Shown piece after piece: positions 1 through 38,002 of a DNA stretch of 38,002 bases. Source of the stretch: Planctomycetia bacterium. GTDB taxonomy: Bacteria; Planctomycetota; Planctomycetia; Planctomycetales; Planctomycetaceae. The stretch spans positions 1 to 38,002 of the forward strand of contig JAYVQJ010000121.1 of assembly GCA_043777235.1 (NCBI GenBank), in the 5' to 3' direction. The translations under genes and the position numbers were made by a program. Each line of letters opens with the position of its first letter. The first letter of the stretch is position 1. The notes beneath the pieces were generated by a model, which worked only from the letters and a program-made list of their open reading frames with translations, was not told where the DNA came from and searched no databases.

Positions 1-121
1 ACCATCTGGATCGGAACGCGACGCATGCTCGACTACTCCCGAGCCTGGCAAACCTTCGGCCCTGAGACGACACCATAAGTTGTGTGTAAAAGACAGGCTC
101 CTGGTCCCACCCTACGAGACA

Positions 122-1711
122 TCAATCGTGCTGAGCGAGCACGCGCTTGGTCGACTGCTTGTCAGACATCGCGCGGTTGAGCGCCTTCAAGTATGCCTCG
201 GCGCTAGCTTGGATGATGTCGGTGCTGATCCCTTTGCCGTGATACGCCTTGTCGTTGACGAGAATCTCGACAAAGGATTCTCCCTGAGCATCCTCACCGC
301 CGGTGACACTGCGAACTTGGAAGTTTCGGAGCGTCCCGGCAACTCCGGTGATCCGCTTCATCGCCAGGAAGATCGCATCGAGCGGCCCGTCGCCCGTCGC
401 GGCATCGCGGACCGGAGGATCGTTCTCGCATTGCAACTCGACAGTCGCGGTCGGGATCGTCGCGGCTCCGGCAAACGTCTGCACGCTGATCAGCTTCCAA
501 CGATCGGGCACATCACGCTCTTCGCCGACTTGAGTTTCAATGAGCGCGATGATGTCCGAGTCGTAGACGTCTTTCTTTTTGTCGCAGAGCGAGATGAACT
601 CGTCAAAGACTCGCTCGAAGACATCCGGTTCCAGCACGAAGCCCAGCGAGTTGACTCGATCGCGAAACGCATGCCGGCCGCTGTGCTTGCCCAAGACCAG
701 ATTCGTGCCGACGTAACCGACATCGTCCGGCTTCATGATCTCATAGGTCTGCCGGTTCTGGAGCATCCCGTGCTGATGGATGCCCGCCTCGTGAGCGAAC
801 GCGTTCTGTCCGACGATCGCCTTGTTGCGTTGCACGGTCATGCCCGTGATGCGGCTGACCAAGCGGCTGATCGGGAACAGCTTCGGCGTGTTGATGTTCG
901 TCTTCACACCATAAAAGTCGCCGCGCGTTTTGATTGCCATCACGATCTCTTCGAGCGCCGCGTTGCCGGCTCGTTCGCCCAAGCCGTTGATCGTGCATTC
1001 GACTTGCCGAGCACCTGCTTCGACACCGGCCAAGCTGTTCGCGACCGCCAAGCCGAGATCGTTGTGGCAGTGCGTGCTGATGACCGCCTTGCCGATGTTC
1101 GACACGTTCGCATTGAGATACTCGATGCAGCGTTTGAAGTGCGCGGGCGTCGCATAGCCGACCGTATCCGGAATGTTGACGGTCGTCGCGCCGGCGTCGA
1201 TCGCCTTCTCAACCACTTGGCACAAGAAGTCGAGCTCTGTCCGAGCCGCGTCTTCCGGCGAGAACTCCAAGTTCGGCGTCGTGATGTCCGGGCGCGAGCA
1301 CATCAAGTCGCGCGTGTATTTCACCATCTCGACCGTCGCGCGGAGGATTTCTTCCTCAGCCATCTTCAGTTTGAACTCGCGGTGAATCGGACTGGTCGCC
1401 AAGAAGACGTGAATGCGGCACTTCTCCGCTTCCTTCAACGCTTCCCACGCCCGGTCGATGTCTGGTTTACGGCAGCGAGCCAACCCGCAAATGACCGTGC
1501 GGTTGCCAAACTCGCGAGCGATCGCGCGCACCGCCTCGAAGTCGTCCGGCGACGCGATCGGGAAACCCGCTTCGATGACATCGACTCCGAGTTCCACGAG
1601 CGCCTTCGCGATCTCCAGCTTCTCGGCCGAGTTCATGCTGCAGCCCGGAGACTGCTCGCCGTCGCGCAAGGTCGTGTCGAAAATCGTGATCGTGTCAGGC
1701 TGAATGGACAT
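122..1711 (-). CDS. leuA: 2-isopropylmalate synthase
   Basis: From the ATG at 1711 the translation reads [26 protein letters not shown]..., followed by the [14 protein letters not shown] region and a LeuA regulatory C-terminus. AGGAG lies 7 nt upstream of this ATG. The 29 extra N-terminal codons of tracked ORF 122..1798 read through a palindromic repeat, so I excluded them. Confidence 0.95.
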
Positions 1712-1722
1712 CGCAAACTCCT

Positions 1723-1792
1723 GGAGGTTGGGCACTCCTGCCCGACCCGAACGGAAAGTGAAGGAAGAAGACGGGCAGGAGTGCCCATCCTC
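1723..1792. repeat. Palindromic element, family A (GGAGGATGGGCACTCCTGCCCGTC arms), copy 1
   Basis: Left arm ggaggttgggcactcctgcccg (from 1723) is the reverse complement of right arm acgggcaggagtgcccatcctcc (to 1792). The same element recurs at 6001-6065 and 9036-9098. This copy ends 11 nt upstream of the leuA ATG. Confidence 0.9.
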
Positions 1793-1796
1793 CAAC

Positions 1797-1834
1797 AAAC
1801 AAAAAAACCCTGAGCCTCCAGCGGAGGCTCAGGG
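1797..1834 (-). terminator. Rho-independent terminator (minus strand)
   Basis: The minus strand reads ccctgagcctcc-gct-ggaggctcaggg, a perfect 12-bp GC-rich stem at 1808-1834. It is followed immediately by TTTTTTTGTTTG (1796-1807). Confidence 0.8.
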
Positions 1835-1878
1835 TGTATTCGCACGGTCAACAGCGACAACGACACCAAAGCCCCGCG

Positions 1879-1932
1879 TCAACGCAGGAGAAGGCTAAGG
1901 GCAAGGGCAAGAAGTCGCAGATCGGATCGCAT
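1879..1932 (-). promoter_or_regulatory. Candidate leucine leader peptide (17 codons) of a leuA attenuator
   Basis: The minus strand reads ATG CGA TCC GAT CTG CGA CTT CTT GCC CTT GCC CTT AGC CTT CTC CTG CGT TGA, which translates to MRSDLRLLALALSLLLR. Eight of 17 codons are Leu, five of them CTT. AGGA lies about 7 nt upstream of the ATG. The stop is 44 nt upstream of the terminator stem, and leuA starts 86 nt after the T-tract. Confidence 0.45.
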
Positions 1933-2000
1933 GATGATTCCTGTCGGAAAGTGGGCGGCACTTTATCCAGCCCATTTCGGCAAGGTCAAGCCGTCAATGC

Positions 2001-2059
2001 GTAGAACGGACGCCTACGTCCGTTCTTCGACAGCACCGACCGGACGTGGGCATCCGGTC
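2001..2059. repeat. Two hairpins 3' of the small lipoprotein gene
   Basis: Hairpin 1 (2001-2025) is gtag|aacggacg-ccta-cgtccgtt. Hairpin 2 (2038-2059) is gaccgga-cgtgggca-tccggtc. The second is repeated at 2334-2351 (ccggacg-tggg-cgtccgg) behind the paralogous gene. Confidence 0.75.
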
Positions 2060-2068
2060 TACTCAGCA

Positions 2069-2308
2069 TTATTGCCGCGCATCTTCCTCGACACCGGCTC
2101 GCAGCTTCTCGCGTTCGAGCTTGTATTCTTCAAAGGCCCGAATCGCTTCTGGGCCGAGATGATCGGGTCTCGTGGCAACCGGGCCATCGTGGAGGTAGTA
2201 CGGCGACGGTATGGGTGACTTGATTTCCGTCCGGCAGCCAACGGCCGACAGCAATAGCAAGCACGATATGGCAAACTCGCAGCCCCAAGCTTTCCTGTTT
2301 TGCCACAT
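2069..2308 (-). CDS. Small lipoprotein, paralog 2 (hypothetical)
   Basis: 79 aa. Signal peptide plus lipobox LLLLSAVGC. The C-terminal EEYKLEREKLRAGVEEDARQ is nearly identical to the upstream paralog. Confidence 0.7.
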   Translation of the reverse strand: MWQNRKAWGCEFAISCLLLLSAVGCRTEIKSPIPSPYYLHDGPVATRPDHLGPEAIRAFEEYKLEREKLRAGVEEDARQ

Positions 2309-2362
2309 AGCCCGACCTCTTCGCGTCGATCGACCGGACGTGGGCGTCCGGGCTACTCAGCA

Positions 2363-2611
2363 TTACTGCCGCGCGTCTTCCTCGACGCCGGCTCGCAGCT
2401 TCTCGCGATCGAGCTTGTACTCTTCGAGAGCCCGGACCTGATTGCTCAGCTTGAACTCGGGGCCGGCCGGGTAGTACTGGACGTCGTCCTTCAGATAGTA
2501 CGGGGACGGGAGCGTTTGCCCGCCGACTGATGTTTGGCAGCCGGTCGCGGCCAGCATCAAGGGGCACAACAACAACATCGTCACGCTCGCCGAGATTCCG
2601 TTCCACCGCAT
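2363..2611 (-). CDS. Small lipoprotein, paralog 1 (hypothetical)
   Basis: 82 aa. Lipobox LMLAATGC, a PSPYYLKDDVQYYPAGPEFKL core, and C-terminal EEYKLDREKLRAGVEEDARQ. Confidence 0.75.
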   Translation of the reverse strand: MRWNGISASVTMLLLCPLMLAATGCQTSVGGQTLPSPYYLKDDVQYYPAGPEFKLSNQVRALEEYKLDREKLRAGVEEDARQ

Positions 2612-2827
2612 GATTCGAGCCTCTCACCAAGTCCGTTTGGTCTGACACACACCTTTCTTCATCGGTCGTTACGACCGGAAACTTTGGAAAAGTTTGCCAA
2701 GTTTGACAGAACTTGGTGATTGGGTCCGGCAGGAATTGCCGGGAGCTGGTTTGAGAGTGTGAGGGTCGGGGAGCGCGGTCGTTCTTCACCGACACGCTCA
2801 CACTCTCTGACTCTCAAACACCACGAC

Positions 2828-5800
2828 TCACTGGTCGAGCGGAGGCGAATCGTGATCGCCGACCACATTGCCAGCGGGCAACTTCTCCGCCGCTTCTTTC
2901 GTTCGCTCGTTCTTGACGTAGTGCTGCAAGACTTGGCCGCGGTAGGTTCGCAGCGGGCGGACGAGCCGGCGTTCAAGATGTTGCTTGCGAGCCTCCCATT
3001 CGGCGACAGGAGCGATTCCCTCGGCCGACAAAGCATCCAACGTCGCGAAGGAAGTCTCGGCGGCGGTGATGCTCCGTTCGATGTCATTGAGCGCGACTCG
3101 CGATGACGTCGGCCGAAACTCGCCTCGAGCGCCCCAGCGAGCCAACAGCATTTGCAGCAGCGCGTTGATCTGATCGAACCGCTCGGTCTTATCGGGAATC
3201 GCTGCTGGCGTTGAATTCACGAATTGCAGCGCGTTGGCAACGTTGCGAATCGAGCGATCGGCCGGCGTCGAAAAGTAGATCGCTGCGAGCCGATGTCGCA
3301 GTTCGTTGGCCGGATCGCGATCTGTGCAGCGGTCACTCAATTCAACGACTTCTTGATGCAGGAACGGCGTGACGAGCGGATCGAATGGCGACTCGAAGCG
3401 GCGCAGTTGGTCGAGGTTTGCGTCGGTCAGTTGCGAGTTCTTCGCAAGCTCACCGATCTTTCGGAAATACTTCAGTCGCCGGTCATCGTCGGGATGCAGT
3501 CCCGACTCAGTCTTCTTGTGGCTGACTTGCTGAATCATCGCTCGCGTCGAGCCGGTCATGTGGTCTTTGACTTGTTTGCGATACGCCCAAAACTCGTCTT
3601 GATGCCGACGGATGATGGCTCGTGACAACTCCCATTCGCTCAGCCGAGCCGCGACATCGGCGTTGTCCGCTGCGTCGCCACCCCAAGCCAGCAAGAAGCG
3701 GCTGTGCTTGGCCAATTCCGTTTGCACGAGTTGCAGCTTGTTCTCCCAACGCATGACTTCGGTCGGCAGACGGAACGGCCACGTCGAACGAGACGCAACG
3801 TTGATGACCCCTCCGCGTTGACTCGCCAGTTCCTGAATTGCTTCGTGATTCAACATCGGCAACCGCAACGGAGCCGACCAATCCCAGCCGGCTGACGCCA
3901 ACAACTGCCGCACCTGCGGACGCTGCCAACGCTCGATGAATCCCTCGCGAGCGAATCCTTGTTCGGACTGCGTGCCGAGGAACAGCAATTCCCCCGTAGC
4001 AATCTCGACCGCCGCGACTTCGCGAAACACCGCCGACATCGTCGCCGCCAACGCTCGCACCGAGCGCAGGCCGAGATCAACGTGCTGAAATCGGATCGCG
4101 AACAAGCCCTCGTCGTTGAGGCGCTTGGCCGTCGCGTGCAGCGACTCGACCGTGAACGAGTTGCTTGCCTGCGACAACGAAGGTTGATCGGCCGAAGCAA
4201 CGATCACATCGAATGTCTCACGCATCGTCCGCACTGCGAGCGCCGGATCGCAGACGCGAATTTCCATTCGATCATCATTCATCGCCGAAGCAACACTGTC
4301 GCGCGACAGCAGGCTTCGACACAGACTTGTCACACCTCGATCCGCTTCGACACAGACGATTCGCTGCAACGGAAACACGGTCGCTGCCACAAGCGGTTCA
4401 CCCACTCGCAGGCCGAGCAGCAAGACGCTCTGCGGCCGCTCGTGAGTCACTAGCGGCAGCACCGTCGGCAACACATCCGGCAGAAATCTCGGAGCCAAAT
4501 TCGCATTTGTGGCGAGCGTCCCTTTCGGAATACCGTTCTCACGCACGAGGAATCGCGAACCAGCAAACTTCCACGCGGTCAGAGTCCCGCGATCACCTTC
4601 GACAACAACCGCCGCTCGTCCTTCGTCCAAAACGGAAAGCTGCTCCCACGGAATTTCCGCTCGTGAGGCAACGAAGACTCCTGTGTCGAACAACACCTTC
4701 GCCGCCAATTCCGGCCGATAACGCACCCAAATCGGAGCCGTCAGCGCGAAGAGCAGCATCGCAGCGACCACACCGGCACTCAACCTCGTGAGCCGGAACG
4801 CGCTAGCGTCCGGTTGTGTTGTGGCCATTGAACCGGACGCTAGCGCGTTCCGGCTAATGAGTTTTGTCCGACGAAGTCGATCAACTGCGACAACCAACAA
4901 CAGCAGGACGCTCGCGACGAATGCGAGATTCCACACACCAATCGACGGCAGCAGCCACATCGCCAACGTCGCAGAACTCAGCGAGGCCGCGACTCCAAAA
5001 AATGAACCACTGCGACCGATCAATGCACCAACACCGATCACGATCGGTCCCAGCACCACGCCGACTATCGCCATCCTCAGCGACTGCAACAGCCAGACTT
5101 GCGAGATTGTCGAGTTCTCCCACAGTGCCAGACGAACTCCGAGCGGGAACGCCGCTAAGAGCAACCACATCCAGCACACCAATCCCAAACCACCGACCAG
5201 CAGTTGTCGCGGCTGAGTTTTCCCGAACAACAAACCTCCGACAGCGATCCCGGCCACGAGCACCGACCACTCAAACGTCATGAGCGCAAACGAATCGGGA
5301 ATCAGTTGCCGACACAATCTCTGTCCGATCACCCACGCGATCCCTGCCGCGATCAGCCCGACAATGTGGGGCAGGTTTTCAACCTGTCCTTTCAATACCT
5401 TGGCAGGTTGGACGGGCAGGTTGAAAACCTGCCCCACGTTGTCGCGCGACCCGCGCACAAGCAGCGTCACGAACGCGATCAGCCCGCAAACCGAGGACAG
5501 CAACCCACAGCCATCCGGCCCGATGAGGCTCGCCAGTCCGAGTCCTCCGATCGCAAATGTCGTTGCGAAACCGACACCGAATGACGTCCGCCGTTCCGGG
5601 ACGATCAAACTCAGCGAGCAAATCGCGGGGACTCCGAGAGTCACCAGCGCCAACAACGTCAGACAGCAACACTGACCAATCAATGACGACGAAAAATCAA
5701 AACCAGTCCCTTCAACCGCTCGCCATGCAGCGGCGAACAGACTCGGCAGCGCGACCGACCAGGCCGACAACAGGAACAGCCGAATCGACGGAGCCACGAG

Positions 5801-5989
5801 TCCGAATCGCCAGCGCGCCGGCATCCAAGCGTTCGCGAGCACCGCGACGATTACCGTCACGGCCAATGCCGTTTGAGCCGGCAGCGACGTCCCAGCGTTC
5901 AACCAAAACTGACAAACCGCAGCGACCAGCGCGAGTCCGCTGACTCCGCCGACGATTCCGTTCCACCAACGTGAGTTCTGCATGGGCAT
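2828..5989 (-). CDS. Polytopic membrane protein fused to a spermidine-synthase-like (class I methyltransferase fold) domain and a helical C-terminal region
   Basis: 1053 aa with many N-terminal hydrophobic helices. VLLLGLRVGEPL...IVCVEADRGV and FDVIVASADQPS resemble the spermidine synthase GxGxG and D-x-D regions. Two palindromic repeats are embedded in frame. Confidence 0.8.
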   Translation of the reverse strand: MPMQNSRWWNGIVGGVSGLALVAAVCQFWLNAGTSLPAQTALAVTVIVAVLANAWMPARWRFGLVAPSIRLFLLSAWSVALPSLFAAAWRAVEGTGFDFSSSLIGQCCCLTLLALVTLGVPAICSLSLIVPERRTSFGVGFATTFAIGGLGLASLIGPDGCGLLSSVCGLIAFVTLLVRGSRDNVGQVFNLPVQPAKVLKGQVENLPHIVGLIAAGIAWVIGQRLCRQLIPDSFALMTFEWSVLVAGIAVGGLLFGKTQPRQLLVGGLGLVCWMWLLLAAFPLGVRLALWENSTISQVWLLQSLRMAIVGVVLGPIVIGVGALIGRSGSFFGVAASLSSATLAMWLLPSIGVWNLAFVASVLLLLVVAVDRLRRTKLISRNALASGSMATTQPDASAFRLTRLSAGVVAAMLLFALTAPIWVRYRPELAAKVLFDTGVFVASRAEIPWEQLSVLDEGRAAVVVEGDRGTLTAWKFAGSRFLVRENGIPKGTLATNANLAPRFLPDVLPTVLPLVTHERPQSVLLLGLRVGEPLVAATVFPLQRIVCVEADRGVTSLCRSLLSRDSVASAMNDDRMEIRVCDPALAVRTMRETFDVIVASADQPSLSQASNSFTVESLHATAKRLNDEGLFAIRFQHVDLGLRSVRALAATMSAVFREVAAVEIATGELLFLGTQSEQGFAREGFIERWQRPQVRQLLASAGWDWSAPLRLPMLNHEAIQELASQRGGVINVASRSTWPFRLPTEVMRWENKLQLVQTELAKHSRFLLAWGGDAADNADVAARLSEWELSRAIIRRHQDEFWAYRKQVKDHMTGSTRAMIQQVSHKKTESGLHPDDDRRLKYFRKIGELAKNSQLTDANLDQLRRFESPFDPLVTPFLHQEVVELSDRCTDRDPANELRHRLAAIYFSTPADRSIRNVANALQFVNSTPAAIPDKTERFDQINALLQMLLARWGARGEFRPTSSRVALNDIERSITAAETSFATLDALSAEGIAPVAEWEARKQHLERRLVRPLRTYRGQVLQHYVKNERTKEAAEKLPAGNVVGDHDSPPLDQ
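4791..4855. repeat. Palindromic element, family N (AGCCGGAACGCGCTAGCGTCCGG arms), inside a CDS
   Basis: agccggaacgcgctagcgtccgg (4791-4813) pairs with ccggacgctagcgcgttccggct (4833-4855). It is translated as ...LISRNALASGSMATTQPDASAFRLTRL... The same family occurs intergenically at 33893-33963. Confidence 0.9.
5366..5437. repeat. Palindromic element, family Q (GTGGGGCAGGTTTTCAACCTG arms), inside a CDS
   Basis: gtggggcaggttttcaacctg (5366-5386) pairs with caggttgaaaacctgccccac (5417-5437). The 72 bp equal 24 codons, translated NVGQVFNLPVQPAKVLKGQVENLPHIV. Confidence 0.85.
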
Positions 5990-6000
5990 CCTTGCCTCTT

Positions 6001-6065
6001 GAGGATGGGCACTCTTGCCCGTCGCTCGATTCGCAATCCTGGACGGGCAAGAGTGCCCATCCTCC
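6001..6065. repeat. Palindromic element, family A, copy 2
   Basis: gaggatgggcactcttgcccgtc (6001-6023) pairs with gacgggcaagagtgcccatcctcc (6042-6065). It starts 11 nt upstream of the ATG at 5989 of the minus-strand membrane protein gene. Confidence 0.9.
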
Positions 6066-6223
6066 GCAATCGCTGGGGCTTGTATCGCATCTCCAAATCA
6101 CCCGACAAGCCGATTCTTGGCGAACTGTTCGACGCCCGTTACCCTGCCGAACCGCGCGGCGGTCGGTCGTCGCAGCGGACCTGAAAATCTCCCGTTTCCT
6201 TTCGCATTCGAGCAGAGCATCTC

Positions 6224-7546
<1,323 letters not shown>

Positions 7547-7548
7547 CC

Positions 7549-7573
7549 GTAGGCGAGTCATTCCATGACTCGC
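7549..7573 (+). terminator. GTAG-led REP-like hairpin; possible xylA terminator
   Basis: gtag then gcgagtcat-tcc-atgactcgc (9-bp stem), starting 3 nt after the xylA stop and followed by ATTTCT. A second hairpin, ctcagttgc-gga-gcaactgag, lies about 60 nt downstream. Confidence 0.4.
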
Positions 7574-7675
7574 ATTTCTAACGTCGCTAGCCTCCCACTG
7601 ATTCCCGCGATCACTCGCAGCCACATTGGGAATCTCAGTTGCGGAGCAACTGAGCTACATAAGAGGAATCCTCCC

Positions 7676-8059
7676 GTGTCCGACGGTCCTGACTTTTCCA
7701 AAGCTGAACTCATCCCCGTCATCGCGCAAGACATCGCGACTGGCGACGTGCTGATGCTGGCCTACATGAACCAAGCGGCCTATCAGGAAACCCTGCAAAC
7801 CGGTCGCATCTGTTACTGGAGCCGCAGTCGCCAAAAGCTCTGGCGAAAGGGCGAAGAGAGCGGCAACGTTCAAGAGCTGAAAGAAATCTATTACGACTGC
7901 GACGCCGACACGCTGCTCGTGAAAGTGAATCAAATCGGCGGAGCCGCCTGTCACGAAGGCTACAAAAGCTGCTTCTTCCGCCGCGTCGATCCGGCGACCG
8001 GAAACGTCACCGTCGTCGGTGATCGAGTCTTCGATCCGAAGTCGGTCTATAAGAAATGA
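7676..8059 (+). CDS. hisI: Phosphoribosyl-AMP cyclohydrolase
   Basis: LIPVIAQD...[11 protein letters not shown]...T...G...[19 protein letters not shown]....I..DCD.D.LL..V.Q.G.ACH.G..SCF is the HisI pattern. I chose the in-frame GTG at 7676, preceded by AAGAGGA. Tracked ORF start 7565 would add 37 residues that read through hairpin repeats. Confidence 0.85.
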
Positions 8060-8067
8060 ATTTGTTT

Positions 8068-8131
8068 CACGCGAAGACGCGAAGACGCAAAGGGCGAAAT
8101 CAAAACCTTTGCGGCTTCGCGTCTTCGCGTG
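8068..8131. repeat. Palindromic element, family K (CACGCGAAGACGCGAAGACGCAAAGG arms)
   Basis: A 26-nt left arm pairs with cctttgcggcttcgcgtcttcgcgtg (1 mismatch). It fills the hisI-hisG spacer. A related element is at 32861-32938. Confidence 0.9.
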
Positions 8132-8152
8132 GAAAACTCTTCCGAGGTTTTC

Positions 8153-9031
8153 ATGCCAGACAACATTCTCAAGCTCGGCATTCCCGCCGGCAGCCTGCAA
8201 GAGGCGACCGCCGCGCTGTTTCAGCGCGCGGGGTACAACATCAAGTTTCAGTCGCGGAGCTACTACCCGACGATCGACGACCCCGAAATCGAGTGCATGT
8301 TGATCCGCGCTCAGGAAATGGCGCGGTACGTCGAGGAGGGAGTGCTCGACGCCGGCATCACCGGCTTCGATTGGATTCAAGAGACAAATGCCGATGTCAC
8401 CGAAATCTGTGAGTTGATGTTCTCAAAGGTCAGCCGCAATCCAGTGCGTTGGGTGCTGTGCGTGCCAAACGACTCGCCGGTGAAATCGGTCAAAGACCTG
8501 CAAGGCAAGCGGATCGCGACCGAGGTCGTCGGCCTGACGACCCGCTACCTCGCCAAGCACGGCGTCACTGCGAAGGTGGAATTCAGTTGGGGTGCGACCG
8601 AAGTCAAGCCGCCGATGCTGGCCGACGCGATTGTCGAAGTCACCGAAACCGGCAGCTCGCTGCGAGCCAACAACCTGCGGATCGTCGAAGAACTGTTACA
8701 GAGCACAACCCGCTTCATCGCTAACAAAACCGCCGCCGCCGATCCGTGGAAGCGGAACAAGATCGACAACATCTCGCTGATGCTGGCCGGCTGTTTGAAT
8801 GCCGAAGGGAAAGTCGGCTTGATGATGAACGTCCGCCGAACCGATTTGCCCAACGTGCTCAAGCAACTTCCCGCGCTGCAAATGCCGACGGTCTCGTCGC
8901 TGTCCGATCCTGATTGGGTGGACGTCAACACGATCGTCGATGAGTCGCTCGTCCGCACGATCATCCCGGCCCTCAAGTCCGCCGGTGCTCGCGGCATCGT
9001 CGAGTACGGCATCAATAAGATCATCGACTGA
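8153..9031 (+). CDS. hisG: ATP phosphoribosyltransferase (long form)
   Basis: [30 protein letters not shown]...[26 protein letters not shown] matches the HisG N-terminal pattern. The 292-aa length implies the C-terminal regulatory domain is present. Confidence 0.9.
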
Positions 9032-9035
9032 TTTC

Positions 9036-9098
9036 GGAGGATGGGCACTCCTGCCCGTCCCCTCCTTTCAAGACGACGGGCAAGAGTGCCCATCCTCC
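9036..9098. repeat. Palindromic element, family A, copy 3
   Basis: ggaggatgggcactcctgcccgtc (9036-9059) pairs with gacgggcaagagtgcccatcctcc (9075-9098). It starts 4 nt after the hisG stop and ends 2 nt before the next ATG. Confidence 0.9.
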
Positions 9099-9100
9099 AC

Positions 9101-9730
9101 ATGTCCGTCACCGTCCTGAAACTTGGCGGCAGTCTGCTCGATCTCGCCGATCTGTCAGGTCGGTTGCGAGCGGTCTTCGCGAAGCTCGACGGCGACCGGC
9201 CGTTGTTGATCTGCGGCGGTGGCGACGCGGCCGATGTCGTCCGACGTTGGCATGACGCACATCAGCTCGACGAAGAGCAATCACATTGGCTGGCGATGGA
9301 ATCGCTCCGACTGAATCAACGATTGCTGCTGGTGCTGATGCCTGAGCTGGAACTCGTCTCGAATCGCGCCGCCGCAGAGTCGGCGTGGAAGCGCGGTCGC
9401 GTGCCGCTGCTCGACCTGATGGCGTTCGTCAGCATCGAAGAGGCCACGCACAAAGTCGGCCTGAAGCCATTGCCGCACACCTGGGACGTGACGAGCGATT
9501 CGCTCGCCGCGTGGATCGCGATCCACTGGCCGGCGAGCCGTTTGGTTCTGTTGAAGTCGGTGGAGTTGCCGCCGCTCGAAAGTCTTTCGCAAGCCGCGGA
9601 AGCCGGACTGGTGGATGACTTTTTCCCAGCTCTCGAATCTGAACTGCCACCAACGTTTTGGTGTCGGCTGCGTGGAAACGCCGTGATAGACTTTCGACCA
9701 TTGAAGCCCGTCGTTGTCCGTTCGCCGTAA
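9101..9730 (+). CDS. Short amino-acid-kinase (AAK) superfamily protein
   Basis: 209 aa. [13 protein letters not shown] and [14 protein letters not shown] are AAK-fold nucleotide/phosphate-binding signatures. It is too short to be an aspartokinase or a canonical uridylate kinase. Confidence 0.7.
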
Positions 9731-9741
9731 AGGGTTGTCCG

Positions 9742-10578
9742 ATGAGCAACATTCCGTCTGATGTGGGCGATGTTCTGCTCGCGTCTGCGCGCGTCACGAG
9801 TCGCTGGCGTGGGTTGATCAAGTTCTTGGCAATCGCCGCGCTGCTGCTGTCGTATCCGGCTTGGTGGCTGAGCGGGGCCGTGCCGCAGGCGCGCGAAGCG
9901 GCGCGTCGGTCGAGCTGCAAGTGCTATCTGAAACAGTTCGGGTTGGCGTTCCACAACTACCATGACACCTACGGCACGTTTCCGCCGGCATTCGTGCTGG
10001 GACCAGATGGCCGGAAGTGGCATAGCTGGCGAGTGCTCATTCTGCCGATGCTCGAACAGTCTGAGTTGTACGCCGAGTACAAATTCGACGAGCCGTGGGA
10101 TGGGCCGAACAACCGCAAGCTGTTGGCGAAGATGCCCGAAATCTTCGCGTGTCCCTCGCGGCCCTGTGAGACCAAACCGCCAGTGTTGGCGATTGGCGTC
10201 TTGGCATGCAGCGATGGACCCGGCCCGTCAGTTGCAAACGGCTACACGAGTTACGCGGCGGTGCTCGGAAAAGACTGTGCGTTCCGAGGCACGAAGCCGG
10301 TCAGCATTTCGGAGATCACCGACGGAACTTCGATGACGCTGCTGATCGGCGAATCGACGCGCACGAAGATCCCGTGGACGAAACCGGAAGACATCGAAAT
10401 CGCGAATCATCCAACGCTCGGCGATCCAAAGGGTTTCTCAGGACCACACGAGGGCGGGAATGGGATGCAATTCTTGAAGGCTGATGGGTCGGTGAGGTTC
10501 ATTCACACCACGACTCCGCAAGCGATCGTTGATGCTCTCTTCACTCGCAACGGCGGCGAGTTGATCAACGATTTCTGA
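9742..10578 (+). CDS. DUF1559 (H-X9-DG) domain protein with a non-canonical N-terminus
   Basis: [50 protein letters not shown], and C-terminal [12 protein letters not shown] match DUF1559. The usual prepilin GFTLIELLVV motif is absent. Confidence 0.85.
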
Positions 10579-10610
10579 GCGTGAACATCGCGGCGCGCTT
10601 TGCGGTTCCG

Positions 10611-10712
10611 CTCAGTCACCCGAAACGTCAGCGAGGGCGAATACTCGACGAATCGAGGGGTATTCGGAGCTTCGTAAAGCGATCGCCCTCGCTGACGCGT
10701 CGGGTTACTGAG
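10611..10712. repeat. Palindromic element, family P (ACCCGAARCGTCAGCGAGGGCGA arms), copy 1
   Basis: ctcagtcacccgaaacgtcagcgagggcga (10611-10640) pairs with tcgccctcgctgacgcgtcgggttactgag (10683-10712). A second copy is at 31754-31832. The right arm overlaps the stop codon of the DUF1028 gene. Confidence 0.9.
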
Positions 10713-11505
10713 CCGACAATTTCGGGCGGTCGGGGCAAGGATGCTGGAACGGCAGTTTGGCTCCGCGCCACGTTCCTTTGGCGTCGTGTTTGAGTTCGGC
10801 GTATTGCTTCGCGAGTTCAACGACCGCGTCGTCGCTCTTGTCGACGTGCAGCGAGAACCAATCGCCGTCGACCCCTTTCTTCGCGACTCGAATGCCGGCG
10901 GCGAGTCGGCCGCGATGATCGCCTCCGGCGCAATCGCCGGCGATGAGCGCAGCCATCAGGCGATCGGTGAGACTACCGGTCGTCTCCTCGTAGGCTTTCG
11001 ACATCGCGACGACGACTTCGCGGCCGGCCAGCGTGTTCCCTTGGCAGCAGTAGAAGCGACCGGTCATGGCTCCCCAGTAGCGGCTTCCTTCCGGAGCGGC
11101 CGTCGGATTGTGGACGGCAGCTTGGCCCTGCATGTCGATGATCGCTAACTGACGCAGTTCCGGAGTCTTGTCGTCCTTGAGCAGTTCGGCGATCACCGCC
11201 TCCGGCCGTTTGCCCGCTTGCAATAGATCGAGCGCCGGCTCGCCCCACTTCGGGACGTGATAATGCTGAGTGCAGAACGCTCCAACATCGGCTCGGACAT
11301 ACGGCACGACCTTGCCGACCGCCGGATACTTGCTGGCGACGGCGGCACCGCAGACATGATTGTCAGGATCGACGGCAACGATCGAGAACGTGGCCGTGAT
11401 CTCCGGCTTCCTGTTCAGCGACTCCTCCGGCGGAGCGGCATTCAGTGATTGGCTCAGCAACGACGTCAATAGAGTCATCACCAGAAGGATGTGAGTTTTT
11501 AGCAC
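10705..11505 (-). CDS. DUF1028 family protein (Ntn-hydrolase-like), secreted
   Basis: ATFSIVAVDPDNHVCGAAVASKYPAVGKVVPYVRADVGAFCTQH is the DUF1028 signature. I chose the GTG at 11505, which gives signal peptide MLKTHILLVMTLLTSLLSQSLNA. Upstream ORF codons read through a repeat. An alternative ATG is at 11478. Confidence 0.8.
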   Translation of the reverse strand: MLKTHILLVMTLLTSLLSQSLNAAPPEESLNRKPEITATFSIVAVDPDNHVCGAAVASKYPAVGKVVPYVRADVGAFCTQHYHVPKWGEPALDLLQAGKRPEAVIAELLKDDKTPELRQLAIIDMQGQAAVHNPTAAPEGSRYWGAMTGRFYCCQGNTLAGREVVVAMSKAYEETTGSLTDRLMAALIAGDCAGGDHRGRLAAGIRVAKKGVDGDWFSLHVDKSDDAVVELAKQYAELKHDAKGTWRGAKLPFQHPCPDRPKLSAQ

Positions 11506-11521
11506 ACGTCTTTTTGACGAT

Positions 11522-11586
11522 CCGGGCGGCGTTAGCCCCCGGACCTGAATCGATTCATCGAATGTCCGAGGGCTGACGCCGCCCGG
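11522..11586. repeat. Palindromic element, family G (CCGGGCGGCGTTAGCCC arms)
   Basis: ccgggcggcgttagcccccggac pairs with gtccgagggctgacgccgcccgg (2 mismatches). An inner gaatcgattc palindrome is present. Confidence 0.85.
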
Positions 11587-11755
11587 CTCGCCGCTTTGGT
11601 TCCGCCATCGTCGCAACAGGACGAAAGTTGCCAGACAAAATCGATTCATCGTTGGTCTCCTGAATTGCCATGTGAGACGTGCTTCGCTCAAGATCATCAA
11701 TGCGAAAGCCCGTCTTGGTCAACGCTGCCGAAGAAACTCAAGGAGACTGAATGCC

Positions 11756-13099
11756 ATGTTGAGATCACGTTGGATGCGAATGGCGAATTGTCTCTTGTCG
11801 CTTCTGCTTGTCGTGGCAACGTCCGCGAATTTGCACGCCGCCGATCCGGCTTATCAGCTTCGAGTCGTGACGGATCGCAAGGACGCGATCTACGAAACCG
11901 GCAGCGATGCGAAATTCTTCATCACGGTCAGCAAAGGGGACGAAGTTGTCCCGAACGCGGCCGTGAAGTTTGTCGTCGATGATTTCCTCAAGAGCGGCGA
12001 GGCGGGGGGATTTCCTGTCGGGAGCGTGACGACCACAGATCAACCGGGCGTCGTCGCAGTCACCGGAAAGCAACCGGGCTTTCTCCAGTGTCATGCGACA
12101 TTCGATGCGCCGGACGGCAAGAAGTTGCAGGCTGCGGCCGGAGCGGGATTCTCGCCGACGAAGATCGGGCTAAGTCTGCCTGTCCCCGATGACTTCGATT
12201 CCTTCTGGAGCGAACAGAAAAAGCTACTCGCCGCCGTGCCGCTCGAACCACAACTCACTCCCGCCAATCAACCGGTGATGAAAGACGATCTCGAATGCTT
12301 CGACGTGCAGATCAAATGTCTTGGCGACGCGCCGGTGTCGGGCTACTTCGCTCGGCCGGCGAACGCCAAGCCGAAAAGTCTGCCAGCGATTCTGTGGGTT
12401 CACGGAGCAGGCGTGCGCAGTTCCGCGATCGGCAACGCGATTCAAGGCGCGAAGCACGGCATGCTGTCGCTCGACATCAATGCTCACGGCATTCCGAACG
12501 GCAAGCCAAACGAGTTCTACACGGAACTCTCGAATGGAAAATTGAAAGGCTACTCTTCCACCGGCCGCGAAAGTCGCGAGACCAGCTACTTTCGCGGCAT
12601 GTTTCTGCGATTGGTGCGAGCGATCGACTTCCTGACGTCGCAGCCCGAATGGGACGGCAAGGTTGTCGCTGTGGTCGGCCACAGCCAAGGCGGAGGCCAA
12701 GCTCTTGTCGCGGGCGGCCTCGATCCACGAGTCACCATCATCGCGTCGGGCGTTCCCGCGATCTGTGATCACTCCGGCCGAGCCTCCGGACGAATCAACG
12801 GCTGGCCGAAGCTCGTTCCCGATGGCACCGACGCCAAACCCGATCCGCGCATTCTCGAAGCCTCGCGCTACGTCGATGCCGTCAACTTCGCCAGCCGCTG
12901 CCAAGCCGAAGCCATCCTGAGCGTCGGCTTCGTCGATGCCGTCTGCCCACCCACAAGCTGCTACGCCGCGTTCAACGCGCTGCCAGGCAAAAAAGAAATG
13001 CTCAACGAACCGCTGATGGCTCACGCCGCGCCGCCGCACATTCAGGAAGCGTTCTTCGCACGCATCCTAGACCATGTGAAACGCCACTCGGCAAAGTAA
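11756..13099 (+). CDS. Acetyl xylan esterase / cephalosporin-C deacetylase family (CE7) with an N-terminal extra domain, secreted
   Basis: Signal peptide MLRSRWMRMANCLLSLLLVVATSANLHA, a GHSQGG nucleophile elbow, and LWVHGAG plus a C-terminal His region typical of AXE1. AAGGAGA lies upstream of the ATG at 11756. Confidence 0.85.
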   Translation: MLRSRWMRMANCLLSLLLVVATSANLHAADPAYQLRVVTDRKDAIYETGSDAKFFITVSKGDEVVPNAAVKFVVDDFLKSGEAGGFPVGSVTTTDQPGVVAVTGKQPGFLQCHATFDAPDGKKLQAAAGAGFSPTKIGLSLPVPDDFDSFWSEQKKLLAAVPLEPQLTPANQPVMKDDLECFDVQIKCLGDAPVSGYFARPANAKPKSLPAILWVHGAGVRSSAIGNAIQGAKHGMLSLDINAHGIPNGKPNEFYTELSNGKLKGYSSTGRESRETSYFRGMFLRLVRAIDFLTSQPEWDGKVVAVVGHSQGGGQALVAGGLDPRVTIIASGVPAICDHSGRASGRINGWPKLVPDGTDAKPDPRILEASRYVDAVNFASRCQAEAILSVGFVDAVCPPTSCYAAFNALPGKKEMLNEPLMAHAAPPHIQEAFFARILDHVKRHSAK

Positions 13100-13137
13100 T
13101 AGCGGCCCTGGAAATTGAGCGTGATCGAATCAGCCAG

Positions 13138-13479
13138 TCACGGTTTCGACAAGAGGTCTTCCAAGGCTGGTATCAGCGGCGGCAGATCCTGCGTCAGGAT
13201 GTTCCACAGGATGTCATGGTCGATCTGGTCGTAACCGTGGATCAGCCGATTGCGCGTGCTGATGATTTGAGGCCAAGGAATGTGAGCGGACCCGACCTGC
13301 GTTTCTTTGGTCAGGCGAGACGCCGCTTCACCGATGATCTCGACGAGCCGGACCATCGCAAGCTGAAACAACCGGTCGGAGTCCAGGTCACCGCGCGATC
13401 GGCCTTGCGAAAACTGAACGGACTCACGGCAAGCGTCGAGCATGTGACGCAAACGGATCGAGTCGTCATGGTGCGACAT
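13138..13479 (-). CDS. hepT: HepT-like (DUF86, HEPN) toxin of an MNT-HepT toxin-antitoxin system
   Basis: 113 aa. The RNRLIHGY motif (Rx4HxY HEPN active site) lies in the C-terminal half. The gene overlaps the upstream MNT gene by 14 nt. Confidence 0.9.
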   Translation of the reverse strand: MSHHDDSIRLRHMLDACRESVQFSQGRSRGDLDSDRLFQLAMVRLVEIIGEAASRLTKETQVGSAHIPWPQIISTRNRLIHGYDQIDHDILWNILTQDLPPLIPALEDLLSKP

Positions 13480-13768
13480 ACAAATCCTTCGCCTGAGCCA
13501 GCACGTCGTCTCGAAAATACTTGCTGAGGCACTGTGGCGTATTCAGGTCCACCTGCCGGCAGAACAACGCGGAAAGTTCCTCTTGCATGGCGAAGAACGC
13601 CAAACCGGGAACATGCCCCGGCTTGAATTCGGTGAGCACATCCACGTCGCTCGCCGCACCGAAGTCCTCGCGCAACACCGACCCAAACAATGCCAACCGC
13701 TGAATGTGGTGACGTTCGCAAAAGCTTGCGATCTCGGATTGCGGAATCGGTAGCGAGGCTACAGACAT
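13466..13768 (-). CDS. mntA: MNT-type nucleotidyltransferase antitoxin
   Basis: LALFGSVLREDFGAASDVDVL is the GSx10-DxD nucleotidyltransferase motif. AAGGAGC lies 5 nt upstream of the ATG at 13768. Confidence 0.9.
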   Translation of the reverse strand: MSVASLPIPQSEIASFCERHHIQRLALFGSVLREDFGAASDVDVLTEFKPGHVPGLAFFAMQEELSALFCRQVDLNTPQCLSKYFRDDVLAQAKDLYVAP

Positions 13769-13834
13769 GGGAAGCTCCTTTGGGTAGCTCTCGTGCAAAG
13801 TCGATCGGGGCGTCCAAGGGTTTTTAGGTTGGAT

Positions 13835-14557
13835 TCAATGAATGTGACGATACAGAGTGTTCAACAAACTCTCCGTTTTGTCAGTCCAATCCTTTAGCCG
13901 ATCGACCCACTCCATTTTGAAACGAGATTCCTCAATCTCTTCCGTCTCGTAAAAGATCGCTGCAAGTTCCTGCGGAATTGATGATCCAACCCGAACCTCA
14001 AACGGAGTTTGAATTCGCTGCCCGTCGATCCTTACTGTCGCGCCGCTATCGGCGATGAAAGCTGATCCTTCACCAAGCAGCACGAGGCCTGATCCATCAT
14101 GGATCTGCGGTTCGCCCAATTTCACCAGGCTTTGATGCTTTTGAGAATTAACCGCTTCTATTAAGTCTGACAGCCATTGCTGCCCCTGAACTGCTTCTAA
14201 TTCTTTATAGAGCGGAGCGTTGATTTTCGCGATGTGCTGATGAAGGTATCCATACTGACTCTCCTTCGCGAACTCATGGATGATTCCCGCCGATGTCTTC
14301 TGATTGCCTAATTTGTCAATCGGATGGATGTAAGGAAAATAGATCTTTTTCGGTAGCGCTCCAGCGGGAGCCAGTTGGGCGATGTCATGTACCGCATAAT
14401 CCAATGCTGACCGAAGATGTTCCAGAACACTTTTTATTTTGGTCTTGATTCGGTCGAAGGACGTTTTCTGGGTACGGGTCAAAAGATTGTTCTGGATGAC
14501 TTGCAGATCTTCCCTCGCACTGCGAACCAAACGGTCGATGTCTGTTTTCCTATTCAT
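13835..14557 (-). CDS. Hypothetical protein (orphan, low GC)
   Basis: 240 aa from the ATG at 14557 (GGGAG upstream; the tracked ORF begins at a TTG at 14581). Hand-counted GC of several 60-nt lines is 42-50%, against about 60% in neighbouring genes. I recognise no family. Confidence 0.6.
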   Translation of the reverse strand: MNRKTDIDRLVRSAREDLQVIQNNLLTRTQKTSFDRIKTKIKSVLEHLRSALDYAVHDIAQLAPAGALPKKIYFPYIHPIDKLGNQKTSAGIIHEFAKESQYGYLHQHIAKINAPLYKELEAVQGQQWLSDLIEAVNSQKHQSLVKLGEPQIHDGSGLVLLGEGSAFIADSGATVRIDGQRIQTPFEVRVGSSIPQELAAIFYETEEIEESRFKMEWVDRLKDWTDKTESLLNTLYRHIH

Positions 14558-14693
14558 TCTACGACTCCCATCAGTGGCCAATCTTAATTCGCCCGAAACC
14601 GAATCACTAACTCCGATTCGCGGTGTTCATCTCGCTCACCATACCTAGCAGCCCAAAATCGTTTGTTTCAGTCAAGTCTCGATCTGTGCGACA

Positions 14694-16001
14694 TTACGCC
14701 TTCTCAGGCAACTCATACCCTTTGCGTCTTGGTCGGTCGAGCAACTGGTTGGCTTCGTCATCTCCGACGAACTTCTCCGCGACGGGATCCCAATTCAGAT
14801 TGCGGCCGAGTTGTCTGCCGATGTTGCCGAGGTGAAAGATCGTGGCGGTGCGGTGGCCACACTCGACGTCGGCGACGGGGAGCGTGTTGGTGTCGATGCT
14901 GTCGAGCCAGTTGTTGATGTGGGCGACGGTGTAGGACGGGCCGTCGGGGAGTTGCACGTTTTCGATCAGCTCCATCGGGTTGGAATGCACGCTGCCTCGG
15001 CGGATTTCGACTTTGCCTTTCTCGCCGATGAAGATGGCTCCGCTGATCGAGCCGGTGCTGAGTTCAAAGCGTGTGCCGTTGGCGTACTCGAACGCCAGCG
15101 ACGGGCGGCGGCAAAGGTTCCAGCCGCGATCGCGCGATTCGGGAGCGGTGTAGCGCGGCGGATCGAGCGGTGGGCCATCGACCAGCACACGCACCGGGCC
15201 GGTCGCGTCCATGCCCAGCGCCCATTGCACTTGATCGAACGCATGGCCGCCCCAGTTCCCCATGTTGCCGGTGCTGAAGTCGCGGCTCTCCATCCAGCCG
15301 GGCTTCCCTTCGCACTCGAACAGGTTCGAGTGATACGGCCTCAGCGGCGACGGTCCGCACCAGAAGTCCCAATCGAGTTCCGACGGGATCGGCTCGGCCG
15401 GCAGATCGACGATCCACGGGCTGTTGAGATTCGGCCCGATGACTTGCTTGACGTGCCCGATCGCTCCGCTGCGAATGAGCGCGCAGCCGTCGCGATTCGG
15501 AATCGTCGAACGCTGCTGACTGCCGACCTGCACGATGCGGCGATACTTCCGAGCCGCCTCAACCATGCGCCGCCCCTCGACCACGCACAGCGTCATCGGC
15601 TTCTCGACATACACATGCTTCCCCGCCTGACACGCCGCAATCGCGATCAGCGCGTGCCAGTGGTCCGGCGTGGAGATCACCACGGCATCGACGTCCTGGC
15701 GATCGAGCACTCGCCGATAGTCCTGTACCACGTCTTTGTTGGTGATGTTGACCTTGCGAGCCGCCAGTTCCGCTCGCCCCCGATGTACATCACACGCCGC
15801 CACAATCCGAACCCGCGGAGGCAATCCGGGGTCAATGTAGCTCTGCCCGCGCCGACCGCAGCCGATCAACGCGACACCAACTCGCGAGTTGGCTCCCGGT
15901 CGATCGCCCTGAGCCAGAGCGCTGCGCGAGATGAAGAGTGGGGCCGCTGCGGATACGACGCTTTGTTGAAGGAAGGCGCGACGAGTTGATCGACGTTGCA
16001 T
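14694..16001 (-). CDS. Gfo/Idh/MocA family oxidoreductase with a Tat signal
   Basis: MQRRSTRRAFLQQSVVSAAAPLF is a twin-arginine signal. VGVALIGCGRRG is the Rossmann motif. EKP (YVEKPMT) and a glycoside-hydrolase-109-like C-terminus are present. Confidence 0.9.
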   Translation of the reverse strand: MQRRSTRRAFLQQSVVSAAAPLFISRSALAQGDRPGANSRVGVALIGCGRRGQSYIDPGLPPRVRIVAACDVHRGRAELAARKVNITNKDVVQDYRRVLDRQDVDAVVISTPDHWHALIAIAACQAGKHVYVEKPMTLCVVEGRRMVEAARKYRRIVQVGSQQRSTIPNRDGCALIRSGAIGHVKQVIGPNLNSPWIVDLPAEPIPSELDWDFWCGPSPLRPYHSNLFECEGKPGWMESRDFSTGNMGNWGGHAFDQVQWALGMDATGPVRVLVDGPPLDPPRYTAPESRDRGWNLCRRPSLAFEYANGTRFELSTGSISGAIFIGEKGKVEIRRGSVHSNPMELIENVQLPDGPSYTVAHINNWLDSIDTNTLPVADVECGHRTATIFHLGNIGRQLGRNLNWDPVAEKFVGDDEANQLLDRPRRKGYELPEKA

Positions 16002-16038
16002 GGGATGCCTTTGTCTCAAGTAATCCAAACCAGGAAAG

Positions 16039-16737
16039 CTATTCGTGAACGTAGGCCCAATCGCCAACTCGTTCGAGCGACCCACCGTACCCGCGATCCG
16101 GGTAATTCTGATCGGGGAAATACAACATCATGTCCCAGTTGATGCCACCGGATGGTGTGGCGACCGAAAGAGCCCAAGCGTTGTTTGCGAAGCGGTCTTT
16201 GGCCTCAATGCCGGTGTGATATCGGAATTCTGGATAAGCCATCATGCCTGTACCCGGAATAGCCGGAAGGTATTCTGGGACTAGATCATTCAGCGACTGC
16301 GGAGGCCCGGAATGAGCTCGTTCGTATTTCCGAACAGCAGCAATCAATGGCTGGCTTCGCTGGGTAAATTCGCGCATGCACGCCATTCGAGTCTTGTGTC
16401 CAAGCACGATGCCCGCGACGCAGCATGGGATAAAGAGGACGGACAAAACCAACCAGAGGGTCGCTTGGCGTCGGACCCGTTGAAAGAGAAGGCAAATCAC
16501 AAGCATGGGAATGCCGGGGACGGCTGCGATCAGTGGAAGGGCATAGATGATTTGGCCCCAAAGAAATAAAGACGTGCCGATCGGCGTCGTTGAAATCCAT
16601 TGCGAAAAAGGAAAGTACCAGATCGCAGAAATCGCGAACGCGAAGACACCGAGAACGGAGTCCCGTCGAGTTGCCAATGGTGCGTCCCCACGTCCCTTAG
16701 AATCACGGCCATCTGACATTGGCAGTGTTTCTGTCAT
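16039..16737 (-). CDS. Hypothetical membrane protein
   Basis: From MTETLPMSDG... there are 3-4 hydrophobic helices followed by a soluble C-terminal domain. GC is about 45-55%. The 5' end overlaps the out-of-frame tail of a truncated toxin ORF. Confidence 0.6.
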   Translation of the reverse strand: MTETLPMSDGRDSKGRGDAPLATRRDSVLGVFAFAISAIWYFPFSQWISTTPIGTSLFLWGQIIYALPLIAAVPGIPMLVICLLFQRVRRQATLWLVLSVLFIPCCVAGIVLGHKTRMACMREFTQRSQPLIAAVRKYERAHSGPPQSLNDLVPEYLPAIPGTGMMAYPEFRYHTGIEAKDRFANNAWALSVATPSGGINWDMMLYFPDQNYPDRGYGGSLERVGDWAYVHE

Positions 16738-16819
16738 TTTCGTCGCCAGTTGAAAGGACAAAGTCGACGTTGAATCTATCGGCTCTGCCCGGCGTTGGTG
16801 AGGAATTGCCGGTTGTTGA

Positions 16820-16885
16820 TCGTGTCTTTCCCGCCAGGCCGAGGTCCGCAATCCAGACTTCACCGTGTTTGGGTCGGGGCGTCAT
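16820..16885 (-). pseudogene. 5' remnant of a PemK/MazF-like toxin gene
   Basis: MTPRPKHGEVWIADLGLAGKTR matches the conserved N-terminus of PemK-like toxins (GE[IV]W.[AV]DLG.A.K.RP). Resemblance stops after about 22 codons, and the reading frame runs into the next gene. Confidence 0.5.
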
Positions 16886-17051
16886 CCAGCAGGTCCAGTA
16901 CTTCCTGTTCCACGGATCGCGAACGCAACAAATCCAACGAGTCGTGATCCGCCAATTCGATGATCTGGCTCACCAAGACTTCAACCTGCTGACACGTCGA
17001 GGGATCCCAGCGTTTCAGCTTCTCGTCAAGTTCCATCGCCAAATTGGACAT
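16860..17051 (-). CDS. Small antitoxin-like protein (orphaned partner of the truncated PemK-like gene)
   Basis: 63 aa (MSNLAMELDEKLKRWDPSTCQQVEVLVSQIIELAD...). GGGAGGA lies 7 nt upstream of the ATG at 17051. The 3' end overlaps the start of the toxin remnant. Confidence 0.55.
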   Translation of the reverse strand: MSNLAMELDEKLKRWDPSTCQQVEVLVSQIIELADHDSLDLLRSRSVEQEVLDLLDDAPTQTR

Positions 17052-17133
17052 TGGGGCGTCCTCCCGAATCAGACCTTCAACGACATTACGGCCAACGATT
17101 CTTTTCTGGAACCTGGCAGGCGTCAACGACCAA

Positions 17134-17213
17134 CTACTTTTCCACAAACCAAACATTGCGATAGCGGACTTCGGCTTGATGGTCTAGCAGGTTGATCGGG
17201 CCGGGATCAGGGC
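17134..17213 (-). pseudogene. Isolated 3'-terminal fragment of a DUF1080 gene (copy 1)
   Basis: The minus strand encodes PDPGPINLLDHQAEVRYRNVWFVEK followed by a stop. There is no upstream ORF. The 70-nt core 17144-17213 is about 94% identical to 17700-17769. Confidence 0.8.
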
Positions 17214-17290
17214 TTTCGCAGAGAGGGGAATCGGGTGTTCCGATCTTGTCGGCTCATGATATCATCCGAGCCGGGAACGGGAGAAAAAAC

Positions 17291-17539
17291 ATGATCGAAG
17301 ACCCTGAACTGCTAATCGGATTGAGCGACGGTGAGCTGGAAGCTTTGGCAGAAGGCGTCTTGTCGCCTGTGGCACAGATTCGCCTGGATGAATTGTTGGC
17401 TCGCAATGCCGAAAGCCGGCTCTCCGCATCAGAACAAGCTGAGCTTGACCGGCTCTTGGATCGCGTGGACCACCTGACGACCGTCAAGACGCGGGCGAGA
17501 TACACCTTGCACCAACGAGTGGCAGCGAGTCGCCTGTGA
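17291..17539 (+). CDS. Small hypothetical protein (antitoxin-like helical protein)
   Basis: 82 aa (MIEDPELLIGLSDGELEALAEGVLSP...SASEQAELDRLLDRVDHL...). Its stop overlaps a GTG-initiated short ORF. Confidence 0.55.
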   Translation: MIEDPELLIGLSDGELEALAEGVLSPVAQIRLDELLARNAESRLSASEQAELDRLLDRVDHLTTVKTRARYTLHQRVAASRL

Positions 17540-17598
17540 GCGCCTACATTCCCGTCGAACTCACGCAAAGATTGCCAACAATTCGATTTGGCCACTGA
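17536..17598 (+). pseudogene. Possible 5' remnant of an HNH-endonuclease-like partner gene
   Basis: GTG overlaps the upstream stop (GTGA). It encodes VSAYIPVELTQRLPTIRFGH then a stop. YIPVEL..RL resembles the N-terminus of small HNH proteins paired with such upstream genes. It is cut off where a palindromic repeat begins. This rests on about 10 residues only. Confidence 0.3.
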
Positions 17599-17677
17599 TG
17601 AAACACGGACCAAACACGGATCAGGAAATTCAAGGCCACTCATTTTTTCCGTGTTCAATCTGTGTTTCATCCGTGGC
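17591..17677. repeat. Palindromic element, family F (GCCACTGATGAAACACGGACCAAACACGG arms)
   Basis: The left arm (from 17591) pairs with ccgtgttcaatctgtgtttcatccgtggc (to 17677). The palindrome is imperfect. Confidence 0.85.
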
Positions 17678-17688
17678 TGAAACTTGAG

Positions 17689-17769
17689 GCTACTTCTCGA
17701 CAAACCAAACATTGCGATAGCGGACTTCGGCTTGATGGTCTTGCAGGTTGATCGGACCGGGGTCGGGGC
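17689..17769 (-). pseudogene. Isolated 3'-terminal fragment of a DUF1080 gene (copy 2)
   Basis: The minus strand encodes GPDPGPINLQDHQAEVRYRNVWFVEK followed by a stop (TAG at 17689-17691). There is no upstream ORF. Confidence 0.8.
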
Positions 17770-17772
17770 CTT

Positions 17773-17802
17773 GGTGGGTCTCGATGACTCGGCCCACCCT
17801 AC
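17773..17802. repeat. Single arm of palindromic family V (GTAGGGTGSGYCGAGTCATCGAGACCCACC)
   Basis: ggtgggtctcgatgactcggcccaccctac is the reverse complement of the arm consensus seen at 23487-23515 and 37966-37995. It lies 3 nt downstream of the giant gene's stop. Confidence 0.85.
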
Positions 17803-17805
17803 GGA

Positions 17806-20800
17806 TCACTTCTTCTTCGCCGGTTTGTCGTCGAGGTCATCGAGGATGTCGGTCACGTCTTTCTTCACGTCTTTGCCGGGCTTCTTTGTGGAGCCGGCGA
17901 TTTGTTCGAGGTCGTTCAGTTTGTCTTCGGCTGAACTGCGGATTCCGTGGAAGCGGATGTGGCCCCAGAGGTGTGGGGTCAGACGCGCCTCGGACGGAGC
18001 GTCGGCAACGATGCCGGTCGCTTGGTTGGACCAGTAGCGGCGACGAAGAACGACGTTGCCGTCTTGGTCGGTGCTCAAGACGCCCCAATCGAATTTCAGA
18101 CGCAGGTTCGGGGTGGGCGTGAGGCCGAGCGACTTCAGCGGGATTGCGGCTTCGAGGTTGTAACCGTTGTCGTACTGCTCGACGGCAAGTTTCACGCCGT
18201 CGATGCGGGACACGCGATCAAAGAAAACTTCGGCGACCGGCGAGACGACTCGCCAGCGTTTGTCATCGGGAGTGCCAGGGACAAGCGCGTCGAACAAGAC
18301 CGCGATCGGTGGCGGTTGATCGGGCTTCGACGTCGCGGTCGGGAGACCGGACGCAGCGCCGCTCGGCGCGCTGAGCTTTGCGACCGTCATCAGCAATCGC
18401 TTGTCTCCTTCGACAGGGGCTTGCCGGTTTTCATCCGCTTCGGGGTCGATGCCGAATTGCAGATCGACGGAGGCTCCGGTTTTGAAGAGGCGGTCGAATT
18501 CGCGGCCGGAGTTCTTCAGCGGGCCGAGTCCGCGAACGGCATAAGCGACGAACAGCGTCTGATCGTCGTAGCCGATGTGGAAGTCGGCGTCGGTTCCCAT
18601 TTGAGCATCGGGCGTTTTCCAGTCGTTGAGTTTGCCGTCGATGACCGGTGCTTCCTTCACTCGGTAGCAGTCGATGACCGGCGCACGGGCGAAGACTTCG
18701 TGGCGTTGCTGCTGCTGCTCCCAGCGTTCAGCATCGAGCAAATCGGACGGCGTGATCTCGAATTCGCCCGACTGCCGCTTCGCGCTGTCGAGGCCCAGCA
18801 CTTCCGCGATGCTGATGTGATTGTGGCCGGCGACGACGTAGTACTTGTTGTCTTTCGTGCGGCAGAAGTACCCCGCGAAGTGTTCTTGTCCGGCGGTCAG
18901 TTCGCTCATCGGCATCCCGCGCTCGTGCTCCTTCATCGACCACGCGCGAGCCCCCGTTCGCAGGTCGCGGAAGATCGGGCCGACGAGCATTCCGTCGGCG
19001 GTCCAGACCGACCACGCGCCGTGATTCGCGTGCAACACGACGAACTCGCCGAGGTCTCCGGCGTGAGCGGTCTCGTGGCCGATAATGCCGAATTCGGAAA
19101 CGACCTGCCCAGGGTGATACGGCCCGCACGACGTCAGCGCCTGCACGCTGGCCCCTTCCGACGGATAGTTCCACGCCGCTGTTCCGTCCGGCCGCAGCGC
19201 CGCTTCTTTCACCCAGGGATCATCGCCGATGCGGAAGAAGTTGCCATTATCGAGCCGGAACAAAGTCCGTGACGCGAAGCCCGGATCTTGTCGGCGTTGA
19301 GCGACCGAGGCCAAATCGCGCGGCGCACGCTTCAGCAAATCTTCGACCTCATACACCGGCACGCCGTTCGGCAAAAAATCTTTCACCGTGTAGCGGAACG
19401 ACTGCTGTTGAGCGGACAGGTCGCGATTGAACAACGACACGCCGTGAATGTGTTTCGGCCGGTCGAACAGTTTGACTTCCTCCGACTGCACTTCGCCGTC
19501 ACCGGAGCGATCGGTCCAGATGAAACACTGCTTGGTGAGGTCCGGTGCTCCGAGCTTCGACAGCACTTCCGGTTTCTTCAGCGGATCGAAGTCGATCGCC
19601 AGCCCGATCGCCGCCGCCGGTTTGAGCTTGTCGGTGTCATACAGATAAACGATCCCGACCGATCGTTCCGAGAAGCCCGGTCGCGTGACGACGTACATGC
19701 GATCGTTGACGCGGATCGGCACTTCACCCGCGTTGAAGCCGTCGAGCGTCGTGAGATTCTTCAGCCGTGACGTGCGCGTCTTCCAGTCGATCTCGAATTC
19801 CAGCGAGCCGTAAAACAGCCGCGACTTGTCTTCCGGGTCGAGCACTCCGCCGCCGCCATAGGCCGTGTTCCCCAGCAGTTCTTTCTTGAACGTGCCGTCG
19901 ATTGACCAGACGGTGACTCGCTTCGGCCAGTACTGATTCTCGACGACCCACAGTTGATCTTCTTGATCGACGCCAATCGCGGTGACGTCTCCCATCCGAG
20001 TCGGCACCCACGCGCCCGCTTTGAATCCGCCGTCGGTGCCGATCGTTCGCAGCAGTTTTCCTTTGCTCGGTTCATACACGCGGATGTGATGCCGTTCGGG
20101 AGCGTTGTCGAAGACGTACAAATTCCCCTGCCGATCAAACGCGAGATCGGTCGGCGCGATGAGGTCAGTGATTGCGGACGTTGCCGACTCAGTCGTAGCC
20201 GAAGTCGCCAGACTTCGATCCGAACTCTGGCGAGTTCGGCTACCACTCTCCGTCACCGCGACGACCGATTTGCCGCTGATCGCCCACAGCTTTCCATCCG
20301 GCGAGTACGCGATCTCTTTCGGCTGAACGACCGGCATCTCGCGCAACAGCTTCGCATCGACCGTCGAATAGATTTCGATCCGATCATTCACCGCCGAATC
20401 GACGGGGAGTTCGCCGCCGACATACGTCACCGGAGCGACGCCATACACATGACAGCGTTTCGCATCGAGTTCTCGGCCACCGCGATCCATTCGCACGCCG
20501 AGGCACGCCGCTTGCCCGTTGTCCTTCCATTGCGAGACGACTCGCAGACGCACCGCTCGCGTTTTGATCTCGCGGCCGAAGTCGACGTAGCCGTCAACGT
20601 ATCGCGCCTGCGGGTTCATCAGTCCGAGTCCGCCGAAGCCGTTGCCGACGTCGCGGCGTTGTTGTTCGTAAGTCGCGACTTCGGTCCAACCCGCTCGGCC
20701 GGCGATGTCGAGTTCGTCGCCGGTCTCCGTGCGGCTCTCGTCCAACACATCCACCTTCGTGAACTGCCCGTCGATCTCCTTGATCGCGAGCCCGCGCAGT

Positions 20801-23361
20801 GCGACCGGCTCGTCCCACTGCAAAGCGTAAATGCCGGGATCGGATTCCGTCAGCGGCCGATCGCGTTGAGCGTCCCATTCGCCGAGATCGTTCACGCTGC
20901 CAGAACTGACTCGCACGTTCGCCTTCGGCAACTGGCTGACGAATCGTCGTCGCAGCAGCTTGAGTCCTTCAATCTGTCCCAGCCAACCGTTCTTCTCGTC
21001 GCTCAAGCCCGCGAGTTTTTTCAGTTCGTCCGACTTCCCTTTATCGCCGGAGGTCGAACCCTTCGGCCCATCGCCGAGCGGGTCTTCGTCTTTCTCGCCA
21101 TCGAGCAGTTTTGCGACCGCATCGTTCTCGGCAGCGGCACCTTTCGCGAAGGTGACTCGCAGCGCGCGAGTCAGCGTGTTGGGCGGCGCGGGGATCACGT
21201 CCCACGGCAGCGAGCCATGTTCGTCAAACGCTTGCCAATCGGCCTCCTTGTCCGGGTTCGGCGGATACTTTTCGTTTGGGTTCGGCTTCAGCACGCTGAG
21301 CCGCACGCGGTACGCCTCGGTCTGCGGCACCGGAAGGACGACGCTGCCGAGAGCGATCGGCTTGTTGAACGCCAACACGATGTGCTGCTTCGAGCCACGT
21401 CCTTTCGGTGATTGCAGATATGTCAGCGAAAACTGCGTCTCGCCTCCCGATGGATGTTGAATCAGTCGGAACAGCCGCATGAAATCTCCGCGCGGATCGG
21501 GGACCACTTCATACGCCACGCGCGGCGGACGCTTCGCTCCGTACAAGGGCAAGCAGTTCGCGGGATCGGCATCTTCGGCGGCGGCCGCGTTCGCCAGCCA
21601 GTTCTCTTTCGCTTGAATCGACAACGCCAACTCGCCCGGCTTCGCGGCGATCCCTTCGAGCCCGCGCTTGCGAGTGGCCGTCGGCGTGAGCGAGAGAAAC
21701 GGCTTCACTTCTTTCGAGTCGATATCGACGGTCCAAACCGCATCGGTCGTCGTGTTGAGAATCTGAGCACCGACGAAGACCGATTTGTTGTCGCTCGCGA
21801 GATACCTCGGCCCGGTCCACGCCGCGAACGAGTGATGCCCCCACTTCTTGCGGCCTTGCAGATCGCACTCGATCAACGACACGCCGCTCTCCGCGACATA
21901 CGCCGACAGGAAGACTCGATCGCCGACCGTGCAACAACCAACCGGCGGTGTGTGATCCGCGAGCCAACCTCCCGAATCGTGATGCCCGTTGAGCCACGGC
22001 GAATTCTCCGGCGCGTGCATCAGCGTGTTGGGATAAACCGTCGTCTCGTAATTCAATCGCAGCGGCTCATAGCTGATCGCCTTCCACGAGTACTTTCCCG
22101 GCGCGACGAGCGCCCCGCTTTCATCCTTCAGATTCCAACCGGCTGTGTGCTCCCCGGCCGCGAACGTCTCGCGCGAGAGGACGTTCTTCACGCGACGTCC
22201 ATCCGGCCCGTCGATGACCATCGTGACCAGCCGGTCCATGTCGCTCTGCGACTTCGGCACATCGAACGTGATCTGCTTCGGGGCCTGTAGCCCGATTTCG
22301 CCGAAATCGGGAACCGGCACATTGGCCTCACCGAGATTCGTGAAGACATGCAGCCCCGCGATCTCCGCCACCTGAGGTCCGCCGTCGCTGCCGTAGGGGA
22401 TGTTCGTCGGCCGCTCGGTCTTTGTGACGAGCCATCGCAAGCCGCGCGTCGTCAGCGGCTTCGTGAATTGAATCCATCTTCCGCCGCTGCGCCGTTCGCT
22501 GAGGTCGGCGAACTTCTTCCATTCCTTCGTAGTCCCCGCGCGCGGATTGACCGAGTCATCGCCGACGAACGTTTGCAGTTCGTAAGCCGCAAAATTGTCA
22601 CGCAGCCAAACACCACTGAGCGTTTGCGGTTGCTCCCACGACAGCACGAACCACGCGGGGTTGATGTCCGTGATCGGCGGCGACGCGACGAAGCCGTTGT
22701 TGTTCTTGCCCGCGTTCCGCCACTCGCCGATCCCCGTGATGAGCCGACTGGCGGCGTAAGTGTTCTTGGTATTCGGCGGCGTGTATTCACGATCGGCATA
22801 CGCGAAGCCGGACGGCACAATGTTGTGCAGCCGCTCTTTGAAGAGCCGCAACGTGTGGACCACTGAGCCTCCGGACTCACGTTTTTCGCGCAGTAAGATC
22901 GCTCGCGTCTCGGTCTTCACCGGCAGAGTGAATAACACCCCCGCCGATTGTCGCGGTAGCGGTTCCAACTTCGTCCAGTGCTTCGCTTCTTTCGGATCGC
23001 CCGGCCCATCGACGTCTGCCTTCAGCACGAAAACGTCGCGCATCGTGCCGGTCAAAAAGATCGAGCCGACTGAAACCGGTCGCTTGAACGCGACTCGGTA
23101 GACAAATTCGGACGGCAGTCCTTCTTCGGCAACTCGTCCCGCATTCCAACCAATGTAAGTCGGCACGACGTTCGTCACGCCCAACACCGGCAGCAGTTGT
23201 TCCGCCTTGTCGGCAACAACGTCACCGTCCCGCCACATGCCGCTCTGAGCCTCATCGAGCACATCCGCCTTGAGCGCCAACTCGGCCGCGCGGACGTCTA
23301 GGCCACTCACGAGCCAACACAGCAACAGGCACATTCCCCGAACAGCGGGTGACTTTCGCAT
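17806..23361 (-). CDS. Giant secreted multidomain protein (1851 aa), function unknown
   Basis: Signal peptide MRKSPAVRGMCLLLCWLVSGLDVRA. Discoidin/galactose-binding-like segments. An FlgD-Ig-like segment (AGEHTAGWNLKDESGALVAPGKYSWKA). An NHL/beta-propeller-like segment (LAFDRQGNLYVFDN...IRVYEP). A CBM9/DOMON-like C-terminal domain (APVIDGKLNDWKTPDA...FHIGYDDQTLFVAYAV). A Lys/Asp-rich tail. Domain calls come from motif memory, not from a search. Confidence 0.85.
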   Translation of the reverse strand: MRKSPAVRGMCLLLCWLVSGLDVRAAELALKADVLDEAQSGMWRDGDVVADKAEQLLPVLGVTNVVPTYIGWNAGRVAEEGLPSEFVYRVAFKRPVSVGSIFLTGTMRDVFVLKADVDGPGDPKEAKHWTKLEPLPRQSAGVLFTLPVKTETRAILLREKRESGGSVVHTLRLFKERLHNIVPSGFAYADREYTPPNTKNTYAASRLITGIGEWRNAGKNNNGFVASPPITDINPAWFVLSWEQPQTLSGVWLRDNFAAYELQTFVGDDSVNPRAGTTKEWKKFADLSERRSGGRWIQFTKPLTTRGLRWLVTKTERPTNIPYGSDGGPQVAEIAGLHVFTNLGEANVPVPDFGEIGLQAPKQITFDVPKSQSDMDRLVTMVIDGPDGRRVKNVLSRETFAAGEHTAGWNLKDESGALVAPGKYSWKAISYEPLRLNYETTVYPNTLMHAPENSPWLNGHHDSGGWLADHTPPVGCCTVGDRVFLSAYVAESGVSLIECDLQGRKKWGHHSFAAWTGPRYLASDNKSVFVGAQILNTTTDAVWTVDIDSKEVKPFLSLTPTATRKRGLEGIAAKPGELALSIQAKENWLANAAAAEDADPANCLPLYGAKRPPRVAYEVVPDPRGDFMRLFRLIQHPSGGETQFSLTYLQSPKGRGSKQHIVLAFNKPIALGSVVLPVPQTEAYRVRLSVLKPNPNEKYPPNPDKEADWQAFDEHGSLPWDVIPAPPNTLTRALRVTFAKGAAAENDAVAKLLDGEKDEDPLGDGPKGSTSGDKGKSDELKKLAGLSDEKNGWLGQIEGLKLLRRRFVSQLPKANVRVSSGSVNDLGEWDAQRDRPLTESDPGIYALQWDEPVALRGLAIKEIDGQFTKVDVLDESRTETGDELDIAGRAGWTEVATYEQQRRDVGNGFGGLGLMNPQARYVDGYVDFGREIKTRAVRLRVVSQWKDNGQAACLGVRMDRGGRELDAKRCHVYGVAPVTYVGGELPVDSAVNDRIEIYSTVDAKLLREMPVVQPKEIAYSPDGKLWAISGKSVVAVTESGSRTRQSSDRSLATSATTESATSAITDLIAPTDLAFDRQGNLYVFDNAPERHHIRVYEPSKGKLLRTIGTDGGFKAGAWVPTRMGDVTAIGVDQEDQLWVVENQYWPKRVTVWSIDGTFKKELLGNTAYGGGGVLDPEDKSRLFYGSLEFEIDWKTRTSRLKNLTTLDGFNAGEVPIRVNDRMYVVTRPGFSERSVGIVYLYDTDKLKPAAAIGLAIDFDPLKKPEVLSKLGAPDLTKQCFIWTDRSGDGEVQSEEVKLFDRPKHIHGVSLFNRDLSAQQQSFRYTVKDFLPNGVPVYEVEDLLKRAPRDLASVAQRRQDPGFASRTLFRLDNGNFFRIGDDPWVKEAALRPDGTAAWNYPSEGASVQALTSCGPYHPGQVVSEFGIIGHETAHAGDLGEFVVLHANHGAWSVWTADGMLVGPIFRDLRTGARAWSMKEHERGMPMSELTAGQEHFAGYFCRTKDNKYYVVAGHNHISIAEVLGLDSAKRQSGEFEITPSDLLDAERWEQQQQRHEVFARAPVIDCYRVKEAPVIDGKLNDWKTPDAQMGTDADFHIGYDDQTLFVAYAVRGLGPLKNSGREFDRLFKTGASVDLQFGIDPEADENRQAPVEGDKRLLMTVAKLSAPSGAASGLPTATSKPDQPPPIAVLFDALVPGTPDDKRWRVVSPVAEVFFDRVSRIDGVKLAVEQYDNGYNLEAAIPLKSLGLTPTPNLRLKFDWGVLSTDQDGNVVLRRRYWSNQATGIVADAPSEARLTPHLWGHIRFHGIRSSAEDKLNDLEQIAGSTKKPGKDVKKDVTDILDDLDDKPAKKK
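20195..20243. repeat. 49-bp GTAG-terminated palindrome inside the giant CDS
   Basis: gtagccgaaGtcgccaga-cttcgatccgaac-tctggcgaGttcggctac has 17 of 18 arm positions complementary. It is translated GSRTRQSSDRSLATSAT in a Ser/Thr-rich linker. There is no second copy in this window. Confidence 0.6.
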
Positions 23362-23413
23362 GATCTCGCCTCTATGTCAGAAGGAGGAACGTCGCGCATT
23401 GACGAACAAAGTA

Positions 23414-23667
23414 GCCGTCATCGCTCCGCGTGACGAGCCTTGCGCAATTGATCCAGGGCTGGCTAGTTTGCCGTACCGCGGGGAACGTAGGGTGGCGTCG
23501 AGTCATCGAGACCCACCGGAATTTCACACAAGTGGTGGGTCTCGATGACTCGACCGCACCCTACATTTGACAAACTAGGCCGCCCTGGCGGTTGATCCCC
23601 GAATCATTGACGACTGAGGTGGTCGAGCGTCGTAGTCCAGAAGGCTCATCACGCGGAGCGATGATGG
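23414..23667. repeat. About 250-bp composite nested palindrome (three concentric inverted-repeat pairs)
   Basis: Outer pair: catcgctccgcgtgacgagcc (about 23418-23438) with ggctcatcacgcggagcgatg (23643-23663). Middle pair: ccagggctggctagtttg (about 23452-23469) with caaactaggccgccctgg (about 23571-23588). Inner pair: aacgtagggtggcgtcgagtcatcgagacccacc with ggtgggtctcgatgactcgaccgcaccctacatt (23484-23567). Confidence 0.85.
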
Positions 23668-24454
23668 TTATTTCTCCACAAACCAAACATTGCGATAGCG
23701 GACTTCGCTGTTGTGGTCTTGCAGGTTGATCGGGCCGGGGTCGGGGCCTTCAGGGAGGGGCGACGAGGTCGTGGCGTGAGTCAGTTCGACGTTGTCGTGG
23801 ACAACGACTCCGTTGTGCCGCACGGTCAGGCGACCGTTCTTGGTCTTCTGGCCATTGGTGAATTGAGTGGCGGTGAAGTCGATGTCGTAAGTTTGCCAGG
23901 ACAGCGGCGGGAAGGACATGCTGATGTCCGGTTCTTTGATCGACGGGATGCCGCCGCATTCGTGGTTGTGCGGCTTCAGTCCGAACGAATCGAGCATCTG
24001 CACTTCATAGCGGCTTTGCAGATAACACCCGCTGTTCCCGCGGCTCGGCACCGAGCGTCGAACTCTTGCGGACGATCCGTTTCAGTTCGCCGATGGCCTT
24101 GCCATCCGTCGTGAGTGTCATCTCACCGTCTTTGATCGTTGCGGTCTGTTCGTCCGCCTTGAACGTCGTGACGCCGGACGTCGTCTGTGCTTCGTGCGGA
24201 GCGATTTCATTTTTGTCCCAACCGTCTCCGGGCAGCCCACCGTTTCGCCACACCGCGTGAAATTTTCCCTTGCCGATCGCGACGATTTGCACGCCGAGTT
24301 TCTTCTTGCCGTCCGAGCGAGTGACTTCGCCGACGTACTCGCCTTGAACGAGAACGTCGGGATCATCCGGTGTGACGTCCTTCGGTTCCGCCGCGCGCAG
24401 AGACGAGAGTACGCAGAGGATCAAACATGTGGAAAAATAGACGCGAACGAACAT
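23668..24454 (-). pseudogene. DUF1080 (3-keto-disaccharide hydrolase-like) gene disrupted by a frameshift and probable internal deletion
   Basis: Two overlapping ORFs lie in different frames. ORF 24005..24454 has a signal peptide, an N-domain and ...RKSSTLGAEP. ORF 23668..24051 reads ...RGNSGCYLQSRYEVQMLDSFGL...NLQDHNSEVRYRNVWFVEK. The frames switch at about 24040-24051, and the segment normally between the STLGA and GNSG.YLQ motifs is missing. Confidence 0.65.
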
Positions 24455-24505
24455 GAGCCGGCCTCACGAAATAGTTCCAACTTCGACGGTTTTGTGTTTC
24501 ATTAC

Positions 24506-24718
24506 TCCGAAGGAGTTGCGTCACATAGCCCAGGGTTGCCCGCGCAGCGAGCTACCCTGGGTTTGGATTTCAATGAGTTGATGTACCCCGAAGGGGTTCC
24601 GTCATCGAGATTTCTTAAATGACGCAACCCTTTCAGGGTAGGCCGGGCATGGTCTCATAATCCCAGGGTAGCCGCGATGCGCGGCAACCCTGGGCTTTGT
24701 GACGCAATCCCTTCGGGA
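24506..24718. repeat. Composite palindrome built from inverted copies of a CCGAAGG-GTTGCGTCA / CCCAGGGTAGCCGCG unit
   Basis: tccgaaggagttgcgtcacatagcccagggttgcccgcgcagcgagctaccctggg is mirrored by cccagggtagccgcgatgcgcggcaaccctgggctttgtgacgcaatcccttcggga. The inner pair is taccccgaaggggttccgtcat with atgacgcaaccctttcagggta. Confidence 0.85.
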
Positions 24719-24778
24719 TAAAGGCAGAGGCACACCAATCCAAACTTAGAACGACGGCCACTCTTCACTCGGCTCAAG

Positions 24779-26776
24779 TTACGGATTCGAGACCGACTTC
24801 ACCGTTGGCAACACACCTAACCGCAGACTCGTCGGATGCGCGGCCGAGCGAAAGACTCGGTGAGTCGCCTTCCGGAAATCGTCGGGCTTCGCGAAGTAGA
24901 TGTTGTCGACGAACGTCTGCGGGTTGCGATCGGCCAGCGGGAACCAAGTGCTTTGGATTTGCACCATCAGGCGATGTCCCTTTTGGAAACGGTGCAGCAC
25001 GTCGAGCAACTCGAAGCGGACGCGCGTCGGTTCGCCCGGCTTGAAGGGTTCGGGCTTGGCGTAGTCGTTGCGGAAGCGGCCGCGGAAAACTTCGCTGCGG
25101 ATCATCATTTGATAACCGGCCAGCGGCGTTCCTTCGGCAGCATCCGGGCGGACGTCGATCAGCTTCACGATCCAGTCGGCGTCGGTGCCGGTGGTCGAGA
25201 CCCACAGGTCCGCTTCGAGCGGGCCGGCAACGACGGTGTCTTCCGTGAACGGCTCGGTTTGATACGTCAGCACGTCCGGCCGGCGCGAAGCAAAGCGTTG
25301 GTCATCGACCATGTACTCGATCGTCATCTTCGGAGTGATGATCTCGCAGTACGGGACCGGCTTGTTCGGATCGCTGACGAATTCGTCGTAGCCCTCAATG
25401 TAGCCCTCTCGTTCCGCGAGAGGATCAGCCGAGCGCGCGGTTGTCGCGTTCTTTTCATTGGAAGTTCGTTTCGGAGATCGGCTTTCCTCTCGCGGAACGA
25501 GAGGGCTACTTTCCGGGGCGGACCAATCCAGTTTGCCTCCCTCGCGCACGAAGAGTTGCTTTGACTCCGTCTTCTTCGGTGGCCATTGATCGAAAGTCCG
25601 CCAGACGTTTGAGCCGGTCTCGAAGACGGTCGCCTCGGCGGGAGCAGGAATCTCTTTGTCTTTGAGATACTTCTCGAAGAACGGCAGCTCGATGTGTTCG
25701 CGGTAGAACGCTCCGGTCTTCGATCCAAACGGGACGTTGCCGAGCTTGTCGCCATCGACGCTGGCCCAACCGCCGTGATGCCACGGGCCAACGACCAGCA
25801 CGTTGTTGACCTTCGGGTTCTGCTTCTCGACCGAGTGATACGTCTTGAACGAGCCGTACAAATCCTCGGCGTCGTACCAGCCGGTGACGGTCATCACGGC
25901 GGGGGCGACGTTCTTCAGATGCGGGATTAAGGCTCGCTTCTGCCAGAACTCGTCCCGGTTCGGGTGCAGCATCATGTCCTTCCAGAACGGGATCTGCCCC
26001 TTGAGGTACAGCTTGTCGATGTTCTCGACCGAGCCCGCCTCCAAAAACATCTTGTAGCCGTCGGGAGTCGGGTAGATGAACGGCTTCGCGGGTTCGGTCG
26101 AAGGCTTCGTCCGTTCGTGATCGTTGCTCGACAGCCAGCGGAACGCGTGAGCCAAGAAGAACGAGCCGTGATGCAGGAAGTCATCAAAATACCAATCGCC
26201 GACGGGAGCCTGCGGCGAGACCGCCTTCAGCGCCGGATGTGCGTCGATCATCCCTGCCGCCGCGTAGAAGCCGGGGTACGAGATCCCCGCCATACCGACT
26301 CGGCCGTTGTGATGCGGGATGTTCTTCAGCAGCCATTCGATCGTGTCGAACGTGTCCGAGCTTTCGTCGATGTCGGTCGGCTTCGACTTGTTCGGCAAGT
26401 GCGGCGTGACTTGGACGAAGTCTCCCTCGGAGGCGAACCGCCCGCGCACGTCCTGATTGACGAAGATGTATCCCGCCTTCACGAAGTGCTCACTGGGCCC
26501 GATCTTCGACGGGTACTTGTCTTCGCCATACGGAGCGACGTTGTACGGCGTCCGCTTCATCATCATCGGATATTTCTTGGTCGTGTCGCGCGGCACAAAG
26601 ACCGACGTGAACAGCTTCACGCCGTCACGCATCGGAATCATGTGCTCGGACTTCGTGTAGTTCAGCCGCAGATAACTTTCGAGCTGCGACGGCTCTTGAG
26701 CCACCGCTCGATCGGAAACCTGAGCACCGATCAACGACACGGTCAGCAGCAACGCAACGCGAACGAGTTGTCTCAT
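24779..26776 (-). CDS. CocE/NonD family hydrolase (X-Pro dipeptidyl-peptidase S15-like), secreted
   Basis: 665 aa with a signal peptide. MIPMRDGVKLFTSVFVP, RTPY, GISYPGFY (GxSYxG nucleophile) and a C-terminal beta-sandwich ending ...HRVFRSAAHPSLRLGVLP-like. It carries a 110-bp palindromic insert in frame. Confidence 0.9.
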   Translation of the reverse strand: MRQLVRVALLLTVSLIGAQVSDRAVAQEPSQLESYLRLNYTKSEHMIPMRDGVKLFTSVFVPRDTTKKYPMMMKRTPYNVAPYGEDKYPSKIGPSEHFVKAGYIFVNQDVRGRFASEGDFVQVTPHLPNKSKPTDIDESSDTFDTIEWLLKNIPHHNGRVGMAGISYPGFYAAAGMIDAHPALKAVSPQAPVGDWYFDDFLHHGSFFLAHAFRWLSSNDHERTKPSTEPAKPFIYPTPDGYKMFLEAGSVENIDKLYLKGQIPFWKDMMLHPNRDEFWQKRALIPHLKNVAPAVMTVTGWYDAEDLYGSFKTYHSVEKQNPKVNNVLVVGPWHHGGWASVDGDKLGNVPFGSKTGAFYREHIELPFFEKYLKDKEIPAPAEATVFETGSNVWRTFDQWPPKKTESKQLFVREGGKLDWSAPESSPLVPREESRSPKRTSNEKNATTARSADPLAEREGYIEGYDEFVSDPNKPVPYCEIITPKMTIEYMVDDQRFASRRPDVLTYQTEPFTEDTVVAGPLEADLWVSTTGTDADWIVKLIDVRPDAAEGTPLAGYQMMIRSEVFRGRFRNDYAKPEPFKPGEPTRVRFELLDVLHRFQKGHRLMVQIQSTWFPLADRNPQTFVDNIYFAKPDDFRKATHRVFRSAAHPTSLRLGVLPTVKSVSNP
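25400..25509. repeat. Palindromic element, family S (GTAGCCCTCTCGYTCCGCGAGAGG arms), inside a CDS
   Basis: gtagccctctcgttccgcgagagga (25400-25424) pairs with tcctctcgcggaacgagagggctac (25485-25509). It is translated ...SSPLVPREESRSPKRTSNEKNATTARSADPLAEREGY... Intergenic copies are at 36536-36661 and 37131-37243. Confidence 0.9.
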
Positions 26777-26824
26777 GAGGATGTTCCTTGGTGGGATTCG
26801 AGGACTTCGAAGGCGAATCGCTCG

Positions 26825-27184
26825 TCAGCCGATGTAGTCGATGCGGAAACTCTTGTTGGTGATGAACAGGACAACGACGTCGCCATCGGTGCTGGCTCCG
26901 TGTTCCATCGCTTCCCCTTCGGGAAACCAGACGAACGTGCCGGGGCCGAACGAACCTTTGTGCGTCACCAGCGTCCCTTCGAGCACATACATGCCATGTC
27001 CGCACGGGTGCGTGTGCAGCGGATTGATGATGCCTTGTGGATAACGAACGAGCCGAATCTCGGCACCCGTTTCTGAATCAGTGTGGAGGTTCTTGCGGAA
27101 CAAAGATTTTCCGATCCGCTCGTTGAACCGTTCTTCCCACGGCTGCTCGGCGGTGTTGATGGCGAAGAAAGTGTCCTGCGACAT
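26825..27184 (-). CDS. Cupin domain protein
   Basis: 119 aa. GIINPLHTHPCGHGMYVLEGTL...FVWFPEGEAMEHG is the bipartite cupin metal motif (HxH...E...H). Confidence 0.85.
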   Translation of the reverse strand: MSQDTFFAINTAEQPWEERFNERIGKSLFRKNLHTDSETGAEIRLVRYPQGIINPLHTHPCGHGMYVLEGTLVTHKGSFGPGTFVWFPEGEAMEHGASTDGDVVVLFITNKSFRIDYIG

Positions 27185-27235
27185 GCGAGGCTCCTGACAT
27201 CGTTTAGGACAGGTTGGGTGCTTTGTGGGTGAGAG

Positions 27236-27323
27236 TGAATACTGAATAGCGAAGACTGAATACGGAATGCAGAAGTGTTTGATGGCAGCTCATTCTGACT
27301 TCCGTATTCCTGATTCAGTATTC
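27236..27323. repeat. Palindromic element, family T (GAATACTGAAT...GAATACGGAA arms)
   Basis: gaatactgaatagcgaagactgaatacggaa pairs with ttccgtattcctgattcagtattc. It lies between the cupin gene start and the upstream gene's stop. Confidence 0.85.
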
Positions 27324-27328
27324 CGTTT

Positions 27329-28384
27329 TCATTCCATTTTCTTGGGCAGCGCCAACGCGAGCGCCGTTGTGGACCAGCCGGCGGCGGCACACGAGATGAA
27401 TTGGTCCTTACCGTGCGGGTAGCCGGACTCGAAGTACGTTTGGAACGGTTTGCTGCGCGACTTCACATGCCACGAGCCATCCTCTTTCTGAGTCGCGAGC
27501 AGATAGCTCAGCCCTTTGCGATACGCCGGGTCATCGGTCGGCATTCCGCCCGCCTGATGCAACGCAACCAAGACCGAGCCGGTGGCGTAAGCATCGCTGT
27601 CCATGTCCGTGAGTTGCGACCAACCGCCGTCGTCACGTTGTGTCTGTTGTAAATCGTGCGCGGCTTGGCGGACGTCCGCTTCGGGAGCGTCGATCAATTG
27701 GAGTGCTCGCAAGCGGAAGACTCGATCTTCAGTGTCTTCTGGTTTCGTCTTCAGCAACCACTCGCGAATTTGTGAGACTCGCGCGTCGATCCGTTCTTTC
27801 TGATCGAGCACGCCGAAGACCTTGAGGCCGCGCAGCGCGACGTAGCTGCTGGTGAAGAGGCTCTGCTCGCTGGGAGGCCGGCGCGACTCAGGCCGATAGT
27901 GTTCGCTCTCCTTTTGCCGCAACAAGAAATACTCGGCGACGGCGGCGGTCGTTTCGTCCGGTTTCCAGCCTCCGTTGTCGAGCGTCCAGAGTGCGTAGCC
28001 GGCCGTATCGACTTGGCCTCCTTGGCCGTTCCCTTCGCGGTACTTCTCTTTGTTGCGAGTCAGGAAGTCGGCGGTGAATTGAAGCTGTGTCTGTAAGTGA
28101 TCGGTGTCGATCTCGAAGCCGCGCGACCGGGCGGTCGTCAGGGCCATGATCGGCAGCCCTTGGTTGTGGCAGTTGAAACATTGCTTCCGCTGCTCGATCG
28201 AACCCTTGGCTCCCTTTTCCAACAACGGCAGAGATTTGGCGACCGCCGCTTTGATCGCATTGGAACTCGGCCCGTCATCCGCGTTGACTGTTTGAGCAAC
28301 CAAGATGATCAGGCAAACGCAGATTCGTAGCAGTCGTTTCAAAACGAGCTGGCCGCGCGGGTTCAATGACAAGTGCCGGGGCAT
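27329..28384 (-). CDS. Prenyltransferase/squalene-oxidase repeat (alpha/alpha-toroid) protein, secreted, with an N-terminal CxxCH motif
   Basis: 351 aa with a signal peptide. Repeated QxxDGGW-type motifs (TQRDDGGWSQL, TQKEDGSWHV). CFNCH at residues 69-73 (nt 28166-28180). Confidence 0.8.
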   Translation of the reverse strand: MPRHLSLNPRGQLVLKRLLRICVCLIILVAQTVNADDGPSSNAIKAAVAKSLPLLEKGAKGSIEQRKQCFNCHNQGLPIMALTTARSRGFEIDTDHLQTQLQFTADFLTRNKEKYREGNGQGGQVDTAGYALWTLDNGGWKPDETTAAVAEYFLLRQKESEHYRPESRRPPSEQSLFTSSYVALRGLKVFGVLDQKERIDARVSQIREWLLKTKPEDTEDRVFRLRALQLIDAPEADVRQAAHDLQQTQRDDGGWSQLTDMDSDAYATGSVLVALHQAGGMPTDDPAYRKGLSYLLATQKEDGSWHVKSRSKPFQTYFESGYPHGKDQFISCAAAGWSTTALALALPKKME

Positions 28385-28570
28385 GGTTGGTCCTCCTCAA
28401 GGTCGTCGCAGTGTAAACGTCATGGCTCTCTTCACCAGCCGACGGGGTAGGACAAACACTCTTCGCAGGTCGTGCTGTGAGTTCCGAGCGATTGTTAAGG
28501 AGGGAGTTGAAACGCAGAGATCTTGGTGAGGCCAAGGCCCGTAACCAGAGTCAGTCAAGGCATTTTGCGA

Positions 28571-28647
28571 TTCATTCCTTTGACCACATTCCTTTGACGA
28601 TCGGATCAATGACGGTCGGGTCAAAGGAATGTGGTCAAAGGAATGAA
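28571..28647. repeat. Palindromic element, family W (TTCATTCCTTTGACCACATTCCTTTGAC arms)
   Basis: The 28-nt left arm (28571-28598) is the reverse complement of gtcaaaggaatgtggtcaaaggaatgaa (28620-28647). Confidence 0.9.
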
Positions 28648-28681
28648 CACAACCATCTTCAGATTCACGACACTTAGTCTC

Positions 28682-28721
28682 TTGACCGACTCGTTGCCGA
28701 TTGTATTATTGAGTTAATACA
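28682..28721 (+). promoter_or_regulatory. Candidate sigma70-type promoter with overlapping GntR-type operator
   Basis: TTGACC (28682-28687), 16 nt, then TATTAT (28704-28709). A perfect AT-rich inverted repeat TGTATTA-ttgagt-TAATACA (28702-28721) overlaps the -10 box. It lies 44 nt upstream of the GntR start and fits the generic GT-Nx-AC GntR operator form. Confidence 0.5.
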
Positions 28722-28764
28722 GTTTGGCACACGAAGCCCGACATGCTCGCTGTGAGACAACGCC

Positions 28765-29160
28765 GTGCAAATCCACATTTCTCCCAACGATGGCGTGGCG
28801 ATCTATTTGCAGATCGTGAACCAGATCAAATATCTGGTGGCGTCCGGTCGGCTGAATGCTGGTGAGGAATTGCCCGCCATTCGCGTGCTGGCCGAGCAAC
28901 TGCTGGTGAATCCCAACACGGTCGCGCGAGCGTATCGCGAATTGGAAACGGCGGGCATCGTCGAGAAGCGGCGCACGGCGGGAACCTACGTGTCCGATCA
29001 AGGCTCGCCGTTGGCTCGGCGCGAGCGGGTGAAAATTCTGACGCATCGCGTCGACTCGTTGCTCGCTGAAGCACAGCACATGGATATCGGACTCGAGGAC
29101 GTGATCAAACTGGTGCAGCAACGTCACACCACCATGCAATCGACTCGTACTGAGGAGTGA
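28765..29160 (+). CDS. GntR family transcriptional regulator, YtrA subfamily
   Basis: 131 aa. PIYLQIVNQIKYLVASGRL..GEELPAIRVLAEQLLVNPNTVARAYRELE..G is the GntR winged-helix-turn-helix. The short C-terminus is typical of YtrA. GTG start. Confidence 0.9.
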   Translation: MQIHISPNDGVAIYLQIVNQIKYLVASGRLNAGEELPAIRVLAEQLLVNPNTVARAYRELETAGIVEKRRTAGTYVSDQGSPLARRERVKILTHRVDSLLAEAQHMDIGLEDVIKLVQQRHTTMQSTRTEE

Positions 29161-29164
29161 TCTC

Positions 29165-30067
29165 ATGCACGACCCATTTCCTTCTTCCGCGCCGCCGATC
29201 GTCGAGATTCGTCGAGTCACGCGGCAGTTCGGCAACAAGACGGCGCTCGACGACATTTCGCTAACCGTGCCGCGCGGCGGCGTCTTCGGCTTGATCGGCG
29301 GCAACGGGGCCGGCAAGACAACGCTCATCAAACATATTCTGGGACTGCTCAAGGCGCAGTCGGGCAGCGTGCGAGTCTTCGGTCTCGATCCGGTCGAGAA
29401 CCCGGTCGGCACGCTGGGTCGCATTGGCTATCTGTCGGAAGATCGCGACCTGCCGAATTGGATGCGGGTCGGTGAGTTGATGCGCTACACGCAGGCGTTC
29501 TTCCCAAACTGGGACGAAGCCTACGCCGAAGAACTGCGCGAGGCGTTCGATCTCGACGGCAACGCGCGCGTCAAAAATCTCTCGCGCGGTCAGCGATCGC
29601 GGGCTGGGCTGCTCGTCGCGCTCGCTCATCGACCGGAGTTGCTCGTCTTGGATGAACCGTCATCGGGACTCGATCCCGTTGTGCGGCGCGACATTTTGGG
29701 AGCGATCATCCGCACGATTGCCGACGAGGGACGGACAGTGTTGTTCTCGTCGCATCTGCTCGATGAAGTCGAACGTGTCGCCGATCGAGTGGCGATCATT
29801 CACCAAGGGCGGATCATGCTGACCGCGCCGATGGATGAGATTAAAGAGTCTCATCGTCGCGTGACTCTGCGATTCGGACAGGCGGTCGATCGGCCGCCGT
29901 CGCTGGTCGGAACGCTCTCGTTCGTGGGGCAGGGGGCCGAGTGGACTTACATTTGCAGCGGCGAAAGCGGCCAACTGCGTCGCGCGGCAGAAGCGATCGG
30001 GGCCACCGTCGTCGGCGATGACGCGCTGACGCTCGATGAGATTTTTGTGTCGCGGATTCAGGGGTGA
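29165..30067 (+). CDS. ABC transporter ATP-binding protein
   Basis: Walker A GGNGAGKTT, signature LSRGQRSR, Walker B LLVLDEP. It starts 4 nt after the GntR stop. Confidence 0.95.
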   Translation: MHDPFPSSAPPIVEIRRVTRQFGNKTALDDISLTVPRGGVFGLIGGNGAGKTTLIKHILGLLKAQSGSVRVFGLDPVENPVGTLGRIGYLSEDRDLPNWMRVGELMRYTQAFFPNWDEAYAEELREAFDLDGNARVKNLSRGQRSRAGLLVALAHRPELLVLDEPSSGLDPVVRRDILGAIIRTIADEGRTVLFSSHLLDEVERVADRVAIIHQGRIMLTAPMDEIKESHRRVTLRFGQAVDRPPSLVGTLSFVGQGAEWTYICSGESGQLRRAAEAIGATVVGDDALTLDEIFVSRIQG

Positions 30068-30071
30068 GGTG

Positions 30072-30139
30072 CATTGAAGCCTGACGCGCCAGCGAAGCTT
30101 AGTCGGCGAGAAACTTCGCTGGCGCTTCAGGCTTCAATG
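30072..30139. repeat. Palindromic element, family L (CATTGAAGCCTGACGCGCCAGCGAAG arms)
   Basis: A 26-nt arm (30072-30097) pairs with cttcgctggcgcttcaggcttcaatg (30114-30139). It sits inside the operon, between the ATPase stop and the permease start. Confidence 0.9.
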
Positions 30140-30158
30140 ACCACGAGGAGAGAACATC

Positions 30159-31736
30159 ATGCGATTCGTGCCTGTGGCGATGACGTGGGAGATGCTGACG
30201 CGCGGACGCTGGAATCTGTTGGCGTTCGCGCTCGCGGCGAACTTGATGCCGGCGTTTCTGCTCAGTGCGTTGCGGCACGAGGGGGCGGTTGAGCCGGGCG
30301 ATACCAGCTTGTTGATCATGCACGTCGTGCTGATTCAGATCAACATGTTCATCTTTGGAGCCGCGCTGTTTGATGCGGCGGGTCAGCCCTCGCGGTTGTA
30401 TGCGTTGCCGATCACCACAGCGTCGCTCGTGGCCTGGCAGATGTTGCCGGCGATGGCGGCGATGGCGTTGGAGTCGCTCGCGAGCACCGCGGTATTGAAT
30501 GCGGTGTTTGATGTCGGCTGGCCGTTGTGGGGGCCAGCGCTGTTCGCGGCGGTGGGAGTGGCGGCGATCCAAGCGGTGTTGTGGACGACGGAGAAGTCGG
30601 GGTGGAGCGTGCTCGCCATCACGATTGTCGGCACGATTTTGGGACTCTGGTTTAAGTTGCGGTTCGGGCCGATGTTCTCTCAGCCGACGCATCAGTGGGT
30701 CGAAGTGACTCCGGTTGAAGTGCTCACGCTGCTGATGTTTGCCGGGCTGTCGTATTACGCGGCGGTTGTCGGAGTCGCTCGGCGTCGGTGTGGCGAGCCG
30801 CTGCCGTCGCTGGGGATCATCGCTTGGGTCGAGCGCGTGTTCGATCCGGCACCGGATGTCGGCCCTGCGTTTGCGAGTCCGTTGCAGGCACAGTTCTGGA
30901 TGGAGTGGCGGAAGAAGGGCTGGGCATTGCCGGCCGTCGTTGTCTTCGGCATGTGCATTGGTCTGAGCATCTGGGTCATCTTCAACCGCGACGTGAAGTC
31001 ATTGTTCGAGGGCTTCGTCGCCGGAGGTGCGATGCTGACGCTGATGGGGTTCCTCGGATTGTTCCTGGGGAACCTCGGCGCGAACGACACGACGTTTGAG
31101 ATGGGACATTTCATGGCGACACGTCCGCTGACGAACACCGAGATATGCCGAACGACTCTGAAAGTCTTGGCCCGCAGCGTGCTGATCGCGTGGACGATTT
31201 GGGCCGTGCCGTTTCTGATTCTCTTCGCGAGTCTTTACGTCCGCCAAGAGGTTCCCAACGTCGAAGCCCTGAGAGACTTTGGCTGGTGGTATCTCCCGGC
31301 GACGCTGTTGGGTTGCTGGACAGTCACGTCGGTTCTGGCAGCGATCTCGATGACGGGACGATCGCAACTGCTGGCTCAATTGATCTGCGGTCTGCTTGGA
31401 CTTTTCATCGGTCTGGGGTTGATCACAAAGTACGCACTGCCTGATTCGGCTCAATTGCCCTTCGCTCGCGGAGTTGGAGTCATCGTCGGAGCGGCGCTTT
31501 TGCTCGGCACGGTCTGGGCGTTCGTCACGGCCCGACGTCGTTCGCTGATTGGAAGTCCGACGGTCGGTTTTGCTGCCAGCGCATGGACTCTACTCAGCGG
31601 ATTGATCGTGCTCGATTGGGTGCTGCATCCCGCTCGACCGTGGCTCGCGGGAGTGTTGGCCGTCAGTCTCGCCGCGCTGGTCGTGGCTCCGTTGGCGGCC
31701 GCGCCGCTGGCTCTGGCGTGGAACCGGAATCGGTAG
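30159..31736 (+). CDS. Polytopic membrane protein, presumed permease partner of the ABC ATPase
   Basis: 525 aa with about 12 hydrophobic segments. AGGAGAG lies upstream of the ATG. I recognise no family signature. Confidence 0.75.
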   Translation: MRFVPVAMTWEMLTRGRWNLLAFALAANLMPAFLLSALRHEGAVEPGDTSLLIMHVVLIQINMFIFGAALFDAAGQPSRLYALPITTASLVAWQMLPAMAAMALESLASTAVLNAVFDVGWPLWGPALFAAVGVAAIQAVLWTTEKSGWSVLAITIVGTILGLWFKLRFGPMFSQPTHQWVEVTPVEVLTLLMFAGLSYYAAVVGVARRRCGEPLPSLGIIAWVERVFDPAPDVGPAFASPLQAQFWMEWRKKGWALPAVVVFGMCIGLSIWVIFNRDVKSLFEGFVAGGAMLTLMGFLGLFLGNLGANDTTFEMGHFMATRPLTNTEICRTTLKVLARSVLIAWTIWAVPFLILFASLYVRQEVPNVEALRDFGWWYLPATLLGCWTVTSVLAAISMTGRSQLLAQLICGLLGLFIGLGLITKYALPDSAQLPFARGVGVIVGAALLLGTVWAFVTARRRSLIGSPTVGFAASAWTLLSGLIVLDWVLHPARPWLAGVLAVSLAALVVAPLAAAPLALAWNRNR

Positions 31737-31753
31737 AGGCGGATCCAAAAACC

Positions 31754-31832
31754 AAAACTAACCCGAAGCGTCAGCGAGGGCGATTCGCGATTGAATTTCC
31801 AAGGCCCCTCGCTGACGCTTCGGGTTAGTTTT
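31754..31832. repeat. Palindromic element, family P, copy 2
   Basis: aaaactaacccgaagcgtcagcgagggc pairs with gcccctcgctgacgcttcgggttagtttt. It lies between convergent gene ends. Confidence 0.9.
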
Positions 31833-31846
31833 GAAATCGCCTCGAA

Positions 31847-32797
31847 TCACGCAAACGCTCGGCGAAGCAGTTCCAGACTCTTTGGGACTGCGGTGGCCGG
31901 AGCTTCTTTGCCTTCCATTTCCAGCGAGATGTAGCCGCGATAGTTGGCTCGACGCAGGATGTCGGCGACGCGCGCGTAGTCGATGTCGAGGGCGTACCAC
32001 TCGCCGCCACCGAAATACGTTTTGGCTTGAACGAGGACCGCGTGCGGCGCGAGTTCGGCCATTTGCTCGTACATGTTTTCGAGGAAGTTGCCGGTATCGA
32101 GCGTCGCCTTCAACCACGGCGACTTGAGCGTGTTGAGGACTCGCAACACGCCGCTGGCCTCGCGGCCGAGACCCCAATGGTTTTCGAGACCCATGACGAC
32201 GCCACACGCTTCAGCTTTTGGGAGCAGCTTCTCGAAGCTGGCGTTGACCCAGTCGAAGCCTTGGTCGTCGGTGAAGCCGGGCAGTCGCGGCTCGATTCCT
32301 TTGTTGGCCATCAACTCGTCGAAGTTCTTACTGGTCCCCCAGCGGCCGGTGTTGACTCGGATCGTTGGAATGCCGAGTTCGTAAGCCATCTCCAGACAGC
32401 GTTCGGTGTGCTCGACGTTCTTCTGCCGTTTGTCGGCATCGGGAGTCACGAAGCCTTGGTGCGTCGAGAAGCCCATCAGGTCCAAGCCGAGCGAGAACGC
32501 TCGCTGCTTGATCCGTCGGAGCAGCGATTTATCGACAGAACCGCCGCTGGCCTTCGCCGCCTCTTCCATGTGGACGTGCAGAATCTCGACACCGTCGAAG
32601 CCCATGTCAGCGGCTTCTTCGAGACATTTCTCGATCGACACCGGATCGCCATGAAAGTGCCAGAACGAATACGTCGAGACGCCGATCCGATTTCTCACAC
32701 GTGCCGTGGTGGGCGCTGCAATCGTTCGAGAAGTCAGCGCGCTCAGGCCCGCGGTCGCTGCCAGTGTCGTCAAAAGCTCGCGTCGCGTTTGGCTCAT
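31847..32797 (-). CDS. Sugar phosphate isomerase/epimerase (xylose-isomerase-like TIM barrel) with a Tat signal
   Basis: MSQTRRELLTTLAATAGLSAL is a twin-arginine signal. IGVSTYSFW, GFDGVEI, and the LENH and D.GN motifs match the AP-endonuclease-2/TIM family. Confidence 0.88.
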   Translation of the reverse strand: MSQTRRELLTTLAATAGLSALTSRTIAAPTTARVRNRIGVSTYSFWHFHGDPVSIEKCLEEAADMGFDGVEILHVHMEEAAKASGGSVDKSLLRRIKQRAFSLGLDLMGFSTHQGFVTPDADKRQKNVEHTERCLEMAYELGIPTIRVNTGRWGTSKNFDELMANKGIEPRLPGFTDDQGFDWVNASFEKLLPKAEACGVVMGLENHWGLGREASGVLRVLNTLKSPWLKATLDTGNFLENMYEQMAELAPHAVLVQAKTYFGGGEWYALDIDYARVADILRRANYRGYISLEMEGKEAPATAVPKSLELLRRAFA

Positions 32798-32860
32798 GAA
32801 GTCATCCCTTTCTGGACTCTCCGCCATTCGTGTTGGAACAAGTTGCTCAAGATCTTGTCT

Positions 32861-32938
32861 CACGCAGAGGCGCAGAGCACGCAGAGTCCGACGAGAACGG
32901 AATTTGCTTTGTCTCGGCGAACTCTGCGCCTCTGCGCG
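32861..32938. repeat. Palindromic element, family K-like (CACGCAGAGGCGCAGAG arms)
   Basis: cgcagaggcgcagag (left) pairs with ctctgcgcctctgcg (right). The architecture parallels 8068-8131. Confidence 0.8.
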
Positions 32939-33196
32939 AGATCTGTTTTCGACAACAGACTTGGTGGAGGCCCCATCGTGAGATTAGACGACCAGCAATT
33001 TAACGGATTTCGCACAAAGAGTCAGAGTCGTCGTTCGCCTGCGGATTTTCAATCCGAGCCATTTGCCGGACACCTCCGGCCGAGATACCTGCTTCTTCAC
33101 ACAGATCGCTGTTTGCTTGCGAAGCGCTTTCTGGTATTTCGCAATCCGTCAATTCGTGGACGTTGTTCGCGAAGCTGTTTGCCAACGGAGACTGCG

Positions 33197-33856
33197 ATGG
33201 GCCGCTTAATCGCGCTCAAATCGACATCACAATTCGTCTCGGAAGAGCTGGCGAATCAGTGGACTCACGGGGTTGCGTTCGCATTGAGTCTGCCGGCCGG
33301 CTGGTGGTTGATGCGATCAACGCTCGACAAGCACAACGATTGGCTGACTCTGGGCTGTGCGATCTACGCGGTGACGTTGTCGCTGCTGTATGCGGCATCG
33401 ACGTTGTCTCACAGTTTGCATCGCGGCGTCTGGCGGCATCGCTTTCGGACGCTCGATCAAGTCTGCATTTTTCTGTTGATCGCCGGCAACTACACGCCGT
33501 TCGGAATGACGTTTCTGCGCGACGGTTGGGGTGGAATGCTGTTGATCGGGATGTGGGTTCTGGCCTTCTCTGGAATTGTGGCGAAGCTGTTCTTCACGAA
33601 GTTCGACAACGTGACGATGTGGTTCTATGTGCTGATGGGCTGGATTCCGATCGTGGCGGTCCCGCAGTTCTTTCGATCTCTCGGTGGCGAAGGAGTCGCG
33701 TGGATCGCCGCGGGAGGCGTGGCGTACTCGGCGGGGACGTGGTTCCTGATGAACGACGAGCGGCGGTTTCATCATGTGGTCTGGCATCTCTTCACGATGC
33801 TCGGCAGCGCGTGCCATTACTGGCTGGTGCTGAACTACGTCGTGCGTCTGGCGTGA
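33197..33856 (+). CDS. Hemolysin III / PAQR family membrane protein
   Basis: 219 aa from the ATG at 33197. EELANQWTHGV, STLSH, DQVCIFLLIAGNYTPF, and HHVVWHLFTMLGSACHY are the PAQR motifs. The upstream 390 codons of tracked ORF 32027..33856 are antisense to the isomerase gene and were rejected. Confidence 0.9.
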   Translation: MGRLIALKSTSQFVSEELANQWTHGVAFALSLPAGWWLMRSTLDKHNDWLTLGCAIYAVTLSLLYAASTLSHSLHRGVWRHRFRTLDQVCIFLLIAGNYTPFGMTFLRDGWGGMLLIGMWVLAFSGIVAKLFFTKFDNVTMWFYVLMGWIPIVAVPQFFRSLGGEGVAWIAAGGVAYSAGTWFLMNDERRFHHVVWHLFTMLGSACHYWLVLNYVVRLA

Positions 33857-33892
33857 GCGACAACGAGCTGAAGGCGCTTGGTTTCGGTCATT

Positions 33893-33963
33893 AGCCGGCA
33901 CGCGCTAGCGTCCGGTTCGAGAGTCCATCGACCTTCCGAACCGGACGCTAGCGCGTACCGGCT
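33893..33963. repeat. Palindromic element, family N, intergenic copy
   Basis: agccggcacgcgctagcgtccgg (33893-33915) pairs with ccggacgctagcgcgtaccggct (33941-33963). It lies between convergent gene ends. Confidence 0.9.
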
Positions 33964-33999
33964 GATCTGTGATTCGTGCCTCAAGTAAGTACCGTCGGG

Positions 34000-34920
34000 C
34001 TACCAGCGACCGCGAGTGCTGGCCTGCAACGTTTGGAAGTTCTGGAAGCCGAGCAACGCGAACATGATCATCATGAAGCGATCCCCGTCGCCGTGTTGAG
34101 CGAACTCGAACGCGCACCAACTGACCATGCCGGCGCAGACAAGGATCGAAAGCTTGAGCATCAGCTCCCACGAATCAAACGCACGGAACCGACCGATCAC
34201 TTGATGCGAGATGCGGCCACCATCCAACGGCCAGACTGGAATCAGATTCAGCAGGCTCCAGGACAAGTTGGCCCAGAGCAGGACCGCCAGGAGGAATCGC
34301 AGGTAATTATGGAGGACATGCACATTTTGGTGATCGGCCGCAATCCGCTGGGGAACCTGCGACCCCGACATGGCGAGAACACCCCACAGGAGAATTGACA
34401 AGTACAATACGCCCCACAGGAGAAATCCCGCCGCCGGGCCGGCCGCTGCGATGATGATGTTTCCCATTCGCGACGGATTCACATTGCAGGTCGCGTAGCC
34501 GCCGAACATTGCCAGCACAATCTCCGAGCGACCGCCATAATGCCGGATGGCCAGAGCATGTCCCAGCTCGTGAATCAAAATCGAAATGAAGACGGCGAGA
34601 ACTCCGATCAGTTTGTAGTCGAGCCGGTCATCCCAATTCCAAATCAGGATCGCCGACGTCAGCCAGAACCACGGACTGACTCGCACTGGAAAGCCGAGAC
34701 ACCGGAAGCGCAAGTCGTATTCAGTCGGGGCAATTTCCTGGCCAAGCATGACGGTATCCGAGGGACAGCGATGAAGAACGTCGAGCACTGTAATCATCCC
34801 TCTCGAAGCGGCAAAGCCGCGCCGCAGACGTTGATTGTCGCCGCGAATGAGCACGTCTAAACTCGCCGACGTCAACGTCGGAGCCTCGCCGTCGTTGACC
34901 AGTAAATGATAGAGTTCCAC
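34000..34920 (-). CDS. M50 family (site-2 protease-like) membrane metalloprotease
   Basis: The HExxH motif ILIHELGHALAIRHYGG sits in a hydrophobic context with several transmembrane segments. The start is uncertain: GTG at 34920, or ATG at 34797 or 34749. Confidence 0.85.
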   Translation of the reverse strand: MELYHLLVNDGEAPTLTSASLDVLIRGDNQRLRRGFAASRGMITVLDVLHRCPSDTVMLGQEIAPTEYDLRFRCLGFPVRVSPWFWLTSAILIWNWDDRLDYKLIGVLAVFISILIHELGHALAIRHYGGRSEIVLAMFGGYATCNVNPSRMGNIIIAAAGPAAGFLLWGVLYLSILLWGVLAMSGSQVPQRIAADHQNVHVLHNYLRFLLAVLLWANLSWSLLNLIPVWPLDGGRISHQVIGRFRAFDSWELMLKLSILVCAGMVSWCAFEFAQHGDGDRFMMIMFALLGFQNFQTLQASTRGRW

Positions 34921-34966
34921 TAGAGAGATGGGAAAAACAAGAAACGACTCAATTGAGCCGTCCCTT

Positions 34967-35217
34967 GCGGTTCATCCCAATGGGATGGCAGAAAGTAGCC
35001 GGGGGTCGGAGCGGAACGTAGACCCCCGGAAGGCTTGAAACGAAAGAGTGCATCCCGGAGGGATGCCAGAAATCTTCGATGATCTTCCAACGAACTTCGA
35101 TCGCTTCTGGCATCCCTTCAGGATGCGTTTTGTGTATTGCACGATTCCGGTGGTCTTCGCTCCGCTCCGACCACCGGCTACTTTCTTTCATCCCTCCGGG
35201 ATGAACCGTAGCGGCTG
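34967..35217. repeat. About 250-bp composite palindrome of GTAG-led hairpin units
   Basis: gcggttcatcccaatgggatggcagaaaGTAGccgggggtcggagcgga... is mirrored on the other strand by ...ccggtggtcttcgctccgctccgaccaccggCTACtttctttcatccctccgggatgaaccgta. The central hairpins are gcatcccggagggatgc and gcatcccttcaggatgc. Confidence 0.85.
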
Positions 35218-35298
35218 CAAAACACTTGGATAGGGAACTCAATTTATTCTCGTCGTCGATGAATCAAATTCATTTCTCGCACTCGAACTGAAAGCATC

Positions 35299-36531
35299 AT
35301 GGCCCGCATCAACGAAAATTATCTGAAGCTCAAAGCGGGATATCTCTTCCCGGAAATTGGTCGCCGAGTCGCGAAGTTCGCAGCGGAAAATCCCTCGGCC
35401 AACATCATTCGGCTGGGGATCGGCGACGTCACCGAGCCGCTCATCCCGGCGGTCGTCGCAGCGTTTCATCAGGCGGTCGATGAGATGGCCAAACGCGATA
35501 CGTTCAAAGGCTACGGGCCGGAGCAGGGTTACGAATTCCTGCGGACCGCGATCGCTCAGAACGACTATCAGGCTCGCGGAGCGGACGTGTCGGCGGACGA
35601 GATTTTCGTCTCGGACGGATCGAAGTGTGACACGGGAAACATTCTCGACATCTTCGGTGACGACAACGTCATCGCCATGACCGATCCGGTGTACCCGGTC
35701 TACGTCGATACGAACGTGATGGCGGGACACACCGGCTCGGCCGACGACGCGGGCCGCTACGGCGGGCTGGTCTACATTCCCATGACCGCCGCGAACGGGT
35801 TCACTCCCGCGCTGCCGGATCGGAAGGTCGATCTGATTTATCTCTGCTTCCCGAACAACCCGACGGGGACGGTCATCAGCAAAGAAGCTCTGACGAAGTG
35901 GGTCGAGTACGCAAAGGCCAACGACGCGATCATCCTCTACGACGCGGCCTACGAGTCCTACATCACCGACCCGACGGTGCCGCACTCGATCTTTGAGATT
36001 CCCGGCGCGAAGGAAGTCGCGCTGGAGTTCCGCAGCTTCAGTAAGACCGCCGGCTTCACCGGGACGCGCTGCGCGTTCACGGTCGTCCCGAAAGCATTGA
36101 AGGGGAAGACGAAGTCCGGTCAGAGCGTCGATCTTCACTCGCTCTGGAATCGCCGGCAAAGCACGAAGTTCAACGGCGTGTCGTACCCGGTGCAGAAAGC
36201 CGCCGCTGCGATTTACTCGGCCGAAGGCAAGCAGCAGATTCGCGACATGATTGCGTTTTACCTGACGAACGCTCGACTGATTCGCGAGGGCTTGCAGCGA
36301 GCTAACATCGAAGTCCACGGCGGCGTGAACGCTCCGTATGTCTGGCTGAAGACTCCGCACACTCTGTCGAGCTGGGACTTCTTCGACTTGTTGCTGTCGA
36401 AGGCTCACCTCGTCGGCACACCTGGAAGTGGCTTCGGAGCGGCGGGCGAAGGCTACTTCCGACTGTCCGCCTTCAACAGCCGCGAGAAAGTCGAAGAGGC
36501 AGTCGCGCGGTTCCAAAAAGTGGTGGGCTGA
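35299..36531 (+). CDS. dapL: LL-diaminopimelate aminotransferase
   Basis: [24 protein letters not shown]...[12 protein letters not shown]...[13 protein letters not shown] (PLP lysine) is the canonical DapL sequence pattern. Confidence 0.95.
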
Positions 36532-36535
36532 AAAC

Positions 36536-36661
36536 GTAGCCCTCTCGCTCCGCGAGAGGAAAGCCGAACGTCTCTCGACATTCGATCTCACGGTCAACAC
36601 GTCATGGGACATGACAGCGCAATTCGCGCTCGGCTGTCCTCTCGCGGAGCGAGAGGGCTAC
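36536..36661. repeat. Palindromic element, family S, intergenic copy (C/G stem variant)
   Basis: gtagccctctcgctccgcgagaggaaagccga (from 36536) pairs with tcggctgtcctctcgcggagcgagagggctac (to 36661). Each arm is GTAG plus its own 8-bp hairpin cctctcgc/gcgagagg. Confidence 0.9.
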
Positions 36662-36683
36662 AGTGGCTCAAACGAGGTGCCGT

Positions 36684-36905
36684 ATGTGGTTTTACTACGT
36701 CTTCGGAAGTTTCTTCGGTGGGCTGCTGGCCTTCCTGGTGTTGAGCGTCCTCATTCTGTTGGTCGTCTGCTGGTGTTGTGGCGTGAGTCTCGATTCGCTG
36801 TTGGATTGGGGAGACCAGAAGGCATCGCTGACCTGTTTTCATTGCGGTCAGCAAACCTCGGCCAGCGGCAAGACGTGCGAGCACTGCGGCGGCGAACTGC
36901 AATGA
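36684..36905 (+). CDS. Small membrane-anchored zinc-ribbon protein, paralog 1
   Basis: 73 aa from the ATG at 36684 (GAGG about 8 nt upstream). One N-terminal transmembrane helix (FFGGLLAFLVLSVLILLVVCWCC). The C-terminal LTCFHCGQQTSASGKTCEHCGGEL is a CxxC-x11-CxxC motif. Confidence 0.6.
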   Translation: MWFYYVFGSFFGGLLAFLVLSVLILLVVCWCCGVSLDSLLDWGDQKASLTCFHCGQQTSASGKTCEHCGGELQ

Positions 36906-36918
36906 CGAAGGGCGGACC

Positions 36919-37122
36919 ATGATGGGCTTCGGAATCGTTAATTGGATCTTCCTCGGTGCCACGGTCTTGGCCGTGATCTTCGGATTGGCCAAGGTATTCC
37001 CGATGATGATCGGCTTGTTCAAATCGGTCGGGGCGGGCCATGCGATGCTCACCTGTCCGCATTGCGGTCAGCAAACGTCTCATGCCGGCGGCCAATGCGA
37101 TGCGTGCGGTCGTGAGTTGTGA
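36919..37122 (+). CDS. Small membrane-anchored zinc-ribbon protein, paralog 2
   Basis: 67 aa with a transmembrane helix (IVNWIFLGATVLAVIFGLA). The C-terminal LTCPHCGQQTSHAGGQCDACGREL is the zinc-ribbon motif. It shares the cattgcggtcagcaaac nucleotide block with paralog 1. Confidence 0.6.
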   Translation: MMGFGIVNWIFLGATVLAVIFGLAKVFPMMIGLFKSVGAGHAMLTCPHCGQQTSHAGGQCDACGREL

Positions 37123-37130
37123 ACTTCAAC

Positions 37131-37243
37131 GTAGCCCTGTCGCTCCGCGACAGGAAAGCCGACAGTGCGCGAGGTTAGAGAAAACCAGCAAGCTCGTGAG
37201 TTCCATCCCATCGGCAATTCCTGTCGCGGAGCGACAGGGCTAC
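37131..37243. repeat. Palindromic element, family S, intergenic copy (G/C stem variant)
   Basis: gtagccctgtcgctccgcgacaggaaagccga (from 37131) pairs with tcggcaattcctgtcgcggagcgacagggctac (to 37243). Relative to 36536-36661, the stem position C>G is matched by G>C on the partner strand. Confidence 0.9.
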
Positions 37244-37257
37244 TGTGAACGTGCCTC

Positions 37258-37923
37258 ATGCCCAGCCTCACCGTCGAAAATTATCTCAAAGCCATTTGGC
37301 AGATCGCCGCGACGACAGGTTCGTCGTCGGTCTCGACTGGCAAGCTCGCGCAGAGTTTGAAGGTCTCGCCCGGCACCGTCACCAGCATGCAGAAGGCTCT
37401 GGCTGAGGCGGGGCTCGCCGAGTACCGGCCGTATGAAGGGGTCAGCCTGACCGAAGCGGGGCGCACCCTTGCGCTGCGGATGCTGCGACGACATCGGTTG
37501 ATCGAGTTATTTCTCGTCAAAACGCTCGGCCTGACTTGGGATCAAGTCCACGAGGAAGCCGAGAACATGGAGCACGCGGTCAGCGATTTCCTGATTGACC
37601 GCATCGACGATTACCTCGGCAATCCCGCGTGCGATCCGCACGGCGATCCGATTCCAACAGCCAGCGGTGATCTGCGGACCAATGGCGAGGCAAGCCAGTC
37701 GCTCTGCACCGTTCCCGCCGGATTCAACGTGCGACTGGTCCGCGTGCTGAATCAAGATGCTGACTTCTTGCGCTACCTGACCGAGTCGGACCTGTCGATC
37801 GGCGCGACCGCGTTCGTCGAGCAAGTGAATGACTCCGCTGGACTCGTGTCGCTGCGTCGGGGAGACCGCTCCATCGCGATGGGCCGCGCGGCCGCTGAGC
37901 AGCTAATGGTCGTCGTGCAATGA
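37258..37923 (+). CDS. DtxR/MntR family metal-dependent transcriptional regulator with a C-terminal FeoA/SH3-like domain
   Basis: 221 aa. TVENYLKAIWQI, the wHTH LAQSLKVSPGTVTSM, RRHRLIELFL, EEAENMEHAVS (metal ligands), and a C-terminal SH3-like segment. Confidence 0.9.
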   Translation: MPSLTVENYLKAIWQIAATTGSSSVSTGKLAQSLKVSPGTVTSMQKALAEAGLAEYRPYEGVSLTEAGRTLALRMLRRHRLIELFLVKTLGLTWDQVHEEAENMEHAVSDFLIDRIDDYLGNPACDPHGDPIPTASGDLRTNGEASQSLCTVPAGFNVRLVRVLNQDADFLRYLTESDLSIGATAFVEQVNDSAGLVSLRRGDRSIAMGRAAAEQLMVVVQ

Positions 37924-37945
37924 CACTCGGACTTCGTTCGTGCAT

Positions 37946-38002
37946 GGCTGGCTAGTTCTTCAAACGTAGGGTGCGGTCGAGTCATCGAGACCCACCACTT
38001 GT
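37946..38002. repeat. Left half of the composite family-V element, cut by the window end
   Basis: ggctggctagtt...aacgtagggtgcggtcgagtcatcgagacccacc reproduces the order of the middle and inner arms seen at 23455-23515. Confidence 0.8.

What the first reader, a model, noticed from the sequence alone, without database searches (positions are those of the whole stretch)
1797..1932. Leu-rich 17-codon mini-ORF plus intrinsic terminator upstream of leuA: candidate leader-peptide attenuator
On the minus strand an SD-preceded ORF encodes MRSDLRLLALALSLLLR. Eight of its 17 codons are Leu, five of them CTT, whereas neighbouring genes mostly use CTG/CTC. It ends 44 nt before a perfect 12-bp stem plus T7 terminator, and leuA starts 86 nt further on. 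The spacer segment ggggctttgg (about 1866-1875) can pair, with wobbles, with the terminator's 5' arm. The leader segment cccttagcct resembles that same arm, which would allow alternative 1:2 / 2:3 / 3:4 pairings. Ribosome-mediated leu attenuation is classical in Enterobacteria; I am not aware of it being described for this kind of genome. Two caveats apply. The terminator may simply end the upstream lipoprotein transcript. The mini-ORF could also be a decayed third lipoprotein signal peptide.
Basis: partly seen in the sequence, partly recalled or inferred. Interest (0 to 1): 0.65.

Follow-up and report, generated by a model that had tools for sequence, protein, structure and literature searches.

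The report
Leucine leader-peptide attenuator before leuA
A tiny leucine-rich gene, a switchable RNA hairpin pair and a terminator sit in front of the leucine-synthesis gene leuA of this freshwater planctomycete; the same design recurs across its whole class, so it is very probably the classical ribosome-stalling leucine sensor, which I did not find described for this phylum.

Summary
On the minus strand there is a promoter-like site (1989-1960), an AGGA-preceded 17-codon ORF (1932-1879, MRSDLRLLALALSLLLR, 8 Leu), a 13-bp hairpin plus T7 (1835-1801) and leuA (ATG 1711).

- All 15 same-genus genomes with enough upstream sequence, nearly all other Planctomycetaceae genera examined (including Schlesneria) and several other families of the class carry a Leu-rich mini-ORF plus terminator before leuA (41 of 76 regions by strict criteria).
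- Leu codons change synonymously while intervening residues vary, and indels stay in frame.
- Leaders are 41% Leu but about 1% each Ile, Val and Met.
- A TTGACN-17/18-TAnnnT promoter precedes 39 of 41 leaders.
- The upstream gene is divergent in several relatives, so the terminator does not simply end a neighbour's transcript.
- A segment at or just after the stop codon pairs with the terminator's 5' arm. In most genera the UAG lies inside that strand.

Masked folding gives the antiterminator when a ribosome sits on Leu codons and none when it sits on the stop. No Rfam family matches, and I found no description for Planctomycetes.

Verdict: a new lineage-specific member of a well-known kind. 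There is no expression evidence yet.

The parts
1960..1989 (-). Sigma-70-type promoter: -35 TTGACC (1989-1984), 18-nt spacer, -10 TAAAGT (1965-1960). The predicted transcript start is about 20 nt before the leader ATG.
   Evidence: The consensus scan found it. It is conserved in all same-genus sequences. TTGACN-17/18-TAnnnT lies within 140 nt upstream of 39 of 41 leaders, against 7 of 2000 random genome segments.
1939..1942 (-). Shine-Dalgarno-like AGGA, 6 nt before the leader ATG.
   Evidence: Seen directly in the sequence. It is conserved as AGGAA or AAGGA in the genus.
1879..1932 (-). Leader peptide ORF of 17 codons plus TGA: MRSDLRLLALALSLLLR. The Leu codons start at 1920, 1914, 1911, 1905, 1899, 1893, 1890 and 1887.
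   Evidence: Within the genus, Leu positions use CTT, CTC, CTG and TTG interchangeably while the residue between them varies (A/D/S/G). The 6-nt and 3-nt indels stay in frame.
1886..1908 (-). Segment 1 (anti-antiterminator). It lies inside the leader coding region, contains CCCTTAGCCT (1901-1892), which mimics the terminator's 5' arm, and pairs with segment 2 when no ribosome is present.
   Evidence: Minimum-free-energy folds of the full and nascent leader without a ribosome.
1863..1877 (-). Segment 2 (5' strand of the antiterminator): GCGGGGCUUUGGUGU, starting 2 nt after the stop codon.
   Evidence: It is nearly invariant in the genus. Its duplex with segment 3 scores -18.3 kcal/mol, reached by 1% of shuffles.
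1821..1837 (-). Segment 3: ACACCCUGAGCCUCCGC. It is shared by the antiterminator (with segment 2) and the terminator (with segment 4).
   Evidence: The CCCUGAG core is conserved across the class.
1801..1835 (-). Intrinsic terminator: 13-bp stem (1835-1823 with 1819-1807), loop GCT, T7 run (1807-1801). The hairpin energy is -24.9 kcal/mol.
   Evidence: Stem bases are invariant or compensated in relatives.
1722..1795 (.). A 74-nt palindromic repeat element (arms GGGCACTCCTGCCCG) inserted between the attenuator and the leuA ribosome-binding site. It is not part of the conserved attenuator.
   Evidence: Six arm copies occur in the window against 0.13 expected. Most relatives have a different palindrome, or nothing, at this position.
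122..1711 (-). leuA (2-isopropylmalate synthase, 529 aa), the regulated gene. AGGAG lies at 1722-1718.
   Evidence: Pfam HMGL-like (3.7e-96), HCS_D2 and LeuA_dimer. Orthologues are 87-96% identical within the genus.

Best explanation
This is a ribosome-mediated (leader-peptide) transcription attenuator that sets leuA expression according to the supply of charged tRNA-Leu.

Proposed mechanism:
1. Transcription starts at the TTGACC/TAAAGT promoter, and a ribosome translates the 17-codon leader while RNA polymerase moves on.
2. With ample Leu-tRNA, the ribosome reaches the UGA stop (1881-1879). Its footprint covers segment 2 (1877-1863). Segment 3 is then free to pair with segment 4, the terminator forms, and transcription stops at the T7 run before leuA.
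3. When Leu-tRNA is scarce, the ribosome stalls on one of the eight Leu codons (1920-1887). That holds segment 1 and leaves segment 2 free. Segment 2 pairs with segment 3 as soon as segment 3 is made (about -27 kcal/mol including an inner hairpin). The terminator cannot form, and polymerase reads through into leuA.
4. Without any ribosome, segment 1 pairs with segment 2 and the terminator forms.

Shown here: the sequence elements, their conservation, codon-level selection on Leu, the alternative pairings, and the presence of an own promoter consensus. Inferred: translation of the leader, coupling of translation to transcription, and the response to leucine.
For: (1) Conservation with leuA. A Leu-rich mini-ORF followed by a terminator lies upstream of leuA in all 15 same-genus genomes that have enough upstream sequence. 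It is also present in nearly all other Planctomycetaceae genera examined, including the complete genome of Schlesneria sp. T3-172, and in several other families of the class. By strict criteria 41 of 76 regions qualify, and further weaker variants were seen by eye.

(2) Signature of translation and of selection on Leu only.
- Within the genus, Leu positions use four synonymous codons while the residue between them varies A/D/S/G.
- Indels are multiples of 3 nt.
- Across 36 distinct leaders, Leu is 41% of residues, against 10% in the genome. Ile is 1%, Val 0.5%, Met 0.8% and Phe 1.9%. The peptides are therefore not signal-peptide-like or membrane-helix-like.

(3) Own promoter. TTGACN-17/18-TAnnnT occurs in 39 of 41 leaders against 0.35% of random segments. 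The upstream genes are divergent in several relatives.

(4) Antiterminator.
- The segment at or after the stop codon pairs with the terminator's 5' arm, with a mean z-score of -2.0 against dinucleotide shuffles. In 25 of 41 cases at most 5% of shuffles score as well.
- On a 13-sequence multi-genus alignment the helix is 87.7% paired, and 4 of 9 pairs have changes on both sides. Sliding the partner by one column gives 57-66% paired, and only 5 of 500 shuffles reach the covariation score.
- In most genera the UAG stop lies inside that strand (GGUCUUAGGG pairing with CCCUGAGACC).

(5) Masked folding of the window's leader. With a ribosome at the stop codon there is no antiterminator. With a ribosome at Leu codons 8-16 the antiterminator forms in the nascent RNA. 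With no ribosome, segments 1 and 2 pair and the terminator forms.

(6) Specificity. In whole-genome scans of the window's own assembly, this was the only strongly Leu-rich leader in front of an amino-acid biosynthesis gene.
Against: There are no expression data. The only RNA evidence is low-depth metatranscriptome contigs from relatives. One 500-nt contig runs from the leader through the terminator into leuA. Two short contigs cover only the leader but also extend upstream of the predicted -35 box, so they neither confirm the promoter nor show attenuated transcripts.

In full-length equilibrium folds the terminator always wins, so the switch must be kinetic, as it is in the classical cases.

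Per-sequence antiterminator statistics are modest: 16 of 41 are not significant on their own.

Shine-Dalgarno motifs are weak or absent before many leaders outside the genus.

A few relatives have Leu-poor leaders (for example MKHDAFRLPSLLAC), and one (L055) lacks the element.
Confidence: 0.85

Rival explanations
1. The hairpin plus T7 is only the terminator of the upstream tandem lipoprotein genes, and the Leu-rich mini-ORF is a chance ORF.
For: In the window, and in the closest relative read in full (G015), two small lipoprotein genes lie upstream on the same strand. Two metatranscriptome contigs extend upstream of the predicted promoter.
Against: The element stays with leuA where the upstream gene is different and on the opposite strand: Schlesneria, G021 and L056. 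A conserved promoter lies between the upstream gene and the mini-ORF. The ORF is conserved at the codon level. An ORF with 8 or more Leu is rare in shuffles, 16 of 3000.
Confidence: 0.03
2. The mini-ORF is the decayed signal peptide of a third lipoprotein paralogue.
For: It sits directly after two tandem lipoprotein paralogues and is hydrophobic.
Against: The same kind of ORF is present before leuA in genera and families in which none of the upstream neighbours examined is such a lipoprotein gene. Its composition is Leu-only rather than the mixed A/V/I/L/G/C of the neighbouring lipoprotein signal peptides. It has no lipobox. It ends at a conserved stop placed next to, or inside, the antiterminator.
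Confidence: 0.01
3. The leader is a conditional terminator that senses something other than a translating ribosome, such as an RNA-binding protein, uncharged tRNA or a metabolite. On this view the ORF is not translated.
For: The terminator/antiterminator alternative is equally compatible with protein- or ligand-controlled attenuation. Shine-Dalgarno motifs are weak in many relatives. No translation data exist.
Against: Conservation is at the level of Leu codons, not nucleotides. Across families the leader sequences are unalignable, yet each keeps an ORF with runs of 3-5 Leu that ends at the antiterminator. No T-box, riboswitch or other Rfam family matches, even at E up to 10.
Confidence: 0.07
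4. The mini-ORF is translated but acts differently. Options are a uORF that controls leuA translation or Rho-dependent polarity, or a small hydrophobic peptide with its own function.
For: uORFs with such roles exist in Actinobacteria and Proteobacteria (PMC4833913, PMC10272879). The palindrome at 1722-1795 abuts the leuA ribosome-binding site.
Against: A canonical intrinsic terminator and a competing helix are conserved, which these models do not need. The distance from leader stop to leuA start is long and variable, and it is filled by unrelated repeats. Only the Leu residues of the peptide are conserved.
Confidence: 0.04

Closest known systems
leu operon leader of Escherichia coli and Salmonella (leuL; Rfam Leu_leader RF00512)
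   Same: Both have a short leader ORF with clustered Leu codons, an intrinsic terminator before leuA, and an antiterminator that competes for the terminator's 5' arm. Both use a ribosome-position logic (established knowledge, summarised in PMC5314783).
   Different: There is no detectable sequence or structure homology: Rfam gives no hit at E up to 10. The peptide is shorter (15-21 codons) and its Leu codons are spread over the whole length (7-8 of 15-17) rather than forming one run of four. In most Planctomycetia genera the stop codon is part of the antiterminator strand. The regulated unit starts with a lone leuA rather than leuABCD; what lies downstream is not visible in the window.
Leucine leaders before leuA in Actinobacteria (predicted; Seliverstov et al. 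2005, PMC1262725) and in Streptococcus (Millman et al. 2017, PMC5314783)
   Same: These are independent, lineage-specific leuA leaders with Leu-rich uORFs and terminator/antiterminator alternatives. They were recognised by comparative genomics or Term-seq, and they share no sequence with the E. coli leader.
   Different: They come from different phyla and have unrelated sequences. The present one has a class-wide conserved CCCUGAG terminator arm paired to the stop-codon context CUUAGGG. I did not find that arrangement mentioned for those groups.
trp operon attenuator (trpL), the four-segment model
   Same: The window's copy has four segments (1:2, 2:3, 3:4), with segment 1 inside the leader ORF and the stop codon just before segment 2.
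   Different: The regulatory codons are Leu, not Trp. In the other genera, segment 2 overlaps the stop codon, so a three-segment scheme would suffice there.

Membership tests
Leader-peptide (ribosome-mediated) transcription attenuators of amino-acid biosynthesis genes | A short ORF enriched in codons for the amino acid made by the downstream pathway. | tested here: met
   There are 8 Leu in 17 codons before leuA. Thirty-six distinct orthologous leaders are 41% Leu. Leu identity is kept through synonymous codon changes.
Leader-peptide (ribosome-mediated) transcription attenuators of amino-acid biosynthesis genes | An intrinsic terminator between the leader ORF and the structural gene, inside the same transcription unit. 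| tested here: met
   A 13-bp stem plus T7 lies at 1835-1801. A promoter consensus lies upstream of the leader in 39 of 41 cases. Upstream genes are divergent in several relatives.
Leader-peptide (ribosome-mediated) transcription attenuators of amino-acid biosynthesis genes | A mutually exclusive antiterminator helix that uses the terminator's 5' arm. | tested here: met
   1877-1863 pairs with 1837-1821.
Leader-peptide (ribosome-mediated) transcription attenuators of amino-acid biosynthesis genes | Geometry: a ribosome at the stop codon masks the antiterminator, and a ribosome stalled on the regulatory codons leaves it free. | tested here: met
   The stop codon is 2 nt before segment 2 in the window and inside it in other genera. 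Masked folds behave as required.
Leader-peptide (ribosome-mediated) transcription attenuators of amino-acid biosynthesis genes | Read-through increases when the cognate charged tRNA is limiting, and this depends on leader translation. | not testable with these tools
   Only low-depth metatranscriptome contigs from relatives are available, and they are inconclusive.
Rfam Leu_leader (RF00512) and Leu/phe leader (RF01743) | A match to the family covariance model. | tested here: not met
   cmscan of 1500-2800 at E up to 10 lists neither family; it returns only chance microRNA-like hits on the palindrome. The element works like these leaders but is not a member of those sequence families.
T-box leader (RF00230) | A match to the T-box model (specifier loop and T-box sequence). 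| tested here: not met
   No hit at E up to 10.

The most novel reading that the evidence does not exclude
Ribosome-sensed attenuation of leuA is ancestral to, and under selection across, the class Planctomycetia. It exists there in a minimal form in which the leader's UAG stop codon is itself part of the antiterminator strand (CUUAGGG paired to the terminator's CCCUGAG). The terminating ribosome therefore acts directly as the anti-antiterminator. The genus of this window has shifted to a four-segment version.

The mechanism needs a ribosome close behind RNA polymerase. Its class-wide conservation would therefore be genetic evidence that transcription and translation are coupled in planctomycetes, a group whose cell compartmentalisation has been debated (PMC5394234, PMC5287468). 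It would also give a simple reporter with which to test that coupling.
Probability: 0.45. Interest if true: 0.55.

Novelty: new member of a known kind. Interest (0 to 1): 0.42.

Why it matters
Gene regulation in Planctomycetes is almost unexplored, and most of the genomes here are uncultured lake and sediment assemblies.

- A conserved leader of about 150 nt with a clear logic gives an annotatable cis-regulatory element for leuA across the class.
- It is a natural leucine-responsive switch for genetic tools in tractable planctomycetes.
- It is indirect evidence that translation follows transcription closely in these cells.
- It adds another independent origin of leucine leaders, showing again how easily this design evolves.

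It does not change what is known about how attenuation works.

Tried and rejected
Rfam search at a permissive threshold found no leader, T-box or riboswitch, only chance microRNA-like hits on the palindrome.

Literature searches for leader-peptide attenuation in Planctomycetes found nothing specific. Lopatovskaya et al. 2010, the broadest survey of classical attenuation, is not held, so a prior prediction there cannot be excluded.

Two genome-wide scans of the window's own assembly looked for other leader peptides (Trp, His, Phe, Thr, Ile, Val, Leu and others) before terminators and long ORFs. They gave only noise apart from leuA. One Thr-rich hit (C1072) turned out to be the 3' end of a gene at a bidirectional terminator.

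The RNA evidence is inconclusive. No run contains the organism's own RNA, and contigs from relatives do not settle the question.

I did not build a covariance model. The leaders of different genera are too dissimilar in sequence and spacing for one model, and the direct survey of leuA upstream regions answered the distribution question.

I could not name the non-Planctomycetaceae families, because the genome handles are anonymous. Whether Gemmata-type organisms carry the element therefore remains open.

Full report
WHAT IS THERE

All coordinates are on the minus strand. In order, the region contains:
- a sigma-70-like promoter, TTGACC (1989-1984), an 18-nt spacer and TAAAGT (1965-1960);
- AGGA (1942-1939);
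- a 17-codon ORF from ATG 1932 to TGA 1881-1879 that encodes MRSDLRLLALALSLLLR;
- a 44-nt spacer;
- a 13-bp hairpin (1835-1807, loop GCT) ending in T7 (1807-1801);
- a 74-nt palindrome (1795-1722);
- AGGAG (1722-1718);
- the leuA start at 1711.

LeuA is confirmed by Pfam HMGL-like, HCS_D2 and LeuA_dimer. The only numerical slip is the distance from the T-run to leuA, which is 89 nt rather than 86.

The large palindrome is a genome repeat. The arm GGGCACTCCTGCCCG occurs six times in the window against 0.13 expected. In most relatives it is replaced by other palindromes or is absent, so it is not part of the regulatory element.

WHOSE GENOME

The window is a contig of a fragmented assembly (6.8 Mb, 1236 contigs, 87% complete). 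Named public relatives with 87-96% identical LeuA are lake and sediment metagenome-assembled genomes labelled Planctomyces sp., Planctomycetaceae or Planctomycetia. The next tier, at 65-72% identity, includes Schlesneria. The organism is therefore an uncultured freshwater member of the Planctomycetaceae, class Planctomycetia.

CONSERVATION

I aligned the leuA upstream regions of 17 same-genus genomes, two of which are cut short before the mini-ORF. The promoter, the Shine-Dalgarno motif, the ATG, the mini-ORF, the spacer block TTGGTGTCGTTG and the terminator are conserved. The flanks are not.

The ORF keeps its frame through a 6-nt indel and a 3-nt indel. The window carries an extra CTTGCC, a tandem duplication that adds Leu-Ala. 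Two stop contexts occur (CGT TGA and CCA TAG).

In the last 11 codons, two Leu positions use CTT, CTC, CTG and TTG interchangeably and are Leu wherever that register holds (the window's extra CTTGCC shifts its own register). The residue between them is A, D, S or G. That is selection on the Leu codons themselves, not on a peptide fold or on the nucleotide sequence.

Outside the genus the nucleotide sequence is unalignable, but the design persists. Examples:

| Leader peptide | Source |
|---|---|
| MNCLLLRNLLLELTLTRERS | not specified |
| MQYLNLLSLLLPGLLLCGGA | not specified |
| MPAFNLSLLLLLGNTQPS | not specified |
| MNSSILLLPLLLSLPPQRGS | not specified |
| MTPFSFLLLGLLAR | Schlesneria sp. T3-172, complete genome |
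| MMTSRRALLGLLLLKPR | other families |
| MPNLPLLLKLLRLRPGR | other families |
| MPCISLLPLLLLTGLRP | other families |

Each is followed within 20-60 nt by a hairpin plus T-run before leuA.

Strict criteria were: at least 4 Leu, at least 25% Leu, a Leu-Leu pair, and a stop within 75 nt of a terminator. By these, 41 of 76 leuA upstream regions qualify. The breakdown is:
- all of the genus;
- nearly all of the family, where L056 was rescued by eye, L049 has a Leu-poor variant and L055 lacks the element;
- most sampled families of the class;
- only scattered cases in the rest of the phylum.

Gammaproteobacterial, Sumerlaeota, Firmicutes and other outgroups picked up by the same search do not show it.

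The 36 distinct leaders are 41% Leu. They are 1.0% Ile, 0.5% Val, 0.8% Met, 1.9% Phe and 4.4% Ala. Leu is about 10% of residues in long ORFs of the genome.

IT IS THE 5' END OF THE leuA TRANSCRIPTION UNIT

A TTGACN-17/18-TAnnnT motif lies within 140 nt upstream of 39 of 41 leaders. It occurs in 7 of 2000 random 140-nt segments of the genome.

In Schlesneria (L054, L049), G021 (L022) and L056, the nearest upstream gene is on the opposite strand. These are real genes: enolase-superfamily, sulfatase and DUF1501.

The terminator therefore cannot be there merely to end an upstream gene, and the mini-ORF cannot be a relic of the lipoprotein paralogues that happen to lie upstream in this genus.

THE SWITCH

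In the window, GCGGGGCUUUGGUGU (1877-1863, starting 2 nt after the stop codon) pairs with ACACCCUGAGCCUCCGC (1837-1821), which is the terminator's 5' arm plus a few flanking bases. The duplex energy is -18.3 kcal/mol, reached by 1% of dinucleotide shuffles. The nascent-RNA structure that includes a small inner hairpin is -27.3 kcal/mol, against -24.9 for the terminator.

Inside the ORF, CCCUUAGCCU (1901-1892) matches the terminator arm at 9 of 10 positions. In ribosome-free folds it pairs with the same G-rich segment. This gives the classical 1:2, 2:3 and 3:4 arrangement.

Folding with a 31-nt stretch held unpaired to imitate a ribosome gave these results:
- With the A site on the stop codon, segment 2 is covered and no antiterminator forms.
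- With the A site on any of Leu codons 8-16, the antiterminator is the minimum-free-energy structure of the RNA that exists before the terminator's 3' arm is transcribed.

In full-length equilibrium folds the terminator always forms, so control must be kinetic. The same is true of the textbook attenuators.

In most other genera the logic is even simpler. The leader ends in ...GGUCUUAGG(G), and this string, with the UAG stop inside it, is complementary to the conserved terminator arm CCCUGAGACC. On a MAFFT alignment of 13 such sequences from several genera and families, which was not fitted to the structure, the 9-bp helix behaves as follows:
- 87.7% of cells are paired.
- 4 of 9 pairs have changes on both sides.
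- Pairing falls to 57-66% when the partner is slid by one column and to 18-48% for larger slides.
- Only 5 of 500 column shuffles reach the observed covariation score.

Over all 41 leaders, the mean z-score of the pairing against shuffles is -2.0, and 25 are at or below the 5% level individually.

SPECIFICITY WITHIN THE GENOME

Two scans of the whole assembly looked for short ORFs enriched in one amino acid that end just before a terminator-like site and are followed by a long ORF. They recovered the leuA leader and nothing else convincing. No analogous Trp, His, Phe, Thr or Ile/Val leaders were seen. The assembly is incomplete, however, and the scans were crude.

THE CODON-USAGE POINT

CTT is 8.5% of Leu codons in long ORFs, and the window's leader has 5 CTT among 8 Leu codons. 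Relatives use CTG, CTC and TTG freely at most positions. Only the CTT-AGC-CTT-CTC-CTG block is fixed in part of the genus, and that block lies in segment 1, where RNA pairing may constrain it. I therefore do not regard rare-codon use as a conserved feature.

WHAT IS NOT SHOWN

No RNA data exist for this organism. Metatranscriptome contigs from roughly 90%-similar relatives include one 500-nt contig that runs from the leader through the terminator into leuA. That is compatible with read-through transcripts.

Two short contigs cover only the leader. They also extend beyond the predicted -35 box, and these are low-depth assemblies without strand information. They neither support nor contradict the model.

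COMPARISON WITH KNOWN SYSTEMS

Functionally this is the same kind of device as the following:
- the enterobacterial leu leader;
- the leuA leaders predicted in Actinobacteria (PMC1262725);
- the leuA leaders found by Term-seq-guided prediction in Streptococcus (PMC5314783).

It is not a member of the Rfam Leu_leader, Leu/phe-leader or T-box families.

Searches of the held literature found no description of leader-peptide attenuation of leuA, or of any amino-acid operon, in Planctomycetes. The one paper that mentions the phylum deals with uORF-to-gene distances (PMC4833913). The broad survey by Lopatovskaya et al. (2010) could not be read.

Earlier notes of this scan list similar Leu leaders in about 300 genomes of other lineages. 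This underlines that the design is common and arises repeatedly.

VERDICT

This is a new, lineage-specific member of a well-known regulatory class.

Its modest added interest has three sources:
- its class-wide conservation in a phylum with almost no characterised gene regulation;
- the placement of the stop codon inside the antiterminator;
- the implication that translation is coupled to transcription in planctomycetes.

Noticed in passing
window 1722-1795 (also 6007-6058 and 9043-9091): A palindromic repeat with arms GGGCACTCCTGCCCG sits between the attenuator and the leuA ribosome-binding site, abutting AGGAG. In relatives the same spot holds this family (G009, G013), a different palindrome family (CTCGCTGGCGCGGC..., most of the genus) or nothing. 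The attenuator-to-leuA spacer therefore looks like a hot spot for such insertions.
   Followed up: partly
window 1897-1908: The window's leader carries an in-frame tandem duplication of CTTGCC (Leu-Ala) that is absent from all 14 other same-genus leaders. It raises the Leu count from 7 to 8.
   Followed up: yes
window 2069-2611 (minus strand): Two tandem small lipoprotein-like paralogues (82 and 79 aa) have near-identical C-terminal ends (EEYKL-REKLRAGVEEDARQ) and matching downstream hairpins. Neither has a Pfam match.
   Followed up: no
L082, L085, L109 (leuA upstream regions of G075, G145, G041): The predicted -10 box ends only 6 nt before the leader start codon, so these leader peptides may be translated from leaderless mRNAs.
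   Followed up: no
L055 (JBKECA010000084.1, Planctomycetaceae MAG): No leader or terminator is present. Another ORF ends about 50 nt before leuA. The element appears to have been lost or displaced in this lineage.
   Followed up: no
G000 contigs C618:468-1538 and C355:204-1274: The genome holds two further HMGL-type LeuA paralogues, 46-48% identical over residues 7-370. No LeuA_dimer region was matched. They may be citramalate- or homocitrate-synthase-like.
   Followed up: no
G095:C1:2476776-2478290 and G112:C1:4506845-4508359: The leuA matches in two complete same-family genomes are reported with one in-frame TAA. It may only be the natural stop overrun by the alignment; I did not check.
   Followed up: no
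window 1842-1998, metatranscriptome runs X21, X22, X26: Freshwater and riverine metatranscriptome assemblies contain contigs of about 90%-similar leaders. One 500-nt contig joins the leader, the terminator and the leuA 5' end, with a different 114-nt insert in place of the palindrome.
   Followed up: partly

What the first reader, a model, noticed from the sequence alone, without database searches (positions are those of the whole stretch)
2001..37969. Sequence-unrelated palindromic families share a GTAG (often AACGTAG) leader outside a hairpin, the REP/REPIN architecture
At least seven different repeat types begin with GTAG immediately 5' of a stem. They are 2001 (gtag|aacggacg..cgtccgtt), 7549 (gtag|gcgagtcat..atgactcgc), and 25400/36536/37131 plus their mirrored arms (gtagc|cctctcgc..gcgagagg). 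The rest are 34995 and its mirror near 35190 (gtag|ccgggggtc..gacccccgg), 24668 (gtag|ccgcg..cgcgg), 23487/23561-64/37966/17799-17802 (gtagggtg...) and 20195/20240. Many are preceded by AAC. In enterobacterial and pseudomonad REPs, a conserved 5' GTAG next to the hairpin is the site recognised and cleaved by RAYT (TnpA_REP, Y1 HUH) transposases, and inverted REP doublets (REPINs/BIMEs) are the mobile unit. A shared GTAG across many families here suggests one mobilisation chemistry acting on a diverse repeat population in a lineage where this is not well characterised. No RAYT gene lies in the window.
Basis: partly seen in the sequence, partly recalled or inferred. Interest (0 to 1): 0.7.

Follow-up and report, generated by a model that had tools for sequence, protein, structure and literature searches.

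The report
GTAG-tagged REP hairpin repeats in a planctomycete
The window is dotted with small hairpin repeats that each begin with GTAG, the hallmark of REP elements handled by a RAYT transposase. The pattern is real and correctly read, but this kind of element was already catalogued in planctomycetes in 2013.

Summary
GTAG is by far the most enriched tetranucleotide at the 5' foot of perfect hairpins in the window (14 seen, 0.38 expected, 37-fold). It sits on at least six different stems.

The interpretation also holds. The main family is GTAGC-CCTCTCGC-TCC-GCGAGAGG, with three inverted doublets in the window. It is the repeat that flanks a conserved RAYT-type Y1 HUH transposase in related DNA. 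Of 79 metagenomic loci encoding this transposase, 56 carry GTAG hairpin doublets beside the gene. Most of the rest carry the same hairpins tagged GTAC. The transposase keeps the HUH motif, the catalytic tyrosine and the residues that contact GTAG in E. coli TnpAREP.

Families B, E and G recur in other planctomycete genomes with GTAG kept and stems covarying. Two doublets are in-frame insertions in protein genes, which shows past insertion. One claimed site (24668) does not fit, and "AAC" is only an A-rich context.

The window has no RAYT. Its source genome could not be found, so RAYT presence there is untested.

Novelty is low. Di Nocera et al. 2013 described the GTAG-REP superfamily, including planctomycetes with several families and several RAYT genes. 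This is a new member of a known kind.

The parts
36533..36661 (.). Family A head-to-head doublet (AAC)GTAGC-CCTCTCGC-TCC-GCGAGAGG ... mirror arm-CTAC. Intergenic, 2 nt after the aminotransferase stop.
   Evidence: The same arm and the same 126-nt doublet length lie upstream of the RAYT gene in L119.
37128..37243 (.). Family A head-to-head doublet, CCTGTCGC/GCGACAGG variant (a compensatory C-G to G-C change). Lies upstream of the DtxR-like gene.
   Evidence: The G..C variant is the commonest form in other genomes, 89 of 160 copies.
25397..25512 (.). Family A head-to-head doublet lying in frame inside the S15/CocE-type peptidase gene 24779-26776(-). It encodes residues ~422-460.
   Evidence: PDB 4pf1_A aligns to query 38-422 and 461-655, with only 2 chain residues across the gap.
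23409..23441 (+). Family A' arm GTAGC-CGTCATCGC-TCC-GCGTGACG. Its degenerate mirror arm is at 23641-23673 and has lost CTAC.
   Evidence: The same arm, with one compensatory pair change, forms two tandem doublets just upstream of the RAYT gene P0069 in a Planctomycetaceae MAG (L198).
23641..23673 (-). Degenerate partner arm of the A' doublet. The 199-nt spacer holds the family B element.
   Evidence: (I17)
23484..23567 (.). Family B head-to-head doublet AACGTAG-GGTGGCGTCGAGTCATCGAGACCCACC plus its mirror. It is part of a longer ~135-nt palindromic element (about 23455-23590) nested in the A' spacer.
   Evidence: B-type arms with GTAG also occur in L036, L081 and L109.
37963..38002 (+). Family B arm, cut by the window end.
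   Evidence: (D17, I2)
17772..17802 (-). Solitary family B arm, 4 nt from the stop of the 1851-aa gene.
7549..7658 (.). Family C head-to-head doublet: GTAG-GCGAGTCAT-TCC-ATGACTCGC and GTAG-CTCAGTTGC-TCC-GCAACTGAG on the opposite strand. Both arms have the same layout but unrelated stems. Intergenic.
   Evidence: No copy in 1.1 Mb of related loci.
2001..2062 (.). Family D head-to-head doublet: GTAG-AACGGACG-CCTA-CGTCCGTT and GTAG-ACCGGATG-CCCA-CGTCCGGT on the opposite strand. In the second arm, TAG is the stop codon of a small minus-strand gene.
2334..2356 (-). Single family D arm GTAGC-CCGGACG-CCCA-CGTCCGG after the stop of the tandem paralogue. It was duplicated along with the gene (117-nt direct repeat D2).
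20195..20243 (.). Family E head-to-head doublet with a 2-nt spacer: GTAGC-CGAAGTC-GCCA-GACTTCG and GTAG-CCGAACTC-GCCA-GAGTTCGG on the opposite strand. The arms differ by one compensatory pair. It lies in frame inside the 1851-aa gene.
   Evidence: The window protein carries 13-19 extra residues exactly here relative to homologues P0001-P0004. E-type doublets occur in L003, L009, L034 and L093.
22287..22311 (+). Single GTAG-CCCGATTTC-GCC-GAAATCGGG hairpin inside the 1851-aa gene. Its status is uncertain, since chance or an old insertion would both fit.
   Evidence: No other copy was found.
34995..35029 (+). Family G arm GTAG-CCGGGGGTC-(13-nt loop)-GACCCCCGG, inside the composite palindrome 34968-35208.
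   Evidence: (I1). G-type arms also occur in L040, L114 and L131.
35147..35181 (-). Family G mirror arm GTAG-CCGGTGGTC-(13-nt loop)-GACCACCGG. It shows a compensatory change relative to the left arm.
24502..24721 (.). Composite inverted repeat holding GTAG at 24552(-) and 24668(+). Both tags are embedded in longer stems and face inward, so it does not fit the REP form.
   Evidence: (I5)

Best explanation
These are REP elements of the GTAG-tagged superfamily: short hairpins with an unpaired GTAG guide tetranucleotide at the 5' foot. Most are paired head-to-head into REPIN/BIME-like doublets. They are non-autonomous. A RAYT (TnpAREP) Y1 HUH enzyme encoded elsewhere in the genome most likely binds the hairpin and GTAG on single-stranded DNA and cuts and rejoins it, spreading and maintaining copies without target duplications.

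Shown here:
- The GTAG-hairpin form and its enrichment.
- The doublet organisation.
- Stem covariation.
- Physical linkage of families A and A' to one conserved RAYT clade in related genomes.
- Conservation of the catalytic and GTAG-contact residues in that clade.
- Two insertion events into genes.

Inferred, not shown:
- That the source genome encodes this RAYT.
- That families B, C, D, E and G are served by the same or by paralogous RAYTs.
- That the elements are still mobile.
For: - GTAG is the top 5' flank of hairpins in three data sets: 37-fold in the window, 60-fold on 37 distinct stems in 771 kb of PVC genome loci, and 59-fold in the RAYT loci.
- The two free positions of the family A stem are complementary in 154 of 160 copies, as G..C or C..G.
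- L057 carries a RAYT-like gene with a family A REP about 30 nt past its stop.
- 56 of 79 RAYT loci have GTAG hairpin doublets, typically on both sides of the gene. Fourteen of the 16 remaining loci examined have the same hairpins tagged GTAC.
- L198, from a Planctomycetaceae MAG, has A'-type doublets abutting the RAYT start.
- The RAYT alignment shows NHVH (HUH), YIAxNP (Tyr motif) and an invariant GRFWQQDGFDHLVRS. This matches E. coli W94, Q95, E100 (as D), H101 and R104 (residues named in PMC6006769).
- The protein hits NCBIfam REP_Tyr_transpos at E = 3e-16. Many relatives carry PF01797, and JGI names some of them RayT.
- 69% of classed copies are in head-to-head doublets. There is no target-site duplication.
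- Two in-frame insertions are shown against homologues and against a solved structure.
- Families B, E and G recur in other genomes with GTAG retained and stems covarying.
Against: - The source genome was not identified, so RAYT presence there is untested. The window itself has none.
- The RAYT clade scores 59.6 bits, below NCBIfam's 80-bit equivalog cut-off.
- Families C, D, F and H have no copy in about 1.1 Mb of related loci. Family H does not fit the form, and family B arms fold weakly.
- The three family A doublets share arms and length but not spacer sequence. This is not what a doublet copied as a unit predicts.
- None of the 79 RAYT loci is flanked by B, E or G type arms.
- Many other palindromic families in the window lack GTAG, so one chemistry does not explain the whole repeat population.
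Confidence: 0.85

Rival explanations
1. The GTAG hairpins are locally selected structural signals, such as transcription terminators, mRNA 3'-end stabilisers or protein-binding sites. On this view they arose in place, and GTAG partly reflects TAG stop codons. No transposase is involved.
For: - Family D arms at 2059(-) and 2353(-) use TAG as the stop codon of the gene they follow.
- One family A arm (36560-36540, minus strand) matches a terminator-like pattern.
- Family E loops are GCCA, GTGA, GCAA or GTAA on the GTAG strand, which resemble GNRA loops.
- REPs are reported to affect mRNA stability and termination (PMC6006769 background).
Against: - Terminator-like sites are not enriched over shuffles (11 against 21.2, and 26 against 20.5), and only one GTAG arm is flagged.
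- GTAG lies on both outer ends of doublets, so it cannot be a stop codon in most copies.
- Two doublets sit in frame inside genes.
- The same 24-nt sequence occurs at unrelated loci in 53 assemblies.
- The same sequence brackets a transposase gene.
- This view is compatible with a secondary host role but not with an origin in place.
Confidence: 0.05
2. They are MITEs or ends of IS200/IS605-type insertion sequences. On this view they are moved by a DDE transposase or a classical IS200 TnpA rather than by a RAYT.
For: - Inverted-repeat doublets of 87-126 nt resemble MITEs.
- IS200/IS605 ends also carry a hairpin with a guide tetranucleotide (PMC6006769).
- The RAYT clade has a weak IS200 hit, E = 0.003.
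Against: - There is no target-site duplication: 44 of 60 doublets have none, and the rest match chance.
- The linked gene scores 59.6 bits for REP_Tyr_transpos against 17.8 bits for IS200.
- The linked gene is flanked by symmetric doublets on both sides, not by distinct left and right ends.
- No transposase of either type lies in the window.
Confidence: 0.04
3. All GTAG families in the genome are serviced by one RAYT with relaxed stem specificity, rather than by one RAYT per family.
For: - Single RAYT genes are flanked by arms with different stems. Examples are L127 (GATCTTGC and CATCTCGC), L145, L148 and L172.
- The GTAG-contact motif is invariant across the clade, while stems vary and the tag varies between GTAG and GTAC.
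Against: - In 79 loci the flanking arms always keep the C.TC.C.C-TCC layout. They are never B, E or G type.
- The literature reports repeat-specific REPtrons in species with several families (PMC3733652) and generally one tnpAREP gene per REP type (PMC6006769).
Confidence: 0.25
4. The GTAG-hairpin association is a chance or codon-usage artefact.
For: GTAG is over-represented overall in the window (122 against 68 expected). Part of that excess could come from coding sequence.
Against: - 14 observed against 0.38 expected at hairpin feet.
- The association is reproduced in two independent sequence sets.
Confidence: 0.01

Closest known systems
GTAG-tagged REP superfamily (Di Nocera, De Gregorio and Rocco 2013, BMC Genomics 14:522; PMC3733652)
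   Same: - An unpaired GTAG sits at one end of a 6-13 bp stem with a short loop.
- Several families coexist in one genome.
- Head-to-head dimers predominate, 20-100 bp apart.
- Stems vary by compensatory changes.
- Intragenic in-frame copies occur.
- REPtrons are specific to a repeat family.
- The PVC superphylum is explicitly included: R. baltica, Planctomyces limnophilus, P. brasiliensis and Opitutus terrae. GTAG-20 is attributed to both O. terrae and R. baltica.
   Different: - The published consensus sequences are in a figure that is not held, so I could not tell whether family A equals one of GTAG-1 to GTAG-24.
- A GTAC tag variant is not among the degenerate forms that paper lists (GYAG, GYRG, GTRG, GTMG, GTGG).
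REPIN-RAYT systems of Pseudomonas fluorescens SBW25 (Bertels and Rainey 2011, cited in PMC3733652; details from my own knowledge)
   Same: - Two inverted REPs form a doublet.
- The RAYT gene is flanked by doublets on both sides.
- The elements are non-autonomous.
   Different: - In SBW25 the whole doublet, spacer included, is the conserved replicating unit. Here the three window doublets share arms and length but not spacer sequence.
- The same REP core is shared across orders and two phyla, rather than being specific to a species group.
E. coli REP/BIME with TnpAREP (RayT, b0228; structure 4ER8, cited in PMC6006769)
   Same: - GTAG guide tetranucleotide at the hairpin foot.
- HUH and Tyr motifs.
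- W94, Q95, H101 and R104 conserved, with E100 replaced by D.
   Different: - Only about 25% identity to E. coli RayT by tblastn.
- The planctomycete clade has an extra insertion of about 55 residues in the N-terminal half.
- The planctomycete clade lacks the E. coli C-terminal extension.
- The stems are simple 8-9 bp with a TCC loop, not the bulged E. coli REPs.
- By motifs (NHVH, WQ, YIAxNP, about 220 aa) it looks nearest to subclasses 2.4 and 2.7 of PMC6006769. No phylogeny was run.
Rickettsia palindromic elements (RPE) and intragenic REPs of Opitutus terrae (PMC3733652)
   Same: Palindromic repeats are inserted in frame into protein-coding genes, adding short hydrophilic peptide segments.
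   Different: RPEs are longer and have no known RAYT link. Here the inserted elements are GTAG doublets of a RAYT-linked family.
IS200/IS605 insertion sequences
   Same: - A Y1 HUH enzyme.
- A hairpin with a guide tetranucleotide.
- Single-strand chemistry without target duplication.
   Different: - The gene is not carried inside a mobile unit with distinct left and right ends.
- NCBIfam IS200 scores 17.8 bits against a cut-off of 55.

Membership tests
GTAG-tagged REP / REPIN elements | Short (20-40 nt) palindrome that folds into a stable hairpin as a single strand | tested here: met
   Arms of families A, A', C, D and G fold at -7.8 to -13.4 kcal/mol, with z-scores of -2.9 to -6.3 against shuffles. 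Family B is weak.
GTAG-tagged REP / REPIN elements | Conserved GTAG (GT[AG]G) lying 0-2 nt 5' of the hairpin foot and unpaired | tested here: met
   - 37-fold enrichment in the window.
- Unpaired in A, A', B, C, E and G.
- Not met at 24668, and half-paired at 2001.
- GTAG is retained in copies of A, B, E and G from other genomes.
GTAG-tagged REP / REPIN elements | Many dispersed copies per genome, mainly between genes | tested here: inconclusive
   - About 22 arms lie in 38 kb. Ten of the 13 elements are intergenic and three are in frame inside genes.
- The genome-wide count cannot be made because the source genome was not found.
GTAG-tagged REP / REPIN elements | Inverted doublets (REPIN/BIME; head-to-head with GTAG outside) | tested here: met
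   - Window doublets exist for A (three), A', B, C, D, E and G.
- 152 of 221 classed copies in the genome loci are head-to-head.
- Spacer sequence is not conserved.
GTAG-tagged REP / REPIN elements | Stem maintained by compensatory changes | tested here: met
   - The free pair of family A is complementary in 154 of 160 copies, as two alternative pairs.
- Arm-to-arm compensations occur in E and G.
- Many stem variants occur around one RAYT clade.
REPtron (RAYT gene flanked by its cognate REPs) | A RAYT gene bracketed by the same REP family | tested here: met
   Met in related DNA: L057, 56 of 79 metagenome loci (L119 carries the exact family A arm), and L198 for A'. Not testable for the source genome.
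REPtron (RAYT gene flanked by its cognate REPs) | RAYT present in the same genome as the REPs | not testable with these tools
   - The window has none.
- Three exact-protein look-ups found no record of the source contig.
RAYT / TnpAREP (Y1 HUH) | HUH motif, catalytic Tyr motif (Y...NP) and GTAG-contact residues | tested here: met
   - NHVH, YIAxNP and an invariant GRFWQQDGFDHLVRS are aligned to E. coli RayT.
- PF01797 is recorded on many relatives.
RAYT / TnpAREP (Y1 HUH) | Scores above NCBIfam NF047646 (REP_Tyr_transpos, equivalog) cut-off | tested here: not met
   59.6 and 60.1 bits against a cut-off of 80, at E about 1e-16. It is a clear homologue, but outside the curated equivalog, which is built mainly on proteobacterial sequences.
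RAYT / TnpAREP (Y1 HUH) | Cleaves and rejoins single-stranded REP DNA in a GTAG-dependent way | not testable with these tools
   This needs biochemistry.
CGTC-tagged REPs | CGTC at the hairpin foot, 8-9 bp stem starting with A/T pairs, 4-5 nt loop, CCA tail | tested here: not met
   CGTC is not among the enriched flank tetramers.
MITE (DDE-mobilised) | Terminal inverted repeats flanked by a target-site duplication | tested here: not met
   44 of 60 doublets have no flanking direct repeat, and the rest are at chance level.

The most novel reading that the evidence does not exclude
One REP-RAYT lineage, with a 24-nt REP core identical apart from one compensatory pair, is shared by at least three orders of Planctomycetota and by Verrucomicrobiaceae/Prosthecobacter. 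This points either to exchange of the REPtron across PVC phyla or to freezing of the REP sequence by an invariant RAYT recognition surface. That contrasts with the species-level turnover and vertical inheritance described for proteobacterial REPIN-RAYT systems. In this lineage the single REP, not the doublet with its spacer, may be the copied unit. The doublets repeatedly become in-frame protein insertions.
Probability: 0.35. Interest if true: 0.5.

Novelty: new member of a known kind. Interest (0 to 1): 0.3.

Why it matters
The finding gives a correct annotation for about 20 otherwise unexplained hairpins in this window. These hairpins break assemblies and create spurious ORF starts.

It ties one widespread planctomycete REP family to a specific, very abundant RAYT clade: 2295 protein clusters at E <= 1e-30.

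It documents two clean cases where a REP doublet became part of a protein. One is a 38-residue insertion in an S15 peptidase. The other is a 13-19 residue insertion in a giant beta-propeller protein.

None of this changes the known picture of REP biology. The sharing of one REP core across phyla, and the doublets with conserved length but unrelated spacers, are the only points a specialist might want to follow up.

Tried and rejected
- **Source genome.** Three exact-protein look-ups found nothing, so genome-wide counts and the RAYT-in-genome test were not possible.
- **Known RNA families and tRNAs.** Rfam and tRNA scans of the window found none.
- **Terminator explanation.** Terminator-like sites are not enriched, and only one GTAG arm is flagged.
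- **MITE explanation.** No target-site duplications.
- **Positional conservation.** The only orthologous neighbourhood among the fetched loci is the DtxR gene in L116, at 59% amino-acid identity. It has no family A doublet upstream and carries a different palindrome there. It is too distant to count as a strain comparison.
- **RAYT next to B, E or G copies.** None was found in the fetched loci.
- **Second RAYT type in L071.** It has no hairpins nearby.
- **RAYT homologue in L010 (Verrucomicrobiaceae).** It is flanked by CGGACA-CTCC-TGTCCG hairpins without a consistent GTAG. These resemble the window's non-GTAG GGGCA-CTCC-TGCCC family, but I did not treat this as evidence.
- **Anchored covariation count over mixed stem registers.** The result was muddled by register shifts, so I relied on the clean two-position test instead.
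- **Match to published families.** I could not test whether family A equals a published GTAG-n family, because the consensus figure is not held.

Full report
**Setting.** The window is about 59% G+C. It encodes ordinary chromosomal genes: LeuA, HisG, an S15 peptidase, an ABC ATPase, a DtxR-like regulator and others. One gene carries DUF1559, a domain typical of planctomycetes. The DtxR gene is 78% identical in DNA to a MAG labelled Schlesneria (L116). The organism is therefore probably a member of the Planctomycetaceae. There are no tRNAs and no Rfam families. Three exact-protein look-ups failed to find the source contig.

**Checking the observation.** GTAG occurs 122 times on both strands, against 68 +/- 7 in dinucleotide shuffles. 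Sixteen of these are followed within 0-3 nt by a hairpin. I tabulated every tetramer lying 0-1 nt 5' of a perfect hairpin (stem >=7 bp). GTAG is first, with 14 cases against 0.38 expected, a 37-fold excess. Only the overlapping TAGC comes close. With stems >=8 bp, GTAG sits on six different stems in the window.

Single-strand folding shows GTAG unpaired at the foot of a stable hairpin for families A, A', C, E and G. The hairpin is weak and bulged for family B. The tag is half paired at 2001. At 24668 GTAG lies inside a longer stem, so that site does not fit. "AAC" before GTAG holds for only four arms. In 160 copies from other genomes the context is simply A-rich. The families are not all unrelated: A and A' share GTAGCC..TCGCTCCGCG, and A and C share a TCC loop and an 8-9 bp stem.

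**The elements.**
- Family A is GTAGC-CCTCTCGC-TCC-GCGAGAGG. It forms three head-to-head doublets with GTAG outside, at 25397-25512, 36533-36661 and 37128-37243.
- Family A' (23409-23441) has a decayed partner at 23641-23673. A ~135-nt family B element is nested in its spacer.
- Family C (7549-7658) is a doublet whose arms have the same layout but unrelated stems.
- Family D is a doublet at 2001-2062 plus a single arm at 2334-2356. In two of its arms TAG is the stop codon of a small gene.
- Family E (20195-20243) is a tight doublet whose arms differ by one compensatory pair.
- Family G (34995-35029 and 35147-35181) lies inside a 240-nt composite palindrome and also shows an arm-to-arm compensation.

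**Relatives elsewhere.** I scanned one genome per species for GTAGCCCTNTCGYTCCGCGANAGG, which has 22 specified bases. Their labels are:
- Schlesneria, Planctomyces and Planctomycetaceae.
- Limnoglobus and Gemmataceae.
- Lacipirellula and Pirellulales.
- Nine Verrucomicrobiaceae/Prosthecobacter assemblies, some on contigs of 0.7-3.4 Mb.

The two free positions of the pattern are complementary in 154 of 160 copies, as G..C (90) or C..G (64). This is an unbiased sign that the stem is maintained. In these 771 kb GTAG is again the top hairpin tag: 37 distinct stems, 60-fold enriched. Of 221 classed copies, 69% are in head-to-head doublets, 27% are single, and tail-to-tail and tandem pairs are rare. 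Doublets are 87-126 nt long and have no flanking target duplication. Families B, E and G also occur in these other genomes, with GTAG kept and stems covarying. Families C, D, F and H do not.

**The transposase.** I used E. coli RayT as a probe. A 1140-nt Limnoglobus contig (L057) encodes a 223-residue Y1 HUH protein with a family A REP about 30 nt past its stop. It hits NCBIfam REP_Tyr_transpos at E = 3e-16. The score is 59.6 bits, below the 80-bit equivalog cut-off, and IS200 scores only 17.8 bits.

A metagenome scan with this protein returned 79 loci at 42-74% identity. In 56 of them GTAG hairpins lie within 400 nt of the gene. The typical layout is one head-to-head doublet ending 10-30 nt before the start and another beginning 10-30 nt after the stop. 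Stems follow the pattern C.TC.C.C-TCC. L119 has the exact window arm in a 126-nt doublet, the length of window 36536-36661. I examined 16 of the remaining 23 loci. Fourteen have the same hairpins tagged GTAC instead of GTAG.

A named example is L198, from a Planctomycetaceae MAG on a 604-kb contig. Two tandem doublets, GTAGC-CTTCATCGC-TCC-GCGTGAAG, end 20 nt before the RAYT start. This is the window's A' arm with one compensatory change.

The alignment with E. coli RayT shows the HUH motif (NHVH), the tyrosine motif (YIAxNP) and an invariant GRFWQQDGFDHLVRS. That segment corresponds to W94, Q95, E100 (here D), H101 and R104. PMC6006769 names these residues as contacting GTAG. The clade is large, with 2295 protein clusters at E <= 1e-30. 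Many carry PF01797, JGI names some of them RayT, and NCBI names place them in Pirellulaceae, Lacipirellulaceae, Gemmataceae and Planctomycetaceae. A profile built from the clade finds nothing in the window.

**Evidence of insertion.** Two doublets lie in frame inside genes.
- The family A doublet at 25397-25512 lies in the S15/CocE-type peptidase gene. The solved homologue 4pf1_A aligns to residues 38-422 and 461-655, with two residues of its own across the gap. The doublet is therefore a 38-residue insertion.
- The family E doublet lies in frame in the 1851-residue protein. The four best homologues lack 13-19 residues exactly there.

These cases show that the elements arrived by insertion. 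They also show that "extragenic" is not strict in this genome.

**Mechanism.** The best reading is the standard one for REPs. A RAYT encoded elsewhere recognises the hairpin and its GTAG guide on single-stranded DNA. It then cuts and rejoins through a phosphotyrosine intermediate, without a target duplication. The form, the linkage, the conserved residues and the insertions are shown here. Activity, the presence of the gene in this genome, and service of families B-G are inferred. Whether one enzyme handles all families is open. Single RAYT genes tolerate different stems in their flanks. However, those flanks never include B, E or G types, and the literature reports family-specific REPtrons.

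Terminators are not a general explanation. MITEs are not either. A secondary host role is not excluded.

**Comparison with what is known.** Di Nocera et al. 2013 (PMC3733652) defined the GTAG-tagged REP superfamily with 24 families. They included the PVC superphylum and listed R. baltica, Planctomyces limnophilus and P. brasiliensis. They noted several coexisting families and many tyrosine transposase genes in R. baltica. They also described head-to-head dimers, compensatory stem variants, intragenic in-frame copies, and a family (GTAG-20) attributed to both O. terrae and R. baltica. Quentin et al. 2018 (PMC6006769) classified the enzymes and described REPtrons.

The finding is therefore a new member of a known kind. 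I could not check whether family A equals a published family, because the consensus figure is not held.

**What remains odd.**
- The three window doublets share arms and length but not spacer sequence. This does not fit a doublet copied as a unit.
- The C doublet pairs two unrelated stems.
- A GTAC tag alternates with GTAG under an invariant protein motif.
- One REP core spans two phyla.

These are modest leads rather than surprises.

Noticed in passing
window 25397-25512 (gene 24779-26776, minus strand): A family A REP doublet is a 38-residue in-frame insertion in an S15/CocE-type peptidase. PDB 4pf1_A aligns on both sides of it, with only 2 residues across the gap.
   Followed up: yes
window 20195-20243 (gene 17806-23361, minus strand): A tight GTAG doublet encodes GSRTRQSSDRSLATSAT inside a beta-propeller region of an 1851-residue protein. 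The closest homologues lack 13-19 residues there. The peptide TES flanks it on both sides.
   Followed up: yes
window 4782-4864 and 5356-5447 (ORF 2828-5989, minus strand): Two palindromic doublets without GTAG lie in frame between hydrophobic helices of a 1053-residue spermidine-synthase-like membrane protein. They look like insertions but were not compared with homologues. The 4782 family recurs at 33888-33966 and has TTAG, TCAG or GTGAG at the hairpin foot.
   Followed up: partly
window 1723-1794, 6000-6066, 9036-9099: A separate doublet family, GGAGGAT-GGGCA-CTCC-TGCCC-GTC, has no GTAG. It is also present in Schlesneria and Planctomyces MAG loci (L018, L020, L086, L089, L101, L108). Its GGAGGATG creates a spurious ATG start at 9041.
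   Followed up: partly
window 10607-10716, 31753-31833, 30072-30139, 8065-8134, 27233-27334, 28571-28647: Several further long, near-perfect intergenic palindromes lack GTAG. The ACCCGAAGCGTCAGCGAGGG type and the 30072 type have relatives in L016, L096 and L116. Their origin is unknown. PMC6006769 mentions class 3 Y1 genes in planctomycetes with atypical CnGA-footed structures, which I did not test.
   Followed up: no
window 23409-23673: Elements are nested. A ~135-nt family B palindromic element sits inside the spacer of a family A' doublet, and the right arm of that doublet has decayed.
   Followed up: partly
window 17135-17229, 17691-17785, 23669-23763: A 95-nt direct repeat in three copies. 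It is the conserved C-terminal coding end (..VRYRNVWFVEK, stop) of three paralogous minus-strand genes, not a mobile repeat.
   Followed up: partly
window 36663-36905 and 36919-37122: Two small paralogous genes, each a transmembrane helix plus a CxxC...CxxC zinc ribbon, lie between the two family A doublets.
   Followed up: no
window 2060-2620: Two tandem paralogous small genes on the minus strand each end in GAG TAG followed by a family D hairpin. The hairpin was duplicated with the gene (117-nt direct repeat, 86% identity).
   Followed up: partly
L132, L133, L141-L143, L154, L155, L157, L160, L161, L163, L167, L176, L179 (RAYT flanks): In these RAYT loci the flanking hairpins have the usual stems and TCC loop, but the tag is GTAC instead of GTAG. 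The protein's GRFWQQDGFDHLVRS motif is unchanged.
   Followed up: partly
L010 3182-4003: A Verrucomicrobiaceae RAYT homologue, 34% identical to the L057 protein, is flanked by CGGACA-CTCC/AGAG-TGTCCG hairpins without a consistent GTAG. Their loops and stems resemble the window's GGGCA-CTCC-TGCCC family.
   Followed up: no
one search hit list: Many RAYT clade members sit on contigs of only 0.9-1.2 kb, as expected if the flanking REPs break assemblies. JGI names a large share of them 'type I restriction enzyme R subunit', which looks like an annotation error.
   Followed up: no

Follow-up and report, generated by a model that had tools for sequence, protein, structure and literature searches.

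A GTAG-type REP dimer read in frame within a predicted surface-loop region of a planctomycete S15 hydrolase gene

How the gene of a conserved enzyme can hold a perfect-armed palindrome and stay open, and what that palindrome is, are the questions raised by a 38,002-nucleotide stretch of a planctomycete MAG (GCA_043777235.1, contig JAYVQJ010000121.1, positions 1 to 38,002), called here the window. A preliminary description had placed a 110-bp palindromic repeat in frame inside an otherwise intact CocE/NonD hydrolase gene and had listed intergenic copies of the same family, here family-S, at 36536 and 37131. Both statements hold: the palindrome occupies window positions 25400-25509, inside a 665-aa ORF with intact catalytic motifs, and two further dimers of the family lie between genes (Table 1). 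The arms of the core element are perfect (25/25 complementary positions), its ends read GTAGCCCTCTCGTTCCGCGAGAGGA on the left and TCCTCTCGCGGAACGAGAGGGCTAC on the right, and the arm pattern finds six matches in the window as against none in 100 shuffles. Each arm by itself consists of GTAG and a 7-bp stem-loop hairpin, and the RNA of the whole element folds at -77.9 kcal/mol (z = -10.8) with a 25-bp perfect helix. The conserved unit extends 4 nt beyond the core on each side, and the TTTC flank supplies a Glu codon and the first base of a Ser codon to the host gene. Two GTAG-headed REP hairpins, joined tail to tail, thus make up the element, which as a dimer resembles a REPIN or BIME.

Table 1. 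Features of the palindromic element, its host gene and the intergenic copies (window positions)
Feature	Position	Strand	Description
Host gene	24779..26776	-	665-aa secreted S15 / PepX_C hydrolase (CocE/NonD, alpha-amino-acid-ester-hydrolase-like)
Partial second head	25388..25396	+	GTAGCCCTC; recurrent duplicated terminus of the family
Conserved flank	25396..25399	+	4 nt, CAAT, next to the GTAG head on its outer side; fits family consensus (Y)CAAH
Core element	25400..25509	.	family-S element of 110 bp; a pair of GTAG-headed REP hairpins in inverted, tail-to-tail order (heads outward) on either side of a unique spacer
Left REP arm	25400..25434	+	GTAG head, CC, stem CCTCTCG / CGAGAGG (7 bp), loop TTCCG, conserved tail GAnnGCCGA
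Spacer	25435..25474	.	encodes a hydrophilic peptide in the gene's frame; matched nowhere else in the genome
Right REP arm	25475..25509	-	reverse complement of the left arm; same rare T loop variant
Conserved opposite flank	25510..25513	-	TTTC on the + strand, GAAA read towards the head
Intergenic dimer	36536..36661	.	family-S, 126 bp
Intergenic dimer	37131..37243	.	family-S, 113 bp; compensated stem variant CCTGTCG / CGACAGG in both arms

The host protein matches PF02129 (9e-54) and PF08530 (2e-35), and it shares an alpha/beta-hydrolase domain, a helical cap, a C-terminal jelly-roll and the GxSYxG nucleophile motif with 4PF1 (a Thaumarchaeota aminopeptidase), 1MPX/2B9V (alpha-amino acid ester hydrolases) and 1JU3 (cocaine esterase). 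The element is read without stops as ...APESSPLVPREESRSPKRTSNEKNATTARSADPLAEREGYIEGYDEF..., so that residues 423-459 are encoded by the element and residues 460-463 by its duplicated terminus. The insert had been placed before the conserved block that leads into the C-terminal beta-sandwich; this is not strictly the case, as it falls within the Pfam PepX_C domain, past its first beta-strands. The phmmer alignment of the host protein with 4pf1 (E = 1e-126) breaks between query residues 422 and 461, matching chain residues 420 and 423, with 38 residues here against 2 in 4PF1, between the early jelly-roll strands and the DEFVSDPxKPVPY segment. In an AF2 model built on 48 sequences, which superposes on 4pf1 and the alpha-amino acid ester hydrolases with TM 0.77-0.79, residues 425-459 form a coil of pLDDT 29-36 between confident strands. 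The insert is therefore predicted to sit, in disordered form, in a hypervariable surface loop of the PepX_C beta-sandwich. The motifs GISYPG, WYD and PWHH are invariant across orthologues, with S166 in GISYPG, D302 in GWYD and H334 in PWHH as invariant columns, and the catalytic motifs and all invariant columns are intact in the host. By analogy with S117/D259/H287 of CocE, S166/D302/H334 presumably form the catalytic triad. With its ORF kept open, the host enzyme very probably still works.

Beside the element, the + strand carries the duplication GAGGGCTAC-att-GAGGGCTAC (25388-25396 and 25400-25408), in which the partial second head and the 3-nt spacer AAT (25397-25399) encode IEGY. The resulting EGYIEGY had been taken as a hint at target-site homology or duplication. 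The repeat itself is real; it is neither target homology nor a target-site duplication, the MITE criterion, which is ruled out for family-S, since direct flanking duplications of at least 3 nt accompany 0 of the 71 dimers in the genome, whose flanks are instead inverted (CAAH...DTTG). Partial second heads recur at 16 of 238 family heads, including REPs that flank a RAYT-like gene and a copy in an ATPase gene, where the duplicated terminus reads GAGGGCTACATTGAC / GAGGGCGACGTTGAC. An upstream host patch, CCGCCCCGGAA, was considered as the remnant of a split older REP and set aside, the match (10/14, with a gap) being too weak to claim.

The family census of the MAG counted about 199 arms, arranged as 71 dimers and 57 single arms and spread over many contigs, with GTAGCC followed by a 7-bp stem and a 5-nt loop throughout. 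Full pairing is found in 128 of the 142 dimer arms, with 16 different fully paired, compensated stem variants, and the stems are kept by compensatory change in intragenic copies too. The flank logo of the 142 arms reads (Y)CAAH/GTAG...CTAC/DTTG, with A at -3 in 97, A at -2 in 105 and G at -1 in only 1. Every genome of the genus that was compared (19/19) contains family-S, at 8-167 arms per related genome, as do all 8 genomes that were reached through hydrolase orthologue loci; the genomes from outside the genus have none (0/12), and a control with the reversed pattern found no match. The dimers are variable in their spacers, which are weakly conserved within the 125-bp class, and 39/71 have unlike arms. 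No second copy of the window element's spacer was found in the genome, where only its arms match elsewhere; a recent copying of this element from another genomic one is accordingly unsupported, and the unique spacer together with the unlike arms means that the dimer is not obviously copied as one unit.

The genome has 13 PF01797 matches. A candidate for the enzyme behind the family is the C614 ORF, which lies between family-S dimers, the arrangement that defines a REPtron, and contains the HUH motif PNHVHLL and a Tyr in RRYIAAN, with profile scores of E = 4e-12 for NF047646 (46 bits against an NCBIfam cut-off of 80) and 26 bits for PF01797. Its orthologues are 93% identical in G001 and 63% in G010, G011 and G013, and a RAYT-like paralogue remnant adjoins the family-S copy of C270. 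The C8 protein passes NF047646 with 176 bits, yet the REPs around it belong to another family, and an IS200-like remnant beside a family-S copy (C481) is of a different Y1 type and was not taken as the partner. Matches to C614 do not follow REP copy number closely across genomes: G017, with 50 arms, has none. We infer that a RAYT-like Y1 (HUH) transposase most likely mobilises family-S or at least maintains it.

The hydrolase is one of many hosts. In the MAG, 36/71 dimers lie in ORFs that are open for at least 330 nt on both sides, 35 of them besides the window copy, and among the 62 dimers that could be tested, 35 fall within long ORFs; this intragenic share may be inflated, since the MAG is fragmented (1236 contigs, 4.6% contamination) and contigs may break at young intergenic copies. 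Most in-gene dimers (29/36) use the frame that reads SSPxAPRxE...AERxGY, many of the intragenic copies are found at domain borders, and 16 of the 17 scanned host ORFs match Pfam families (MutS, P-type ATPase, UvrA-like, Lhr and others). The length classes differ as well: for L mod 3 = 2/1/0, the counts are 22/11/3 in genes versus 8/10/17 outside (p = 2.8e-4).

Comparison with orthologues, in which the preliminary description had anticipated a gap over the repeat, brought out that gap: orthologues of about 632 aa have only 6-8 residues at the insert position, and the spacing across the site is 36 residues in them versus 69 in the host. The change is a replacement rather than a clean insertion: 123 nt take the place of 24 nt in relatives, which adds 33 aa net, and the ancestral loop has lost 20-24 nt. 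The site is empty in all 16 readable orthologues of the genus and in most of 120 and 80 wider ones. In a sister clade, a 110-nt family-S member lies at the identical nucleotide of the hydrolase gene, and six species have kept a 114-nt in-frame block, whose rate of divergence is 3-8 times that of codon positions 1 and 2 and 35-90% of that of position 3. Genomes with a homologous peptide in the orthologue all carry the repeat family, in keeping with the repeat origin first proposed for it. In P0014, P0015 and P0055 this nucleotide is occupied by another kind of palindrome, with a GT(A/G)G head, and the long loops of P0026 and P0029 are GC-rich, of low complexity and not REP-like, so that not every expansion of the hydrolase loop is a palindrome. 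The loops of MutS and the P-type ATPase show the same palindrome turnover between species (the kinase-FGE host gene was left out of this comparison for its many paralogues). Within the genus, which palindrome a given one of these loops carries differs from species to species.

We consider it highly probable that the window element is a REP dimer of a vertically present family, carried in frame as a nearly neutral passenger in a re-used loop of the hydrolase. On this account, family-S is present vertically throughout the planctomycete genus, and the frame used for the element is the only one in which the TAG of its GTAG head is not read as a codon, which keeps the ORF open and yields the Pro/Ser/Arg/Glu-rich hydrophilic peptide SSPLVPREESR...PLAEREGY. 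Purifying selection would have let through an insert that is read in the right frame, is free of stops, adds a net length divisible by three and falls in a permissive loop, and the insert would persist as a tolerated passenger. EGY-I-EGY is a 12-nt duplication of the element terminus of the kind recurrent in the family, and the loop is a landing site used repeatedly, where relatives have, at the same nucleotide, either a further family-S dimer or a palindrome of another kind headed by GT(A/G)G.

The main alternative is common descent with recombination, in which the insertion seen in a Schlesneria-like clade (P0004, P0006, P0007, P0011) was a single old event at this loop, the window copy descends from it, the 3' part of the host gene was acquired by homologous recombination and the arms were renewed by gene conversion from other family members. 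The host gene is indeed a mosaic, its 5' 1.1 kb being 95-98% identical to L001 and its 3' part at most 88-91% identical to anything sampled, so that the empty closest orthologue does not date the insertion. The mosaic breakpoint is found about 150 nt upstream of where the insert lies, the element has a leftover partial arm next to it, the boundary GAAA/GTAGCC and the 110-nt length are those of the Schlesneria-like clade, L002 has the rare T-loop variant in common with the window copy, and on the gene tree empty alleles are interspersed with filled ones and with those that have a short insert. Over the first 90-110 nt downstream, identity to alleles with an insert is 94-98%; this stretch is, however, conserved in all orthologues, with the empty L040 at 93%. 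For the same reason, the 98% identity just downstream of the insert is weak evidence for a recent transfer from the P0004 clade, which was considered and rejected. The window spacer is about 44% identical to that of L002, whereas members of the Schlesneria-like clade keep recognisably homologous spacers among themselves, and the window arms are perfect while those of the clade are decaying. The unlike palindromes of P0014, P0015 and P0055 add that independent hits at this point do occur, and we regard a single shared insertion as unlikely, though still a serious contender.

A function for the insert, either as an RNA helix acting in cis on the mRNA (as a target of RNase III, by stabilising the message or by pausing translation between domains) or as an adaptive peptide linker, appears improbable. 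The very stable hairpin, the compensatory changes that keep stems even in intragenic copies, the many copies at domain borders and the absence of indels from the 114 nt of the sister clade over deep divergence would all suit such a role. Yet the arms of that clade decay (P0007, P0006) and its peptide evolves almost at the synonymous rate, every orthologue read in the genus and most overall lack the insert, the same loops hold unrelated palindromes in other species, and the host genes of family-S are functionally unrelated. An assembler join through the repeat, or a recent pseudogene still without stops, is very improbable: the MAG is fragmented and contaminated as stated, Logan contigs break inside the element, and RNA runs with the gene were looked for and none was found, but both flanks belong to the same gene in the same frame, exact short Logan unitigs cross each junction (25356-25424 and 25484-25750, 0 mismatches), assemblies made independently in other studies have a homologous insert here that is also in frame, 35 other genomic copies are likewise in frame, and the intact catalytic motifs and invariant columns speak against a dead gene.

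Three re-used loops were seen, in the S15 hydrolase, in MutS just before the Walker A motif and in the P-type ATPase just after DKTGT; one loop holds up to eight unrelated palindromes across congeneric species, several of them GTAG- or GTGG-headed dimers, and in the hydrolase two different families start at the identical nucleotide. As a tentative proposal, which we rate as plausible but short of an even chance, certain loops of conserved proteins may be re-usable docking sites for palindromic elements in this genus, where Y1-type enzymes would seek out hairpins already present within genes, or GTAG/NAAN sites there, and exchange one element for another. If true, intragenic REPs turn over rather than being frozen accidents, and the excess of intragenic copies with L+4 divisible by three would reflect an IS200/IS605-like insertion of GTAG...CTAC+NTTG 3' of a NAAN target.

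The parallel with Rickettsia palindromic elements (RPEs) drawn in the preliminary description is fair as a functional analogy and does not extend to the sequence family. RPEs are said, in work by Ogata and co-workers from 2000, to be palindromic repeats of about 100-150 bp that lie in frame in unrelated genes and add surface peptides without killing the protein; RPE-1 is longer. Family-S differs from them in its phylum, in the RAYT-like gene that it flanks and in its GTAG head, RPE-4 and RPE-6 being filed under the CGTC REPs, for which a dedicated transposase was not found (PMC3733652).

The closer relatives are the GTAG REPs, for which intragenic units and dimers encoding 20-30 or more aa have already been published (Di Nocera, De Gregorio and Rocco 2013, BMC Genomics 14:522, PMC3733652), including cases in the PVC group (Opitutus terrae, R. 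baltica). These resemble family-S in the GTAG head followed by a 6-9-bp stem-loop, the tail-to-tail dimers with variable spacers, the units wholly inside ORFs with repair genes among the hosts, and the REPtrons, in which RAYT genes are flanked by REPs. Family-S has the GTAG head with stem-loop, the compensatory changes and the high, dispersed copy number with inverted dimers of this type; it departs from the extragenic location, although the same study accepts intragenic units as REP family members. New here are the host genus and the family sequence, the intragenic position of about half of the assembled dimers with a strong preference for one frame and certain length classes, and the same loops of three genes with different palindromes in congeners, where PMC3733652 mentions only Xanthomonas recB with different REPs at about the same site. 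With REPIN-RAYT systems (Bertels and Rainey 2011, PMC3116915; Nunvar 2010, PMC2817692; E. coli TnpA-REP, PMC3479197, PMC8266576), family-S shares inverted REP doublets capable of folding into a single long hairpin, an apparently vertical spread throughout the genus, a Y1/HUH gene bracketed by repeats and GTAG next to the hairpin. In contrast to classical REPINs, which are extragenic, its spacers and hence the whole doublet are not conserved, arms are often unlike and the doublet is not clearly the replicating unit; the genome also has several RAYT-like paralogues and many REP families, and its candidate RAYT is a distant match. The preliminary description had recognised neither the GTAG-type REP dimer with its putative RAYT-like partner, nor the half of the family in genes, nor a site common to other elements in relatives.

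Overall, these observations indicate that a freshwater/sediment Planctomycetaceae genus tolerates REP dimers in dozens of real genes, DNA-repair genes among them, and the hydrolase offers a well-resolved case of one site that is found empty, filled, decaying and replaced. Such data are of use for the open REP/RAYT questions of how such elements insert and whether they are parasites or tolerated passengers, and it bears on how proteins gain loop segments. It also holds a warning for annotation, as odd hydrophilic inserts of 30-40 aa in planctomycete proteins can be repeat DNA.

A palindromic repeat had been reported in frame inside a hydrolase gene of the window, and this holds: the 110-bp element is perfect at its ends and stop-free in the host ORF, where its translation reads APE-SSPLVPREESRSPKRTSNEKNATTARSADPLAEREGY-IEGY-DEF. 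The ORF matches PF02129 (9e-54) and PF08530 (2e-35) and has a signal-like segment at its N-terminus. Six matches to the arm pattern, accounting for three copies of this family (family S), were found in the window against none in 100 shuffles, and Logan unitigs span each element junction exactly, confirming the assembly and nothing beyond it. Other palindromic repeat families are abundant in the window, in intergenic space and in some coding loops.

Coordinates of the repeats and genes discussed in the text
Feature	Position	Strand	Details
Family-S element	window 25400-25509		110 bp; ends GTAGCCCTCTCGTTCCGCGAGAGGA and its reverse complement, perfect pairing
Intergenic family-S copy	window 36536-36661		arm-pattern match
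Intergenic family-S copy	window 37131-37243		arm-pattern match
Host ORF	window 24779-26776	(-)	665 aa, S15 / PepX_C (CocE/NonD) hydrolase
Recombination breakpoint in hydrolase gene	window about 25630-25680		gene nt about 1100-1150
Palindromic repeat	window 4782-4864		
Palindromic repeat	window 5356-5447		
Palindromic repeat	window 10607-10716		
Palindromic repeat	window 23409-23673		
Palindromic repeat	window 23484-23567		GTAGGGTGGG-type
Palindromic repeat	window 31753-31833		
Palindromic repeat	window 33890-33966		
Palindromic repeat	window 37943-38002		GTAGGGTGGG-type at 37963-37996
RAYT-like Y1/HUH gene	C614:4461-5138	(-)	226 aa, locus L118, HUH motif
RAYT gene	C8:12069-12677	(-)	NF047646, 176 bits
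IS200-like Y1 transposase remnant	C481:35-444		C-terminal, TAG stop inside
MutS gene	C1009:573-3404	(-)	L035/L126; orthologue loci L127-L143
P-type ATPase gene	C574:2442-5939	(+)	L022/L168; orthologue loci L169-L191

The genome that holds the window (G000) is a MAG of 6.79 Mb in 1236 contigs with 59% GC, whose relatives bear Planctomycetaceae and Schlesneria labels. It carries about 199 family-S arms, each a hairpin on its own (GTAG and CC followed by a 7-bp stem with a 5-nt loop), paired as 71 dimers of 104-128 bp (mode 125 bp). The conserved feature is the hairpin itself, since the stem is paired throughout in 128 of the 142 dimer arms and these stems fall into 16 distinct compensated variants; spacers are variable, the two arms are unlike in 39/71 dimers, and no second copy of the window element's spacer was found in the genome. 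The four bases beyond each head follow the consensus (Y)CAAH-GTAG...CTAC-DTTG, and a direct target duplication of at least 3 nt flanks none of the 71 dimers. All 19 genomes of the genus have family S, at 8-167 arms per genome, and none of 12 genomes from other genera of the same class does. We class the element as a GTAG-type REP dimer from a family found throughout the genus; its anatomy is the one described for GTAG-type REPs, for REP dimers joined tail to tail and for REPtrons (Nunvar 2010, PMC2817692; Bertels and Rainey 2011, PMC3116915; Di Nocera 2013, PMC3733652). At least 10 families of GTAGCC plus a hairpin occur in G000 and they differ in placement: some have no intragenic copy (0/15, 0/14), and in others every copy is intragenic (5/5, 6/6).

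The preliminary description had taken the repeat encoding EGYIEGY as a hint of target-site homology or duplication, which proved wrong: the repeat is element terminus, not host target. At 16 of 238 heads a partial second head stands in front (GTAGCC with the first stem bases, then CAAN, before the full head), one copy having it at both ends, and the terminus of the G000 copy in the P-type ATPase gene, where 15 nt are duplicated, is GAGGGCTACATTGAC followed by GAGGGCGACGTTGAC, encoding EREGYIDEGDVDE. Because partial heads recur in the family, we read GAGGGCTAC-ATT-GAGGGCTAC in the window as the same recurrent terminus duplication, in frame because it is 12 nt long.

Among 13 matches to PF01797 (Y1 transposase) in G000, the RAYT-like protein on contig C614 is the best candidate partner of family S, although it matches the NCBIfam REP-associated tyrosine transposase model only distantly (E = 4e-12, under the cut-off). 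The inferred partnership is suggested by a family-S dimer on each side of the gene, both with a partial second head. G001 has an orthologue at 93%, and G010, G011 and G013 have orthologues at 63%. C564 and C270 contain degraded paralogues, the remnant on C270 adjoining another family-S copy. Elsewhere in the genome, a bona fide RAYT gene on C8 has a GTAGGGTGGG-type REP after it, and a canonical 126-bp family-S dimer lies 13 nt downstream of the transposase remnant on C481.

At the hydrolase site, comparison with the best 120 homologues (73-91% identity, mostly 624-635 aa) revealed a spacing from FDHWPP to DEFVSDP of 36 residues in the homologues versus 69 in the window protein, and 16/16 readable orthologues of the same GTDB genus are empty, reading ...PPDKAATDASFDEF. 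The window gene has 123 nt here (1 base plus 110 nt of element plus the 12-nt ATTGAGGGCTAC) versus 24 nt in relatives; judged from these sequences, the change is replacement of the old loop rather than a clean insertion. In two orthologues (P0029 and P0026; loci L166 and L167) the same loop has grown to 65-70 residues of GC-rich Ala/Gly/Ser low-complexity repeats, in which no REP-like sequence was found.

The closest solved structure, 4PF1 (phmmer, E = 1e-126), aligns with an interruption between query residues 422 and 461, corresponding to chain residues 420 and 423. An AF2 model from a 48-sequence input (pLDDT 68.6, pTM 0.69) superposes on 4PF1 and alpha-amino acid ester hydrolases with TM 0.77-0.79 and renders residues 425-459 as coil (pLDDT 29-36) between confident strands at 415-417 and 463-467. 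The nucleophile motif GISYPG, the Asp of GWYD and the His of PWHH are invariant columns. The element is best read as a tolerated, nearly neutral passenger in a predicted disordered loop of an intact hydrolase.

The history of the site was examined with an orthologue tree built with the loop masked. It groups the window protein with the empty P0001 as its sister (support 100/99) within an empty clade, and a separate 13-member clade mixes empty alleles, filled alleles (P0004, P0006, P0007, P0011) and alleles with a 13-aa insert (P0014, P0015, P0055). In the filled alleles, a 110-nt family-S dimer sits at the same nucleotide as the window copy (GAAA-GTAGCC...GGCTAC-TTC), with mutually homologous spacers and arms in progressive decay. 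The palindrome that starts at that nucleotide in the 13-aa alleles is a different one, headed by GTAG or GTGG (GT(A/G)GCGGACGCAGC...). This insert, GGRSLRxxxTDAGSVGH, is a two-hairpin palindrome seen at loci L016, L013, L048 and L049 (P0014, P0055 and relatives). The family-S block is constant at 114 nt in six species. Its divergence is 3-8x that of codon positions 1 and 2 and amounts to 35-90% of that of position 3; it has thus long been kept in frame with very little constraint on its sequence, an argument for a working enzyme in the alleles that bear the insert. Family S is present in all these genomes.

For the window copy, a separate insertion at the same position, or a replacement, is tentatively favoured because of its non-homologous spacer, its perfect arms and the second family at the same nucleotide. 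Less favoured is descent from the old insertion with renewed arms. The gene is a mosaic, its first 1.1 kb being 95-98% identical to the P0001 gene (L001) and the remaining 0.9 kb (3', insert included) reaching at most 88-91% identity to any sampled orthologue.

Genome-wide, 36 of the 71 dimers lie within ORFs that run on for 330 nt or more without a stop to either side. Of these, 29 are read in the frame (A/C/T)GT AGC CCN..., which encodes S/R/C-S-P-x-A-P-R-x-E and, in the far arm, P-x-A-E-R-x-G-Y. The other open frame (VALSLRDR) is used 7 times; in the third, the TAG of the head acts as a stop. A Pfam family was matched by 16 of 17 host ORFs scanned (no match in one), including MutS, a P-type ATPase, a UvrA-like ABC protein, Lhr helicase, a kinase-FGE protein, PSCyt/PSD proteins and VWA/BatA. 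The intragenic share (35/62 testable copies versus 49% for random 120-nt segments) is likely inflated, because young intergenic copies probably break contigs in a fragmented MAG. Element lengths modulo 3 (classes 2/1/0) are 22/11/3 in genes versus 8/10/17 outside (p = 2.8e-4). Plain GTAG...CTAC insertion would be expected to favour class 0, unlike these intragenic lengths, which would rather fit a unit taking one 4-nt flank along (L+4) or insertions with small target changes.

In-frame insertion is already a known kind, since in-frame GTAG REPs have been published: REP dimers encode 20-30 aa within ORFs, repair genes are often hosts, and such repeats are most numerous in the PVC bacterium Opitutus terrae (Di Nocera 2013, PMC3733652). 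The analogy drawn earlier with Rickettsia palindromic elements is fair as a description of behaviour. For GTAG REPs, different REPs at about one site were noted only for Xanthomonas recB (Di Nocera 2013, PMC3733652).

Two further loops, compared across the genus, follow the same pattern. The MutS site lies between VPNDVRLG and GRVQLITGPNMAGKS, directly ahead of the Walker A motif; among 17 readable genomes (G000 included), it is taken up by a 163-nt family-S dimer in three (G000, G017 and G013) and elsewhere by seven other unrelated palindromes, two of them GTAG-headed dimers, and is nearly empty in G009, where CGTAGT is still present. The ATPase loop after DKTGT (DKTGTLT) is occupied in five genomes by family S, in five by the GTGGCGGACGC... 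family (GTGGCGGACGCTGCCAGCGTCCG) of the hydrolase 13-aa insert, in two by a third family (TGGGGCAGGTTTTCAACCTGCCC) and in two by other palindromes, and is nearly empty in two. Across the hydrolase, MutS and ATPase sites, either a few permissive loops are struck repeatedly or elements home to existing hairpins and swap. The part worth following is that different palindromes turn over at loops whose place in the protein is fixed.
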